DNA from: Antedon mediterranea
Taxonomy: Eukaryota; Animalia; Echinodermata
Assembly (NCBI RefSeq): GCF_964355755.1
Contig: NC_092677.1
Coordinates: forward strand, 5,416,101 to 5,480,100
Length of the DNA: 64,000 nt
Direction of reading: 5' to 3'
Part shown: one piece after another, positions 1-64,000 of the stretch
How positions within the stretch are numbered: position 1 is the stretch's first letter
Layout of the letters: each line of letters opens with the position of its first letter
Program-made: the position numbers and the translations under genes
Notes under the pieces: generated by a model
Database searches by the model: none
What the model was told of the DNA's origin: nothing
The model's input: only the letters and a program-made list of their open reading frames with translations

Positions 1-23
1 CATTATATTCTTTTAATGTTTAG

Positions 24-365
24 ATTTTCAAGCTAATTTGGTGACAGGATTTAACCAGATATCCAAAGAGGGTGATGCTGAAGTGGTGATAACTTGTGAT
101 TATTCACAATTTACTTCTACTGAACCAGATGGCATAAAATGGGATGAGCTAGATGAAGATGGAGTAAATATTAACCCAGGAATTGTGAATGACAAAAACA
201 AAGAAAGTGGACGTTTCAGTTTACACACTGATTCTGCTCATTTTAAAGCTAGCCTGGTGATCTCGCAACCTTTGAGAAATGATTCTCAGCGACGATTTCG
301 ATGTCAGATAACAACAAAAAGTGGCAATATTCAACATTCAAATCCTTCAATTCTAACTGTGTATT
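24..365 (+). CDS. Gene A exon: N-terminal V-type Ig domain
   Basis: tag|AT...T|gtgagt, phase 1-1. VITCDY...IKWDE...GRF...ASLVI...DSQRRFRC...LTVY. Clear paralog of 39027-39356. Confidence 0.9.
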
Positions 366-3300
366 GTGAGTAGATTGTTAAGTTTTGTTCTAATATCAAA
401 ACAGTGATATCCATCGTGCAACTGTACTGTACCTCAATACTGCAAATAGAAATCTTTTTAGCATGTACTCCACTATATTTTAATATAGTTTTAGGAAGGT
501 TCAATGTGGAACTCAATACACAAAATAGAAAAAGAAACAAAAAGTAAGAAACAAAACTATACCAGGTTTCATGATTTTTACACTGAAAATGCATTCTTAT
601 TTATATATTTTTTTCCTTTTGATAATCAGACTTGGATAGACCACTTGTCAATGCCTCAGAGAGTGCGGTCTACGAAGGTCAATCAGTGACCTTTACTTGT
701 AGTAAACCTGATGGTGATCCTATTCCTCACATTGCCTGGTATAAAGATGGACAGACAGTCAACACCAACAACACTTCTAGATATGAGATTGCAAATAACA
801 GTTCAGAGACAGTTCTTAAGATTAAATCTGCTACTGAAGAAGATGGTGGGAGGTATACATGTAAAGCAGAAAATGATCAGTTTAAAGGAGATGATGCTAA
901 AACAAGTGAAGGAAGACAGTTGACTGTAATTGTATATTGTATGTAAACAATAATATTGTTACAAAATAATAAAATTACACATTGCCATACAATGTCACAT
1001 ACTCACCACACATATCAATAAAAATATGTTATCAGGGAAAAAAGACAAATAATTTTTCCCCCACACACAAAAATAGTTTGTCCTGCATTTCAAATCTCTC
1101 AGTTTGGTAACTATGATGTCAGCATGTTAAGATGTGAAATTCATGTACATTTAGGGGGAAAATGGATGTTGTCAAAACAATATAGTTTATAGACTATATC
1201 TGATAACTTAACCAAATACAACTTCTACAAAGAAGCCTTTTGCCTTACTGTGTAAGATCTTCCTTCTTAAATGAAATCTGATTACCAAAAGTTTTATAGC
1301 AATCCACCCCAGAACATGCACAGTGGGCAAGAAGATTAATATAGATTTATAAAATAGTTCTGATAGATGTATTAGTGATGTAATTTTCCCCAAAAACATG
1401 AAAAACGAAGATTAATAAAAAAAGACTTTGAATACTATTTCATAGTTTCAATCAAGTTAATCACTTCCGTTAAAAAAACTAATATTTTCACTTATAAGAC
1501 AAAATACACAGTTAAAATCAACCAAAAATTTGACTATTTTTTGCTTTAAATTACTTTTTTTCAGGTAAATAATCTTTTTTTCAATCTACTTTTTGCTCAA
1601 AGTGTATCATTGAACTATTATGCATATTTAACAAAAACATTTAAGAAAATTATTTGTTCAGGGGGACAATATATCTTTAAATTCAACAAATTTTTCTAAA
1701 AAACTAAAACTAGTTAAGTTAATATAACCACTTGTTGGCGGATAAACAATTAATCCAAACGCACTGTACATGCATGTCACGTTTGTGCAGATAGCCTTGT
1801 CCAAAGTGATGATGAGTTCAAATCTAGTTTACATTGACATTAGCTGATCTTGTCTTTTTTTTTAGATATTTCTTTTACATCTAAAGATGGCATTGCAACA
1901 TGTACAGCAGAGGGCTATCCTAAGCCATTATCAGTATTGATATTGCAAGATGGAGAAGTGGTTAAGAAAGGAGAAAATACAGCAACAATAGAAATTAATG
2001 ATGAGATATGTCAATCAACTTTTACATGTCATGCAGAGAATGGAAAATTTAATGACACAATAACACTAAAGAACTGTAATGCAGGTAAATTTATTCATAC
2101 AGTGTACTGGTTTTATTAGGTGATCCGATCTACCAAGTGGATAACCTATTGTATTTGTAAGCAATCCTTTCTTATTAATTTTTTCACTCTCTTCACACAT
2201 CATTATCTCAACACATCATGTGTGTTTTGAATTTAGTATTCACTTGTTTCATTAGATGAATATAAAGTATTGTAGATCAGATTAATTTACATTTAGCTGA
2301 TATTATCTCTTTTTTAGATATCACTGTTACTTTTACATCTGAAGATGGTATTGCAACCTGTACAGCAGAGGGCCATCCCAAGCCATCATTTGTATTGATA
2401 TTACAAGATGGAGAAGTCGTTAAGAAAGGAGAAAATACAGCAACTATTGAACTTTCTATTAAGATGTGTCAATCACATCTTACATGTTTTGCAGAGAATG
2501 GAAAACTTAATGAAACAACAACACTGGAGAACTGTAACACAGGTAATACTGTATAACAAATTTGTTAAACTTATATTATTAAGTGGTTTAAAATTGAATA
2601 AAATTATCATATCAGGTCTGGAAAAACAAAGCACTTTATAACATGTTGCATGTGAGAGTCGACATACGCAAACTATTGCTACGTAAATATCTTTGATTTT
2701 GAGATTTTTCTGTGTTAAAATAAACCCTTTTTTTTTCACTATAAAGCAAACAATCTGACTGCATGCATCCCATATGTTGTTGCCTTAATTTAAACATAAA
2801 TGGTAAACATTGTTAAATGCTGGTTGTACAATATTACTGTTTAGTTCTCATTATTACTCAGTATGGTATCACAGTTATTTCATGGTGTATAACAATACAG
2901 TACTAACTTTACTGTAGCAATAACAATATTTTTTACATATAATTTCTAAGTAACCTTGTGCTAATACCCATTCACTTTGGCAGAATTTACTGGAATTGAT
3001 TGAGTATTTCTTTAAAATCACTTTAAAACTATTAAACCACATACTACACTACACATACACACTTTTATTGGAAACAAATGAATATAATTGTGTGTAAAAT
3101 TTACATAACATTTTACAAATCTTTTTAAATGCTATCGTGTGGAAATAAAATTGTTATTTTTTTAAACATTATTGGCACATATTTATATTAGTTTTTATAT
3201 ATCCACTGTACAATACAAATCTTTACACAGTGTCAGATGTTATAAACTTACACAATGATATAAAATAAAATTAAGAAACAAAATCATTTAACCAGATTTC

Positions 3301-6300
3301 AATATTAGACATCTAATACAAATTTATTATAAAAAACATTCCTAATACTGTACAAGAGCAATTAGAGAGTTGTAACCTCCACCTAGAGTAAAAAGAAACT
3401 GTGGTTTAAATGTGGTAAAGATCCGTCTTGTAGTTTTGCCTATGTAAAATAATAAATGTCATCCAAAATTGAGATCTTGGTCTGGATTGCCTCCAAAATT
3501 TAATGGAGTCATCCATGACCAATATCTATCTGTGGTTTAAATTTGGTCTTTTATTTACACACACACAGATATTGAAAATATAACCGCCTAGTAGGCGAAG
3601 GTAATAATAATGTTTTCCTGTTGATAATTAGACTTGGATCCACTTCTTGATGCCTCAGCAAGCACTGTCAACGAAGGTCAATCAGTGACCTTTACCTGTA
3701 GTATACCTGGTTATCCTATTCCTTACATTACTTGGTATAAAGATGGACAGACAGTCAACACCGACAACCCTTCTAGATATGAGTTTGTAAATAACAGTAC
3801 AGAGTCAATTCTTAAGATTAAATCAGCTACTGAAGAAGATGGTGGGAGATATACATGTAAAGCAGAAAGTGATCAGTTTAAAGGAAAGGATGCTAAAACA
3901 AGTGAAGGAAAACAGTTGACTGTAATTGAATATGGTATATGTATTATTATTATTGTTTTAAAAAATAATATAAAATTACACATTGTCATACAATGTCAGC
4001 ATCATTCATGATGGATATCTTCCTTGGTATATAAAATCCGATAACCAAATGTTTGAAAATAATAGGATCAGATTTATTTCTTCTGTGTGTGAATCTCTTA
4101 TTAAAACCAAAAACACTTTTTTTCTAAAATGTTTATAACTTTGCTCAACTTACGTCGTGAGGTGTTTTCCCGAATGATCGCACCATTAAAATGGGTATCA
4201 TCAACTACTGTAGCATTCATTTTCCCAACAATCATCCATTTGTAGCAGGCCTACAGTACCACATAGCTTTTTAATTGCATTTTACCATTTACTTTTAATT
4301 TGATTATTTATACATCTTCTATAAAATCTTTTTATTTAACCTCACCCTGACTTTACTTTCTTTTTTTAAGAATGTTAATTAACAGCAAACCACAGTAATT
4401 CTATTAATCCTAATTGGTCAGATAAGATGGGCCCAGCCTAATATTACTATTCACTGACCATAACAAACATTCCTTTCTCAACTAGCATCTTAGCATCTTT
4501 ATCAAATATCGTATATTGTATAATATTATCTATTTATAGAGAATCCTCACTGATTCGCTTGGAATAAATTACATATCTTACTTTATACATTTAGTTTATT
4601 TTACCATTGCGCTAACAATCATATACTAAAGTGGTGACCCTCAACTTTCTTTTACTGAACTTAACTTATTTATTAACTTAATTCATAGAAGTACTGATGA
4701 AGAAGTCAATCTGTGGCGACCATAGAATGGACCGGAGACCTGACTTTCTTCGACTTTTAAATAATAGAAAGTTTTGAATAGTTTGTTAGGATTTTATGTA
4801 AGATTGATAATTTCAAAACTAATAGACATTTTTCAATGAAAATGAAAGTTTACTTCATATCAAAAGTACAGTGATAATACTATACTACTTTCAATTTTTA
4901 ATTAGTTTGAGGAAATGACTTTAATTGAGGTTTATACCTCTTAAAAATAAATTTGTTTCTGCCAACTTACAAATTTAAAACAGCTGCGGATTGATGGCAG
5001 ATAAACACCAAATAAACTAGATGCATGATAGATTTTCTGGTTGTATAATATGCTATTTAATCAAACCTTTTGAAATAATAAAAAAAGAGTAAACACCATA
5101 ATTAACCAAGGTGTAATCAATTGCATGTCCCTATTATTTCAATCAACATTCATTTCTCAATTGAGAACATTTTGAAAAGAAATATTTCTGGCACATTGCT
5201 TTTGAAAAAAAAAAAACAATTCATACACAGGCATATAAGCGTATCTTTATAGAGATAGATTAATTTACTTGACATTAGCTTAACTTATTTTTTTTTTAGA
5301 TATTGCTGTTACTTTTACATCTGACGGTAGTTTAGCAACATGTACATCAGAGGGTTATCTCAAGCTATCATCAGTATTGATATTACAAGATGGAGAAGTG
5401 GTTAAGAAAGGAGAAAATGCAGCTACTATAGAAATAGATGATGAGATATGTCAATCAAATCTTACATGTTACGCAGAGAATGGACATCTTAATAAAACAA
5501 CAACACTAGAGAACTGTAATGCTGGTAAATATACTAAATTTATTATTGGTATTCGCTCAACCAAATGGGTTCTTCTTTCAGTGGGATTCATGGTGTCAAG
5601 TATAGTTTACTCAACATTTGTGTTTACACAATATCTCGAAACGAGAGTAATAGCATTGTTACAACCATTCTCATTTCGAGCTCATGTCTCATGGACGTCG
5701 CTTTCGATGCCCAGCATGTAGAACAAACCGGAAAAGAAATTCATTTTTGCCAGTGGCCATCCAACTCTTAAATTCTTTAACTTTGACTCTTGTTATATTG
5801 TACTGTGTATTGTGTATTGTGATATTTTTGTATATTTTGTAAGATCATTTTAATCCAGACCTTTTTATTTGAATTGCCCCGTGTGGGATGATTAACGAAT
5901 TTTGAATTGAAATTCACTAATATCATCATTTTAAATGATATATGCTTCTACAGGTTATTTCAATGAAAAGTGATTCATTAAACCTTGATGGAGGTTTTAA
6001 ATTGTTTTTTAATCATAAATGTATTTCCATAGAAATGGTGTTACTGTATATCATAGGCCTATATATAATTTATAGGTCTATGGTAATATCAATTCTGATA
6101 ATATATTTTTTATTGATAATTAATAGAAACAAGTACAGTTACACAAGAAGATTCAGGATCACTGTTCATCATCCTGATTGTTGTTGTGATTTTTGTTTGT
6201 CTGTTCATATGGTTACTGATTCTTGTTTGTAAGTAAAATGTACCCCTGAATTATTACTTTCTTAAGGTCACTTCTGATTGTATTGTAAATATTATTCACA

Positions 6301-9300
6301 AATTCCCTAATACTATATTTTAATGGATTATTATTATTATTACTATTAATGTTTTATAAATATTATTATACTATTGATAATAATAATAATGGTTCTCATT
6401 AAAAGTGACAAGTTTACAATAAAATAAACAGAAAAATAGATGAAAAAGTAAAACTGAAAGTATTAACATATTTAATACCAGGGAAAGTGAAATTTCAATT
6501 TAATTTCACTCCTCCCTTTTGGTTTCTATTCATTTTATATCTGCTGTAGTTTTTTAGATTAATAAAGAGAATTACATATAGACATGATTAAATAATGTAT
6601 TTATAAGATCTAGTTCACTTCTTTTTCATATGTAAAATCTCAAATATATAAATCAGCTGCATAGGCAGGACATCAATATCAAATAAGTTAAAACTGCCTC
6701 AATATATGTTTATTTGTACGACATTTTTCGGGCATAGCCCATCATCAGGTGAAGAGAATTGTAACAAGGGATGACATATATAAGTCACAAAATTACATAA
6801 TAAAACAAATCAGCCAATCAAAGATGTTAACCGTAAACAAAAGGCATAGTTATAAAGGCACGCCTCCAAAAGCTTTGGGGTATAAACCATGAAGTTTGGC
6901 AGTCAGCAAGCATAAAGTGTATATACGTAAAAAATGGAACGCCGTGGTTACCTACTGTATGTGTGGCTAGTATAGTGTATCATCATCATAGTAGAGGATA
7001 TGTTGATAATAATATAGTACACTATGTGTACTGTAGTGTACATTATAGCAACCTATTTTTTTTTCTAGGCCACATACCCACCCAACTGTATCAATACCTA
7101 TTTATATTTATATATTTAATTTCCTCAACAAATTGATGTAAATAAATATTGAGCTATAATAAGCATTACATTTTGCGCTTTTTCCGGGCTTAAACCCTAG
7201 ATGTATGTTCGCATTGAACTAAATAATGAAATTGGCAACAAAATGTTATATCGTCCTTCAATTAGTCACATGTTTATTGGAGGGAAAAAGTATGATCGTT
7301 TTGCTCATTGGTAGCATGCCACATTTGAGAGTGTCTTTTCCTGCAAATTAGAGGTGCCATTTATCATGAATTTTATGTGCGAGAGTACCATTTCCGGCCA
7401 TCTGGTGCGTCATTTAACAAAGTTTGCTTCGCCACATGTCCTGTCGACGGCCCGGGAAAAGCACCTTTTTCCACAAACACTGAATTGCGCGAAGCGCTCT
7501 GTTGTGACGCTACTCAAAAAAGGCCTATGTGGAAAATGTCACCATTTATTAGGCTAGTACCTCAATTTTCATATTTAAAATATCAATTTTTAATACATTT
7601 ATAATAACATGAGAGTGCCATTTCCGACCATCTAGAGGTGTTATATTTTAAAATTGTCTCAACTCACCCCCAATCATGGTGGGTCTAAGTTGGTGTGGAC
7701 TCTCTACAGTTGCCCTTTCACAAAATCATAGATCTGCCCATGGTTTAATAGACCATTTAAAAATGTCCTACAAACATATCACCCAACCTGCCAATATAAA
7801 GCATATTACATTTAGTACTCAAAATACAATAGACTAGATTTCTAGTGGTACAAGTACAGTAATATGATCTGTGATAACATAATTACCAGAAGGTCCTACT
7901 ATTTTGTTTGAAACGTAATTACATCTATTTCTATTACATTTGAATGTTCCTGTTGATTCATTAGTTTTGTTTTGTAATTTAGATTTAACTAAAGTGTCTT
8001 TAATGCTTTGATCACGTCTGTAAATCATATGTGGTTCTTAAAAAAAATATCCTTTGTAGCGGATTTATCTTCAGTCAAAATCGAAAAGTTATTGCGGACA
8101 ATGTTAATAACCTTCTTATTCATAGGATGATACGTGAGGACTAGAGGTATGCGGTCACAATGTGTCCTGCGTTTACTGGCAAACTTTTCTTTGAGAGTTC
8201 ACGGTAATGTCAAATGGATATTCGTGTGCTTAAAAAAAATCGATCATCTCAGATGCTTTTACGTTAAAGTCATCATCACTACATAAACGTCGAAGTCTAA
8301 CAAGTTGCGAATACGGTATAGCATTCTTACAAGCTGGAGGATGCGAAGAGTTGTAATTTAGATAAGTGTGCGCGTCAGTCTTTGTAGTGAACGGATGTAG
8401 AAAGACCAGGTTTATCAATAGATAAACTAATATCAAGGAAAGACACACACTTGTCAGAAATTTTATTGCAGTATGAAAATTATTCACGAAGTTAATGAAA
8501 TCATTAAGTTCATTTAAAGTTCCCGACATAACATCAACACAATCATCAATATACCGTTTAAATAAATCTGGTTTATTTCCCTTAAAATCTCGTAACACAT
8601 TCTGTTAAAAATAACCCATAAAGAGGCAAGCAAAATTAGGTCCCATTTTTGTACCCATGCTTTATCTCAGAAACTTGCCGAAAAAAGTTTCCATTGAAGT
8701 TGAAGGCTGTAGTATTAAGTACAAGTTCAGCAAGACGTAGTATTGTCGATGCGGGATATTAATTGAAGTACTGTATATAGTTCAATAAAATGTCTCATTG
8801 CGTTAAGTCCATCTTGAATAGGAATTGATGTGTATAAGGTCGTAACATCCATGTGAATTTATAATCCTTAAACAAAATTTACAGCTTCTTTTGATGTAAG
8901 TTGGCAGATTTTGTACAATTGGTTTCAAGATTCCATCCAAGAACTCGCTAATAACAACTGTAGGCGCGTTACAAGCGGATACAATAGGTCTACCAGGACT
9001 GTTAGTCTTGTGTATTTTAGGTAACATGTAAAAGTTAGGACAAGTGGCATCAGAATTACTCATACTATTTACAGTATTCTTAACAATAACAATGTCTGAA
9101 TCAGTAGGGTCGGCATCAAGGGGCTGATATACGTCAAGATTAGAAAGTTGTCTTTCTCCCTCTGTAATATATAGGTCCCTTCTCCAAACTACAGTAGCAC
9201 CACCTTTATCTGCTCATTTAATAACGTACTCATGATTACATTTAAGAGTTTTTCATACACATTTTCCGTTCTAAGACATGGATAAAGGGCAATTAAAAGG

Positions 9301-12300
9301 GCACTAGTATCGGACTTGTGGTTTAGGAGGAGATAGAGGAAAACATTTTGGCTTGTGCTATTATAATACAGATATACAAATAATTTATAATTTATTTAAT
9401 ATCATTCCTTTAATGAGTTATTTAATATCATTTACAATTTTTATTTCAGATTTTATGTATTACAAGAATATTGAGTGGAGCAATACAGATATTGATACAG
9501 TAACAGTTGAAGGTGGTGAACCAGTTGTGATGAGTTTTAAATACCGTCCAAGTATTGCAAGGATCAAGACAGTTGAAATAAAGAAAGAAGACAAGGTGAT
9601 TGGTTCAAATCAACAGCAATTCAGTAGTTGGAAAAAAGTCTGTCAGTTTGTCTGTTATTGCTGTGCTTACTTTTGTGGATTTTTTTGTATTGAATACTGT
9701 AACAAATCATGTAGGTTGTATTGGTTTTTGTTATTAAATATTTTAAAATTTATTTTGTAAATCTAATAGTTATTATGTGAGTTTTTGCTTCATGTTAATT
9801 TAGTATATAATGATAATATTAAATAATGGTAATATTGCTAAAAGTACAGTGAGCAAGTAACAGACATAAACCCCAACAGAATCACTGCTCTTACTCCATC
9901 ATTAATACCATTAAAATATACAAGATAATTAGTCAATATTTTTATTTCAATTTCATAGTTGCACCCCGCAATGCAAATGACCGCAGGTGAGTTTAGTTAC
10001 ATTGTATTTTGATTTATATGGAAATTTCAGTTTTAATGAATAATGAAACCTTTATTGAAAATCATAATATATTTATTTGGGATTGAAATTATGGAATTAG
10101 TTTTATTAGTTTAAAATGGTATATTATACAAATAATGAATGGCTATGAGTGAAATTATTTTTTACATTTCATGAATATGAAGAGGCAGCGCTTCAATTAT
10201 AGATGCGGAGTAGAATAATTATAGACTGTGCACACTACAGGTTGATCGAACGTGGTCAGTTAACAACAGCCTAGCATGCTCGTCACTCACTTGTGTAACA
10301 AAAATTAACATGCAGAACAAAATTGCAGACTTACTCGATTTACATAACAATAATATATATACTGTATATATTTATCTTGAATACAAAAGTATACAGTAAT
10401 ATTAAAGAGGGGGAAAATAAATAATTTCAGGTCAACAAATCATTATTGTGTTAACCCTACAGCGTTGGAAGTGGGGAAGAGTATAGTGCAGAGGTCCCTG
10501 TTCTTGTAGTTTAATATTATTATCTTGTATTGTGTTAACCCTACAGCAGTGGAAGTGGGGAAGAGTGTCAGATGATGGTGAATAAAAGTACTAAACAACA
10601 AGCAGCAGTCTCTGAATCAAAACAGGTTGGTTTAATAAAACTTATCAACTAATTTCAATTAAAATCCTGTTTTTCTTGAATTAAAAGTAAAACAATAAAT
10701 TTTGAGTTGACAAAGATAAAGAAAAAAAGCGACCTGTTTTACATAAACAAATTTCAATTATATATTTTTATTCACAACTTATTTAAACTTATGTTAAGTA
10801 ATTTATTTCCAATGTTTAGTTAAAGATTTATGTTTGCTTGCCATATCTTGGGCACAAAAGGATAACAATTGGTTTTCAACTTAGTTGGTTAAACAAGAAA
10901 TGAATGAATAAAATAAAAATCAGTAGGTCTGTTGGTATATCTGATAAAAAGTTAAAAAAATCAGAAACAACAACTTCTTATTGACGATGTTGTGCACACG
11001 CACAAAAACAGATTAAAGCAAGTATTTTAGTATTTGAAGTCCTCATTTCCATTGGTCTTATTTATATGTTGTTTGTTTAGAGTCGCTATCCAATCGAGTT
11101 TGAACAATACCGTGAAAGCCCCAGTGGTCTAACGGTTAGGACATCTGCATATCAAGTAGGCGGTCCGAGTTCGAGTCTCGGTTGGGGCGACTTTTTCTCA
11201 TTCTCACAGATTTCCTCATCTTTATCGTTTCAAATTAATTAATTAAATTTCAGTATATTACCGGGCGGTTTAGAATTAATGTTCTATGCCTGATTTGTTT
11301 ATATATATATATATATATATTTGTCTATTATTACCACCAAATGTCTGTTCTTGAATTGATTCAGTTGTATTTATACTATTTGTATGTTTGTATTAACTAC
11401 AAATAAATAGAGTTGTAAAAGTATATTTGTTTATTTATTCACAGAGAAGTCCTGATGGTGATGATGAAGATAGTAATCTTTTAGCAGAACGTCAAGGAAC
11501 ATCTGGTGTTAATGTGAAGGTAAACTTTGTTATTATTTTCTAGTATACTTATAAAGCTTCTGGTAGAAGAAATATTCTCTCTTTAATACTATTTATACAT
11601 TTCCAAAAATGAGTTAAAAAAAAAGAGAAAAGAAGTGTACATTAAATTATCATTATTAATTATTTTGCCATATAGTTCTATATATTCTAATAGATTTTAT
11701 TTGTTTATTTTTATTAATTGAACACATAGGATTGTTTTGTTAAAGCATTTTGTGGCTATTCGACTATATTTGCCCTTATGTTTTTTATGTATTATGTTAT
11801 TTTTTGTTTAATATAGCAAATGACTCAAGCAGGTAATGGTTAAATGTGTTTTTATATACAACAAAGCTTATATTGTATACATTGCTTACTCCTTCTGTAC
11901 TCGCATGGACTTTTTCAATCTCATCAATTTGACAAATGTCACTAGGTTTTTCTTTTCTTCTTTCTCTGATTGTTGGCTGGGTTGAGTTCTATCTCATAAA
12001 CGTTTTGAGGTTTAGAGTCTTTACTAACGGTAATTGACTAGCTCTCTGGCATTTCATTGTCTGGCATTGTAATTTTCACATGCTTACTTATTTTTCTGTC
12101 TTTGTAAAATTGAAAAAAAAACACCATTAATAGCTGATAGTTACCTGAATTTGGTCAACTTCTACTACAATATGTTATTTAATGCAAAATTAGTTTGTTT
12201 CTGTAGATAGTTGCATTTATACTGTATCATTAACTTATACTTCAAAGCAGTGATTTGTAATAGCCAGGCTGGATGGCAATCTATAGTGTTATCCATGGAG

Positions 12301-15300
12301 AATTGATTCTCCATGGAGAGGGAACCAACAAGATGGCGGCTGCAATCGACCAATCAGATATGCCCTACGCAGTACGCACTACTACGCCTGTGTTGAGCCT
12401 ATCTGTGTGAGAACGATATGCAACGCAGCACGTTAAGCGTATAAACGCAAACGCATTCTATATGATCCTCGTATACAAAAAATGCTAGATTACCAAGAAA
12501 TTATTAATTCTCATTATTGCGATTAACAATAATTATATTTAATTTTATAAAAACTTCACGGTGCTTTTGCAAGAATATGTGTTGTAATTTATGTGGTCAT
12601 AATGTATTATATTAGATTATTATTTTTTATATTAAATAATGTTTTTGAACACATTTACGGCTGCCATCTTGTTGGTTCCCCTCCTGTTGGAATCACTTTT
12701 TAGTCTGGAGTACGCCCTCTAGTGTTCTATTACATCTCTCTGACTTCAAGTCATTGTTTAAAGGTGTCAATAGTTACTATACATTTCATTTATATTATTA
12801 TATTTTAACACACTAAATGTATTAGCCATACCACTGATTCCATCACAAACACTTGTACCTCCTTCTGCAATTAAAATATTTCCTTTGATAATGTAAAGTA
12901 ATATTGTGTACCTACCAGCTTTGTGAAGAGTGGAGAGCTTTATTACTTATTCTTGAGTGAATGTTATTCTAGTCTGTGATTTTTTGTCATCACTTTTTTT
13001 AACCACTGTTACCATACTTTGTATGGTATCAGAAAATGTTACTGTGTAAATGTGCATAATGAAAGATCATGGAATTTGACTATATTTAATGTTTTAAACA
13101 TAAATTAAATAAATCCGTTCCCTGACTATAATATTTATTTATTTATAGATTTCAAAGGCCATACACAAATAAGTAATAAATATCATATTTTTGTTATAAT
13201 ATAAAATTATTATTACCAACCATTATTACATAAACTGATTTTATATTGATGTTAACTTATGCCAGTAGTATAGATAGATTTATGTGAAAATCCAGGGACA
13301 ATCACATAAGCCCAATTCCAGATGTGGTGTACTAGAAAATTTATCTAATACTATCTCACATTAGATACCAAATTTATTCGAATAAATGTCCATCCACCCA
13401 TCCCACTTTCAATATTAATCTTACTCGGAATTAAGGAGCATAAAAGGCACTTTCTGTGGAAACATAATAAAGTGAGTATAAACACTGGTTGTAAGGCATA
13501 TTTTAATGTCAACATTGTCAAAATGAAGGTTAACAGTAAGTATAATTTCAATTCACGGAACAAAAATGAAAAACTTAAAAAACTGTTAATACTGAAACAT
13601 TATGTCTACTTCGATCAAATCAATTGAAAAAATTAGTTGCCTATTTAAACTTCATATTCATAAAAATCAGACACATAGGACCTTTTAAATTACCAAAATA
13701 CAGTTAAATAGCAATAAAAACAATTCAATGTATGGTGTACAGTAGCCTAGAATTCTATGACGTCGTATGAGTTCGTCAAAGCCTAACCGCAGATCTAACA
13801 AAGTCTGTTACGATAGCCTATCTTGGCAAGTTGAGCTCAGCGATTTTACTTTCGAATTGATTATGTTAGGAAATTAAATTTACATGTCTGGATTCAAATT
13901 ACATTTCCTTAGCAAATGGTAGAATCAGCCTAACAATTTCAAATCCTGTGAGAGCTGATTCTGGCGAGTACAACTGCAGTATAGAGGGCAGTAGACAGCA
14001 GCGTCCAGGTGTCAACAATTTGACTGTTTATTGTAAGTTTTATTTCTGAAAATGAACTTGTATAATTCTATATAAATACAGAAAAGAATCATAAAGATAA
14101 TCTAAAAAATCTATACAGCAAAAATGAAAAAAAAGTTATTTTTTATCCTGTTTTATAAACAACATTTAATATACTTAGATCAATTATACAGTAAATCATG
14201 CTTTTAACAACAATTTTCATATTCTTACTTAGTTTTCTGTCTTTGTAAAATTGAAAAAAACACCATTGACTCAGCAGAACAAGGTATACGGGAGACACTT
14301 TTATGTATGCCAAATGGTCGATTTAGACCTCTAATAATTTTCTTTTTAGATCACAAAAACAAAATAAACATTTTTTTATGGATCTTCATAATAGTTATGA
14401 TACTTTCTTTGGCTTTGTACAATGCATGACAGATTTTATTTTAGATAAGCCAACTTGAATTTGTTCTATAAATATCATTGAATCCATTGTTTGTGTAATA
14501 TTTTAAAACTATATATATATATATATTTATAAGTATTGTACAATCCAATTACTGTGGTATATGACTGTCCGGGAAACAGTGACGGATCCAGGTTATTAAA
14601 TATAGATAGGGCATCATAAAAATTATAATTTGTAAACATTTAAAATACTGAAAGATACTACACAGCTGTAATTTTTATATTTCATTTATAATTTTAAAAT
14701 TGTGTACTTCAAAATATGCAAATTTATATGTTTGAAGGGATTGAGATGGAAAATCCAGAGTACTCAATCAAAGAAGGTATCAGTAATTTTGAAATGAAGT
14801 GCAGATATAGACCATCAGATATGCCATTAACAGGTTACAAGTGGAAGAAGATTAAGGAAGATGGCACAACAGACATTGAGGATTGTTCTGAAGATGGCAG
14901 ATTTGAAGTAACAAAACAAAATAGCATTCTGTCTTTGAAGATAAAAAATGTTATACTTGGTGATTCTGGCAAATATCAATGTGAAGTGAAGCCAGTTGAT
15001 GGAGAAAAGAAGCTGGAAGATACTACACAGCTAACAGTTAAGAAACGTAATATTTTTACAGTATTTCATCTACATTTATTTTGAGAATTACTAAACAGTT
15101 CTATGCTAGCTATTAGAAACTAAACTAAACTAAACTACAATAAAAATCCAGTTATAACAAAATAACTTATAAATCCTGTAACCTACAGAGAAACAAATCA
15201 AATTAGAGCATGGTTCAGAATTTTTGAGCATTTTAAAATTGTTGTTTGCTGCTCACATTTGGTATGCCTAGAATAAAAATGTAGCATAAAGTTAGTAATG

Positions 15301-18300
15301 ATCACCTAAAAACTAATAATTCGCTGAGAATTATTCCCATCGTCGATGTACGATTTTGTACACAGCCTAAGAATGAAAGAAAATCATACGTAGGGCCTAC
15401 AAATTTTAGGAAGATACAACAATATAGTATAGCCTATATACATCATCCGTTAAATGTCTATTGTTACAAATGGAAGTGAATTGTAGTAATCCATTACCAC
15501 GTAGCTTTTCTTTTACTTGAAATATGTGCCTTTCAACCTATATCAGGGCCGTATGCAGGGGGGGGGGGGGGGGGTGCGTACGCACAACCCCCCACCCCAA
15601 ATTGCAAAAGGTCCACATTTTATAGGGTGTTAAAATAAATAAGTACTCAATATTATGAAAATGGTCCAAAATATATTAAAAAAATAAAATCCTGCGTACG
15701 GCCTTGTATATCGACTCACCTCTCAATGATGTACAGTTTCAGCTTTTATAATCTTGAATGACGCCCTCTTCCATATTTGATAGCCTTTTGATCCAGAGAT
15801 AATTTTTTTATTATAATAAGTCATAATTCAGTAAATATTTAGTTTAAAACTTTACATATAGCCCATGACCATCTCCGTAGCAAAATGGATGTTGGGTGTA
15901 AAATTCAGACGAATCGGATGTCGCACGGCAGCGTACATAGCGGATACACTTTTTGTGTTTGCCTTTTATAGATAGATACCGTAGATATATTCTATATGAG
16001 ACATAATAGGCAAAGATCAGCACTATAAAGCGTTTGCATCAGGTTATAGATATGGCATATATCGACTGCACTCAAATTCAATACTAATTGTAGTGTAACA
16101 AAGATAATGCTACATTTTTTTTATTCATTGACATTTTTGGTGATAAAATAAAATTGTTCTGTTAGTATTAGTAATATCTATTTATATTTTTCATTTATTT
16201 GCAACCAGATGATGTGCAAGTACTGTTTTGAGGTGCGATAAAATTGTTTTGTTATAAATTGTTTATGATATTTGTAGGTCCTATTACTGCCATTATCGGT
16301 GAACATGGGGTTAGATTGCCGTTCAGCTTTAATGTTGATGATGGTTCTGCTGAATTATCCAATATCACATTGTATAAAAAGCCTGTTGAAGGTGATAAAA
16401 AGGAGAAGCTGGCATCATTGCAGTCACCTGATCCAAAATCACGCTATCAATGTGGATTTGAGGATAAGAACAATGCGTACCTTGAGATCAGAAATGTTGT
16501 GCCTGGAGATGCAGGAGAATACATATGTGAACAGGAAGTTGAAGGAAGACAGAAAAACAGTCAATCTGCAACTTTAATAATTAAAGGTACAGTGATATCT
16601 AAATAGATTTCAGTGCTGGAATTAAATACTTAATTTTTGTTAAAAATACAAAAAAATCTGTTATAGTGGAGTCTGTTTTTGTTCATTAAGTTTTGTATAT
16701 AGGTTGCCCACCATCTACGAATTCAATTTTTGATGGGCGCCAAGCAAAATTACCCCTTGGGTCACCTAATTTGCATTTTCGTTTAAACACTCTATATCTC
16801 TGAAACTACTGGTCATAGAGAGTTGATGTTCAGAACATTCCTATTTACTCTAATGAAGAATTTTTGAAAAAAAATGACCGGAAGTACCAGTTTTAACCTT
16901 TGACCCATATTTTAAGGCATTGCCATATCTCAGTAAATGTTGTCACAGACAGGTTATTTTGGTGTCAAATTATTCAAAATATATATGTTACTATTTAGTT
17001 TAATGAAAAATGTCATCCAAAAATGCCCGGAAGTACGTAGTTTTGCATTTGACCTTTGACCTGTTTTTTTCAGGCAGATTGCCATATCTCATTATTGGGT
17101 TGGCGTGGAAGTTTTAGTGTCAGTTTGTTCAGAATATACAGTATATGTTTCTATTCTGCTTAATAGAAGATTTATCAAAAAAATGTCAGGAAGTACAGTT
17201 ACTGTATTGCCTGTTACATACATAAAATTCTAAATTTGCTCAAGTTAACTGTATATTTATATTATTTTGCAATCCATTTTTGAGCACTTGTCGAAGATGG
17301 CTACTTGCATGTGCAATTGAACGAGGTATACTGAATGAAGTTGAATAGATTGTCCTACCGTATTTGTAGTGAGTCTAGAGTAACGCAAATGAGAGAAAAT
17401 TGTATAGACAAAATATACCCAATCTCATTCTCATCTAATCGAGTACTTAAATGAAGTCTTCTAGCAATAATGTGTACTGATGAAATCCATTCAAGTTTTG
17501 TTTTGGAAAGTTAGTGTTTCCATCACTTGTGTTTGTTTGGTTGTTACATTCAGGGTAATTGTCCTATATTGCATTGCTTCGCTGAGTATCAGATGTTTTT
17601 GACATCCTTGTACATAAGAAGCTTTCAATGTTTAAATATTCCGACAAACAATAAACACTGATTTAAAGTCTAGGAATGCAATGTATAGTTCAGAATGTGT
17701 CTTTCTACTATGCTTGTTTACCATCTAATATTTAATTTATTTTTAGATTTGTTGAACGACAGTGCAGTGTTGTCTGTTGAAGGAGGAGAAGCTATGATTC
17801 GTTTTAATATGCCACAATTAGCATTACCACAGCAAATAGAAATTGTTTTTGACAAATCTGAATCTAAAGAATGGAAACAAGTTGCTGATAATGGTTCAAC
17901 AAGTTTAGGCAGATATCAACTAAAATATAGTAACACAAATCACACTGGTTTTCTTGAAATTTCTAACGTTCAACCTTCTGATGCTGGTGAATATCGTTGC
18001 TGTGTTACAAAGGGGAAAGAAACTTATACAGCAACATGTGAACTACAGGTTATTGAAGGCAGTAAGTATCTTAGAATAGTCACATTTAATCAATAATTTT
18101 TTTTTCAACTAGCAGTATAAACAGTTTCCAGCCAAAAGTCATGTAATTTTAAAATTACAATTTAGTCATGAAAAACATTGGTTTGTTCAAGGTCAGTTAA
18201 AAATTGACGTTTAGACCAATGATATAAGAACTAACTATTATTATTGTTTTATAGATAGTGTTGAAGTTACATACAAATTAATATCTAGCCATAAATTGTA

Positions 18301-21300
18301 CTTTTATCGATGGTAGTTTTTTAAAAATGCTTTGTTTTTTGGTTATTCGCAATTGTTAGCAACATAATACATGTATATTGTTATTATAAATTGACAATGT
18401 ATCAAATCAAACATAAAATGATTTATTTATCTGCTTATCCGTTTGCAATAAAAATTGATATTTAAATCCCATTTATTAACTATAACTTAAGATTTACAGG
18501 GCCTAGCCATCATGAGGCAGACGATCAGGCACTTGCCTTGTCTTAAATTTCAATTTTCACCACCCACCTCAATTTCCCAGCAGAGATCGTCATATTTTAT
18601 ATTAATACTTAAATTTTAAAGCATCTTTGCCTCGTCTGTTTTTAACCTCTCACTACGGTCTTGTTTGGTTTGACTTTGGCTATCAAACAACAGGACACTG
18701 AGCTTGTCTTTCCAAGATAGGCTATTGTAACAGACTTTGATCTGCGGTTAGGCTTCATCGAATTCATACAAATCCCTCGAATTCTAGGCTGTACACCATA
18801 TACGTCAAATTATTTTTATTGCTATTTAATTGTGTTTTGGTACTTAAGGTCCCATGTGTTTAATTTTTAAAATTTAATTTGATGGAATTATCAGTTTTAT
18901 AAATTGTTCATTGTTCATGCTGTTGATTGAATTTATTGTGTACTGTTAACCTTCATTTTGACAATGTTCATATTAATTCAAGGCAAAATGATGTGTATAC
19001 TCACTAATGGCGTTCACATCGAACTATGGCTAGTTAATTTAACTAGATTATCTGTATGATCTCGCCATAATTTGGATGTGAACGCTCAATTATGTCCGGA
19101 TGATGGTTTTTTTCTGGAAAATTATTGCTGCTTGAAGGATAGCCAGTTATTTTATGACTTAGGGTAATCCAATTAACAACCCAGCAGGTGGCCTTCAGCC
19201 TCATTTGCACCAATGAGATTGAAGAATTTTTGAACCCAATTGACCATTATTATGGTCATTTTAATATTTAACATTTGAATTGCAAAGAATATGCTTATTC
19301 TTCTTCATTGTGTACCCCATAAAATGTCCTAAAAATTAAATGAACTATATCTGACGAGGACAGAGGTCAATAGAAGATAAGAATAGAGTAGAATACAAAA
19401 GACAGAAAGTAAAATGACCAATTGTTTGTAATCAAAAGTTAAAAGTAAACAACATACAGGATAAATAAAAAAAAGAGATGATTTTATACATAAAATAGTA
19501 TTTAAAATCTCCAATACCAGGTTTTTATGAAATTGAATTAACTAGACATAATTGTACCAAAGTACGGGATTTGTCAAGGTTAGTCCAATTAGTAGAAAAT
19601 TGTTAAATCCACTTCTTCTAGACATAGTTCCATGTGAACCCCACTGTAACTGTATTGTTATGTTTTTTTGTAGCTATGACACTGGATGATTGTATTGTGA
19701 AACTAGGAGATAAAGCTGTTTTAACTTGTAAGTATGGACCTGAGACGCTGGGGAAAGTCCCTGTTAATTGGTATAAGAAGACTGTTGATGGAAACAAGAT
19801 GATATTTACTTCTGATGAATCACAACAGAAGAAGACAAAAAAAGTGTCTGAAAGATACAAAGCAACTTATAATGATAATGAAACAAGTTTGGAGTTTGAG
19901 AAAGTGTCAATGATTGATGCTGGAGAGTACAGATGTGAATTTAAGGCCACAAAAGGAATCATTGGCAAATCAGCACAATTGTGTGTATACTGTAAGTACA
20001 TTTTAAAATATCTATTTTTCCATGAAACTAAAGTTGAGTGTATTTAAATAATTAGTATGAACTAAAGCATGTGATCTAAATGCTCATTTTACCCTAAAGC
20101 ACCGGAAGTCATTTTAAAGTAATTTAATTTTGATTACTTATGGTGTGAAACATTTAGTAATATTTAATGTTTTTTTTTTTTTTTTCAATAGTTGACGTGT
20201 TTACTGCTGAACCAGGTAACACATATAGGTAATGTAAATGTTTTATTTGGATCTCATAATCTGAAACATAAATTGTGAAACAAGCAGCATCAAATCATCA
20301 CAATTTTTGTTCTTTTGTTTTGCCATTTATACATATTTGTATGTTCTTGAATATCAGTTATTTTGTAAATTCATCTCATTTTTAATTAAGTTTTTGTGTA
20401 TATTTTTTTCTCTTATTTCACAGACGTCCTACTGTAGTCTTTACAAAGACTCATATTCTTGTATTTTGTGTGCAAAACAACTCAAATGTAACAATGAAGA
20501 AAAGAGAATTGAATGTAAAGAGTGAGACTGAATGGGAAAAACCAATACAGATTTTACATGAAAAGAATACAAGGTATTGGTATAATATTCCCTGAGAAGA
20601 TATGACAATAAATAATTCAAATTAAAAATTAAATTGAATATATTCCATTGCCCAGTCAATTGTGTGTATAGTACAATATCAAAATTTAAATATTTTTTAA
20701 AAGAGAGAAAACAATTACAGATATTATCTAAACTTGGTAAAACTGATCTTTAGATTGCTTGATCAATTTATTTTTTAAAATAAATTTTGTTTACAATAAC
20801 CGTTGAATTTGTTCTGTTTATTATCTATTTACTCTACAGCTTACATAATCCAGTACCAATTGTGACAAAAACAGGAGGACAGGTGATTCTAATATGCCTT
20901 GCACAAGATAATAACACACAAAAGAGAAGGATAATGAAGATGGATAGTAAGGATAATGGAAAGACTTGGATAAAATCACCATTTAACAGATATTCTGGGG
21001 ATGAAATAGACATTCTAAGTAATTATAAATTAGATTTGTATTATGTTGTTTAAAGTTGTATATAGTCATGCGTCATGACGTGCATATATTCTTTTTGATG
21101 TACAGTATGCCATCCTATGACCTGATGCATATATGCTTATACAGTAGTAATGAACTTGTAGAGAATATACACAGTATACACTATATCAATATAGTGTAGT
21201 ATACTGTAGGTGAATTTACAGGACCCAAATATGTTCTTTTTTCTTTTTTTGGTATGATGACCTTATACCTAGTTTATTGCCTAGTGTGTAAACATTATTG

Positions 21301-24300
21301 ACATAATTTCATTAAACATCGACACAGTACAACTCTTCTTAACAACATTTTTTCAATCTTCTATCAACTAAAAGTCGTAGTTAGTCACGCCTCGGGTCAC
21401 ATTCTATGGTCACCGTACAGATAGGCTACTACATCAGTACTTCTATGAATGGATGGCTAGTTGGTGACAAGAACGCTAGTTGGTCATACCCAGTACCGTT
21501 TTGATTTTACGATCATTCGGGAAACCACCTCACGATATTATAAAAATTAACAAGAAGATGACCATTTTAAATTTGTATAACTTTGACAGAAGAGATGAAA
21601 AAACTGCCTTTTAAATTCAACTGGCCATTTTATAACGTCACAACATCTGATAGGCACAATTTTTATATGAATTCATCAAGGTCACCTTTAATTCTGAAGA
21701 GCTATATGTTAAAATATACAGTGTAGGTGATATTACACGATCCAAGTTATTTAGATTGTTAGGTGTGATAAATTCATCAAAATGAAAATAGTGGTGAACT
21801 GAAGTTTTCATGTAATTGGTAAACAAAATCTCTAGGTAGTGATCATTTTATTTATTCTAAATGTTCACCTAACAAGTAATTACATTGTGTTTTTCAGGCC
21901 TGGGTGGTGGTGTGTGCTTAGATTCAGGAAAAATGGTTGTTGCAGGAGTTTGCAAGATAGACAATGAGAGTAAGAATATTATTAAGAGATACTTTCACTA
22001 CTAACTTTGACAGTTGTCATTTTATTTCCCTATTGTTTTTAACATTTGCGCTTTTTTGTCATGACTGAACATATTCTCACATATTCAAATATAAATTATT
22101 TTCCAATCTTTTTTAAATGCATTTGCTTGACTCATCCTCTTGCCCAACTGTAATAAACTAGAAATAAGTAGGTCCCATTATTGATGATTGCTATTAAAAA
22201 TAGTTATTGTTTAATTTAGTCCTCATATACATTTTCTTGTATACACTTTAAAGCCTCATTCCCTAGGTTTTTTAGAACTAATTTAAGGTCACAAACTACA
22301 GTACATTGAATGTAAAAATAAATACTATATGGTCCTATTGCGATAACTAATTGTGAAAAATAAGTCTATTCTAATCATTTAAGCGGCTCACTATAAATCC
22401 CAAGATGCATTGCATGCGGATTGATATTTTCATTTTTCTTCTGTGGTTCACCCACTCGATCGGACGTTAAGGCCAAAACAAAGTAAAGAATCGTAACTTT
22501 TCAGCGAAAATACCGTATTTTCCCCAATTTGTATCACCGAATTTTGGCAAAAACATAAAATAACATCAGACTAGGCCTATAGCTGGCTTACGATGTTCGT
22601 AAAGTTACTGCTGTTTACCAGCTAGTCAGACAAAACTAGGCCTATCTAGGCTAGGCCTAAAGATTGTCCAGGGGAGGATGAAGGCCTCAGCATGCAGTCT
22701 CCAATGCCATCTGTCTTTCGTCTTGCTGTACCAATTGGTACTGCTCCAATATTGTTGGAGTTGTCTCTCCAACGCTTTCTTTGTCTCTGCTTCGCTTTGC
22801 TTTCCCGTCATTGGTGTCCACATTGTTAAGGCTTCACTCCAGCTGTTATCCTCTCTTCTAGACACATGACTTGCCCATGTCCACTTTTTTCTTTTCACAG
22901 TTTCAAGTTTGTCTTGAGTATCAGTTTTCTCTCCTTCTCCATTTATTGGTGTTCCTATCTTTGTAGGTGATGTTCAGCATACTCCTTTCCATATTGTGTT
23001 GTGCTGCTGCTAGTTTTTTTTTTTTCTCCCCTTTTTTGCTCATTGTCCAGGTTTCTGCTACATATGTCATTGTGGGGAGAATGCATTGGTCAAATATCTT
23101 CTTTTTTAAACATATTGGAAGATTCCCTTTCATTATTTCGCTATGTCAAAACAAATGTATCAAAACAAGATCCTTTGCTAAGGTGTTTGAGTCTTTTATT
23201 GCCAAATGGATTATCGAGGGCATTAGTGAAAAACTGGATGCTAAGTAGTATGATAATACTAAAGGTTCATTACTGTACATTACATCATAGATATGTTAAA
23301 TTTCTTGAAGCCTTGAAGCCAAAACAATCTGTTACTAAGGCTTTCGACAGAGTTAATCATACAATTATCATAAACAAATTAATTAAACTTGGCGTCAGGT
23401 TTTCCATCGTTCCCCTCATCTGCAGTTTATGTGGAAGAACCCACAATACTAAACTTGAAAAACATCTCTCACCAAATCAATATGTTAAGTACCGTAGGGA
23501 ACCAAATTGGGACCCATCTTATTCTTAGTTTTAGTTAATGATGCGGCCACTGAAAGTCACAGGGGCCAAATTTTTGGATGACCTGACGCTAGGGGAAGTA
23601 CCAAATGTGGGGCTCCCTCTGATTTCCAGAGTAATATCAATAGTGTCAGTGAGTACATCAAATGATGTTGTACCAAAACCAGCCAAATGCCAAATTATTG
23701 AATTCAATTTTTCAAAGCAACGGCAGATTAATTTAGCCTATAATATCAATAATTTTGACCTTCCAATAGTTAAGGAGTTAAAGATACTTGGTGTAAAAAT
23801 TGGGGTTCCAATGTTAATGATATAGCATCAAGAGCCTCGCGCACCAATCGGTGATCTGATTATGGGTTTTATATCATACCTGTATCAGACCTGTTCTGGA
23901 ATATGCCCAGGTTTGGCATTCATATTTAAGTGTACAACAATCCAATAAAATAGAAAGAATTCAGAAGCGAACTTTAAGAATAATTCTAGGCCCGGGTTAT
24001 GTTAACCTTAGAATTTGCCTTAGAATATGTGGTTTGCCTCCGTATCCGTAGAGAACATCTTTTTCTTAAGTTTGGCAAGAGCCTTTTAAAGTCCATAATA
24101 TTTAGGGATATGTTACCTCAATATACCCAGCTAACAATTTTACGTTGAAAAAACATTATAAAAACATATCCATTTGGTTTTGAAAACGTTTAAACCATAT
24201 GTTTTAAAAACGTGAATTTGTGAAGTTTTGCGAGCATTAAAATAACATATTTTAGAATATTGTAACAAAAATACAAGGTTTCAAAAACGTATTTGTTTGA

Positions 24301-27300
24301 TTTTGAAAAAGTTGTAATTATACGTTTTAATAACATGAAGTTTTGCGAACGTTAAGAAAACGTTTTATTGAAACGATTTAAAAACGATTTTTAAACGTAT
24401 AAATAATGCAATATTTTTCCAATAAAATGTTAAAAAATATGTTTGTGAAGTTTTGAAAACGTTTAAAAAAAATATAAAAACGTCTTTGTGTTAAATAATC
24501 TTTAATTTTATTTTTTTTAAACGTCATAAACAGGTTTCCTTTATCTTGTCGCTGTACATGACTTCAAACGCATAAGTGTTTTTAATCACCAATTTAATGA
24601 ATACATCGATAATCAAAATATTATAATTCTGCACAATCTGTAGACGTTCTTTGCCTCTTTTATATGTTATGTTGTTAATGTTTCACATCAATATTTTGTC
24701 TAAAACAAAGCTTAACAAATCGGCTAAGGAATAATTGACAATTAAGTCATTGTTTTAACTTAACTTAACCATTGTCGGTTCCCTTTATGTTTTAGAAGAC
24801 TAGACGTACAGTGTAATGTTGTCACCTACAGTACATCTCCTACATGAAAGAAAATTTTAACAAATATGAATGAGTAATAATCAAAGTAATGGGAAAGTTA
24901 AGTCATCCACATCATGTTCGGAACAAATGTAATCGCGACATTTAATGAATAATAATAATAACAATGCAGATTTCTAGAGCGCGTACATCATTGTCTCAAG
25001 GGTCTATTCTATTGATTTGTGGCTCTGGTCATGATTTTGTTCCACTGTAGATTGGAATAAACAATAATATTATTCAACTCTTATTATGAAGCTATAATAA
25101 GTGTAACCAATAACTGGTTTAATTTGAACTATCCAGACATTTTCAGAATAGCGTGATAATGATGTAGTCTAAACTTACTTTTTATACTATACGATATGAG
25201 GAAAGTTTATTGCAATTTCAAAATACATTAAAATTGAAGTTTAACAAAAATAAATATGCAAAAATATATAAATCGTAGGCATACAAATATAAGTAATTTT
25301 TAGAAAAATACATGTACATTTAAGCAAAATACTATATAGGCCTACAAGACTGGACATTATAATTAGAAAAGGACAAAATTAAAAACGACAAAATACAAAA
25401 TAAAAACTCTTAATAAAAACTCTTGTCAGAAAGGACACCCTTCTAAATAGAAGAGGTTTTTTCCTCGCCTCAACTAAACAAAACTCAAAAAAGAAAATAA
25501 TCATCTATAAATAACAAAAATTATAATTTTAAATACACATATTATCTTTAATAGAAATAAAATGTAGAGCCTACCAAACCATGTGCCTTGTCAGATGTAG
25601 TGAAATACAATATACTTAACTTAGGTAGGCCAGTAATAGCCACTACACCATTGTTTGTATTCCACACTCATGAGGTCATTTAGTTTCAGTTTAGGCCTGC
25701 ATGCACATTATAACGTTTAAAAATCGTTTTTTATACTTTTTAAATTAAATAGAATTACAATGAGAATTGTTGCAAATATAGTTACAATAATTATGTAACC
25801 GTTTTTTCCTTACAATGAAATAGTACATTTCAAAATGTTACAATTAATCTGCATTGAAAATGCAATTTAAACCATCGTTAATAAACCGTTAAAATTTTTT
25901 TGCGAGTTGCATATTTTACAGTATTAGAACATTGGCTTATTATCAATATTTTAGCATTGGCCTGTAGCGTTTTTGTTATTTTTTTGTAGTTTTATTGTCT
26001 TTATTATGTAAAATGAATTTCAATTTTAAGTGGACGAATAAAATTTCTTGAATCTTAAATCTTGAAATTATACAAAGATAATTGTTGGTGATGTTGCTTT
26101 GTAGAAAGACTATTTGTAATGACAAAAACTGATGATAGTGATTTCTGGGATACAATTACTATTCCTATACCAGCAGCTGCTACCTTAGGAGAACATACAA
26201 AAGTAAGACTTTTTTTTACTAAATTTTACTTAAAGACTAAAAGAAGTCTATCATATTGGATTGTTATTGATAAAACTTTTTTGACATTTTCTATTTAGTT
26301 TTATTTGCTTCCATTTGTAAGCTGAGTGAATATACAATGAAAGTATAAAATAACTCTACTGTAAAGGGTCTTTCACACCTGTTTCGGCACGGTTCCGGTC
26401 CGGCGCCGGAAAATCCAATCGAACTTCAATGTTGCATTTTCACGCGGCTATGCGCCACTCGATATATATATGGAGCGTCGTGAAAACGAAAAATTGATGT
26501 TCGATTCGCCAGACCGGAACCGTGCCGGAATAGGTGTGAAGGGTCTTTCAGGCAAGTAAAACATCAATATTACAAATTTAAAAACTCTTCGTGCACACAC
26601 TTCCCAAAAACGATTTTTTTATATGTTTGTGTATGCCTCCATGAACTGTAACTCTCATTGGATACCTCTCAGTAGACTTGTAGAAACGAGGTTGAACTGT
26701 TTACATGATTTAGTTCTCATGTTCTAAATGCACCTTTGTCATACAATGTGATTTTGTTTATTAGGTTGTTGAATATTCTAAGGACAAAGTTTACATCAGC
26801 TGTTCATTGGAGGATGGTAGTAAGCGGTTACATGCATACAGCAATGATGGATGTAAAACATTTGGAAATATTGAGAATGCAAATCCAAAATGCGAGGTAT
26901 CCACAATATGTCAGTTTGTATCAGCTGGAAGCTAAATTAAATGTTGTATAATACATACATAATTATTTATTAATACCAATCATTCAAATACAGTATAACT
27001 ACCGTCCTAGAGTAAATTTAATTAATTAACTCAAATAATAAAATAAACATTTTATTTAATGAAAGTAATTACATTGATGAAGTAGAAATACTGACATATT
27101 TGTATACATACAGTATATACAGAACACAACCCCAGGTATACATCAGATATATCATATTTTAATCCAAATTGTGTTAAGGGTACCCTAAATTAAGAAAAAA
27201 ACATGTGTACAGTTTGTTTAGTCTCAAATCAATCTTTTGAAAGTGTAAAATATTATTTAAAAAAAATCAAGAACTAACCTACTTCAATCAAATTTTGTCA

Positions 27301-28225
27301 TTGACTATTCTGCTTTTCCTTTGAATTTGAACTTTTTTTTACACCTAAACATTTATTGTTTTGGATTTTGTGTTGATGAAAATAAATGAATGAATGAATG
27401 CGCTGCTTTCACAGCATTTATTATCAAATATAAAATATTTAAAATATGTTGTTTTGTACACAGAGAAAGCTCTTAAAATTAAATGTAAAAAACATCAAAA
27501 ACACGATAATGAAAAAACACATCAAAGATACAAAAAGGATACAGCCAAGAGAGAAAATTCCAATAACAACAAATTGTCATGATGCTTACAATGAGACACA
27601 GTTTATAGTTATACTAATCTTATCTAGATGTTTTGCTGTTATATAGAGTTATAAATTGTAAAAACCAAAAACTACAGTATTAATATTAAATAATAAGACT
27701 ATAAGAGTATGGTGTATTATTATACAAAAAATATTTCAGAAGTTGAAAGATCGACTGTCATAACTCTTCTTTCAAATGAAATAATTCTCTCTATTCAACA
27801 AATTATTTGTTTTATAACACACCTACTGTTCTAAAATATTTTTTTATTTAATTAATCCATTTTAAATAATTGTACAAGGCTAGTCCAATTTCATATAACT
27901 TCTTGTTTTAAATTGTATCATTATCTAGGGTGGTATTGTACGTTTACCAACCAAGAAACATGGACTCTACCAAATAGCAATGGCAAGTCACGGAAATGAA
28001 ACAAATAAGGATCTTACACTTTACTTAAGTGAAGATGGTTGTAAAACCTGGTGTCAGTTTAACACACTAGGTGCAGTGAATGCAGAAGAATCTGACCTAG
28101 CTTATAACAGTGTTAGAACAGGGAAAGAAGAAGCGATGGAAATAGTGTGTGTTTACAGTTATGGATCAGAAACAGATGGTTATAGCATTAGAATGCTTAG
28201 TATAACCAAGGCAATCAGACACTAA
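24..28225 (+). CDS. Gene A (5'-partial): multi-exon IgSF membrane protein, Ig x6 - TM - half-Ig/Cys-rich - linker - Ig x4 - sialidase-like beta-propeller
   Basis: Exon model: 24-365, 630-938, 1866-2084, 2318-2542, 3632-3934, 5300-5524, 6127-6228, 9450-9710, 9959-9986, 10547-10625, 11445-11519, 11817-11832, 14738-15046, 16278-16586, 17747-18061, 19674-19991, 20192-20228, 20424-20573, 20840-21018, 21898-21969, 26105-26202, 26765-26896, 27929-28225. All have AG/GT boundaries and matching phases, with no internal stop (4400 nt). Linkage across 6.2-14.7 kb is inferred, so this could be two genes. Confidence 0.6.
630..938 (+). CDS. Gene A exon: I-set Ig domain
   Basis: Phase 1-1. EGQSVTFTC...PIPHIAWYKDG...LKIKSATEEDGGRYTC. 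Confidence 0.92.
1866..2084 (+). CDS. Gene A exon: short 4-Cys Ig-like domain (copy 1)
   Basis: Phase 1-1. ATCTAEGYPKP...ICQSTFTCHAENG...NC. Confidence 0.88.
2318..2542 (+). CDS. Gene A exon: short 4-Cys Ig-like domain (copy 2; ORF track shows a different frame)
   Basis: tttttag|AT ATC ACT...ACA G|gtaata. DITVTFTSEDGIATCTAEGHPKPSFVLILQDGEVVKKGENTATIELSIKMCQSHLTCFAENGKLNETTTLENCNT. Confidence 0.85.
3632..3934 (+). CDS. Gene A exon: I-set Ig domain (duplicate of 630-938)
   Basis: Phase 1-1. Nucleotide sequence is highly similar to 630-938, including the acceptor gataat(c/t)ag|acttgga. Confidence 0.88.
5300..5524 (+). CDS. Gene A exon: short 4-Cys Ig-like domain (copy 3)
   Basis: Phase 1-1. 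ATCTSEGYLKL...ICQSNLTCYAENG...NC. Confidence 0.82.
6127..6228 (+). CDS. Gene A exon: transmembrane segment
   Basis: atag|AA ACA...GTT T|gtaagt. ETSTVTQEDSGSLFIILIVVVIFVCLFIWLLILV. Confidence 0.85.
6712..6755 (-). ncRNA. Degenerate minimal hammerhead-ribozyme motif, probably from the Penelope-like element terminus
   Basis: Minus strand reads CTGATGA-T-GGGC-TAT-GCCC-GAAA-AATGTC: core boxes with a perfect stem II. It lies downstream of, and on the same strand as, the Penelope-like ORF. Confidence 0.55.
7757..9240 (-). mobile_element. Penelope-like retroelement remnant (RT + degenerate GIY-YIG region), frameshifted
   Basis: DKGGATVVWRRD, FYMLPKIHKTNSPGRPIVS, GTKMGPNFACLFMG, KRYIDD, YLNYNSSHP..CKNAIPYSQLVRLRRLCS, GTFKCNRNRC, spread over several frames. 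Confidence 0.9.
9450..9710 (+). CDS. Gene A exon: N-terminal half of an Ig-like domain fused to a Cys-rich hydrophobic segment
   Basis: tttcag|AT...TCA T|gtaggt, phase 1-1. TVEGGEPVVMSFKYRPS (cf. SVEGGEAMIRF and CRYRPS in later exons), then WKKVCQFVCYCCAYFCGFFCIEYC. Confidence 0.65.
9959..11832 (+). CDS. Gene A: four small hydrophilic linker/tail exons (9959-9986, 10547-10625, 11445-11519, 11817-11832)
   Basis: Phases chain 1-2, 2-0, 0-0, 0-1 with good splice sites. FAPRNANDRSSGSGEECQMMVNKSTKQQAAVSESKQRSPDGDDEDSNLLAERQGTSGVNVKQMTQA. Confidence 0.6.
11118..11189 (+). tRNA. tRNA-like sequence with anticodon ATC (Asp); probably a tRNA-derived repeat or pseudogene
   Basis: Cloverleaf: acceptor GCCCCAG/TTGGGGC, D arm GTCT/GGAC, anticodon arm TCTGC-ATATCAA-GTAGG, T arm CCGAG-TTCGAGT-CTCGG, followed by T5. 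Confidence 0.6.
12300..12720. mobile_element. MITE-like element with inverted repeats
   Basis: gggaaccaacaagatggcggc (~12320) versus gctgccatcttgttggttccc (~12660). Confidence 0.55.
13490..13850. repeat. Dispersed repeat family
   Basis: gatagcctatcttggcaag(t/c)tgagctcag and its flanks recur inverted at ~18695-18975 and partially at ~28240-28290. Confidence 0.65.
13870..14032 (+). CDS. C-terminal half Ig exon (alternative exon or relic)
   Basis: ttag|GAA...TAT T|gtaagt, phase 0-1. ...GRISLTISNPVRADSGEYNCSIEGSRQQRPGVNNLTVY. Confidence 0.55.
14738..15046 (+). CDS. Gene A exon: V/I-type Ig domain
   Basis: FEMKCRY...YKWKK...GRF...LSLKIKNVILGDSGKYQC...LTV. Phase 1-1. Confidence 0.88.
15544..15706. 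mobile_element. Short MITE
   Basis: TIRs cagggccgtatgcagg / cctgcgtacggccttg, with an internal poly-G run. Confidence 0.6.
16278..16586 (+). CDS. Gene A exon: Ig domain lacking the B-strand Cys
   Basis: VRLPFSF...TLYKK...SRYQC...AYLEIRNVVPGDAGEYIC. Phase 1-1. Confidence 0.88.
17747..18061 (+). CDS. Gene A exon: Ig domain lacking the B-strand Cys
   Basis: EGGEAMIRFN...GRY...LEISNVQPSDAGEYRCCV. Phase 1-1. Confidence 0.88.
19674..19991 (+). CDS. Gene A exon: V-type Ig domain
   Basis: GDKAVLTCKY...VNWYK...ERY...SLEFEKVSMIDAGEYRC. Phase 1-1. Confidence 0.9.
20192..28225 (+). CDS. Sialidase/neuraminidase-like (GH33, BNR/Asp-box) domain of about 320 aa in 7 exons, catalytically degenerate
   Basis: Spliced motifs occur in NEU order: TYRRP (F/YRIP), HNPVPIV, SKDNGKTW, LGGGVCLDSGKMVV, TDDSDFW, SNDGCKTF, PKCEGGIV, LTLYLSEDGCKTW, EESDL, VCVYSYG. 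Stop TAA at 28223-28225. Confidence 0.85.
22660..23135 (-). mobile_element. RTE-clade-like LINE 3' fragment
   Basis: LKKKIFDQCILPTMTYVAETWT...AQHNMERSMLNIT...KKWTWASHVSRRED. Confidence 0.85.
23160..24120 (+). mobile_element. Degenerate non-LTR reverse transcriptase (CR1/L2-like)
   Basis: AKVFESFI, KAFDRVNHTIIINKL, GTKLGPILFLVLVND, KFLDDLT, RPVLEYA, ERIQKR, with frameshifts. Confidence 0.85.
26363..26548. mobile_element. Palindromic MITE (Harbinger-like end sequence)
   Basis: ttcacacctgtttcggcacggttccggtccggcg versus cgccagaccggaaccgtgccggaataggtgtgaa. Confidence 0.7.
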
Positions 28226-28424
28226 GCTTTCCTAGATCAGTCTGTTAGGATAGCCTATCTTGGCAAGTCGAGCTCAGCGTCCTGTTTGATTGCCTTGGTA
28301 TAACAATATGTTTACTCAATTAGTATTATTGCTGTATATTAGTTTAATGTTTGATAATTTTCAAATTTTGTAGTGTCCCTACAGCAAGCTTAATGGTATA
28401 GATGAAAGTGTTACCTTCTTAAAA

Positions 28425-29117
28425 TCTATATATATAAATTTATGTATGGTCAAAATTCGGTAAATCGCGCGTTACTTCTAGAATGTTTACTCGATGGTAT
28501 ATAAAGTTGGTTCGTAGTTCTGACTGATTTTAACCACCTGATGTAACCCTGTTTACTAATTAAATTGAGTTAGATAATTACAGTAGTTATGGACAATTAA
28601 ACCAAATTTAGGTTCAACGATTTGCCCCAAATAGGGGTTTTTTCCGATCGTGGTATACACTGTCTGTCTTGAAAAATACCCACACACAATAATACGAGGA
28701 TATTTCACATTTACCTATCTCCGTCTACAATAACTGTTTTTAATAGCATAATGTTGAATACAGGCCGATTTAAAAAAATAATAATATACGTTTATACAAA
28801 TGTATTGATTTGCGATAAATAATGGAACATTCCAATCTCTCCGTATAATTATTTGGTTTAACACAAGTAGGTAAATTTATGGGTCGACCTTTGGGGGATA
28901 AACTTAAAACCATTAGATATAGTTTTGCAATACTTTGAAAATACTGTAAATACGTATTAACCATTTTTGTGACAAGTTTCTCTTTCGGAGACAATGTATT
29001 ATAGTCTTGCGTTACATACATTTGAAATCGCCAGTTTTTTTACGCTGAAAATGAAATTACTGTGTATTCGAGAACCATCTATGGGCACGACCTAGATGAA
29101 CACAAAGCACACAATCT
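28425..29117 (+). mobile_element. Non-autonomous Helitron-like element, copy 1 (internally deleted, 3' terminator missing)
   Basis: Starts A|TCTATATATA. Collinear with 34221-35730, but homology stops at ...gacctagatg, before the terminal hairpin/CTAG. Confidence 0.7.
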
Positions 29118-29503
29118 GTACGATGAATATGAATGAATATTCTTGTGTACATCGTCTACCCCTGTGTGCAATTCAGACACAGGTTTTTTGCACACATTTA
29201 CATTTACACATACAGTATGACTGACAAATTTATAATTGCCATTGCTAACTATAAATGAATATCTCACCAAAAAAAAAATTAATTCAATAAAAGTAATATT
29301 AAAGTAAATTTTAATAGTAATTATATTATACATCATTATTTGATGTTTATAGTTTGTGTTATGTCTAAATATATCATCACTTGAAATTTTGTTTGACTGT
29401 TTTATGTTATTATTTTGTTTTCTAAATGTATTGCATGTATGTATGTATTTTTGGGTCATCCTTTTGTTATTTGGACATTCAGGTATGACTCAATATTCTT
29501 TAA

Positions 29504-30077
29504 AGCTCAGGTACAGGCATGAATTTAAAATATAATATTTGGTTAAATGTACATAAATCAAATATTTGTAACAGAAATCAAGACGAAAAAACATGAATTT
29601 CCCTTAATATGGCCAAATACAAAATTTTGCAAAATTCTTCCATAAAAACCAGGAAGACCTTTTTTCAGTAGTTAGGTAGTTAACCTAATGTAATAACATG
29701 TCTTGTGACTCCCTAGAAGGTGAACAAAGATGGTGGATATATGGTGGATAATTTTTGCTATAGCATGAAAATAAAAATTTGAAGTTGAATTGAAAAATTC
29801 CAGAAATGTAATATTCAAGATATTTTACCTATACTTAGTCACTGTTTATTTTTCGTAGCTTTTTAAAATGCCTCTCTATTAAAAAAATTTGTGTACAAAT
29901 GAATATAGATTTTACTGTGTAATTTGAACTATCCCCCCACTGATAAGAAAGTGCTTATTTTCAACAAGCTCGTGTAACACAAATAAAATCCCAAAAATTA
30001 TGAAACATAGGGGAAACTATAGATCGATAATTATTGGAATGTATGATCAATAGAAATTTTTTGCCCGCACCTGGCCT
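29504..30077. mobile_element. TTAA-flanked MITE (Kolobok-like)
   Basis: TTAA-agctcaggtacaggca ... tgcccgcacctggcct-TTAA, imperfect TIR. Confidence 0.55.
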
Positions 30078-30686
30078 TTAAACGAATGAATATACTTACC
30101 GATTACTTTATACTCAAGATTGCTTAATTCTGTTCATGCATTAGACTCTTAATAATGATTATTACTTAAAAATTAGGAAATGTTGTGATTAGATTAGTTG
30201 TTTTGAATTTTTTTTGTATTATATTCCATGTTGTGGCTGTTAATTGAAATTAAAAAAATTGTTTTGTCGTACCGCTTATATAGCTGCTGTGAGCAGGCCT
30301 CGTTTTCCCTGATACATTGTAGTATTATGTCCAATAAGCACCGGTATTAAATCATACAAAATAATATTACGGTAACAGCATTAATTTCAGTATTTGCTGG
30401 ACTAAAACAATTAATGTTTGTTTAATTGAATACGAGACCTGTATTTATCATCGTTGTATTTATTATTCAAAATTATTATTTGTCCAGATGTACACACTGT
30501 TTGATTTTGAAAACTTATTTTACGAATCATCAATTTTATGAATTGCTTGTTACAGTTATGCTGATTTGTGAGTGGAAAAAGATAAAAGATGTTCAGTTTG
30601 TAGTAAAATATTTTTATTTCACCATTGTTGTTTTTATGTTACCATAGTGACAAAACTAAAACTGAGCAAATTAAAAGCCACAACAT

Positions 30687-32150
30687 TTAGCATGGCGTAT
30701 ACATGCTGTCAACCGAGTAGTTTGGATTGTTCGCTGTATGGCGTGAATTCTCGTCTCGTTTTTCATCCAATTTCTGTAACCGTTTCTTCTTGGACTGTTT
30801 GTACGCATTCCAAATGCCTATTGTCTTGTCCCATGAGGCCGATATATACTGTGTATGTAAAAAGAACAACAAAAAAAGTTACTAAAGTTTAACGAATTTA
30901 GTTTTGGAGACACTACGTATGTTTTCATTGTTTACCAAAAAATACTTAAAAACAGGACATATAAATAGTTTTACCTGGTTTCTATCTGGGATGTGGATGA
31001 TGCTACGCACTGAGTCACTGTGTCCGATGCTACGCACTGAGTCACTGTGTCCAATATTGGTCTGCATTAGTTTAAATGTTTGAGAGTCGTAAACTCTAAA
31101 AAGGAATATTTATGTAATTTTAAAATTGGTGTGGTACATAAAAATATTTAAAAAAAAAGTAGTAGTAAAGAATGTTAAGGTTTTCATTTGATATATTTTA
31201 GAAATGTAGTTTATATTATATTTTAAAATTAGAAAGTAAAATTATTCAAAAATTAAACTCTTCCATTATTTCAGTTTCCTATTCTAATTAACAATTGCAT
31301 TAAAGTATAGTAGAAATATTGCATTATTATAAACTCTTCTTGAGTAATACATACCATCAATCATTGTATGATGAAAATCTGATGGTATCAGATTGAAACA
31401 TAACACGTATACTTTATTGTGGCTTACATACAATTAATTTATACTTATCCTTTTTGTACAGTTAATAGTATAGAGAGTTTTTTTTTATCTAATTGTGTTT
31501 ATTGTTATGAATAGTATTTCTGAAATAAATTTTGATGAATGAATGGTTTAATTCTAGTAGTACTAACTTGATTGTGTTCTGCACTCCAGCCACTATGCTG
31601 CCATTCTTCAAGTCAATACACAGTGCCAACACTGCTCCATGAGTTGCTAAAATCTGATCACATGACATGCCATCCTCACTCTTTACATAAACAAAAGTAA
31701 AGTGGGATTTATGAATAATAACATATCGATTATCACATGCACGATATTTTTCATAGCATTGTAGTTGGAGATGATGGCATACAAAAGCCAAGAACAAAAC
31801 TCTGGTGAAAAGGTGTACCTTGTCACCCAATCATCCTTGGTTTAATCACGGAGGTGGTATACCTCCATGGTTTAATTGTTGTGTCCATTTCATGTATAAG
31901 ATCATGTTCTATTTGTAGAGTTAATATTGTTAATTATTGATTTAAATTTAAATATAGTAAATATAAATGACTGTATCAGTAGCATGATCAGTAGGTAATA
32001 ATATTCAATTTGACATTTGTATTGAATGTATTTTTACCCAAATCATAATGCCATCTTCAGAGCCTGTGATTCCATTTATCTGTGACCTTGTTCCATCTGA
32101 CTTGAGTGATTTCTGCATCATGACCTTGAAGGGTGTTACACAGTGTCATT
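30687..32150 (-). pseudogene. 3' fragment of a WD40-repeat gene with introns
   Basis: Exons ~32150-32038, 31680-31568, 31095-30975, 30848-30687: LQGHDAEITQVRW..[frameshift]ITGSEDGIMIW / THGAVLALCID / VYD..GHSDSVRSI(x2) / YISASWDKTIGIWNAY. No upstream exons found. Confidence 0.8.
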
Positions 32151-32665
32151 TCACTGATACAGTCGGTATACAATATCTATTTATAAATGTATTCACTCCA
32201 AAACCTTTTACAAAGTTACTGGGAATTATGAATAGCTAACATATCTAGCATTTTTTTATTATATTGTTATTATGAATGTTTTGATAATTGACGATGCTTT
32301 AACATTTCTATCGGCAAATTAAACGATCCTGTCTGTCTTGATTTCAAACTGCCATTAATTATTTTAAGCTTCGTTTCTTTTAAAATCATGATTGCGTGTG
32401 CTATAGCGAAACAAATGATTAAACCAACATAGAGTACATCGTTATATAACATTAAAAACACTTTTATTGTGTTTGCATACTATTGTTTTCCACGTGACTT
32501 TCATATACAAACTTCTTTATTACTTGTAAGTTACTTATTATTACTTTACAGATAGGATTTTTCTATACATATACGGTAACATACAGTATGTTTACGTTTA
32601 AAGATCGGCTAAACGCATGATTTCAGATATTATATTTGGTTAAATCTTTGACCTATGGATATATA

Positions 32666-33413
32666 CGGAAACGTTAAAGTGCCATTCACTTGGCGACTTG
32701 TCGAGATAATTTATCTTGTCAAGTCGACATAAATATGACTATTATGTCGACATAGTAACCATTATATTTCTACATTGCGAGATAGTTTATCTTGCCAAGT
32801 TGATTCCCTAATAAATACATGTCGACTAGACGAGATAGATTAACTTGCCAAGTTGACTTTACTTCGACGCTTGAAGCGTCCAAGTGCCATCCACTTACCG
32901 ACTTGTCGAGATAATTTATCTTGTCAAGTCGACATAAATATGGCTATTATGTCGACATAATAATCATTATATGTCGTCATGGCGAGATACATGATCTTGC
33001 CAAGTTGACTTCACCAAAATTGCATGTCGACATGACAAGTAGTGTCGATATTCTATACAAAATGTCCACATGTGTCTATTTTAACGCATACTAACGACAT
33101 GTGAGGCCGACGACGACCGGCCGAATAGGAAAGTCCAAATAATTTAGAATTACCAAGATAAATATCATCGAATTCCGTCTGTGGATGGCACTTGGACGCT
33201 TCAAGCGTCGAAGTACAAGTAAAGTCAACTTGGCAAGTTAATCTCTCGTCTAGTCGACATGTATTTATTAGGGAATCAACTTGACAAGATAAACTATCTC
33301 GCAATGTAGACATATAATGGTTACTATGTCGACATAATAGTCATATTTGTGTCGACTTGACAAGATAAATTATCTCGACAAGTCGCCAAGTGAATGGTAC
33401 TTTAACGCTTCCG
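32666..33413. mobile_element. Foldback MITE with ~230-bp TIRs and TA target duplication
   Basis: TA-cggaaacgttaaagtgccattcacttggcgacttgtcgag ... ctcgacaagtcgccaagtgaatggtactttaacgcttccg-TA. Contains an internal ~200-bp direct repeat of the arm. Confidence 0.85.
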
Positions 33414-34220
33414 TAGATATAGGAAAATAGGACTACATAAATTAAAAGCGTTTAAAAAAACGAAAAAAAAATTATATAAGAGTCTCTTAAAATGGTCAAA
33501 TACTTTGCAGAATTCTTCTAAACATAACCAGTAAGACTTTTTTTTAGTAGATTGGTTTTTGGTGGCATGTAAGATCAATATAATTTTTTCTCGCATCTGG
33601 CATGTTGCAGGTACGTACACTAGCACAAATAAGTAGTAGCTACAACATAAGCACCTCATTAATTTTATCAAGCATTGTCTGGTTTTGTTTTACGGTATTA
33701 CAGTAGGCCTATTCTAAATGTTTATGAGTTTATACAGTACAAATAACAAGTACACACTTTCACAAACGAATTTAATTACTACCTGTAAATAATAACATGA
33801 GTTTTAATGAGTAGTTAATTACTTTCAATACAACAACTAATGACAAAAAGATAGATTGACGTTTCAATATTTCCACAATATTATAACATACATGATAAAA
33901 CACAAATGTTAAACTAGTTTGTTATAAATAAAATTGCTTATAAATACAATGAAAAGTTGTTCAGTCATGTGGTGAGAGGGGGGTGGGGGAATCATATAAG
34001 TCGGAAAGACAAGATATAAAATTAAATACGAAAAAGAAAATTAATATTACATAAACTAATAATATATATATATATATAAAGCAAAGCTTACAATTTATAT
34101 TTAATCACTTTATCCTAGAAAGTAAATAGTTCTTGTATACTAATTTAAATTGTGAAGTTTCTGTTTCTAAACCATTATGAAACTATTTTAAAGTTCAATT
34201 TAAAAAAACGTAAAACGTAA

Positions 34221-35730
34221 TCTAATAAATTTACGTAAGGGCAAAATTCGGTAAATCGCGCGTTATTTCTAGAATGTTTACTCGATGGTATATAAAGTTG
34301 GTTAGAATCTCGGTACTGATTTTAACCACCTGATGTAACCCTGTTTACTAATTAAATTTAGTTAGATAATTAGTCATTGACAATAAAAACGAATTTAGGT
34401 TCAACTATTTGCCCCAAATAGGGGTGTTTTCCGATCGTGGTATACACTGTCTAATGGATGTCCTCTTGAAAAATACCTGCACACAATAATACGAGGATGC
34501 TTCGCATTTTCCTATCTCCTCCTACGATAATTGTTTTTAATAGCTGAAAACCGGTTGAACAGCTCGAGTAGCCTACAGTATCATAATGTTGAAGACAGGC
34601 CGATTTTCTTAAAAAAATACTATTTTGATAGATTTAATATTCGTTTATACAAATGTATTGATTTGCGATGAATGGAACATTTCAATCTCTCACTTACTAC
34701 TTCCGTCTGAGTGTATTGCATTTTGGGTAATGATGACGTTTTGCTCGACCACCCATAGATTTAACCGGTTATTTCGGAGCACAAATTGAGCAGAAACGCG
34801 GTCTTGTTGTTGTTATCTATTTTTAATCTATTTTAAAATAACCGGTTAAATTGCGTTATGCAGCAGAAACAGACCCTCAGACTCCCAGTTTGTTTGGTAA
34901 ATTTATGTGCCCTTGGTTTAACACAAGTAGGTAAATTTATGGGCCCTTGGAGAATAAACTAATGAGATATAGTATTGCAATACTTTTGACAATATTGTAA
35001 ATACTTTACGTATTAACCATTTTTGGTCGCCATTGGAATCAAAATTAACTTACTGTGAATGTGGTTACTATTATAAACACATATACAAAGAACATCTATT
35101 ACTACTGTGACTGTGGGTAGGCTCTACTGCTGGATATATAAACACATAATATACAAATAAAAACTTTATTACTGACAGTTGCTTCTCAACGTTTGTATTG
35201 ATTAATAAAAAAATATAAACGTCGTAGTGGTGTATCGTTACATGTACTTTACTATTTCAATCGACTATAACAGGGACAGTTTTAAAAAGGTATTACATCG
35301 TAAATGTTTTACTGTGTTTAGTGGTATATTATTGATAGGCCTATAAAACATTTAAAACAATATTTCGTTACTGGATAAAGAATATATTAAAAAAATGTTC
35401 TTCCCATCCTCTTCCCCATCCCTCAACTCTAATGTTATATACAAAACACAAATTGGGTTTGTTTAAATGAGTTCAAATACAAAATTTGAACTCATTTTTA
35501 AGACAAGTTTCTCCTTCGAAAGTAGGTCTAATTCCCAGGGTGCTAATTTTAGTTGACTACATTAATCATTGTGTCTATTTATTCGTTTCTGAAAACGACA
35601 ATGTATTAAAAGTCCTGAGGTACGTACATTTGAAATCGCCAGTTTTTTTACGCTGAAATTACTGTGTATTCGAGAACCATCTGTGGACACGACCTAGATG
35701 GTACGCGAGCGAAGCGAGTGTACCATCTAG
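34221..35730 (+). mobile_element. Non-autonomous Helitron-like element, copy 2 (complete ends)
   Basis: A|TC start. The 3' end is the hairpin ctagatggtacgcgagcgaagcgagtgtaccatCTAG|T, with no TSD. Confidence 0.75.
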
Positions 35731-36719
35731 TAAACGTAATTACAACAATCAACGTAACCATACATCAATTATAGACGTAAACAACATTATTGGTGTGGTG
35801 TGGCAGCGGCTGATCCATAACACCGTTATAGTGGGCATAGCCTAATCGGCACCGGTTATCTGCCTTTAACTGCATTTAATATGTAGGCCTATGTTATAAG
35901 AGTTTAGTGCACAAGTTTTGTTTGAACCATACCATGGAGAAACTAGTAACTAATGCTTCCTCAAATTCGTTCATCACTTGCCCAGAAAAATATTAGTTAT
36001 CAAGGCCCAAACTATGAAACAATTTACCATGATTTAAGTATGATCTCATTAACAAAATGTTTACACTTAAAGTTAAACATTATTTTACTATCGAAATATT
36101 GATCTTAGGTTATTTTAACTATTCATCAGTTCTATTGCAATTCAGTTACATCTTTTATTTTATGTGTTAATTATTATTATTTTGGTTTTATATATATGCT
36201 ATATTCATTTAATAACTATCTAGCGTCTGTTAAATAATTACTTTGTATTACATTTACAAGGCCAAATGTAGACAAGCGAAAGTTTTTTCTTTGGCCATTT
36301 TGTCAAGTAAAGTTGAGTCATTTAAGTATTTATTATTATTATTTTACATTTGACAATAACGAGAGATATTTAATTGTGAGAATATTTTTTATGCGTTGAA
36401 AGACTTGACTGTATTCAACAAGGCGGACTTTCAACTATTGAAATAATCAAATTCTCGCCATTGAATTCAACGAATACAAAACATTAAATTGTTTTATAAA
36501 GTAAAATAGGCTACATTGCCACTTCGTGTTTATACTGTACAAACCATCAGAAGATGGAAATGTTTTATATCAATATCTTCCTAATTCTTGGAATTATAAT
36601 TATCAAAAATTGTCTACGTCAAAATTGGATATCTTTTTTGTGACCAACTAACTTAATTTTATCTTTGTTCACTGATATTAAATTATGTAACTTAAACATA
36701 CTTTATTTAGGATAAACGT

Positions 36720-39700
36720 TTAGTCGTATAACTGTTCACAATAATGTGGTTCTGCAACCTTTTCTTTCTGTGATGTAATACAATCACGAGGCTCTTCGTA
36801 AATGACCTCAGAACTTGCCGACATCAGACCTTGAAGATTTTGACATTCGATTTCAATTTTTTCTCGTTTCTACAAAAACAATACAACTATTGATTGTTAT
36901 CGCTGAGTTTGAAAAAATTGTAAATTTGTAAAATTGAAAGTTACTATTTGGGATTGCCGAATGGGTTGATATGAATTAGGCCCACCAGCATGATTTAGTT
37001 TTGAAATACCTTTAATTTTATAATGATTAGGCCTACTTCTTTATTAAACGTCATCTGTGTCGACATCAGAGTGTTTGCCAAAACGTGCAGACCTTGGTAT
37101 AGGACCTACTAATTTTGACGTTTATCAACCCGCGACCATTTATAGTTAACATCAATAGTTTCTTTAGTTTATTAAAAAATACTTACCAGTGATTTTGCAC
37201 TGGATGTACCTTTACGTGACTTCACGATATCATCTCCTTTAAACCCTGTATTCATCTCATTGTAAACGCCGGAATGAAATGTTATTGCTTGATATTGAAG
37301 ATTTTGAAATGTTGACTGGATTTCTCTTATTCGTCTTTGCTAAATAAACAGTTTCAATGGTGAAATCCAATGAAAATAATAATACAATTATTTTCAACAT
37401 AACCGTTATAATAAAGGCAGTTTTTGAATTGCAAGGTGATGGCTACTTACATAAATATAACGTGATGTTAAACATGTAGGAATAGAACCGACAAGTAATG
37501 CAATAATAATAGCAATAGCTGTAACTATTGGAAACGAATCACCTAGAAAAGTAGATTTAAACTACATTAATACTAAAAAGTGTAAAATGTACTCAATGGC
37601 GTTCAAATTCAAAACATAGGACTGAAAACGTTAATTCCTGTAGTAGGCTACCAGGTGTGTAGGCCTACGGGAAATGCTTTAACGTCACGTGCCTGACTAT
37701 ATCATGATCTTCAAATGTGTCTTCCATGTCAATGTGTTAATATTATAGCATATAGGCATTTTGGTTACTATTCTTGTAACCACTACATAATGTGTAACCA
37801 TACCATAAGAGCATAGGAGAGTATATCTCATAGGCCTACTCTTGCAGACACTAAGCTGCTTGATAAATACATTATGGTAACATCAATCAATCAATCGTTC
37901 GATTTATATAGCACCATTCCAACAGTCATTGCTCATGGCGCTGCAAAAAACCCCGAAAATGTGAGTTTTGAGTAGTGACTTTAAACATGGAACTGAACCG
38001 ACAAATAATGCGATAATAACATGCCTACCTTTCACAGTACCTGTTTCTGCTTTAGGCCTACAGTTCTTTAGTGTTGTTGTGTCATTAAGTTTTCCATTCT
38101 CTGCATAACATATTATATTTGATTGGCATATCGTTTTATTTGTCCCTAAAGTTGCTGTATTTTCTCCTTTCTTAACCACTTCTCCATCTTGTAATATCAC
38201 TACTGATGATGGCCTGGGATAGCCCTCTGCTGTGCATGTTGCAAAACAATATTCAGGTTTGAATGTTACGATGATATCTAGAAAATGAGAGAAGCTTCAG
38301 AATATATATTTTTAAATTGTAGGCCTATAGGCTAAAGGCAAAACAATTAAGCTTTTTATAACGAAGATGATTAAACAAGATAAAAAATAATCATCATGTA
38401 TATTGCATCAAAAACATTTTGACTGCTCTTTTACTTAAGTATCTGAAGGATACACACAATGTACCACAATTAGACATTTAAAAAGGCAATTTCTACATAC
38501 AATTTATGTTCAACTGTTTTCCGGCACTAATTTCAGCATCATCTCCTTTAAACTGATCACTCTCTGCTTTACATGTATATATACCACTGTCTTTCACGGT
38601 GGCTGCTTCAATCTTAAGAACATTGCCGGTGGTATTTATCTTCTGTTCATCTTTATACCAAGTGATGTAAGGAGTTGGATCTCCATCATGATTACTACAA
38701 GTAAATGTGACTGTTTCTCCTTCGTAGATAGTGTTTGCTGAGGCATGAAGAAGTGGTTTATCCAAAACTGAAGTATAAAAAAACAACAAAAATACTATTA
38801 CCGTAGTACGGTATTCAACGGGAAATTGAACAATTTAGGTCTACGTGTGTTTTACCATAATTTTTGGGAGTTGACAACATTTTTAAAAATATAACAATTT
38901 AATTAATAGAAATAATTCGATTAATGTTCAATGACGTCCTTAGAACACATCTTTCTATAGGCCTATATGTCAAGAGGTTTCTGAAGTGAAAATAATGTTT
39001 AATTTAGAATTTTACTTTTTACTTACAATATACAGTTAAGATAGATGGACCTGATAACTTATTTGACCCGTTTGCCGTTTGTATTTGACATCTAAATATT
39101 CTTTTTGAATCGTGTCTCAAAGGATGTAAGATCATCAGGCTAGCTTTACCAGGCGCAGTGTGTAACTTAAAACGTCCATTTTCCATCTTTTTATCATTCA
39201 CAATTCCCGGGTTAATATTTACTCCATTTTCATTCAGTTCATCCCATTGTATTACATCAGGCGTGGATGTAAATTGTGAATAATCACAAGTTATCACCAC
39301 TTCAACATCACCTTCTTTAGACGTCTGGTTAAATGTCGTCACCAACTGACAATGTGCTTTAATATAATACATTATGAACACATCTATTAGGAGAATTATT
39401 ACAATTAAACCTGCTTTTTAAACCACTGATATTTAGCTGTGTTGATAAAATTCAAGTCACGCGTACTTTATAGTCTACAGATCTAGGCCTAAATTTTGAG
39501 TGTCAATGTTACATAAATATCAGACTGTCGTTGCCTTTTAAACTAACCACAATGGTCATGCAAATTAAACGAATAATAATATTCCTAACCTATTTGGTTA
39601 TGTTTATGGTTATTTAGCTACTATTAGTTTTACACAATCCTACTGACTGGTCATTAGAAAGATAATTCAAATAATCCGGCATGAAAAGTGCACTTACTGT

Positions 39701-39816
39701 TTAGTGTTTAGCTAATTAAACATTTAACTATATAATATACATCACCAATTCAATTAATTCTTACCGAGTGAAGATTGTAAACATATAATAAATAAAAGCC
39801 TCATCTTCAAACACAT
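36720..39816 (-). CDS. Gene C: complete type I IgSF receptor (signal - V - I-set - mini-Ig - TM - Tyr-motif tail), about 430 aa
   Basis: Exons 39816-39765, 39356-39027, 38767-38501, 38277-38029, 37542-37451, 37339-37187, 36869-36720 (1293 nt, all phases match). Signal MCLKMRLLFIICLQSSLAHC; TM FPIVTAIAIIIALLVGSIPTCL; tail contains LQYQAI, VYNEM, VIYEEP, HYCEQLYD*. Confidence 0.88.
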
Positions 39817-40349
39817 ACCTGAAGAAACAATTATTACTTCAATTATTTAATTGTATTGTTTCTATCATATTATCATTACAAACCAACAAACTAAACTAAA
39901 AGTCAAACGTGTTACTGCAGATGTGACCCGCATTATATATATAAACTTTATTTAGACACGAGACTGATGTGCAGTACAACTCGTTCAATCAATATTGATT
40001 GTTTTTACACAAGTTCGTGATATTACAAAAAACCCAACACCATATAAATACGACAAACAAGATATTGAAAAAAAAAATTACAGCAGAATCCCCTTCATCT
40101 GACCCCTCTATTTAGGGTACACCATACCGGTACTTCCCGTGTAAACGGGAACCTTTATCGAAGTGTATAATTTATGGGGATTCTACTGTAGTACATAATA
40201 AATGTTTTTGTTTTCATTTACCTTAAAATAATAGTGATAAAACACACATTTTACATAGTATCCAGCCATTTTAATAGTTGGATGTAAACCATCGTAGATA
40301 CCATACCATTATTTTTGCAATGTATTTTTCAGATACGTTTTAAACAACT

Positions 40350-41290
40350 CAACTGAAGTTGGAAGTGTATCAACATTGAGACTATTCCATATAATTGCTC
40401 CACGATAAGACAGACTAATTCGTTTTTTTTAAATCGGTTTTTGGCTTCGGGATGAATAGATGTGTATCACTGTGCCTTAGATTATAATTTATATCATTGA
40501 ATGTAAATACATTATTTAGGTAAGGTGGGGCATTACCTGTCAAAACCTTATATATAACCATACAACATTCATATCTATCTTGATAAAATAAAGGTGACCA
40601 ATTAATTTGTCTTAGTGATTAGCTTTACTTTTACGTATTAATTTATTGCACATATTTTTCTATACTTTCTGTACCTTTCCCAGAGTGATTCATCTTAAGA
40701 ATGTTTACATTCTCTTTTGAGTTTATCTCTTTTTCTCATCTTTTCAATTACATAATCAGTGAGCCAAGGAGCTGTTTTTTTACGTACCATGTGTTTTTTC
40801 CAAGGAGCATGTTTATCTAATATTTTGGTAAGTGTAGTTTTGAGAAGTTTGGCACTCTGACTTACGTCGCCACTGGCGGTAATACCATTCCAATTTACCA
40901 TTAATAAATCGTTTAAAAACCTGTCTTCATTAAATTTTTTAAAGTTTCGTGTCATTTTATAATTATGATCCTGTTTATTAATTTTATTTGTTTTATTGGA
41001 ATCTTTATTATTTTTCGTCCCTTTCCCTATTATAGCGAATGGTATTGAGTGGTCACTTAAGCCGACGTGGATAACTCTAGACTTGAATATTTTAGGAACA
41101 TTTGAGAAATACATAACATCTATTAATGTAGAGGAATGTTTTTCTATACGTGTTGATTCTTCAATGATCTGTTTTAGATTAAAATTTTCACTTAATTTAA
41201 TTAGTTTCTTTGTGTAACAATGTGGATTGTCAGACATAACGTCACAGTTTAAATCTCCCACCCATCATCATAACATCTTTGTGTTCCAGT
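40350..41290 (-). mobile_element. LINE remnant (APE endonuclease and linker joined to a 3' fragment)
   Basis: MGDLNCD...TRIEKHSSTLIDVMY...GLSDHS...APWLT...MRKRDKL. Downstream fragment VIYKVLTGNAPPYL. Confidence 0.85.
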
Positions 41291-44200
41291 TCAATCTTTT
41301 GAAATATATTTAGACATAGACAGAGTGCCGTACAAGAATCACATAGAAGTTCTCAAACAAGGTATTATGTTGTATCCTACTCAAGAAACAATAAACAGTC
41401 TTCCGTGTCACAATCATCGGCTTCGCTTCTGAAGTTTTTATTGGTTATTCATTATCATTCTCATCTTCACAATTTATGACAGCAAGCATAGCCATATCTC
41501 TCTTTCATCTTTTATTATTATTAATTTAATTTAAGCTACTTACCTTTATCTTACCGATCTTACCGATTTTTTTGCCTCTGTGATAGTATTCGTTATTTTA
41601 TGCAATGTCCTGTCAACAATAAATTGTACTATTTTGTTTCAATTTCGATAATGATAATAAATATAATAAATCAGCAACAGTGACTAACATAGATGATAGA
41701 TGTAAACTTCGTTCGACGTATAGGCCTATATTAGGTTAAACCACTTTTGTAAATTGCTTTGTAATTTATTATGAAGCAAGCGTTGCAATTGGTGAAACAT
41801 TTTAATTGGTTCATTGATGCACCAATAGATGCTCTGCAATTATGTAAATATACAACTAGTAATTAAATATTATTTGTTTATAGCATAAATAAAATAAAAA
41901 ACTCATTTAGTAAAATTTCAAAGATGGATTTTGGTGAATGGTTAAAATGCCACTTTGAGATTTAAATCAGTGATTTTTTTTATATTTACATGTTAGGATA
42001 GGTTAACGATTTAATTAACCATCGAGTTGGCAGGGAGAAGGCAAATTGGTAAGCGTTAACAATATAATTGAAATTTTCACAATTGCATGATTGAAAACGA
42101 CACTTGGTACTTTATTTCTGTGATCTTCCTAGATAGGCAAACGTTAGAATAACGTTGAATTTTGGTTGTTATATGGTTACGGGTATGTTGATAACGTTGT
42201 TATAACGTTGGTTTTACATAGGCCTATTGGCGAACATTGTTGTTGTAGTGCAAACGTATAAACCGTACTGAACGTTGTATGTATGTTTGTAAACAACATG
42301 CCAATGTTTATAGATTTATGTTGATTTAACGTTTCCCATAGAACCGTTAAAATACAAACGTATATTCAACGTCAGAAGTAGGTTGGGAATCTAACGTGTA
42401 GACGTCATACAAATAACGAAATCATAAAGTTACTGCGAACATGATTTTAAACAACAAAATGTAAAAACAATGCATTACTATAGAGAATCGCTGTACAAAC
42501 TAAACGCGCACGCGTAGAGCGTGCATGGAGCGCACAACCAGAGCCGTTCCGAAATTGCTATTTTTGTAACTTTATACTTTTTTTATTATTTTAACAAAAA
42601 CCTTTAATCAAATTGATTGTTTTGATATTAAATTCGATAATTAAAGCCTTTTGAACGTTATACATTTTCAAAAAAAAAGACTCAACTCCATACGCATAGG
42701 AATAGTTGGACACAATATGTCACACCAAAATCAGTCCGGGCCGCGTATTTTTTTTTCCAGGACGAACGTGGGCAATTTACATAAATGGGCGTGGCTTAAC
42801 CTCCAAAATACTCTCGCGCATGCGTACTTGGACTGAAATAGTTGTGAGGCGACAGAAAGCCATTCACGGATCTAAATAATCGCGTACAAAATAACAAATG
42901 TTTGTATCTGCTTTTTTCTGTGTTAAGACATACAGATTTTTTTACTAATTTGGTGCTATGACCATGCTAGTTAATGCTAGTTGTGCCATTATTGGTAAAA
43001 TAGACAATGGGAGTGTCGTTATGCTCTCAGGTCTGAGAGTTAAGTGTTACTGCTAGGTATAGGCCTATAGCTAGCTGTTACTTGGAAAGCATGCTACTGA
43101 TGCTAGTATTTAGTCTAAGGCCAGGGTTAAATACTGCTATAATAGCAGCTATTTCTGACATAGCTCGAAAAGCAGTTGTGGTTGCTACGTGAAATTTATT
43201 ATTGCTTATATTATACCTATTTATCTTAATTTTGTTAATAAAAAATTTTGATTATGCTGTCAAAGGGAAGTTTCAGATCAACGAAACAACAGAATACTCG
43301 ATCCCCTCTTAACGTTTTACTTAAATATTTTTGGATTGTGCTGTTTAGGATGAAAATGTTATCTAAGTGTGCGGAATCCCTTGCAAAGCCTGATTGTTTT
43401 TGATAAATAATGTTATTGTTTTCAGTATGGTTTATTAAAAATATTTTGCCGAGAACTGGAATGTCAAAAATGTATAAGTAAAATAGTTATTTTTGCTGGT
43501 TTTTTTTTCTACAGAAGTGAATAACTATAATTTAAAAACTGCAAAATGAGCTATTCAAGGCTGATTTTATTCATTTCATTTTTTATGTTTTTGGGGGACA
43601 ATACATCTTTAAGGGTTAGGTATTATTATTAGTTGGTATTAAGATAATCGTGGTCATCGTACATGATGTTATGCTCATTTTCGTTGTTCCAAAGCAATAA
43701 TAACTACCTAATATGACATCTAAGAAAGTCACACTGTCTGCAATGTCTTCATGTTTATCAATATGTGTACTTACAACTAGGTGATGTTTTGTAAACCACC
43801 AGTTTACAAGAATAATATTAATGTTCCTGGCCAAAGTGTTATGGGTAAAAAATTTTCTCGTGTCAATGTTTGTAAAAATGGTATTTTCTGTAGACTCTCG
43901 TCATTGTACAATTCTTGTATTTAAAAAAATAATTCTTTAGATATTTTTAACTGTAATTTTTCTCAATTTAAATGTATTATTAATGAAATTATTTAAATTT
44001 TCTTTTTCATTTGTATATATTTATATTGGCTCATATTTATAGTTTAGTTTTTATTTTCAACCTGTTATTGGTGTTTTACACTGTTGGTTTGATATAAAGA
44101 ATAAATAAAAAATATTGGAAAAATAGGTGACTATTTAATGATACCTTATGAAGTGATGTTTGTAGTTTCAATGGCATTATGTTATTCTTAAAGCAGAAAT

Positions 44201-44517
44201 GTCACTAAAACATTAATAAAATCCATATAAAGTAATACACTAATAAAAACGGCTCATCCATAGCGTTACTTTTAAGATTTCGCCGTTATCACGAAAAAGC
44301 AAATTTAAAATAGCCACTTGAGCAATTCAATTACTTCCGGTTCGTATGCAGAAATATTTCCGTGACGTCATCTCGGGTGCTTCGCTTGGTTAGTTACACA
44401 CACGAGTTGTTGGACACTGTATTTCTCTATTGTATTTCGCATTCTTTTGTTCACGTAATCAATCTCTTGAGGCACTTTTGTTAAAGTTAACTTTTGTTGG
44501 TGTTAAATCAAAACACA

Positions 44518-44720
44518 ATGCCGTATTGTGCAGCATTTAATTGTACCAATACAACAAGTGGAGGATAAAATCGCGACCGGAATATAGGATTTTTTTCCTT
44601 CCCAAAGTCTTCGGGTCTGAGAAAGGCATGGATCCACGCCGTCAGACGAAAACATTTCCAGCCTAGCAAATTCGCAACGATATGTTCGGAGCACTTCTTG
44701 GAAGAAGACTTTGCGAAATA
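44518..44720 (+). pseudogene. THAP domain (Kolobok transposase N-terminus) with in-frame stop
   Basis: MPYCAAFNC...*...FFSFPKSSGLRKAWIHAVRR...TICSEHFLEEDF. Stop at 44566; truncated by foreign sequence at 44721. Confidence 0.85.
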
Positions 44721-47700
44721 CCCGGTCCGCCTAAAAACCGGAAAAAACCAAAAAACACAGGAAAAAACCAAAAAATACCGGAAAAAAACAAAAAAATACC
44801 TTTGTCACCTACAGCGTATACTTTCTTGACAAATTCATTGTCAGTAAGCTTCGTCAAGATCGTTTGTATTTCGTCTGCTGTATTCTGTCCTGCATGATGT
44901 CCCTTTTCTTTCCTTTTCATACTATATTTTATATTTCGTATCTGTTTCATGTCTCTAGGATTAGCGTTGCTTTCATTTAACAAGAGATCAGTATAAACGT
45001 CTCTTGGGGCTTGCGTGGCAGAAAGTCTATGTTTTGCTGCCATCATTGTACTTTTTGCGGTTCTTATATATTCGGTTCCGGGTGTATTTCTGTTTCCGTG
45101 ACTTCTCTTTGTTTTAGGAAATTTGCCTAGGTATTCCACCAACGCTAGATTTGTTGACTCGTCGGGAAAAGATTTATCTATCCACGTGACCCTTTTTCGG
45201 AAAGAAGGGTCACGTTTAAGAGTCATGTAACATCGGCACACTAACATTATGTTTTCAGGTTGTGGGTTCATTGGTGTCCAGGCACCTTTTACCTTTGTAC
45301 AGTACACACCATCCCGTTTAACCACAGTTATCATAACGCCATTCATCATAGCAATTATTGTTCGAGGTGTTGTAGTTTGAGATGAATGCCAAGTACCACA
45401 GTCATCGTAAAAAATACTGCGTTTACCATCTGCCCTGAGTGCGAAGTTTTCTCCATTGTCTACAACAAATGCAACGTTTTCTTTTATGCCACAAGGAACC
45501 TCATTGACAACTTCACTAATTGGGGTGTGTACCAAAATTTGTCTCACGCGACTGATTCCAAGAAATCTACCTGTCAATTTGATACCCTGTCCTTGAAGCG
45601 ACTCTAAGTCCGAGGATACCGAGGGTGGATGTGATCTGTAGAATGTATTCCTCCATTTGAAATCTTCAATCGACTCTGGGTCAGAGGATGATACCGTCCT
45701 ACATGGTTCAGCATCCATTGATGTGGGAATTTCGGACCATTTTTGTTCATCCTTCCAGTAAAATTCTGGCACTGAATCTAGGTCAGATGATGAACATACA
45801 TCTTCATTTTTATGTTGTTTTGCATTAGACGATGGTACACCTATTATAATAAAAGAAATGGATTAAACAAGTTCAAAGATTTCGTCAATTGTTTGAGATT
45901 TGCTACTTTTTATTAATTAATTTAGGCAGGCGTCATCTTTTTTTGCAAAACATTTAATAATCTTAATGGGTGAAAAATTGTAAACAAAATGTCGAGAAAT
46001 AAGTAGCCGTCTGTTTCTGTATTTTTGTTTTGATCTATTTTTCTTTTGCCGTATTATTGTGGGTTTTTTAAATTTCCGTCTGCAGCGTTGGTTCGGCTGA
46101 TTATTTAGTTTTTATTAAAAGATGTGTTATTTAACATGTTTGACCTTACCTTTTGTTTGTTTATTTTTCTTGTACTTTGTTTTCCTGCTTTTCTCCTTTT
46201 CCGGCTTGTTTCCCTGTCTGTTTGGTGTCTGTGAATGCTGATCTTCAATCGACTCTGGGTCAGAGGACGATACGACCCTTGGTGGTTCAGCATCCATTGA
46301 TGTGGGAATTTCGGTCCATTTTGGTTCATCCTTCCAGTAAAATTCTGGCACTGAATCTGTGTCAGATGATGAACATACATCTTCATTGTTAAGTTGTTTT
46401 GCATTAGACGATGGTACACCTATTGTACAAGAAATATAACTGTTACTAACGGTCGAGTTTATCATTGGAACATAACTTTGTTACCACTTCTTATTTATTG
46501 CGTAAGATATGCGTTTAAAATGTATGCAAACATTTAATAATTTAGAGTATAAGTAAACAAGGTAGATAAAAGAGAAAAATATTTTGTAGGAAAAAGTAAG
46601 TCACCTTTCGTTTCTGCATTTTTTGTTCTCTCTCCGTTTTCCGGTTTTCCTGCTTTGAATCCGTGTGCAGCGGTGCTTCGTCTGATTCCGATGAAATTAT
46701 GATCGGGGACAACGACCCTGAATTACATAGAAAAAATAAGACCATACTTTTAATATAGTTGTAAATGGGCCGCTGTTTCACGATTTTTTTTGTGTGGTTT
46801 TGACCTTATACGAAATGTTTTTATGTCATCAAACGCTTTCAAAATTCAACGCAACTCAACGCAACTCGCCGTAACGTTACGTCGACAGGAAAACAAGCTT
46901 AACGCTTGTTAACAGTATGCGGTTTTTTAAATCAATTAATTCTGAATTTTTACTTGTACATTATTTTGAAAATTTGTTCAAGTTTATATTTCAAATATTA
47001 ATTTTTTTTACCCTTTCTTTGTTTTTGTTTTCTTTTTGTTTTGTTTTCTTTCGTCACATTTTTCGCTTTGAACGTCATGTCATCGGATTCTATTTCTGGC
47101 ATAGAGGACAATGATTCTAAACAGACGAAAATAGCAAAAAAAATATAAAAGCACTGGTAATTATGACAGTAATTATCTGTGTTCAGGGGCAACTGTTTTT
47201 GAATTAAACAAGTTAGGCCTAAATGGGTTTTGTGGAGTTAAATTGTTTACAGTATTATTTATGAAATTATGACATCAATACCTCATTGGCTTAATTATTC
47301 TTACCATCTAGCTTTTCGTGCCCTTTGCGTTGTCTTGACTTGTCAATGCTTTCGTCTGATTCGGATGAGCTTATCGTAATTATGGGAGATGTTTTTAAAC
47401 CTGATTTGAAATACAAAGAGCAAACCATTAGATGCCAGAAACTTAAAATAAAAAATTAACTTAATGAATAAAGTTGTTAAATTTAATATAATAGACCTAA
47501 AGTTATACCTTCAGATTTGTCTTGGCATTTCTTTAAATTTATTTTAAGACCACTTCTGATCTTGCCTTTGTATTTTCTGTTTGCTGTCAAATGCGGAATA
47601 TCCATTAGCGGCACAAAGTGATTGGGTGTCCAAATGTGTTTCTCTTCTTTCGGATCCAAGATTTGTGTGCTCGTCCACATGATAAAAATTGGCTGACTAC

Positions 47701-47905
47701 CTGCCTTTTGTTTACACGGGTAAAAACTTCTATTCAGAATTCGATACACCTTGTCCATCATGCCATTCAATGGTGGGTATATTGAAACTATTTCGTGACC
47801 TATGACAGTGGCTAACGCTTGAATTTGCCATGAAGACGAATATCCACTTTCACGACTACAATCCATACAAGCCGTGTCATAATCAGGGCTCACAAGGAGT
47901 AAGTA
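44721..47905 (-). mobile_element. Fragment of a spliced transposon gene: vertnin/OTU-like domain plus a Mutator-like transposase N-terminal region
   Basis: 47483-47893: YSSSWQIQALATVIG..IVSIYP..IFIMWT..PNHFVPL. 44800-45840: DDCGTW..FRKRVTWI..VEYLG..HGN..YIRT..PRDMKQIRN. Subterminal A-rich repeats end at cccggtccgcc. Confidence 0.6.
45661..46425 (-). repeat. Duplicated ~185-bp coding segment (45661-45845 and 46240-46425)
   Basis: Both copies encode PEFYWKDExKWxEIPTSMDAEPxRxVSSSDPESIED. Confidence 0.9.
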
Positions 47906-48172
47906 GGCCTATATTATTATTTTATTTATTATATGTCAAACAACAATATGTTTTATAAAATAGCTTATGTACTTACAATAAAAAATAATTCAGGAAGGTT
48001 TATTTTTTTTTATTGCTAATTCGGTTCATTCAGTAGTTAATTTATTCATGTTTGATATTATTTGCATAATAATAGTAATACAAGTTACTTTTACTTCTAC
48101 AGAACTAAAGTGGTTTATTGAAAATAATGTCCAGTGTAAATCATTTCTTCTTATATTTTTTTTTTTTAATAG

Positions 48173-48341
48173 AATATATTGAAAAGTTGCTAACTGAAGT
48201 GTTTGAAAGAAGACGAGCGAAGTCAGTCAAGATGCTCTTATGAATTATGCAAAAGCACCACCGGCCGTTAACGCCACATACCAACCGTATGACAAAGCAG
48301 ACTTGGTCAAGAAAAGATGTACTCGTTTTCCAACTAAATAA
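48173..48341 (+). pseudogene. Kolobok transposase C-terminal exon remnant
   Basis: YIEKLLTEVFERR../APPAVNATYQPYDKADLVKKRCTRF (frameshifted), inside the TIR-bounded element. Confidence 0.55.
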
Positions 48342-49339
48342 CATTTTAATAATCAAGGTAATAAAGTCCTTATTTGCATGTCTTACAATACACATGGTGA
48401 AACATACAGTAATTATATATGTTCTTGTCAGTATAAACTTATAAAAATAGTTTTCAAAATTTTTTTTCTTTATCCTCAATCATGAATAAACTTAACTAAA
48501 TAACTCTTTTGTTTATTGTTTTAATTGTAGGAACTGAACTTTGGTGAAACTGGTCGATTTCCAATCTATGCAACTGTACAAAGTGACTGTACAATGTGCT
48601 TATTGAATTTGTTAATTTAATGTTGTCAGTTTTGTCATTAAAAATCTTATTTCCACTACAATACTGTTATACTTACAAACTGTTTCGTAATTAATTTGAG
48701 CGTTAATTCAAATATAGTATTTTATCAAACTTACTGATTCACTGGATGATCATCGTCAAATGGACCTTCCTGTTTAACATAATGCCAGAAGGACACTTCA
48801 AGAACATCGCGGTCCAGACAGTTGTTTTTTAACCCAGTATGCTGTGTTATGCATCCAACCGCTCCCCTATTTTCTCTACCATCTCCTCTGTCTCATAACA
48901 ACATACAGACTCAACAGCAGTTGCTGTTGCTGTACAATGTGAGCACTTGCACCTGCATAGAATCAACATTACAGCACTCAAATATATACTATATGCTGTT
49001 ACTATACTAATTAATAGATGAAAATCAATATAAGCAAGGTCCTCCCAATCCCACCAAAAAATCCCCAAACAAAAGCTAGGCTTCTGTAGCTAGCCTAGTA
49101 GAAATAGAATAAAGCCTATTACTGTGGCTAGCCTATTAGTATTGGCCTTAGTATTATAGAGTTTAGCAGGCCTATAATTACGAAAAAATAATTACATTTT
49201 ATTACAGTAAATATACTCAAAAGCCTAGTAAAATCAACAAATTTGATCCAAAACAAAATGTCTTTCCCACCACCTTCCTCGCTGGCCGCATATGTATGGC
49301 CGTGATTTGTTTTTTTGTGTGTTGTCCGATGCAGTCGGC

Positions 49340-51392
49340 GAGTGTTGACAAAGTGCGAGGCAGCGAGGCAAGCGAGGCATGCCAAATATTTATGCGAGGC
49401 ATCATTTTATCATTTCCAAAAGTGCGAGGCATGCGAGGCATATAGTTTACAATTTCAAAAAGGTGCGAGGCATATCTTAACGTGCTATTATGCTATATTA
49501 TAGGCCTAATAATCAATCGATACAAGCGTATCTAAATAGATTCGTGTATACACTCATCTTGTTGTTTATTTTTATGTAACGATTGTTTTTTCATTCAAGT
49601 CATATCGTGTCAAATTTTACTTTTACAAAAGTGCCCAAACTACGGTTAAAAAATCTGAACGACAGTCTTCAACTTTCGATAAACAATAATTGTTATAGCG
49701 ACACACTCATCAAATGACTGCAATGTTTGTTGGCATTTCGAGCGTGTTCACTCACATGTCTCTCGAACATAGCAGAGTGAAAATAATATTTTGTCACACC
49801 CCTGCGCCTAGATCCGGTAGACCCGAGAGATGGAAAATCCCTCTTTACTATTTAGCAGGTAGCGGAATGATTCAGCCCTCAGCTCAGAGGATTGTGGTGC
49901 ATTCCCCTCCTATAGCACGTGGTTTCAGCATGCAGCAACGCACAGACTTCTCTCTGAGCGGCGTGCCAAAGACATTTTTGACATTCCATTCTCTAGGAAC
50001 AACACGTGTACCTCTCTCGCAAATAAGGTGAACAGCGATTGCCAGGACAAGTTCAATAACTGGCGGTGAATAAAAGGTAACTGATATGCCGATCCAATAA
50101 CATGCCGCAAAGAAAAAAATTGCGACAGAATTCTGGAGCGCGTGTGAAAAAAGACTTACGTCCGACAATTATTGTAATACTAGGCCTAAAATTAAACTTT
50201 AGCTAATATGCTTAGCCCTAACCTAGATAAGAGGCCTATGTAGAAAATAATTTAATCAATTTTGATAAAATAATAATTGGTGTAATATTTAATAATGATA
50301 CACTATTCCTGTTTTAGTAAGCTAGGTATATTACGAACGATTTTTATTTATTGTTGTCCATGTACGTACTAATAAACCTGGCGCTAGTTTCCTTCGCTTG
50401 TATTTTTACTCCAAATTTGATAACTAACTTTATCGTGTGAATACCACACCTATACCTCATGAGTACTTTAATGAAAGAATCACATAAAAAGTAACAAATA
50501 AATCCTTAAATTAATGATTTTACAGGCATGTTTCTCGCACACTGTTCGCGAATTTCACTTATTCAATGTTCAATATTTTTGTTTCTATGGAGCGCCAAAA
50601 GAGCAACGATAATAGAGGACTAAGACTCAGTAGAATGCGTCAATTTCTCATGCATTTATTGGTGAAAAACACGTTTTATTTCAATATATTTGTTAATTTG
50701 TCAATAAAAATGTTGTAATATGTTACTGCTGATACTGTTCTGTTTTCAAAGAATAATAATCGATCCTAAATCAACATCACTACCTAGTCTAGACCTAGGA
50801 CATCCTACTAAGGATATTATGATGAATTTTTCTATTTTATTCTTTAAAAGGTTAACGAAACCGTGTACATTATCAACAGTAACATTTTTCCTTACTGACA
50901 GTGACAAAATCTATTGAAATTGTACTTGATTTTCACCAAATAATGCGTCGTTAAATATAAATGGTTTCCACAGAGTTTTTAGCCCTCTAATTAATTTTGC
51001 TCTTTTGGCGTTCCATAGAAACCAAAATATTGAACATTGAGTGTGCGAAATGCGAGAAAAACAACGTCTGTAAAATCACCAATTTAATGGATTTATTGTT
51101 ACTTTTATGTGATTTTTCTTCATTAAAGTAGGCCTACTAATTCTAAGCTGTGGTATTCAGGATAAAGCCTTGGTTAAAATACAAGGCAGGTGCAAAAGGA
51201 AACTAGCCTAGCGGGCCTAGGCCTAGGCTACTTCAATTTCGGTGATTTCCTGCCTTGCAATTTTGAGAAATGATAAAATGATGCCTCGCATTTTTTGATG
51301 ATGGTAAAACGATGCCTCGCATAAATTTCTGACTTGCCTCGCATGCCTTCCCTGCCTCGCGTGCCTCGCTGCCTCGCACTTTGTTACTACCC
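49340..51392. mobile_element. Non-autonomous Mutator-like element, ~2.05 kb, copy 1
   Basis: 9-bp TSD gcagtcggc. TIR g(a/g)gt..t.acaaagtgcgaggcagcgaggca with repeated gcgaggca motifs. Carries an internal MITE at ~50380-51210. Confidence 0.9.
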
Positions 51393-51628
51393 GCAGTCGG
51401 CGGGGGTAGAATCACAATTGTGAAAAGGCTACACATAACATACTTAGCTAACTAACAAATAATAAAGTATTAAAATGATTTTATTATAAAAACAGAAATA
51501 AGGAAGATTTAAAGACTGTTTTACGATCGGTATTTAAACACTAACAAATATAACGTAGGCCTAGGCCGCGCCTATGACGGAGCCGATGCTAGCTAATTGA
51601 TAGGCTACAGAGCCTCCCGAGCCCGCTC

Positions 51629-52435
51629 GCGATTTTTTTTTCCGTACATAAGTTGGGGACCCCCTCATGAAACGTCACAAAATAAACATGAATAATTCAT
51701 CAGTTAAATTTTCTTGCTCCGTGTGCACCCAAGCGTATAGCAACAAGAACAACTGCGATACGATTCTAGGCGATTCTCCACTGTGTTTTTGCGGCGTGCG
51801 ATTTCATAAAAGAATTGCGGCGTTTTGTGTGGATTGTCGAAATAATCTGTCTTTAGTTTTTGGGTTTTTTTAAAATAGAATTTATTACAAAGAATTACGT
51901 GTTAAAATTATAGTTTCTATTAATACTATTAGGCCTAATTATTAGTCTCTAAAGCTCGTGTCTATTCTAGTAGTCTGTGTGGGTGTGTGTGTTAGGTACT
52001 CCGAGTAATAAGTCAGCAAAATTAAACAATTACATTACACAAAATTTATTCTCGTGTTCATCCTTTGAGTACATGCATATTGTTTGATAATAAAATAACA
52101 GAATTAAAAAATTACAGTACACAAAATTATACACATTCTTATTCTCGTGTGTCTAAACTTTCTTTGGGCTATGACCAATACTACTTAGTTGAATGTGTCT
52201 TGCCTAGCTGTCGATGTCTCGACACATTTTGCATAGTGGTAGTGTGTGTGTGAAGAGTGCGCCAAGGCAATCACGTGAATGCTAGGCCTAGGAAGAATCG
52301 TATCGCAGTTGTAATATCACTTGTTGCTATACGCTTGGGTGCACACGGAACAACAAATTTAACTGATGAATTATTCATGTGTATTTTGTGACGTTTCATG
52401 AGGGGTCCCCAACTTATGTACGAAAAAAAAATCGC
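51629..52435. mobile_element. Mutator-type MITE with ~110-bp TIRs, copy 1
   Basis: 9-bp TSD agcccgctc. TIR gcgattttttttt(c/t)cgtacataagttggggacccc... Confidence 0.9.
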
Positions 52436-53177
52436 AGCCCGCTCCTTCCGAGTAGCCTATTTAAACATACCATGTTCAATTTCCTTCTCTTTCCTCCCTT
52501 CCTTCTGCCTCAACATCGTCTTCTTCTTCCTCATCGTCATTTTCAAATTCCCCAACCTTTCTCAAAGGCTCATATTGGTATGGCTGAATTTCTAACGGAA
52601 AAGTTTCTTCTTCGGAATCGGAATACATTTTGCGAAGATTGGCTTTTTCATGTACTCATCCAGCGTGATCGTTTTCAGGGAAGATAGCGAAACCCGATAT
52701 GACGTCACGACTGTAAAGTTAATGAGTTGGCTCTAAACGCTCTAAATCGTATTTTCAAACGTCGATTTTAGCGGTAAAAATTGCATAAAAAATTTCAAAA
52801 AACCTAATATATATTTTATTATACCTAAACAATCATCACAAATACTCAAATAGGTGTTGACATTTCTGCTTTAACTAATAATGGCAATAGACTAACTCAA
52901 CCAGATACACATACATTCAAATTGCACATCCTTTATTATAACTGTTTTAAATAAAATTGTAAATATAATTTAATAAATCAGAAAAAGAGAAATGTTAAAA
53001 TAAAACAATACAAATATTACGATTACTATTTTCTAATGTATCTTTTGTTTCATTACAGAATTCAATGTATACAGTACATACAGTACTGCTATTTGTATTT
53101 ACATATTATCATATATGACGAAATATAATCTCTTGCTTGAGTATTTGGTTTGGTATATCATTTTATTAAGGGCTTTG

Positions 53178-53420
53178 TACCTAACCCTGTAAATAACCTC
53201 AACTATGAACTGAACCTAACCCTCTAAATAATCTCATCTATCAACTAAACCGAACTCTCTAAATAACCTCAGCTATGAACTGAACCTAACCCTCTAAATA
53301 ACCTCAACTATGAACTGAACCTAATCCTCTAAATAATGTCAACTATCAACAAAAACCTAACACTCTAAAAAGTGTCCACTACTGTATCAACTAAATCTAA
53401 CCCTCTAAATAATCTCAACG
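53178..53420. repeat. Degenerate ~35-36-bp tandem repeat
   Basis: Repeated aacctaaccctctaaataa(c/t)ctcaactat(g/c)aact units, about 7 copies. Confidence 0.8.
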
Positions 53421-53459
53421 TTCATTATAAAAATGGGCTGTGAAACAGCAGTACTATGA

Positions 53460-56400
53460 GAATTTACTTTGAAGTGTGGCTTTTGCCGAGTGATGCATTT
53501 TGTAAAACACAAAATGAAAGGTTGTGCGGGGCTGCCGATCGCTTCTTCCTTGGAAGGTCATGCATGCTATTTGGTGTGTTGGTTTTGCGTTTAACAGCAT
53601 AGCCATGCTCGGTGGTGAATGCAGCCTTTGATGATCTTCCAACAGTCAAACGCCTCCTCCCACCCAGTGGCATCTTACGCCTAGCAACAGATGTGGGCTG
53701 CACTCCAATTTTGCTAGATGTTTGAAGTCCCCTTGCCTTGACCTTACACCTCGATGCTAATGATGCCCCACTGTACTTACCAAAAGTATGCAGAGCACTG
53801 ACAAGGTGACTGTCGGATTGAATTAAATGTACACTCTAACTGTTCTTCAACCTGTGGCACACGCTTGCTTGGTTGGCTAAATTGATTAATCAGTGTTGCC
53901 TGTGATCTTAACGATTGGATGCGGAGAATCTGGGGGTCTTGTAATTGTCCCATATGGTGTGCGCCTGCTAAAAGAATAAAAGTAAGATAAAGTTTTTTGT
54001 TTTCGTCCACTAAGCAGCCCGGACAAATTGGAATGCTTCAAGCATTTTTACTTGTTTCTATAGACCCTGAAGATCAATCAAACATCCTGTTCCCAAACTG
54101 TATACAATTTTGAAAAGAGCAATGTAGAACTTTGAAAAGCATAGACAGAATGTTACCTGTAACAGGACTGCAAATCAGGGCAATGGGCTCTGTCTGCAGA
54201 GACTCAATTGTGTACTCAACATCTGTACAGCCTTCTTGAAGATCATATTTGATGGTATCCAGAGCAGATGATGGTGAATGGCCTGATCTGTAGAGCTCAA
54301 GAAGCTTCTCCGTTGCACCATCACTTACATCCCTTTCTCGAAGGGCATCAGCACTTGCCACCTCATGGTTGTGATGGGTAGTAACAAAGTGCGAGGCAGC
54401 GAGGCACGCGAGGCAGGGAAGGCATGCGAGGCAAGTCAGAAATTTATGCGAGGCATCGTTTTACCATCATCAAAAAATGCGAGGCATCATTTTATCATTT
54501 CTCAAAATTGCAAGGCAGGAAATCACCGAAATTGAAGTAGCCTAGGCCTAGCTAGGCCCGCTAGGCTAGTTTCCTTTTGCACCTGCCTTGTATTTTAACC
54601 AACTTTATCCTGAATACCACAGCTTAGAATCAGTAGGCCTACTTTAATGAAGAAAAATCACATAAAAGTAACAATAAATCCATTAAATTGGTGATTTTAA
54701 GACGTTGTTTTTCTCGCATTTCGCACACTCAATGTTCAATATTTTGGTTTCTATGGAACGCCAAAAGAGCAAAATTAATTAGAGGGCTAAAAACTCTGTG
54801 GAATCCATTTATATTTAACGCATTATTTGGTGAAAATCAAGTACAATTTCAATAGATTTTGTCACTGTCAGTAAGGAAAAATGTTACTGTTGATAATGTA
54901 CACGGTTTCGTTAACCTTTTAAAGAATAAAATAGAAAAATTCATCATAATATCCTTAGTAGAATGTCCTAGGTCTAGACTAGGTAGTGATGTTGATTTAG
55001 GATCGATTATTATTCTTTGAAAACAGAACAGTATCAGCAGTAACATATTACAGCATTTTTATTGACAAATTAATAAATATATTGAAATAAAACGTGTTTT
55101 TCACCAATAAATGTGTGAGAAATTGACGCATTCCACTGAGTTTTAGTCCTCTATTATCGTTGCTCTTTTGGCGCTCCATAGAAACAAAAATATTGAACAT
55201 TGAATAAGTGAAATTCGCGAACAGTGTGCGAGAAACACGCCTGTAAAATCATTAATTTAAGGATTTATTTGTTACTTTTTACGTGATTCTTTCATTAAAG
55301 TACTCATGAGGTATACTTCTAAGGTGTGGTATTCACACGATAAAGTTAGTTATCAAATTTGGAGTAAAAATACAAGCGAAGGAAACTAGCGCCAGGTTTA
55401 TTAGTACGTACATGGACAACAATAAATAAAAATCGTTCGTAATATACCTAGCTTACTAAAACAGGAATATATTACACCAATTATTATTATATCAAAATTG
55501 ATTAAATTATTTTCTACATAGGCCTCTTATCTAAATTAGGGCTAAGCATATTAGCTAAAGTTTAATTTTAGGCCTAGTATTACAATTGTCGGACGCAAGT
55601 CTTTTTTCACACGCGCTCCAGAATTCTGTCGCAATTTTTTTCTTTGCGGCATGTTATTGGATCGCCATATCAGTTACCTTTTATTCACCGCCAGTTATTG
55701 AACTTGTCCTGGCAATCGCTGTTCACCTTATTTGCGAGAGAGGTACACGTGTTGTGCCTAGAGAATGGAATGTCAAAAATGTCTTTGGCACGCCGCTCAG
55801 AGAGAAGTCTGTGCGTTGCTGCTGAAACCACGTGCTATAGGAGGGGAATGCACCACAATCCTCTGAGCTGAGGGCTGAATCATTCCGCTACCTGCTAAAT
55901 AGTAAAGAGGGATTTTCCATCTCTCGGGTCTACCGGATCTAGGCGCAGGGGTGTGACAAAATATTATTTTCACTCTGCTATGTTCGAGAGACATGTGAGT
56001 GAACACGCTCGAAATGCCAACAAACATTGCAGTCATTTGATGAGTGTGTCGCTATAACAATTATTGTTTATCGAAAGTTGAAGACTGTCGTTCAGATTTT
56101 TGAACCGTAGTTTGGGCACTTTTGTAAAAGTAAAATTTGACACGATATGACTTGAATGAAAAAACAATCGTTACATAAAAATAAACAACATGATGAGTGT
56201 ATACACGAATCTATTTAGATACGCTTGTATCGATTGATTATTAGGCCTATAATATATCATAATAGCACGTTAAGATATGCCTCGCACCTTTTTGAAATTG
56301 TAAACTATATGCCTCGCATGCCTCGCACTTTTGGAAATGATAAAATGATGCCTCGCACAAATATTTGGCATGCCGCGCTTGCCTCGCGTGCCTCGCTGCC

Positions 56401-56490
56401 TCGCACTTTGTCAACACTCGGTTGTGATCCCACTTCAAGGTTATGATTGTTGGATAACCTTGCCCTATGTGTTTATCTTTAGACCTGAAC
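53460..56490 (-). pseudogene. Mutator-like transposase gene remnant, internally deleted and interrupted by an insertion
   Basis: Removing 54376-56419 and one TSD restores YPTIITLKWDHNHEVASADALRERDVS...LYRSGHSPSSAL. C-terminal part VQPTSVARRK...APHNLS. Confidence 0.65.
54376..56419. mobile_element. Non-autonomous Mutator-like element, copy 2 (inverted relative to copy 1)
   Basis: 9-bp TSD ggttgtgat. Near-identical reverse complement of 49340-51392. Confidence 0.92.
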
Positions 56491-57257
56491 AGTTAAAACA
56501 AAAATTTAAGCTGTAACTGATGCATTGGCTTTAATGAATCATCAGAGACAGACAGTACAGGAACTTGGGAAAACAATTTAAACAAAAGTAAACTGTGTGT
56601 GTTGATATTAAGACAAACATAAATCCTTAAATCCATAAATCATTTGAATTGGTACAACATATTTCAACTCAAAGAAATGAAGTGGTTAAACTGGTGGTTA
56701 ACGCTTCGCTTTTTTGCATTAAATCATAAAACTTCCTCATGATCTGTGTGAAAATACCTTCTTAACCGTGACGAGTTGTAAACAATCCTAATTTAGCATA
56801 TGCATAATGCGTACTCATGGTTTGAAATCTTTGTTTACTTTCGCTCGTGACGATTTTCCAGATGAAATGTAATCAAGCTAATTTACCTGTTAATTACGTA
56901 AACTTGTTGTTTTTGGCTCAAATTTTCGACTTAAAGTGAATAACTTTAATATTACTTTGATATGGCCACTTTAAATTTAGAATATTTTGACCTTCATTTT
57001 TTTGTGTTTCAAGGGACAATACATCTTTAAGTATTATTGGTTATTAAAAGAAGACAAGACAAGTGACGTGCAGGCGTGATAAAAACAACCACCTATCATA
57101 AAACGTATGATACAGTATTTAATAGTGGACGCATTTCAATCCATGGGTCAGACATTATTAAACGGGCCGGACAGCATTAAATGGTTGAAAAACGCCCACG
57201 AACCCGTTGAAACATGCAACTGGACACTATCCAATGCTGAAAAGTGTCCACCCGGAC

Positions 57258-58184
57258 GCGATTTTTTTTTTCGTACATAAGTTGGGGACCCCCTCATGAA
57301 ACGTCACAAAATAAACATGAATAATTCATCAGTTAAATTTTCTTGTTCCGTGTGCACCCAAGCGTATACCAACAAGAAGTGATTACACAAGTGCGGTACG
57401 ATTCTAGGCCTATCTCCGCTGTTGTTGCGGCGTGCGATTTCATAGAAGAATAATCAGCCTTTAGTTTATGGTGTTTTTAATATAATTTTTTACTAAAGAA
57501 TTACGTGTTAAAACTATAGTTTCTATTAATACTATTTAGGCCTAATTATTAGTCTCTAAACCCATGTCTATTCTAGTAGTAGCTGTGTGGGTGTGTGTGA
57601 CGTGTGTGTGTTAGGTATGACCAAAGATAGTTGCACTATAGTGTAACTATCTTTGGTATGACACAATCCGAGTAATAAGTCAGCAAAATTAAACAATAAA
57701 CATTACACAAAAATACATTTTTATTCTCGTGGGTCAAATCTTCCCATCTCATGTGTTCATATACGCGCATTTTTAAAGTTCCTTTGAGTACATGCATATT
57801 GTTTGATAATAAAATAGCAGAATTAAAAAAATACAGTACACAAATTATACACATTCTTTATTCTTGTGGGTCTAAGCTTTTTTGGGCTATGTCCAATGAA
57901 TTACTACTTAGTTTAATGTCTTGCCGTACTTGCCTAGCTGTCGATTAGCCTCGACTCGACACATTTTGTGTGAAGAAGAGTGCGCGAAGGCAATCACGTG
58001 AATTGACTTATAATCGATCCTAGGCCTACTCTGCCTGTAGAAAGTATCGCAGTTGTGTAATCACTTCTTGTTGCTATACGCTTGGGTGCACACGGAACAA
58101 CAAATTTAACTGATGAATTATTCATGTTTATTTTGTGACGTTTCATGAAGGGGTCCCCAACTTATGTACGAAAAAAAAAATCGC
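57258..58184. mobile_element. Mutator-type MITE, copy 2
   Basis: 9-bp TSD cacccggac. Same TIRs as 51629-52435. Confidence 0.9.
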
Positions 58185-58228
58185 CACCCGGACACTTTTG
58201 AATGCTGGACACAATTCAATCTTACACC

Positions 58229-61200
58229 GGCGCTAGTTCCGTTTCGCACCTGTCGTTTATTTCGACTCAAAATTGGTTAAGAAACTTTATCGTGAGTACC
58301 ACACCTTAGAATTAGGCCTCAAAAATACTTTTACGAAGGAGATCACACAAAAAATAAAAAATAAATCCTTTAAATTGATGAATTTTTTTTTTTTTTCTCG
58401 CACATCGGTTTGTGAATTTCGCATACTCCATGTTCAATGTTGTTGTTTCTATGGAGCGCCAAAAGAGCAATCATAATAGAGGGCTAAAAACTCAGTAAAT
58501 TGCGTATATTTAATGCATTTATTGGTGAAAATTACGTTCAATTTTATCATACTTTGTCAATGTCAATGCAACAAAAATATTACTGTTGATACTGTACATG
58601 CTTTTTGCAGGAACTTTTATTTTAGGAATGAAAATCGACAAATTCATCATCATATTACATGTACTGCTGTAGGGGTATTACCTGATCTAAATAATATTCC
58701 TCTTAGTCTATAGCCTAGTCTTACTCTTAGTTAGGCCTAGGGTTGGTTGCTATTTGAAAACAGCAAATTATTAGCAGTAAAATGTTACTACAGCATTTTT
58801 ATTGACAAAATATATTAAAATTAAACGTGTATGTATTTCAATAATAAATAAAGAATAAATTAGTCCAGTCAAAAATCACCCTCACCATGGTATAAGAACG
58901 TACCCTAATAAAATTTCATCCGTAGGTTCTATGTATATAGGTAATAACATTTCTTGATGTTGCGTCTTGCAAAACTTGGGATTTTACGAGAAAATTTGAC
59001 TTTTATACCCAATTTATAACTACCTCATGTCGTATTATTGTGTACAGCGAATGCGACGAAGCGTGACTGAAATTACGAGACGCCGTTTGCGCCCGTTGAA
59101 AAATGCATTAACAAAGCTAAAAACCTACAAAATTAATAGTTTATACAATAATTTAAATATAGTTTACAATAAATTGTATAATAAAATACATAACATATAA
59201 AGAAAACTCAAGTATAATCTCAAATATTTACAGATATGTGTTTAAAAATGTACAAATCAAAATGGCCTTCCATAAAATAAAGTGCGCCCTCACTCTTCAT
59301 ACTTTTATCGGACTTGTATGGATGGTTATTCAAGGCATTAATAATACGAAACCCGATGCGGTTTGTTAGTTATTGCCTCTGCAAGAGGCAGAATATTATA
59401 TTTTCACAAATATATTTCTAGTTTTTATCATGGAAAAAAAGAATTGTATATATTTAAACACATTACAACCTCCAGTCTACCATCATGATGGATTAAGTGA
59501 AGCGCCGTATATGCTATCATGCGTAATGATCTTCTAGTTATCTGGTTATATCTGGTTATATTCTGGACATTCTTTTTTTCACAGCATTAGGCCTACTTGC
59601 GTGGATATCACAATGCATTTGTTTATTCGCGATTATAGTCAATATTAATTTGAGTAAGAATAATTTTTAAATGACAGTCCATTTCGCGTATACGATATAA
59701 TAAAGATTTAAATTAATAAAGTACTCTGAAATATTTTCTCATTGGTTATCCGCAACAAAGAATCCTTGTGATTGTTAGTTTTGTTTAATTTTCTTTGAAT
59801 TGTTTATTGGCATCCATATCGTATGATGTGTGAGACAATTTCGTGTTTTAGAAAATGTAATCCTGCCACCGAAGATTCTTTCTGTTCGAAGACTTCTGAC
59901 GGATAACTGTGTTATTCTTTTACATTTAATTAATTAATAATGTTCATCTTCACTTTTGGGAAAAATATCCTACATCTTTTAGGTTTAAAACGTCATTTAT
60001 AAGCACTTGAATAAGCCAACAAATTAAACTACTGTGTTCTCCCAAACTTTTTAAATTTTATTTAAATGCATTAAAATGTGTCGGACTCGGCGGATAACAA
60101 TACTTGAAATAAAATTAATGCATATAAAACTTTTGTTCTGGACTTTACTTTTTTGTCCCAAGTGAGAACTTTCAGGCCGTGGAGGTGAACCGATCGTTTA
60201 TGACATGCTTTTGTGTATAAAATTTCCAATAATAATTGTAGGACTACTCTCAACCAAAACACTTTATATTAGAATGTATTTAATATACGTCACGTCTTAA
60301 AAAATTGGGAGAATTGGGTAATACAGTATGTCGTTTCTCGCGAATCTTACATCACACTCCAACATTCTCACTTTCTTTTATTTAGTGAAATGTGAACGGT
60401 GGAAAAACGGGAAAATACTTTAAATTTAGAATGCTTTGAATTCTGGAAGACGACTTCGAACTTAAAGAATCGTCATGAATGCCGTTTATTGGCTCAAACT
60501 TCACACATCGGTACGATGTGAAGGCCAGACGGATTCAGAGAGGATCAAACCGGCTCCTCCTCCCCATTGGCAGTGGGGGAATCGGCGGGTGAAAGGGAAA
60601 AATGATAAATGTTGATTCAGACGAATGCCAACCAGCCCCTTTGATACGCTCTTAATAATTGTTGGAAAGTGAAAGTAGGGCTACTTGAGGTAGGGCCTAG
60701 TATCTTTCGTATAGGCCTACACGAAATGGATTATCCTTAAATGATTGGTTCTTACTCTAATTAAGATCATAATCGCGAATGATAGTTCAAAATATGTAAT
60801 GCATTGTGATATCCACGCAAGTAATGCTGTGAAAAAAAAAGAATGTCTAAAAATAAAACCAGCAAAACTAGTAGATCATTACGCTTCAGCAGATATACAA
60901 ATACAGTATACACTTAATCCATCATGGTGGTATACTGGAGGTTGTAATGTGTTTAATATTATATACAATTCTTTTTTTCCATGATAAAAATTAGAAATAT
61001 ATTTGTGAAAATATAATATTCTGCCTCTTGCAGAGGCAATAACTAACAAACCGCATCGTGTTTCATATAATATTAATGCCTTGTATAACCATCCATACAA
61101 GTCCGATAAAAGTATGACGAGTGAGGGCGCACTTTATTTTATGGAAGGCCATTTTGATTTGTACATTTTTAAACACATATCTGTAAATATTTGAGATTAT

Positions 61201-62168
61201 ACTTGGGTTTTCTTTATATGTTATGTATTTTATTATACAATTTATTGTAAACTATATTTAAATTATTGTATAAACTATTAATTTTGTAGGTTTTTAGCTT
61301 TGTTAATGCATTTTTCAACGGGCGCTAACGGCGTCTCGTAATTTTAGTCACGCTTCGTCGAATTCGCTGTACACAATAATACGACATGAGGCGGTTATAA
61401 ATTGGGTATAAAAGTCTAATTTTCTCGTAAAATCCCAAGTTTTGCAAGACGCAACATCAAGAAATGTTATTACCTATATACATAGAACCTACGGATGAAA
61501 TTTTATTAGGGTACGTTCTTATACCATGGTGAGGGTGATTTTTGACTGGACTAAATGCATTAAAAGAAGACGCATTCCACTGAGTTTTTAACCATCTATT
61601 GTTGTTGCTGTTGTGATTTTAGGCTAGCACTGAAATGGCCTACTAAAGCAAGCAAATACACTCACCTTATTCAGTCCCGCAGTACCTAAACCACTACAGA
61701 GACTCAATGTCCAGTACCACTCTAGGGTAAATACTGTTTATAGTACAGGGTACTCTTATGCATCAAGCATGTTTCCTACATGGGGTCCAGACATCAAGTG
61801 AGCTAACTAGCCTATCCTGGTGGGGTCAACCATGCATTTCAACCAGCTGATTTACATGCAAATGAGCAAACTGGACAGGGTATTCAAGCGTGAGACCCCT
61901 TTCACAACATTGCTCTTTTGGCGCTCCATAGAAACGAAAATATTGAACTTCGAGTATGCTAAATTCGCGAACGGTATGCCAGCAGAATCATGTCTGTAAA
62001 ATCATCAATTTAAGGATTTATTTGTTACTTTTTATGTGATTCTTCTTCATAAAAGTACTTATGAGGCCCAATTGTAAGGTGTTGTATTCACAATAAGTTG
62101 CTTAACAATTTGGAGTCAAAAGGAAGTCGAAATAAAAACAGGTGCGAAACGGAACTAGGCCTAGCGCC
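58229..62168. mobile_element. MITE (ggcgctagtt... family) expanded by nested insertions
   Basis: ggcgctagttccgtttcgcacctg ... caggtgcgaaacggaactag. Same family as ~50380-51210. Confidence 0.7.
58861..61553. mobile_element. Foldback element with >600-bp TIRs, Academ-like ends
   Basis: tagtccagtcaaaaatcaccctcaccatgg... is mirrored at 61553. Arms ~58861-59500 and ~60907-61553. Apparent 3-bp TSD aat. No coding remnant recognised. Confidence 0.8.
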
Positions 62169-62355
62169 ACTTAGCCTAGCTAGGGCCTAGTAGTAGGCTA
62201 GGCTAGGCCTAGCCAGGGAGGCTAGGGTAGGGCTACTAGCCTAGTACTAGCTACTACTACTAGCTAGGGCCTATCGCCCCATTCTACTTTAGATTAGGGC
62301 CTGGATAATATAGCGCCGTGGTTAGTATTCCGGCACCGGAACTCAACTGCCCACC

Positions 62356-63009
62356 GTTAGGGAATCCGACACGCTATTGCGCATGCCCAGAGCTCTGGGA
62401 AGTGAATTATAGCTTGCACTATTATAGTGCCACACACAAGCACCAAGAGTCGGAGTGTTATCGGGATTTACTGTAGCCTAGTTAGTCGCTGCGCGAGCGA
62501 GAGAGCGCTGGATGAATTAATAATTAAAATACGACTACGCCACGCGTTAAAATAATTATTATGATATTAATATTGTATCAGTATCTATCTAAGAATCGTA
62601 ATGCTGTAATTAGCGTTGCGACCCCGACTTCCCGAACAGTTTTTTCACATCCACGCGGTGGCTGCCGTCAACAAATCAACTTGTGATTGCATGTTATGTA
62701 CAGTATAATGCGTTATATGAAATCTTTTATTTTGTACTTGAAAAATCATAAAACTAGTCATGTAATTATATAATTCATAATTATATGAAGTTTATAAATA
62801 TGAATGAAAAAAATAAATAGGCCCACTGGTCACGTCTAACTGGTAGGCCTAGCCTAGTATTTACTATTAGTGGATCCCGTATTAGTAGGCATCCAGGCTA
62901 GTATAGTTCGCTGTGGCGCAGCTATGAAATGACCCATCGCTGTTGATAAGTATAGAGTCGCCAATTACCTCGCTCTGGGCATGCGCAATAGCGTGTCGGA
63001 TTCCCTAAC
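62356..63009. mobile_element. MITE with ~38-bp TIRs
   Basis: gttagggaatccgacacgctattgcgcatgcccagagc versus its reverse complement at 62972-63009. Confidence 0.75.
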
Positions 63010-64000
63010 AACAACATTCCCAATATATAATAGGCCTAGCTAGGCCTAGGCCTATCCCTCTCTCTAGCCTAGTGCTAACTAGCCTGGCTAGGTAGGCCGA
63101 ACTAGTTATGCTAGTATGCCTAGTAGCCTAGCTAGCTAGAGAGGCTAGCCTAACTAGGCCGGGCCTAGCTAGGCCTAGGCCTACTAGAAAACAGTAGTTG
63201 GCGGTCAGTCTAATTACCGAAAACAACCAAAATCAACCATAAAACAACCGAAAACAAACCGAAAAACAAAATAAAATAATCTAAATACCGAAAACAAATT
63301 TGTATATGAATTTTTAATGTTGCCCTCTACTGATGGGTGTTTCTAGAGCAAAGACCATGGCCACCGTGTGGCAGAGAGAAGACCGCGTGCGCAAAAGCCA
63401 AGGAAGACCCTACGAAATGGTAGTGTGCACAAAACACAACTAAAAATCGTACAATCAATCAATGATAACATTGCATTTACTTACAGAATCTATAAAAATA
63501 TTTTGATTTTAGTCTTTCGGTTTTTTATCCAGAAACCAATGCATTTACTCCTCACAATAATTGTGAATACGTTAATCCATAGTATAGAAATTAAATTGAC
63601 TATGGTTAATCATGAATAATTTAATTATAGATTTTCAAAGATAATAATACAAAAATGATATTTTTAAGAATATTGATATTAATATTAGGGACTATAAATT
63701 ATACTTAAAACAAGCTCACAATAAAGGATTCACAATAAAATCTGTTCGGTAAAATTACCGTAGTCGAGTAAATAACGTTTTTATCCTTAATCACTTCAGT
63801 ATTAACTTAAGTGATGAAAACGCAATGTTAGATTTGTAAGTAAATGTAGTCTACGGTGTATATCATTGAATTTGTACGATTTTGAGTTGTATTTTGTGCA
63901 CACTACCATTTCGTCGTAGGGTTTTCCTTGGCTTTTAGCCTTTTGCGCGCGCGGTTTTCTCTCTGCATGATCTTAGCTTTAGAAACGTCCATCAGCAGAG

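Follow-up and report, generated by a model that had tools for sequence, protein, structure and literature searches.

Can a sialidase fold serve as the tail of an immunoglobulin (Ig) receptor and, if so, does it remain an enzyme, and on which side of the membrane does it lie? The sialidases of animals are known as free-standing enzymes in which six catalytic residues are fully conserved (PMC3431349). The window, by which we mean the whole 64,000-nucleotide stretch of Antedon mediterranea DNA analysed here, raises this question: the original prediction chained Ig exons, a transmembrane (TM) exon and a sialidase-like propeller into one reading frame.

An exon chain from Ig domains to a propeller

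We assembled 24 exons in which all 23 introns are bounded by GT..AG and no internal stop intervenes, yielding 1505 residues when exon 13913–14032 is included (Table 1). The chain begins with six Ig domains and a TM helix; next comes an Ig that is interrupted by a Cys-rich helix and a linker, then four more Ig domains, and finally a sialidase propeller. The 23-exon chain as first proposed (11519>11817>14738) is likewise open, with 1465 residues and its sole stop at the end; the exon that it overlooked, 13913–14032, matches Pfam V-set (E 1.5e-4) and encodes the C-terminal half of such an Ig. Of 18 exon stretches put through Pfam, 10 match Ig families, and one propeller exon matches BNR_2 below cut-off; the short propeller exons gave no Pfam match when scanned singly. 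Phase agreement is weak evidence for the chain, since all Ig exons are phase 1-1; it is lifted above chance because every exon of at least 23 residues matches a same-order segment of the A. mediterranea models, with best identities of 36–91%.

Table 1. Exons of the receptor gene and a neighbouring paralogue, in window positions
Feature	Coordinates	Strand	Evidence or remark
V-type Ig exon, phase 1-1	24..365	+	55-61% identity to A. mediterranea models having this exon
I-set Ig exon 1	630..938	+	Pfam Ig_3 2e-18
Short Ig exon 1	1866..2084	+	Pfam scan, exon chain
Short Ig exon 2	2318..2542	+	Pfam scan, exon chain
I-set Ig exon 2	3632..3934	+	Internal duplicate of 630-938, 87% DNA identity
Short Ig exon 3	5300..5524	+	No Pfam match alone
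Transmembrane exon	6127..6228	+	Kyte-Doolittle 19-mer 3.68, sole scan window >2
TM end (aromatic belt, Lys), N-half of split V-type Ig, Cys-rich helix	9450..9710	+	73-91% to paralogues, best conserved exon
Linker micro-exon	9959..9986	+	Exon chain, splice scores
Linker exon	10547..10625	+	Cys in place of paralogues' YxxM Tyr (GEEYQMM)
Acidic linker exon	11445..11519	+	Best donor phase 0; weaker phase-1 donor at 11505
16-nt micro-exon	11817..11832	+	Best-scoring chain: frame differs from paralogues'
C-half of split Ig	13913..14032	+	Weak acceptor; just after repeat insertion ~13503-13842
Post-TM Ig A, canonical Cys-Trp-Cys	14738..15046	+	Weak acceptor; in-frame Met near start
Post-TM Ig B, without B-strand Cys	16278..16586	+	
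Post-TM Ig C, without B-strand Cys	17747..18061	+	
Post-TM Ig D, canonical	19674..19991	+	Pfam V-set 2.5e-13
Propeller exon 1	20192..20228	+	Kept Arg (NEU2 R21) split by next intron
Propeller exon 2	20424..20573	+	R41/D46 loop deleted
Propeller exon 3, Asp box	20840..21018	+	BNR_2 E 3.5e-5
Propeller exon 4	21898..21969	+	
Propeller exon 5	26105..26202	+	His at E218 position
Propeller exon 6	26765..26896	+	Ser at R237 position
Propeller exon 7 to stop	27929..28225	+	No Arg at R304, Glu at Y334
Neighbouring paralogue, 7 exons, 435 aa	36720..39816	-	Signal, V, I, short Ig, TM, short tail; same ectodomain as window receptor

A signal-peptide exon for this gene would have to sit outside the window, on its upstream side. 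Between 6228 and 14738 we met two signal-like ATG stretches only, both unrelated to the family's signal exon, in keeping with the earlier statement that no such exon separates the TM exon from the second Ig block. The companion statement, that this interval has no clear terminal exon, stands in part: the donor at 11832 outscores 99.8% of GT sites, but read-through of the micro-exon at 11817 stops after eight codons and offers a possible terminal reading. AATAAA is too frequent here (19 copies in 6228–14738) to be of use in placing a 3' end.

One receptor gene or two transcription units

The link between the TM receptor and the second Ig block, held uncertain at first, recurs in all seven A. 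mediterranea gene models that have the juxtamembrane exon: each of them, six genes from a set of seven proteins plus XP_071958852, runs on into the C-half Ig and Ig A. Five of the seven reach the full propeller (XP_071958824, -844, -647, -852 and XP_071957667; all uncharacterised RefSeq entries with the same domain order), these RefSeq models being predictions, all from one pipeline. Isoform differences among the A. mediterranea models fall at the linker junctions predicted from the window exons. Another observation concerns the split Ig, whose halves stand 4.2 kb apart: they align as a single V-set domain over 84 columns (hhalign probability 96), and the joined halves score above the C-half alone in 8/8 cases; the N-half by itself scores 6–14 bits, with shuffles reaching up to 10.4. 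For XP_071958882 AlphaFold folded the ectodomain and TM and not the post-TM part; the split Ig stayed unfolded (pLDDT <50, 12 sequences). We regard it as likely that the window exons form one single-pass receptor gene.

The alternative that survives best is that the window copy comprises two transcription units: one for a receptor with its end in the linker, the other for an Ig-propeller protein, soluble and cytosolic, whose start is in the C-half Ig or in Ig A. Judged on its sequence, the linker (11519–14738) is drifted in the window copy and its acceptors are weak: of the 24 in this copy, those at 13913 (-1.0) and 14738 (-1.6) have the lowest scores. A repeat insertion lies a short way upstream, the micro-exon is in a shifted frame, and read-through meets a stop. 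Two of the seven models with the juxtamembrane exon end before the propeller, and several family models have no TM (XP_071944339-41, three accessions for one protein; XP_071958848; XP_071959374; and every Anneissia japonica model found). We nevertheless consider two units unlikely: the donor at 11832 is strong, the linker is crossed by two in-frame routes, the split Ig requires both sides, and five models cover TM through propeller.

Sequencing run X5, which is only guessed to be RNA, contains two contigs that end at exon borders (9450 and 14033), and has no depth in several unique intron bins. We do not count this run as evidence for splicing, because no GT-AG joint is among the rows listed.

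Side of the membrane

The Ig-propeller tail is most likely cytoplasmic, because there is one strong TM, tyrosine motifs stand behind the TM in paralogues, and the TM-less forms have no signal peptide. One 19-mer per protein exceeds a Kyte-Doolittle (KD) value of 3, the Cys-rich helix being only marginal, and a hydrophobic N-terminus is absent from the TM-less Ig-propeller models. YxxM follows the Cys-rich helix in six of the eight linkers listed (isoforms counted), and XP_071958880/1 carry an 81-residue cassette with three ITIM/ITSM-like motifs; in the window copy we found no ITIM exon, and the YxxM tyrosine is Cys. Furthermore, four to seven Lys/Arg residues come after the helix in paralogues, and its cysteines lie mostly on one face. 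When seven related proteins are pooled, 53 of the 166 Asn ahead of the TM lie in sequons, against 28.7 expected, and 65 of the 374 behind it, against 54.9 expected; the window copy alone shows no such contrast (12 of 38 versus 14 of 55).

If the Cys-rich helix were instead a second TM, the Ig string and propeller would be extracellular and could bind glycans or proteins outside, which comes nearest to the original prediction. In paralogues this helix offers a segment of 19–20 apolar residues with KD 1.6–2.0 and a summed insertion energy of +0.7 to +1.8; two of the four post-TM Ig domains of the window copy, A and D, keep the canonical Cys pair, and its 14 post-TM sequons compare with 7.8 expected. 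The receptor AjNLRC4 is reported to have two TMs (PMC8699970). This topology strikes us as quite improbable: behind the helix come a basic cluster and Tyr motifs, the membrane would separate the halves of the split Ig, XP_071958852 has no helix yet keeps the rest, the TM-less forms are without a signal peptide, and carboxylate-binding arginines are lost.

A sialidase fold without its catalytic residues

The propeller of XP_071958844 was modelled by AlphaFold at pLDDT 90.9, and its best structural match is human NEU2 (Z 38.2, rmsd 2.6 over 321 residues), with the six blades of a sialidase propeller. It has one canonical and further variant Asp boxes and a RIP-type motif, Y-R-R-P. BNR_2 scores above cut-off in six of the seven first homologues; PDB sequence searches with family members gave weak sialidase matches only (best E 0.002).

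Residues R21, R237, R304, Y334, E218 and D46 are essential and fully conserved in animal sialidases (PMC3431349). R21 is the sole one kept in all 11 family members: E218 has become His and R237 Ser or Thr in 11/11, R304 and Y334 are absent from every member, and D46 is kept in one; the acid/base loop is deleted in nine, the window copy included. Nine members have Glu at the Y334 position, where the two A. japonica copies have Ser or Cys; all 11 share N86 and the new His. As one of six essential residues is kept throughout, we predict that the propeller is a pseudoenzyme, and sialic-acid sensing is doubtful. The proposal of glycan sensing through the sialidase site is not supported: every member lacks two of the three arginines that bind the carboxylate, together with the Tyr/Glu pair, ten of the 11 also lack the Asp, and the domain most likely faces the cytoplasm.

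Could the site have been rebuilt into that of an active glycosidase, with Glu at the Tyr position and His at the Glu position? Enzymes of the related GH93 fold use a Glu for catalysis, and the invariance of R21, N86 and the new His, the prevalence of that Glu, and a last propeller exon that is 70–78% conserved to most Antedon paralogues would all fit. We think this very improbable, given that the Glu is replaced in both A. japonica copies, that the acid/base loop is deleted, and that the cytosol has few glycan substrates.

As to the origin of the predicted pseudoenzyme, a quick first tree held 68 rows (11 family members, the first 55 matches of 300–480 residues, and two more), 29 of which make up a careful tree. 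In the latter the propellers are sister to crinoid NEU3/4-like sialidases with support 97/95, most outgroup rows being unnamed, and the AU test does not reject a position outside the animal NEU rows (p 0.073). This suggests that the propeller groups with the crinoids' own NEU2-5-type sialidases. A bacterial origin is disfavoured by the same placement beside crinoid NEU rows, at that AU value.

A multi-copy crinoid family

The supposition that an Ig receptor fused to a sialidase fold is lineage-specific was borne out: we found it only in two crinoids. In A. japonica the Ig-propeller part is present, all models found being TM-less and partial. The neighbouring minus-strand paralogue at 36720–39816 has a signal peptide and, in its short tail, the Tyr motifs VIYEEP and HYCEQL, and is without the split Ig and the propeller; models XP_071958824, -647 and -880 begin with hydrophobic N-termini. 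DNA run X1 contains up to 14–17 variant contigs per single exon position. Ectodomain dN/dS is 0.23–0.69 in 10/10 pairs and, being below 1, shows no diversifying selection. No Pfam match to B30.2/SPRY was obtained in 12 full or partial models scanned, nor to NACHT in the window exons or scanned models, and the juxtamembrane exon and tail had no usable ESM Atlas match. Literature search listings showed no description of this family.

Neutral exon shuffling in a repeat-rich tandem cluster, with the window copy decaying, would account for the internal exon duplications, a broken linker duplicate at 10461–10514, the retroelement remnants in introns and the drifted linker, but we think it very improbable, since 11 downstream exons are free of stops and frameshifts at 40–80% identity to paralogues, the Ig-propeller fusion is common to two crinoid genera, and dN/dS is below 1.

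Proposed working and significance

On balance, we favour a receptor that crosses the membrane once and belongs to a multi-copy family of crinoids. Its first Ig domains are predicted to be extracellular; its tail, likely cytoplasmic, comprises the split Ig, four Ig domains and a sialidase fold that would serve as a binding surface rather than an enzyme. Exon chain, domain order, recurrence in paralogues, fold and residue losses are directly established; the remaining steps we infer. The ectodomain would recognise a surface ligand of microbial or self origin. The Cys-rich helix may be palmitoylated and rest against the inner leaflet, and the loop within the split Ig would carry exchangeable tyrosine motifs (YxxM, ITIM-like) to which SH2 proteins are recruited. 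The propeller, kept off the membrane by the Ig string, would be a sensor of cytosolic partners or a scaffold for them. Paralogues that combine this ectodomain with a short tail may provide other outputs, as in paired-receptor clusters.

We also infer an immune function for the family. As an unlikely extension, crinoids might have evolved a cluster of paired Ig receptors into which a decoy is integrated. The decoy would be an inactive copy of the crinoids' own cytosolic-type sialidase on an intracellular Ig stalk; it would bait or sense pathogen-derived molecules and signal via tyrosine cassettes spliced into the split Ig. Such a system would parallel, in an animal, the integrated domains of plant NLRs and the inside-out sensing of butyrophilins.

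Crinoids are the sister group of the other echinoderms, and to our knowledge their immune receptors are almost unstudied; this family offers concrete candidates for immune or self-recognition receptors. In crinoids a sialidase appears to have been duplicated, inactivated (as predicted) and expanded as the tail of an Ig-receptor family. It is unusual for a surface receptor to have Ig domains in its cytoplasmic part, and for a V-set domain to be interrupted by a signalling loop; both features are predicted here. There is also a warning here: annotations such as 'sialidase-3-like' (e.g., XP_033114277) probably do not denote enzymes.

Comparison with known systems

Dead catalytic folds are retained as binding modules in RPTP D2 domains, receptor pseudokinases and inactive trans-sialidases, the last of which keep the Arg triad. 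Unlike receptors with pseudoenzyme tails, the crinoid family would have a glycosidase fold on the predicted cytoplasmic side, and unlike inactive trans-sialidases it has not kept the triad. Siglecs and the paired ITIM Ig receptors (SIRP, CD300) have a V-set N-terminus, clustered paralogues, alternative tails and ITIMs. The crinoid family shares that N-terminus and the clustered paralogues with alternative tails, its ITIM-like motifs being confined to one paralogue isoform; it differs in its long folded tail, and the window copy has no ITIM. With the NEU2/NEU3/NEU4/NEU5 sialidases (GH33, Pfam BNR_2) the propeller shares the six-bladed fold, Asp boxes and RIP-type Arg, crinoid NEU3/4-like proteins being nearest, but it has lost five of six essential residues, sits behind Ig domains and a TM, and is encoded in seven exons. 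Butyrophilins (IgV-IgC-TM-B30.2) join a tandem Ig ectodomain to a borrowed globular domain, which lies in the cytoplasm and senses there (PMC10533412); the crinoid receptors would match this plan, given their predicted cytoplasmic side, whereas their tail consists of Ig domains and a dead sialidase in place of B30.2. An echinoderm likeness, one of architecture, is the sea-cucumber Ig-TM-NACHT membrane receptor AjNLRC4, which has Ig outside and a co-opted cytosolic module inside (PMC8699970): the crinoid receptors would share this plan with a different module, a sialidase fold and no NACHT.

Exon chain and recurrence of the architecture

The window consists of AT-rich animal DNA and contains no N. 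In-silico splicing confirmed that the 23-exon chain of the original prediction is open (1465 aa), but one exon had been missed, which encodes the C-terminal half of a V-type Ig domain; its inclusion gives 24 exons and 1505 aa, with GT..AG at 23/23 introns (see table). Because a shared phase among 1-1 Ig exons proves little about a chain, we searched for relatives. A search with the last propeller exon gave 51 candidates, of which 7 proteins proved to be relatives; all 7 are uncharacterised RefSeq models from the feather star Antedon mediterranea and lie on a single chromosome-size contig. The TM-linker region found further A. mediterranea models, two of them on other contigs. For window exons of 23 aa or more, best identity to A. 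mediterranea models was 36-91%, so a related crinoid is the likely source of the window. The juxtamembrane exon is present in seven gene models: the C-half Ig and Ig A follow in 7/7, so that the passage from TM receptor to downstream Ig block, originally considered uncertain, recurs in every one, and the full propeller is reached in 5/7. Isoform differences sit at junctions predicted from the window exons (e.g., a shift by one residue, or a cassette of 81 aa); isoforms of this kind in the RefSeq pipeline rest on transcript alignments.

Searched against 1.84 billion proteins, a propeller profile gave 10 matches below 1e-30, the named ones being from A. mediterranea and Anneissia japonica. The A. 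japonica models found are of Ig-propeller and half-Ig-Ig-propeller types, none showing the TM part. In the DNA run X1, single exon positions yielded up to 14-17 variant contigs, which is not a copy number; the family is therefore multi-copy in the window's organism too. Bearing in mind this recurrence across A. mediterranea models, we judge the predicted union of Ig receptor and sialidase fold to be real, and consider it very likely that the complete Ig-TM-Ig-propeller architecture exists in the family.

Features of the window
Feature	Position	Strand	Remarks
Long gene, 24 exons	24-28225	+	six Ig exons in the order V, I, short, short, I, short; TM; first half Ig plus Cys-rich helix; linker of four exons; second half Ig; Ig A-D; propeller of seven exons
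Juxtamembrane exon	9450-9710	+	TM end, N-half Ig, Cys-rich helix
Broken duplicate of linker exon at 10547	10461-10514	+	
tRNA-Asp-like element	11118-11189	+	anticodon ATC; very high summed depth in two sequencing runs; likely a tRNA-derived SINE
Micro-exon	11817-11832	+	linker
C-half Ig	13913-14032	+	missed exon
Ig A-D	14738-19991	+	
Early propeller exons	20424-21018	+	36-55% conserved (Antedon paralogues)
Last propeller exon	27929-28225	+	70-78% conserved (Antedon paralogues)
Neighbour paralogue	39816-36720	-	convergent to long gene; complete, 435 aa: signal, V, I, short Ig, TM, short tail
Open frames (399, 117, 141 aa)	44666-47908	-	no Pfam match; by eye, resembling a transposon-derived or vertnin-like gene
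Decayed retroelement-like frames	8233-9213 (-), 22629-24120, 40698-41264 (-)		in introns and upstream of neighbour paralogue; nothing in Pfam at E 0.01
Inverted duplication	49355-56396		2-kb, 97% identity
Second inverted duplication	58860-61554		0.77 kb

A sialidase fold without most of its catalytic residues

The propeller model, built from 83 sequences (pLDDT 90.9), best matches human NEU2 (Foldseek E 6e-17; Z 38.2 and rmsd 2.6 across 321 residues); the corresponding Z is about 36 for bacterial sialidases and for NEU1. The nearest relatives outside the family are crinoid and hemichordate NEU3/4-like proteins, one of which, aligning end to end with NEU2, bridged the numbering. According to PMC3431349, R21, R237, R304, Y334, E218 and D46 are essential and show full conservation; PMC5669518 agrees on what D46 and the Y334/E218 pair do. 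Of these six, R21 alone is retained throughout the 11 family members: His replaces E218 and Ser/Thr replaces R237 in 11/11, R304 and Y334 are absent from all, and D46 is kept in 1/11. True sialidases in the same alignment retain these residues wherever the column is covered. With five of six gone, catalysis and normal sialic-acid binding appear unlikely, and glycan sensing through the sialidase site is not supported.

The family forms one long-stemmed clade, sister to crinoid sialidases (support 97/95; also in a quick tree); placement outside the animal rows missed the rejection threshold of the AU test (p 0.073). Uneven conservation among propeller exons may point to constraint acting on a single face, or else to gene conversion.

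Topology of the tail

A single strong TM is present in every protein, its end being encoded in the juxtamembrane exon. The Cys-rich helix that follows would make only a marginal TM; with Cys mostly on one face and basic residues next, it fits a palmitoylated helix on the inner leaflet. S-acylation is cytosolic, and NEU3 has no signal peptide (excerpt of PMC5482835). Downstream of the helix, most paralogues carry YxxM, and one paralogue isoform has three ITIM/ITSM-like motifs. Helix and linker sit between the two Ig halves, which together align as a single V-set domain; the N-half on its own matches weakly and is left unfolded by AlphaFold. Pooling over related proteins shows sequon enrichment ahead of the TM (53/166 Asn) and a value near expectation behind it (65/374 Asn), a contrast whose p of 3e-4 is overstated because the sequences are related, and which is not seen in the window copy taken alone. 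A cytoplasmic tail, with Ig string and propeller, is the likely arrangement.

The linker of XP_071958881/XP_071958880 alternatively includes the 81-aa cassette, carrying VTYADL, IKYVDL and TSYFEL, which might serve as an inhibitory-motif switch through splicing. Three family proteins (P0008/P0010/P0015) have a tandem 8-residue Ser/Pro/Thr repeat inserted in one post-TM Ig domain.

One transcript or two

The window copy's linker has drifted: the YxxM Tyr is replaced, no ITIM exon was found there, and the micro-exon's frame in the best-scoring chain is new relative to paralogues. The acceptors at 13913 and 14738, sited after a repeat insertion, are the two weakest in the gene. Two in-frame routes reach the half Ig (11519>11817>13913 and 11505>11817>13923); the originally proposed 11519>11817>14738 is also open and skips that exon. 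Given the TM-less models in both A. mediterranea and A. japonica, a cytosolic Ig-propeller protein made separately is a less likely alternative. The window copy would probably yield a full-length transcript.

The neighbour paralogue's short tail carries the Tyr motifs VIYEEP and HYCEQL; the same ectodomain with a different tail is, by analogy, the paired-receptor pattern. Ectodomain dN/dS is 0.23-0.69, hence constrained and not diversifying on average.

Comparison with known systems

We propose a single-pass receptor whose ectodomain would bind a surface ligand and whose tail would signal via tyrosine cassettes plus a pseudo-sialidase scaffold; an immune role, ligand and partners are putative only. 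RefSeq labels the gene models uncharacterised, 'obscurin-like' or 'sialidase-3-like', and a published description was not found in the literature searched. By the sequence features tested, the family appears to be neither an active GH33 enzyme nor a Siglec. The proposed receptor would resemble butyrophilins (PMC10533412) and AjNLRC4 (PMC8699970) in coupling Ig domains outside the cell to a co-opted module inside it, but the family is neither of these.

Follow-up and report, generated by a model that had tools for sequence, protein, structure and literature searches.

Two neighboring genes with like ectodomains and unlike ends raise the question of whether they form a dedicated receptor pair or belong to something larger. 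Paired receptors with similar ligand-binding domains and different outputs typify immune and allorecognition clusters, such as vertebrate LILR/SIRP and Hydractinia Alr. In the 64,000-nucleotide stretch of Antedon mediterranea DNA analyzed here (the window), an initial annotation had described genes A and C as such receptors, with a shared V-I-mini-Ig ectodomain and completely different modules after the transmembrane (TM) helix, and had proposed that they belong to a diversified cluster, possibly as a sensor/signaling pair.

Two convergent genes with common ectodomain exons

Genes A (+) and C (−) face each other tail to tail, with stops at 28225 and 36720, respectively (Table 1). The ITCDYSQF/WDEL/GVNINPG motifs lie at 89-161 (+) in gene A and 39294-39225 (−) in gene C, ILQDGEVV at 1940, 2398, and 5380 (+) and at 38197 (−), and AESDQFKG at 3862 (+) and 38567 (−). 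In self-BLASTN the V exons are 77% identical over 338 nt (E 2e-66), the I exons 69-70%, and the mini-Ig exons 81-87%; the corresponding protein identities are 74%, 61-66%, and 65-67%, and the real score of the V proteins was reached by 0/500 shuffles. The homology of the convergent ectodomain exons thus stands, as does the claim that the TM and downstream exons are unrelated: TM plus tail of the two genes are no more alike than shuffled sequences (p 0.82; p 0.10 when the comparison is limited to the TM exons), and the two TM exons have different phases. Two descriptions needed amendment. The exon types are shared, but gene A reads V-I-m-m-I-m (m, mini-Ig) and not a single V-I-m, and the post-TM modules are wholly different, but that of gene A is far longer than a tail and reaches 28225. 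The first exon of gene A had also been started at 24, which is an alternative AG; the in-frame acceptor used is at 33.

Table 1. Features of genes A and C in window coordinates.
Gene	Feature	Position	Strand	Evidence or remark
A	V-set Ig exon	33..365	+	Pfam V-set E 7e-4
A	I-set Ig exon 1	630..938	+	Pfam I-set E 6e-18
A	Mini-Ig exon 1, ~73 aa, four Cys	1866..2084	+	Pfam Ig_3 E 1e-3
A	Mini-Ig exon 2	2318..2542	+	Self-BLASTN, Pfam search
A	I-set Ig exon 2	3632..3934	+	Internal duplicate of I-set exon 1, 87% DNA identity with flanks
A	Mini-Ig exon 3	5300..5524	+	Self-BLASTN similarity; no Pfam match
A	TM exon, phase 1/1, helix uncharged	6127..6228	+	Kyte-Doolittle 3.68
A	Split-Ig N-half (strands A'-B-C) + Cys-rich segment	9450..9710	+	Kyte-Doolittle 1.63; predicted palmitoylated membrane anchor
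A	Five linker exons, boundaries tentative	9959-9986, 10547-10625, 11445-11519, 11817-11832, 13149-13172	+	
A	Split-Ig C-half (strands E-F-G)	13913..14032	+	Pfam V-set positions 71-101
A	Post-TM Ig2, both canonical Cys present	14738..15046	+	Pfam search, Cys pattern
A	Post-TM Ig3, without B-strand Cys	16278..16586	+	Pfam search, Cys pattern
A	Post-TM Ig4, without B-strand Cys	17747..18061	+	Pfam search, Cys pattern
A	Post-TM Ig5	19674..19991	+	Pfam search
A	Propeller, seven exons	20192-20228, 20424-20573, 20840-21018, 21898-21969, 26105-26202, 26765-26896, 27929-28225 (with stop)	+	
C	Start codon + signal-peptide exon	39765..39816	−	
C	V-set Ig exon	39027..39356	−	Homology to gene A V exon
C	I-set Ig exon, 12-aa deletion relative to paralogues	38501..38767	−	Pfam search
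C	Mini-Ig exon	38041..38277	−	Terminal extension also in A-type paralogues XP_071958850/852
C	TM exon, phase 1/0	37451..37542	−	Kyte-Doolittle 2.47
C	Two cytoplasmic exons, 100 aa	37339-37187, 36869-36720 (with stop)	−	

Gene A is very probably one gene from the V exon through the propeller. Its predicted frame comprises 25 exons (33-28225; 1,511 codons, ~1,510 aa) with 0 internal stops and 24/24 GT-AG introns, the signal-peptide exon lying outside the window, before base 1. Splice signals and database gene models, the latter liable to fuse neighbors, underlie the exon joins, and the reading frame used for the linker micro-exons is offset from that of the paralogues. Several models do start after the TM helix (P0002, P0006, P0023, and P0024, the last being three accessions of a single sequence), as would be expected if gene A were short-tailed, the Ig-propeller exons formed a separate gene behind it, and the long models were fusion artifacts. 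Against such a division, four A. mediterranea RefSeq models (1,166-1,454 aa) share the whole architecture colinearly from the V exon to the last propeller exon, two loci have isoform sets covering TM to Ig2, and a split Ig straddles the supposed gene boundary. Gene C has an intact 426-aa frame, 6/6 GT-AG introns, and an AATAAA poly(A) signal at 36707; a broken WD40 fragment lies immediately downstream. Its tail carries five Tyr, one ITIM-consensus motif, and one YxxM, which occur in 20% and 10% of shuffles, respectively, and has no match among the 21 paralogue proteins compared. The orphan tail and the neighboring fragment could be taken to mark gene C as a non-expressed by-product of shuffling, but its frame, signal peptide, introns, and poly(A) signal, together with a V-domain dN/dS of 0.23 between A and C, speak against this. 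We consider both the separate gene and the by-product improbable.

Between A and C, the V domain shows purifying selection. Positive selection between the two genes was not seen (dN/dS 0.23 for V, 0.35 pooled), and the large synonymous divergence of the V exon (dS 0.75) indicates an old separation of the two with no recent homogenization.

A crinoid family and its tails

Genes A and C are supported as two members of a larger crinoid family. The initial annotation had suggested counting paralogues in the flanking genome and had weighed its reading against a two-member family orthologous to a known adhesion molecule. An A/C-type V domain is present in about a dozen A. mediterranea models, 11/12 of them on one 28.6 Mb contig, and at least three post-TM types besides that of gene C occur on the same ectodomain, so that a diversified cluster with several outputs is borne out. 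In a word-based search of 970 candidates, from which distant homology could escape, the V-domain matches were 12/12 crinoid, with no non-crinoid protein, no Alr protein, and no known adhesion orthologue among them; the Ig2 protein search likewise gave no non-crinoid match. All close homologues are from crinoids, namely Antedon mediterranea and Anneissia. Across paralogues the V domain is more variable than the I domain (median identity 64% vs 78%).

The paralogue tails in A. mediterranea include a TRADD-N/DED-like end, a short tail, and a two-ITIM isoform. The first of these, in XP_071958835, is an Atlas lead at 0.85 that Pfam and PDB sequence searches left unconfirmed. The V domain of this paralogue groups with A-type V domains (support 99/99), and an AU test rejects a single clade for the 8 A-type V domains versus 4 others (p 8.6e-6), a discordance that relies on correctly joined database models. 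Because the V-domain tree does not follow tail type, the tails have likely been exchanged by exon shuffling on a common ectodomain.

Vertebrate paired receptors (SIRP, LILR, and Siglec pairs) also combine similar, clustered ectodomains with different signaling ends, and their ectodomain trees are likewise discordant with tail type. It is tempting to extend the parallel to A and C as a co-regulated activating/inhibitory pair on the same ligand: they are convergent neighbors, their V domains are 74% identical and fall within one supported clade of 7 (95/95), and gene C has its ITIM-consensus and YxxM motifs. However, a motif scan of A, C, P0009, and P0013 found no ITAM, and the TM cores of A and C are uncharged, so they are not a classical activating/inhibitory pair. 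The gene C motifs have the chance levels given above, V dS is 0.75, and each gene has nearer relatives elsewhere in the family; for the V domain of gene A, a different short-tailed paralogue is closer than C. The proposed sensor/signaling pair of LILR/SIRP type is accordingly one we find very hard to sustain. A further difference from the vertebrate systems is that the crinoid outputs appear to be globular domains, namely an Ig array with a pseudo-sialidase or a TRADD-N/DED-like end, and not motif versus adaptor.

The post-membrane part of gene A

The propeller of gene A has a predicted NEU2-5-type sialidase fold and is almost certainly catalytically dead, as judged from residue conservation and homology. 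Pfam BNR_2 is found in the propellers of 6/7 paralogues, and the predicted model of the P0002 propeller (pLDDT 85) matches human NEU2 in Foldseek (2f0z E 2e-15, TM-target 0.75). In keeping with the NEU2/3/4/5 GH33 group (human NEU2 structures 1snt and 2f0z) as described in part in PMC3431349, the modeled fold has six blades, and the gene A propeller retains a YRRP form of the FRIP-like YRxP motif, one strict Asp box, and further degenerate Asp boxes. Unlike those enzymes, it forms the end of a fusion with a TM receptor and an Ig array and has 5/6 catalytic residues replaced. With the six residues defined as in the available text of PMC3431349 (Arg triad, Tyr/Glu nucleophile pair, and Asp acid/base), only R21 is kept (1/6), and 2/3 of the carboxylate-binding Arg are lost, whereas full-length intact control sialidases have 6/6. 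E218, R237, R304, and Y334 are kept in 0/11 crinoid propellers of the gene A type; the substitutions are conserved, with E218 replaced by His in 11/11. In a quick tree the dead propellers form one clade adjoining intact Anneissia sialidases (SH-aLRT 100 and 96). Among intact proteins, crinoid sialidase-3/4-like proteins are nearest to them, and the closest solved relative of these intact parents is cytosolic NEU2. The fusion of Ig and dead propeller is also present in Anneissia (XP_033114275).

On either side of the Cys-rich segment lie pieces that fit complementary stretches of the family's Ig profile, in 12/12 halves (score reached by ≤5/500 shuffles), although AlphaFold does not fold this split Ig (pLDDT <50). 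The Cys-rich segment has a hydropathy of 1.6-2.0 (Kyte-Doolittle) and is followed by basic residues in most paralogues compared. Exon 9450-9710 has no Pfam match to CYSTM, and its resemblance to CYSTM/CYSPD is one of composition only. XP_071958852 is without this segment and retains the remainder of the architecture, and XP_071958881 has an alternative 81-aa insert after it with two ITIM-consensus motifs (shuffle p 0.009). Gene A Ig3 is 42-52% identical to four Ig domains of the single-TM paralogue XP_071958835, which lie between a basic stop-transfer stretch and the TRADD-N/DED-like end.

From these features we infer that the post-TM part of gene A is probably cytosolic. The B-strand Cys is missing in 19/19 Ig3/Ig4 rows (2 with a gap there), whereas both Cys are present in 42/42 pattern-matched ectodomain domains, a contrast that favors the cytosolic side. 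So do the DED-like end after the Ig3 homologues, the ITIM insert after the Cys-rich segment, the complementary half-Igs around that segment, the basic residues after it, and the cytosolic NEU2 relative. Counting against it are the Cys pairs retained in Ig2 and Ig5 (24/25 rows), three N-glycosylation sequons conserved in 8/8, 7/8, and 8/8 Antedon propellers, and the hydropathy of the Cys-rich segment together with the non-folding of the split Ig. A two-pass protein would accommodate the Cys pairs, the sequons, and the hydropathy, with the Cys-rich segment as a second membrane helix and the Ig array and dead sialidase outward or luminal, where they would form an arm, tethered next to the V-I-mini ectodomain, that binds glycans or acts as a decoy. 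It would also suit the sequon excess of the post-TM part (14 observed vs 7.6 expected in gene A; observed/expected 1.39 for propeller, 1.77 for Ig3, and 1.37 for Ig5, against 1.64 for the ectodomain) and the mostly extracellular location of sialic acid substrates given in the available text of PMC3431349. Yet it would split one conserved Ig across the membrane, one half on each side, and place the ITIMs of XP_071958881 outside the cell, and it fits poorly with the single-TM XP_071958835, with the architecture kept by XP_071958852, and with the lost carboxylate-binding Arg. Moreover, CYSTM segments, likewise Cys-rich, had been annotated as TM before they were found to be palmitoylated and not TM, according to parts of PMC10840359. 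We regard the two-pass arrangement as unlikely.

Function and relation to known receptors

Taken jointly, the evidence inclines us, with some reserve, toward a crinoid family with shuffled tails in which gene A encodes a single-pass receptor with a cytosolic Ig array and dead propeller. Its V domain would bind a ligand at the surface of a cell, self or non-self, or of a microbe, and in doing so cluster the receptor, with the output set by the tail. In A-type members a palmitoylated Cys-rich segment may pin the split Ig to the inner leaflet, and the Ig array and dead propeller may serve as a non-enzymatic scaffold (e.g., to the cytoskeleton) or as bait for intracellular ligands. The gene C tail would recruit SH2 proteins upon Tyr phosphorylation, and the TRADD-N/DED-like tail could lead to death or inflammatory signaling.

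A putative role of the family in immunity or self/non-self recognition is reasonably probable. Adhesion, development, regeneration, or gamete recognition, with the long tail as a cytoskeletal anchor and tail variety as tissue specialization, is a less convincing and rather unlikely account. The modeled ectodomain does resemble the Ig tandems of NCAM, nectin-like, and CEACAM proteins in fold, RefSeq names include JAM-like, NCAM2-like, and neogenin-like, and selection between A and C is purifying. However, the structural matches are to Ig tandems in general, at 14-21% identity, and the V and Ig2 searches, with crinoid matches only, found no orthologue outside crinoids and no orthology to a conserved bilaterian adhesion gene such as JAM, nectin, or NCAM. 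The lineage-limited expansion, the greater variability of V than of I, and the ITIM-bearing and TRADD-N/DED-like tails also sit poorly with adhesion.

For an immune or self/non-self role, Hydractinia Alr offers a close description: clustered genes for single-pass IgSF proteins in which V-set domains are followed by I-set domains, tails diverge more than ectodomains do, some members bear ITIMs, and alternative splicing alters the tail, as set out in parts of PMC9546547, all with counterparts in the crinoid family. The third domain differs, being Fn3-like in Alr and a four-Cys mini-Ig here, for which Pfam gave no Fn3 match and weak Ig_2/Ig_3 matches; the mini-Ig of a paralogue is a beta-sandwich in its predicted model. 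Alr tails also bear motifs without folded Ig or enzyme-fold modules in the available text of PMC9546547, which reports allorecognition for Alr1/2. An echinoderm precedent for a cytosolic Ig as output comes from sea cucumber AjNLR-new and AjNLRC4, with a membrane immune receptor whose intracellular Ig is reported to bind actin and Fidgetin in phagocytosis (PMC13133943; also PMC8699970); compared by description, it differs in being NACHT-based, with one Ig region, no V-I-mini ectodomain, and no sialidase fold. Shuffling has likewise produced lineage-specific receptors and adaptors in the invertebrate TRADD-N/DED expansions, among them TM proteins of oysters that combine DED and TRADD-N (PMC8195603, in part), and one crinoid paralogue has a similar end. 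Genes A and C themselves lack a death-fold domain, and in the crinoid family the constant part is the Ig ectodomain and the commonest variable part the pseudo-sialidase.

A bolder proposal, which we offer tentatively, is a self/non-self receptor complex in which exon shuffling plugged one Ig ectodomain into folded cytosolic modules, most commonly a titin-like Ig array with a domesticated dead sialidase. The propeller, its active-site face rebuilt alike in two crinoid families, would be an integrated intracellular scaffold or bait, and DED-like and ITIM sisters would compete for the same ligands. If true, this would give animals a counterpart to integrated-domain immune receptors, built around an IgSF chassis at the cell surface.

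The literature searched yielded no description of the A-type architecture, in which a surface Ig receptor is combined with a split Ig that is probably lipid-anchored, an Ig array, and a dead sialidase. Either topology would be unusual: a type I receptor would carry Ig arrays in the cytosol, or a receptor would have two arms and hold a pseudo-sialidase outside the cell. Conservation between Antedon and Anneissia covers at least the Ig and propeller. The A-type design, likely used for recognition signaling, would represent a pseudoenzyme recruited as a receptor output, and the A/C family provides a concrete candidate for variable cell-surface recognition with testable V-domain variation.

Two receptor genes with a common ectodomain

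The predicted tail of gene A is the striking part of this locus and goes beyond the framing of the initial annotation, which had read genes A and C as paired receptors of an immune or allorecognition cluster. The window is AT-rich DNA of animal type (GC 27-39%), and both genes were modeled from splice signals. The window begins at the V exon of gene A, whose exons run in the order V, I, mini-Ig, mini-Ig, I, mini-Ig, and TM. The predicted gene has 25 exons, GT-AG borders at 24/24 introns, 1,511 codons, and zero internal stops; the micro-exons of its linker are tentative. Two micro-exons encode paralogue-like peptides one base off the frame of the window model, which suggests compensated frameshifts or a missed micro-exon. 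The I and mini-Ig exons are duplicated together with intron flanks (81-87% DNA identity), and these duplicates could give a longer ectodomain or alternative splicing.

Gene C has 7 exons, 6/6 introns with GT-AG borders, an open frame of 426 aa, and an AATAAA 13 bases beyond its stop. Its tail matched none of the 21 family proteins compared, and its tail exons gave no Pfam match. The TM exon of gene C scored similarly against the TM exons of four unrelated tails (p 0.006-0.04); the score therefore reflects hydrophobicity only, and homology to these exons was rejected. Between the stops of A and C lies the 3' end of a WD40-repeat gene with weak WD40 matches, likely a duplicated pseudogene fragment. 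Splicing of C onto these exons was rejected because C has its own stop and poly(A) signal; the frameshift in the first WD40 exon and the lack of WD40 repeats above cutoff in V-bearing models also oppose this join.

Every motif that the initial annotation had quoted as homologous between the two ectodomains was found in place and on the expected strand. Self-BLASTN aligned the V exons of A and C at 77% (E 2e-66), the I exons at 69-70%, and the mini-Ig exons at 81-87%. The TM and tail of C resemble those of A only at chance level (shuffle p 0.82 and 0.75), which bears out the claim that the TM and downstream exons are unrelated. The V exons differ with dN 0.17 and dS 0.75 (ratio 0.23, 95% 0.13-0.40), so both are constrained and the A-C pair is old. 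For the mini-Ig exons dN/dS was 0.54-0.78 with intervals that include 1, and this pairwise test saw no positive selection between A and C.

Among the matches listed for sequencing runs compared with the window (four on 1-20000, two on 20001-40000), none was an exon-to-exon GT-AG joint, a result that says nothing on expression. Run X5 behaves like low-depth DNA. In run X1 the summed contig depth, which is no copy number and serves as a hint only, was ~970-990 at the V exon, ~5,900 at the exon of Ig2 (Ig2 to Ig5 being the four whole Ig domains after the TM), ~1,400 at the last propeller exon, and ~70 in the bin of the C tail, with unique contigs at ~20-30. The excess at Ig2 hints that Ig2 copies far outnumber receptor genes.

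Several other elements occupy the window. The THAP region is likely a transposon relic, and both large inverted repeats are likely non-autonomous DNA transposons. Three decayed reading frames gave no Pfam match at E 0.01; by eye, we take them to resemble endonuclease/reverse-transcriptase pieces of non-LTR retrotransposons.

Features of the window, in window positions
Feature	Position	Strand	Description
Gene A	33 to 28225	+	Splice-signal model; post-TM order: half Ig, Cys-rich segment, small-exon linker, other half Ig, four whole V-like Ig domains, propeller in seven exons
I-exon duplicates, gene A	605-997; 3607-3998		With intron flanks
Mini-Ig exon duplicates, gene A	1825-2093; 2274-2567; 5253-5545		With intron flanks
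Micro-exons, gene A	11817-11832; 13149-13172	+	Off the model frame
Ig2 exon, gene A	14738-15046	+	~6x the V-exon summed contig depth in X1; only 10 protein clusters found by Ig2
Decayed reading frame	8233-9213	-	
Decayed reading frame	22924-24048		
Decayed reading frame	40418-41264	-	
WD40-repeat gene, 3' end	30687-32152	-	Four exons; one-base frameshift in first, 24-nt tandem duplication in third
Palindromic element	32659-33420		Arms internally repeated (92% over 272 nt)
Gene C	39816-36720	-	Splice-signal model; signal peptide, V, I, mini-Ig, TM, 100-aa tail with five Tyr
THAP domain	44518-44826	+	Pfam E 5e-11; in-frame stop near start
Open frame, 399 aa	44666-45862	-	No Pfam match; possible resemblance to vertnin-like, transposon-derived proteins
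Open frame, 141 aa	47486-47908	-	No Pfam match; possible resemblance to vertnin-like, transposon-derived proteins
Inverted repeat	49339-51392 / 54376-56420		2,074 nt at 96.6%; nested repeats
Inverted repeat	58860-59690 / 60718-61554		857 nt at 90%; nested repeats

A sialidase-like propeller without most of its catalytic residues

The last propeller exon recovered 7 proteins among 51 candidates, all from Antedon mediterranea and 76-82% identical. Pfam BNR_2 was recognized in 6/7 of these first-found paralogues (E 3e-12 to 9e-20). A profile-free search of 1.84 billion representatives returned 147 matches: after Antedon came two Anneissia proteins at 40-42%, one of which (XP_033114275) carries an Ig domain ahead of its propeller, followed by intact sialidase-3/4-like proteins of Anneissia together with other sialidases. 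A structural model of the paralogue P0002 (three Ig domains plus propeller, 66-row alignment) reached pLDDT 85 and matched human NEU2 with E 2e-15 and TM-target 0.72-0.80.

The six essential sialidase residues, taken from PMC3431349, were mapped through a hemichordate sialidase aligned to NEU2. The propeller of window gene A keeps only R21. E218, R237, R304, and Y334 are absent from 11/11 crinoid propeller rows, with E218 always replaced by His, and the D46 loop is deleted in all 9 Antedon rows; the full-length intact control sialidases have all six. As judged from these residues, the gene A propeller is a sialidase fold outside the active enzyme family. A quick tree of 36 rows unites the 9 dead propellers in a single clade (100) that adjoins the intact Anneissia enzymes (96) inside an animal group (100), and the dead propeller likely derives from the crinoid's own NEU5-type gene.

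Paralogues and their tails

The V alignment found 12 proteins among 970 candidates, 11 from Antedon and 1 from Anneissia japonica, and Ig2 found 10 among 213, all from Antedon. By these relatives the window is probably crinoid, from Antedon or a close ally. In four RefSeq models (XP_071958824, 844, 647, and 852) the window exons align in order from the V domain through the propeller. The diversified cluster that had been proposed holds up: a V domain is present in ~12 models with differing tails, 11/12 on a single 28.6 Mb contig, and we infer physical clustering from this shared contig and near-consecutive accessions. The tails include the A-type (split Ig, Ig array, and dead propeller, as in gene A), a short charged tail (XP_071958873), a DED-like tail, and an A-type isoform (XP_071958881) with an 81-aa insert bearing two ITIM-consensus motifs (p 0.009, shuffles). 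The tail of XP_071958835 (P0010) has four Ig domains and then an end for which the closest clusters in the Atlas are TRADD-like_N and DED (score 0.85, a lead only); at residues ~970-1285 it reads as TRADD-N-like plus tandem DED-like. The DED-like end had 0 matches in a PDB sequence search, and a Pfam search gave no confirmation either. As a lead only, XP_071958835 may be a death receptor whose ectodomain is made of Ig domains. Two paralogues, XP_071958852 and XP_071957667 (P0008 and P0166), carry about nine tandem 8-aa Ser/Pro/Thr repeats in a loop of an Ig3 domain.

A V-domain tree (15 rows) puts the DED-tail gene together with A-type genes (99/99) and makes a short-tail gene the nearest relative of window A (89/93); one clade of 7 (95/95) contains both A and C. 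An AU test on 12 rows, with the near-duplicates P0004 and P0012 and the long Anneissia row omitted, rejected (p 8.6e-6) any tree in which all 8 A-type V domains form a single clade; as a result on tail shuffling, this presumes correctly joined database models. The I-domain tree gave no resolution. The V domain is more variable than the I domain across 12 rows each (median identity 64% vs 78%).

Placement of the A-type tail and possible roles

The post-TM part of A-type receptors is probably cytosolic. The B-strand Cys is missing in 19/19 Ig3/Ig4 rows (2 gapped), whereas both Cys are kept in 42/42 pattern-matched ectodomain domains. A single-TM paralogue has, after its basic stop-transfer stretch and before its DED-like end, Ig domains to which Ig3 is 42-52% identical, and the ITIM-bearing insert is positioned after the Cys-rich segment. 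The half-Ig pieces flanking that segment align to positions 5-39 and 68-105 of the profile; for 12/12 halves, 0-5 of 500 shuffles reached the score. The segment is absent from one model. CYSTM Cys-rich segments are described as palmitoylated rather than membrane-spanning (PMC10840359), and a sea cucumber receptor is reported to bind actin through an Ig domain inside the cell (PMC13133943). Against a cytosolic placement, three sequons are conserved across the Antedon propellers, the first and third in 8/8 and the second in 7/8. Sequon density is an ambiguous guide to topology: the ratios of observed to expected sequons, from paralogues that are not independent, are 1.39 for the propeller, 1.77 for Ig3, 1.37 for Ig5, 1.06 for Ig4, and 0.73 for Ig2, with 1.64 for the ectodomain; window A has 14 post-TM sequons against 7.6 expected. 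Both Cys are retained in 24/25 rows of Ig2 and Ig5, the hydropathy of the Cys-rich stretch reaches 1.6-2.0, and an AlphaFold single-chain model folds V, I, and mini-Ig and leaves the split Ig unfolded. The paralogue P0024 keeps the sequons with neither signal peptide nor TM, in a model that may be incomplete.

Vertebrate paired receptors, as usually defined, work alike, but A and C have neither an ITAM nor a charged TM; the proposal of a dedicated sensor/signalling pair is thus wrong or unproven. The Hydractinia Alr cluster (PMC9546547) also works alike, but the Fn3-like third domain is missing here, and no Alr protein was matched among the 970 candidates of the V-domain search. Tested for membership, the family falls outside both the Alr family and the vertebrate paired receptors. 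Marine invertebrates are known to combine constant and variable parts in architectures that include TRADD-N and DED (PMC8195603). Among the papers listed by a search of largely open-access literature on immunoglobulin genes of crinoids, inactive sialidases joined to Ig, receptors with intracellular Ig, and paired receptors of invertebrates, none described this family or an Ig receptor-pseudo-sialidase fusion; domain-architecture tables, for example those of PMC8195603, could list these proteins.

The common ectodomain, the unrelated tails, the dead enzyme fold, and the several tail types in a relative can be read at the level of sequence. In the mechanism that we propose, the V domain would bind a surface ligand and the receptor would then cluster. 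The A-type tail may act as a lipid-anchored, non-enzymatic scaffold or bait, the C tail would be phosphorylated and recruit SH2 proteins, and a DED-like tail could lead to death or inflammatory signalling, with family members perhaps competing for ligands. A putative role in recognition or immunity is suggested by the expansion of the family, by its variable V domains, and by tails of the ITIM and DED-like kinds.

Follow-up and report, generated by a model that had tools for sequence, protein, structure and literature searches.

The stretch of Antedon mediterranea DNA analysed here (the window below: 64,000 nucleotides, positions 5,416,101 to 5,480,100 of contig NC_092677.1) carries a sialidase-like domain in which the catalytic motifs of NEU2-type sialidases appeared to be altered. 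Such a locus raises the question of whether it encodes an enzyme, a decaying gene copy, or a sialidase fold put to another use.

An open frame over seven exons

Seven exons on the plus strand, between 20192 and 28225, join into an open frame of 321 codons with no stop and no frameshift, in agreement with the original prediction of an ORF open across 7 exons. All six propeller introns are of the GT..AG type and exon 1 is also preceded by AG. The last Ig exon upstream ends in ...TAC T, followed by GTAAGT, in a phase that matches propeller exon 1. Taking random stop codons at about 7%, as given by the base composition of the window, the chance of a 321-codon open frame is roughly 1e-11. The exons are the following.

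20192..20228, plus strand: propeller exon 1, a micro-exon encoding (F)DVFTAEPGNTY(R); it supplies the closing strand at the N-terminus and the first residues of YRRP
20424..20573, plus strand: propeller exon 2, blade 1; RRP, Arg1 kept; EGR motif changed to QNN; acid/base loop shortened
20840..21018, plus strand: propeller exon 3, blade 2; SKDNGKTW, a canonical Asp box, and an NNT sequon
21898..21969, plus strand: propeller exon 4, start of blade 3; LGGGVCLDSGKMVVAGV
26105..26202, plus strand: propeller exon 5; degenerate Asp box KTDDSDFW; GEH, with His at the site of the catalytic Glu (NEU2 E218)
26765..26896, plus strand: propeller exon 6, blade 4; ISCSLE, with Ser at the site of Arg2 (NEU2 R237); Asp box SNDGCKTF
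27929..28225, plus strand: propeller exon 7, blades 5-6; TNKDL, EESDL and VYSYG; stop codon at 28223-28225

The micro-exon has an AG acceptor and a GT donor, its phase suits the flanking exons, and in the alignment it matches FDVFT..YR of the paralogs. Exon 2 is 37-47% identical to the paralogs (tblastn), and the ORF of exon 3 by itself gives a Pfam BNR_2 match (E 3.4e-5). Exon 7, in which conservation across the family is highest, includes a further Asp box (SEDGCKTW) and a NET sequon; here, TNKDL places Asn at Arg3, EESDL Glu at Tyr, and VYSYG Ser at the LYE Glu. All the motifs on which the prediction was built (TYRRP, VFCVQNNS, ISCSLE, TNKDL, EESDL, VYSYG) were found in the window product. 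Its count of three clear Asp boxes stood in part: only SKDNGKTW is canonical (n = 1), the other two, SNDGCKTF and SEDGCKTW, being near-canonical with the Gly one place early. A fourth box is degenerate in the window (KTDDSDFW) and canonical in the paralogs (STDDGDTW).

Homology and predicted fold

The window product scored 138 bits with an HMM built from 34 canonical sialidases, compared to 3.7 for the best of 200 shuffles. All five paralogs tested matched BNR_2, with 46.8-71.6 bits for a cut-off of 31.4. When the family profile was run against PDB (HMMER, E<=10), the 39 matches were all sialidases or GH33 BNR proteins, NanI ranking first (E 1.2e-6). With the whole of paralog P0006 as a phmmer query against PDB (E<=1), the best 60 of 145 matches contained no sialidase, only Ig proteins.

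The fold was approached through P0006, whose domain is 56% identical to that of the window. An earlier AlphaFold model, made from a 15-row alignment, was discarded (pLDDT 61.9, blades 5-6 under 35); the model retained has a pLDDT of 86.7 and a pTM of 0.77. Structure prediction and superposition on human NEU2 had been proposed as a check, and the P0006 model superposes on NEU2 with a Z of 36.7; 325 residues, in a range spanning 4-377 of NEU2, could be aligned at an rmsd of 2.5 Å (VIA). With the same model, human NEU2 took Foldseek ranks 1-3 (E 4e-16), and an ESM Atlas structure search gave TM values of 0.82-0.86 to exo-alpha-sialidase clusters. The best solved match is thus NEU2 and not an unrelated propeller family, an outcome that had been named as contrary to the prediction. 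Judging from the model, the domain is predicted to adopt a full NEU-type six-bladed propeller.

A Vps10/sortilin propeller was also considered and rejected: Pfam Sortilin-Vps10 reached 25.6 bits on P0001, below the cut-off of 33, and the model has a six-bladed sialidase fold.

Most catalytic residues are replaced

Residue correspondences were taken from a 45-row MAFFT alignment that included 31 canonical sialidases. A second alignment opposed the HMMER family profile to NanI, and a third a local HMM of the 34 canonical sialidases to the window product. The three agree on the catalytic positions, with five of the six catalytic residues replaced or absent. Arg1, Glu, Arg2, Arg3, Tyr and the LYE Glu are invariant in the 31 canonical sialidases; the acid/base Asp column is not. 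The states found in the Antedon-type family and in two related Anneissia japonica rows were:

Arg1 (NEU2 R21): R in 7/7 family rows; kept in Anneissia
Catalytic Glu (NEU2 E218): H in 8/8 family rows; H and H in Anneissia
Arg2 (NEU2 R237): S in 7/8 family rows; S and S in Anneissia
Arg3 (NEU2 R304): N in 5/7 family rows; F and F in Anneissia
Nucleophile Tyr (NEU2 Y334): E in 8/8 family rows; C and S in Anneissia
LYE Glu: S in 6/8 family rows; kept in Anneissia

The reading by eye, that of the arginines only the first survives, was thereby borne out: YRRP keeps Arg1, NAR has become SCS with Ser in the Arg2 column (ISCSLE), and the NK proposed for the third Arg is TNKDL, with Asn in the Arg3 column. 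The change of the nucleophile to Glu (EESDL) and that of LYE to VYS, with Ser in the Glu column, were likewise recovered, and no Asp was found at the catalytic position of the shortened acid/base loop, which had been read as lost in VFCVQNNS. The column of D46 falls inside an 8-column gap (MAFFT) or opposite a Thr (HMM alignment). At this loop the window reads NNSNVT; in most paralogs a remnant of 3 residues still includes an Asp (NNSD), whose position relative to D46 is uncertain. To the list must be added the catalytic Glu, E218, replaced by His. This His and the Ser of Arg2 stand opposite residues that we take to be E539 and R555 of NanI, counted along the profile alignment. VEY was considered as the holder of the catalytic Glu and rejected, the Glu column aligning with the His of GEH.

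These substitutions are nearly fixed across the Antedon-type family (roughly 10 paralogs). Because R21, D46, E218, R237, R304 and Y334 have catalytic roles, their state in the alignments strongly suggests that hydrolysis is lost. These six residues are reported to be fully conserved across metazoan NEU1-5 (PMC3431349). From its sequence, the domain is classed as a glycosidase-derived pseudoenzyme.

The Tyr and Glu sites could in principle have been turned into something else than a vacated pocket. His at the old Glu site and Glu-Glu at the old Tyr site might together make up a novel centre, catalytic or metal, that acts on a different substrate: the His is invariant in 10/10 clade members, EE is present in 7/8 family rows (RE in the eighth) within a loop of 0.95 identity, and this conservation exceeds what a merely vacated site needs. 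We know of no GH33 member working through such a centre, however, and no matching motif was recognised. Moreover, the Anneissia members carry Cys or Ser instead of Glu at the Tyr position, so that the putative centre is not clade-wide. We regard a new enzyme as most improbable.

The propeller ends a multi-Ig gene

Far from being a free-standing gene, the propeller makes up the C-terminal domain of a multi-Ig gene that is much longer, covering the window from ~1 to 28225. The parts recognised upstream were:

2..14031, plus strand: 5' part of the gene, with N-terminal Ig exons that include duplicates; collinear with P0003 (1435 aa) by tblastn
6127-6228, plus strand: transmembrane exon (hydropathy scan and DNA reading)
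~9450-9709, plus strand: exon with a Cys-rich hydrophobic run (hydropathy scan and DNA reading)
13918-14031, plus strand: further 5' exon, in the 5' part of the gene model
14707-15054, 16310-16555 and 17752-18078, plus strand: Ig exons, from tblastn collinearity with P0003, P0005 and P0006
19676..19993, plus strand: V-set Ig exon adjoining the propeller upstream, spliced in phase, the last of four Ig exons

Pfam V-set matches the ORF at 19628-20047 with an E of 6e-13. A signal-peptide exon is expected further upstream, outside the window. The 5' part, the Ig exons and the propeller would form one transcript, as judged from A. mediterranea gene models and not from window data. In these gene models, the second hydrophobic run, which comes after the clear transmembrane segment, is weak (Kyte-Doolittle 1.75-1.77), and for this reason the Ig-plus-propeller part might conceivably be cytoplasmic.

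Retroelement-like ORFs lie inside the large intron of the gene. Among 37 surrounding ORFs, Pfam recognised only Ig domains, from a minus-strand paralog, and one THAP domain.

A clade of putative crinoid pseudo-sialidases

The proteins nearest to the window domain are about 10 "uncharacterized" A. mediterranea proteins and two from Anneissia japonica. When the family profile was used in word-seeded searches, every match came from A. mediterranea: 4 proteins of near length and 6 longer ones. A quick tree with SH-aLRT support was built, leaving out row P0009, whose propeller is truncated. The window falls inside an 8-row Antedon-type family (SH-aLRT 100) and, with Anneissia, inside a 10-row clade (SH-aLRT 100) whose stem measures 1.37 changes per site. 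The canonical, active-type crinoid sialidases form the sister group of this pseudo-sialidase clade (SH-aLRT 97 for the former, 93 for the joint node), which places the origin of the domain beside them. As far as the sequences tell, this is a small gene family, so far seen only in crinoids.

The window domain has the marks by which the clade was defined here: His at E218, Ser at R237, no Tyr334, and V-set Ig exon(s) spliced upstream. Disarming is not a peculiarity of this copy; it is a conserved, family-wide feature of the crinoid clade. In public records the family proteins are labelled "uncharacterized" or "sialidase-3-like", and the second name would wrongly imply an enzyme.

Integrity of the window copy and pattern of conservation

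Could the window copy be a silent or decaying pseudogene, open by chance or through recent duplication? It departs from family-conserved residues at Glu29 (Val) and Gly40 (Arg), and at Ser154 and Gly158 of Asp box 3. This degenerate third box and the other changed residues fit decay, as do the retroelement-like ORFs of the large intron and the absence of an identical protein from the protein collections searched. Against decay stand the 321 codons free of stops and frameshifts and the consensus at every splice site. Compared to the paralogs, the window copy is 73% identical in the last exon and 45-58% in the others, and among the paralogs the values are 76% and 35-61%. The gradient being the same as in the annotated paralogs, the window copy is not visibly decaying. 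Its terminal branch, 0.41, also lies within the family range of 0.05-0.70. Decay is accordingly quite improbable in our estimate. High identity in the last exon could come in part from gene conversion among tandem copies. A presumed-RNA sequencing run gave, at a likeness of at least 90%, only paralog-like pieces and repeat joints on the locus; at a likeness of at least 97%, none of the six intron joints was covered, and the only matches were short contigs in the last exon (27975-28085), each differing at 1-2 places. This pattern speaks neither for nor against expression of the locus.

Within the propeller, the most conserved top-face loop is VNAEE (mean pairwise identity 0.95), which carries the replaced nucleophile. 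The loops of blades 2-4 are variable (0.37-0.48). Overall, identity was 0.59 for top-face loops, 0.57 for bottom loops and 0.63 for strands, that is, with no clear pocket signal. As the top-face loops are not more conserved than bottom loops or strands, and those of blades 2-4 vary, these values do not demonstrate a conserved pocket.

Three sequon sites are present in 7/7, 7/8 and 8/8 family rows, compared to 0-1 of the 33 canonical rows. Cysteines at positions 82, 129 and 192 of the window product are found in all 8 family and both Anneissia rows; in the canonical rows they number 2, 0 and 6 of 33. The three N-glycosylation sequons, like the three newly gained invariant cysteines, are clade- or family-specific features, and they suggest that the domain is exposed to the secretory pathway. 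Two of the conserved sequons lie in loops of the former active site, and glycans attached there, if any, might block the pocket; a scaffold role would then be favoured.

The sequons also bear on whether the old pocket was kept as a true sialic-acid-binding lectin that holds sialoglycans uncleaved, like the inactive trans-sialidases. Arg1 and the entire propeller are kept, NEU2 is the closest fold, and in TNKDL the Asn of the Arg3 column has a Lys next to it. Sialoglycans are reported to be abundant in echinoderms (PMC3431349). Yet the Arg triad is broken, with Ser and Asn in place of two of the three carboxylate-binding arginines, and the Arg of EGR has become Asn; the D46 loop is shortened, two new glutamates lie at the centre, and conserved sequons flank the pocket. 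This loss of Arg and gain of glutamates should disfavour an anionic sugar. With two of the three carboxylate-clamping arginines gone, a classical sialic-acid lectin is doubtful, and we consider it unlikely.

Proposed role and significance

We hold it to be likely that the domain is a NEU-type (GH33) propeller, predicted to be hydrolytically dead, which serves as the non-enzymatic binding or scaffold head of a multi-Ig membrane protein. A binding, decoy or scaffold role had been put forward in the original prediction, and it stays a proposal here. Retention of the domain under selection is probable, given that the substituted residues hardly vary and that two crinoid families share the clade. 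At the former active-site face (blades 5, 6 and 1), a conserved Glu-Glu/His/Asn-Lys set has taken the place of the basic Arg clamp, and this face may bind a ligand other than classically bound sialic acid. More tentatively, a NEU3/4-like sialidase may have become, in crinoids, a non-catalytic receptor head, glycosylated and inverted in charge, that is borne on tandemly expanding, variable multi-Ig transmembrane proteins. These might take part in lineage-specific cell-surface recognition (immune, self/non-self or gamete), the dead glycosidase being a conserved module for ligand binding or for a signalling partner. This broader proposal is speculative.

Neither the combination of multi-Ig and sialidase propeller nor the crinoid family was found in the literature searched, which dealt only with other systems. 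The clade is an animal NEU descendant that breaks the six-residue conservation reported for metazoan NEU1-5 (PMC3431349), and it is yet kept in two crinoid families. With an active-type sister gene in the same genome, it offers a compact test case for pseudoenzymes. It would also add GH33/NEU to the glycosidase folds that animals reuse as non-enzymatic modules, for which the chitinase-like lectins are a precedent.

Comparison with known systems

With human NEU2 and the vertebrate NEU3, NEU4 and "NEU5" (GH33), the crinoid domain shares the six-bladed Asp-box propeller and an F/YRIP-type motif with Arg1; the NPxP and xCQGx motifs and the Asp-box positions are also common to the NEU2 group and the window family. 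In contrast to that group, the crinoid domain is without five of the six catalytic residues and the LYE Glu, and loop 2 (NEU2 42-49) is shortened. It is about 320 aa long, compared to 380, stands behind Ig domains, and carries clade-specific sequons and cysteines.

The canonical crinoid proteins, "sialidase-3-like" or "sialidase-4-like", form the sister clade: P0030 (XP_071940874.1) of A. mediterranea, and P0013 and P0015 of Anneissia japonica. They share the local motifs DGCxTW and GCxGS with the pseudo-sialidases. P0030 matches NEU2 at 2.7e-30 and keeps all six catalytic residues; P0013 and P0015, which are N-terminally short, keep those covered. All three lie on other contigs, and their gene models have no Ig part.

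The Anneissia proteins P0011 (XP_033114277.1, "sialidase-3-like") and P0012 (LOC117114697) belong to the pseudo-sialidase clade itself (SH-aLRT 100). As in the Antedon family, they have His at the Glu, Ser at Arg2 and no Tyr, and P0012 has an Ig domain in front. They are, however, only 33-48% identical per exon to the Antedon-type family. Unlike it, they retain GPGHG, NPA and the LYE Glu, their loop 2 is longer, and the three sequons are absent.

The inactive trans-sialidases of Trypanosoma cruzi are lectin-like GH33 pseudoenzymes: the nucleophile Tyr is lost, the Arg triad is intact, and sialic acid is still bound. The GH33 propeller, the loss of the Tyr and a non-hydrolytic use are common to both; in the crinoid domain the triad is broken (two of three replaced), and organism, architecture and origin differ. 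Vps10/sortilin propellers have ten blades and belong to another family than the six-bladed, sialidase-type crinoid propeller. They are described as non-enzymatic Asp-box beta-propellers of animal membrane receptors (PMC2716378).

Structure of the propeller domain and of its gene

In this AT-rich DNA (~31% G+C), the seven exons of the original prediction and their start at 20192 are borne out by splice sites, phases and an open reading frame.

Exons of the propeller domain (window positions)
20192-20228, + strand, exon 1, a micro-exon; AG before, GT after
20424-20573, + strand, exon 2; AG before, GT after
20840-21018, + strand, exon 3; AG before, GT after
21898-21969, + strand, exon 4; AG before, GT after
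26105-26202, + strand, exon 5; AG before, GT after
26765-26896, + strand, exon 6; AG before, GT after
27929-28225, + strand, exon 7; AG before, stop codon at 28223-28225

Once joined, they form a stop-free frame of 321 residues, their phases being compatible with each other and with that of the upstream Ig exon. All the sequence motifs that had been quoted are present in the product. One Asp box is canonical (SKDNGKTW) and two are near-canonical (SNDGCKTF and SEDGCKTW); a fourth is degenerate in the window copy (KTDDSDFW) and canonical in relatives (STDDGDTW).

Judged from the sequence, the propeller is a domain of a longer gene, not a gene by itself. Searches by tblastn with the nearest proteins showed that the + strand, from ~2 to 28225, is collinear with P0003, an Antedon mediterranea gene model of 1435 residues. 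N-terminal Ig exons come first, followed in order by the parts listed here and by the propeller.

Exons between the N-terminal Ig exons and the propeller
6127-6228, + strand, transmembrane exon
~9450-9709, + strand, exon with a Cys-rich hydrophobic run
13918-14031, + strand, further exon
14707-15054, 16310-16555, 17752-18078 and 19676-19993, + strand, four Ig exons

The ORF immediately 5′ of the propeller (19628-20047) encodes a V-set Ig domain (E 6e-13) with an in-phase splice to the micro-exon. On the basis of the A. mediterranea gene models, the whole ~2-28225 stretch would be a single transcript.

Some N-terminal Ig exons are repeated on the + strand: a pair (632-937 and 3652-3933) and a triplet (1847-2086, 2299-2544 and 5302-5526), each matching the same residues of P0003 and its paralog P0005 by tblastn with 65-80% identity. 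These copies could be additional domains or exons used alternatively. The ~9450-9709 exon (+ strand) combines the N-terminal half of an Ig-like domain with the Cys-rich hydrophobic run CQFVCYCCAYFCGFFCIEYC, identical in the window, P0003 and P0005 and near-identical in the paralogs P0004 and P0009; the C-terminal half of that domain follows ~4 kb further 3′. Topology and splicing across the 6127-6228, ~9450-9709 and 13918-14031 exons are puzzling.

Homology and fold

An HMM built on 34 canonical sialidases scored the window product at 138 bits (E 1.7e-44 for one sequence), the best of 200 shuffled sequences reaching 3.7 bits. All five paralogs tested exceeded the Pfam BNR_2 cut-off of 31.4, with 46.8-71.6 bits. 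Searched against the PDB, the family profile gave 39 matches at E<=10, every one of them a sialidase or GH33 BNR protein (best, NanI, 1.2e-6). An AlphaFold model from a 15-row alignment was poor and was dropped. The AlphaFold2 model of paralog P0006, from a 55-row alignment, had a pLDDT of 86.7 and a pTM of 0.77, propeller blocks being mostly at 85-97. The three first-ranked Foldseek matches of this model were human NEU2 (E 4e-16 to 7e-15), and its superposition on NEU2 by VIA-align, which supports the sialidase-type fold that had been proposed, gave a Z of 36.7 and an rmsd of 2.5 Å over 325 aligned residues (NEU2 span 4-377). The ESM Atlas's own model gave a TM of 0.82-0.86 to exo-alpha-sialidase clusters. 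The best hits are therefore not to an unrelated propeller family, and both homology and fold place the domain in the GH33/NEU superfamily.

Catalytic residues

Published work describes R21, D46, E218, R237, R304 and Y334 (NEU2 numbering) as completely conserved in metazoan NEU1-5 (PMC3431349). These positions were placed in three ways: by HMMER between NEU2 and P0030, a canonical A. mediterranea sialidase; by MAFFT of 45 rows (31 canonical); and by HMM alignments. In the first, R21, R237, R304 and Y334 could be assigned directly, and gaps shifted the loop of D46 and the segment with E218.

Residues at catalytic positions in canonical rows, in the family and in the two Anneissia japonica pseudo-sialidases
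Arg1 (R21): canonical R 31/31; family R 7/7 (YRRP in the window); Anneissia R, R
Glu (E218): canonical E 31/31; family H 8/8 (GEH); Anneissia H, H
Arg2 (R237): canonical R 31/31; family S 7/8 (ISCSLE); Anneissia S, S
Arg3 (R304): canonical R 31/31; family N 5/7 (TNKDL); Anneissia F, F
Tyr (Y334): canonical Y 31/31; family E 8/8 (EESDL); Anneissia C, S
LYE Glu: canonical E 31/31; family S 6/8 (VYSYG); Anneissia E, E

In MAFFT the column of the acid/base Asp lies within an 8-column gap, and in the HMM alignment it stands opposite Thr; the window reads NNSNVT in this region, and most paralogs retain an Asp within a remnant loop of three residues (NNSD). The Arg of the EGR motif, found in 0.94 of canonical rows, is replaced by Asn. 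Counting along the alignment of the family profile with NanI places His opposite E539 and Ser opposite R555, with residue numbers and a chain offset that we take to be correct.

As read from these alignments, Arg1 is the one catalytic residue of the six that stays; the other five are lost. The four catalytic losses and that of the LYE Glu, noticed earlier by eye, hold in both MAFFT and HMM alignments, to which the replacement of E218 by His is an addition. The domain thus fails each sequence test of an active sialidase except Arg1, and sequence and predicted structure, as far as they go, support a sialidase fold devoid of hydrolysis.

Relatives and identity of the window copy

A search with the last exon returned 7 matches, all 'uncharacterized protein [Antedon mediterranea]' of 76-82% identity on one 28.6-Mb contig. 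Exhaustive phmmer of paralog P0001 against 1.84 billion representatives gave 147 matches at E<=0.001 and 10 at E<=1e-30. The close ones were crinoid only: P0001-P0010 of A. mediterranea, P0010 lying on another contig, and two proteins of Anneissia japonica, P0011 (369 aa, labelled 'sialidase-3-like') and P0012 (487 aa, carrying an N-terminal Ig domain). Next came ordinary sialidases, including P0030 of A. mediterranea ('sialidase-3-like'), P0013 and P0015 of A. japonica, hemichordate sialidases and many more. Profile word searches among proteins of near and longer lengths added no further species.

The window locus may be an unannotated paralog, since no database protein was found to be encoded identically in it (best tblastn identity ~84%). 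Domain identity is 56-63% between the window and the A. mediterranea paralogs, and 61-86% among the paralogs, fragment P0007 omitted.

Decay or retention

The substituted residues are near-invariant across the family. Of the top-face loops, VNAEE, where the nucleophile used to be, shows the highest conservation (mean pairwise identity 0.95), and the His at the E218 position occurs in each of the 10 clade members, which come from two crinoid families. A quick maximum-likelihood search, with SH-aLRT support values, grouped the 8 family rows (100) and these with the Anneissia pair (100), on a long stem of 1.37 changes per site. The sister group of this clade was the set of canonical crinoid sialidases (97; joint node 93), and all 15 deuterostome rows lay on one side of a branch supported at 100. 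These data fit a history in which an active crinoid sialidase was duplicated once, and the copy changed in a burst and was then retained.

Decay of the window copy itself would be another reading. Its last exon is 73% identical to those of the paralogs and its other exons 45-58%; among paralogs the values are 76% and 35-61%. Because the gradient is the same, the window copy looks no more degenerate than annotated paralogs. Three points count against a simple 'conserved pocket' reading: mean conservation of the top-face loops, 0.59 against 0.57 and 0.63 for the rest, reveals no top-face excess; the loops of blades 2-4 are variable; and gene conversion may explain in part why the last exons are so alike.

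Location and ligand

The N-glycosylation sequons NNS, NNT and NET of the window occur in 7/7, 7/8 and 8/8 family rows; the canonical set has them in 0-1 of its 33 rows, and both Anneissia proteins lack them. All clade members have cysteines at product positions 82, 129 and 192, which are rarely seen in the canonical set. Together with the disulfide-type V-set Ig domains, these features suggest that the propeller and Ig part would pass through the secretory pathway. The gene models have one strong transmembrane segment, then a weak second hydrophobic run, both ahead of the Ig-plus-propeller part, and membrane topology is therefore compatible with more than one arrangement.

In the former active centre, the basic Arg clamp is exchanged for Glu-Glu, His and Asn-Lys, which speaks against sialic acid being bound in the classical manner and in favour of another putative ligand, a metal or a function that is solely structural. 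Of the three sequons, two are located on former active-site loops, where glycans, if used, might cover the pocket.

Run X5, whose RNA nature is a guess, had no splice joints at the propeller locus. An X5 contig joins 14033 to 14776 with at least 90% likeness and 37 other letters between; it looks like the spliced transcript of a paralog, running from the 13918-14031 exon into the Ig exon that follows.

Neighbouring features

On the - strand, three Ig exons (39417-37907), 53-67% identical to P0003/P0005, mark where a second family member begins; no propeller exons were found by tblastn between 28300 and 37900 (E<=1e-3). Long intronic ORFs at 22600-24100 (both strands) and 8233-9213 (- strand) have, by eye, reverse-transcriptase-like motifs (FDRVNH, YIDD) and no Pfam match at E<=0.001; they are probably decayed retroelements. 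A THAP-domain ORF (44569-44826, + strand, E 5e-11) overlaps a 399-residue ORF (44666-45862, - strand) that has no Pfam match, and the region may be a gene of transposon origin. ORF translations from 49131-50168 come up again, inverted and ~6 kb away, in 54077-56492 (e.g. 49699-50028, + strand, and 55800-56051, - strand), which points to an inverted duplication or mobile-element ends.

Comparison with known systems

Our literature search, in which few subscription journals were covered, found nothing on a crinoid Ig-linked pseudo-sialidase family, which is of relevance to glycobiology, pseudoenzyme research and echinoderm receptor biology. By analogy, the window domain would be closest in its mode of working to other glycosidase-derived pseudoenzymes. 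Inactive trypanosome trans-sialidases keep the Arg triad, whereas in the window domain it is broken.
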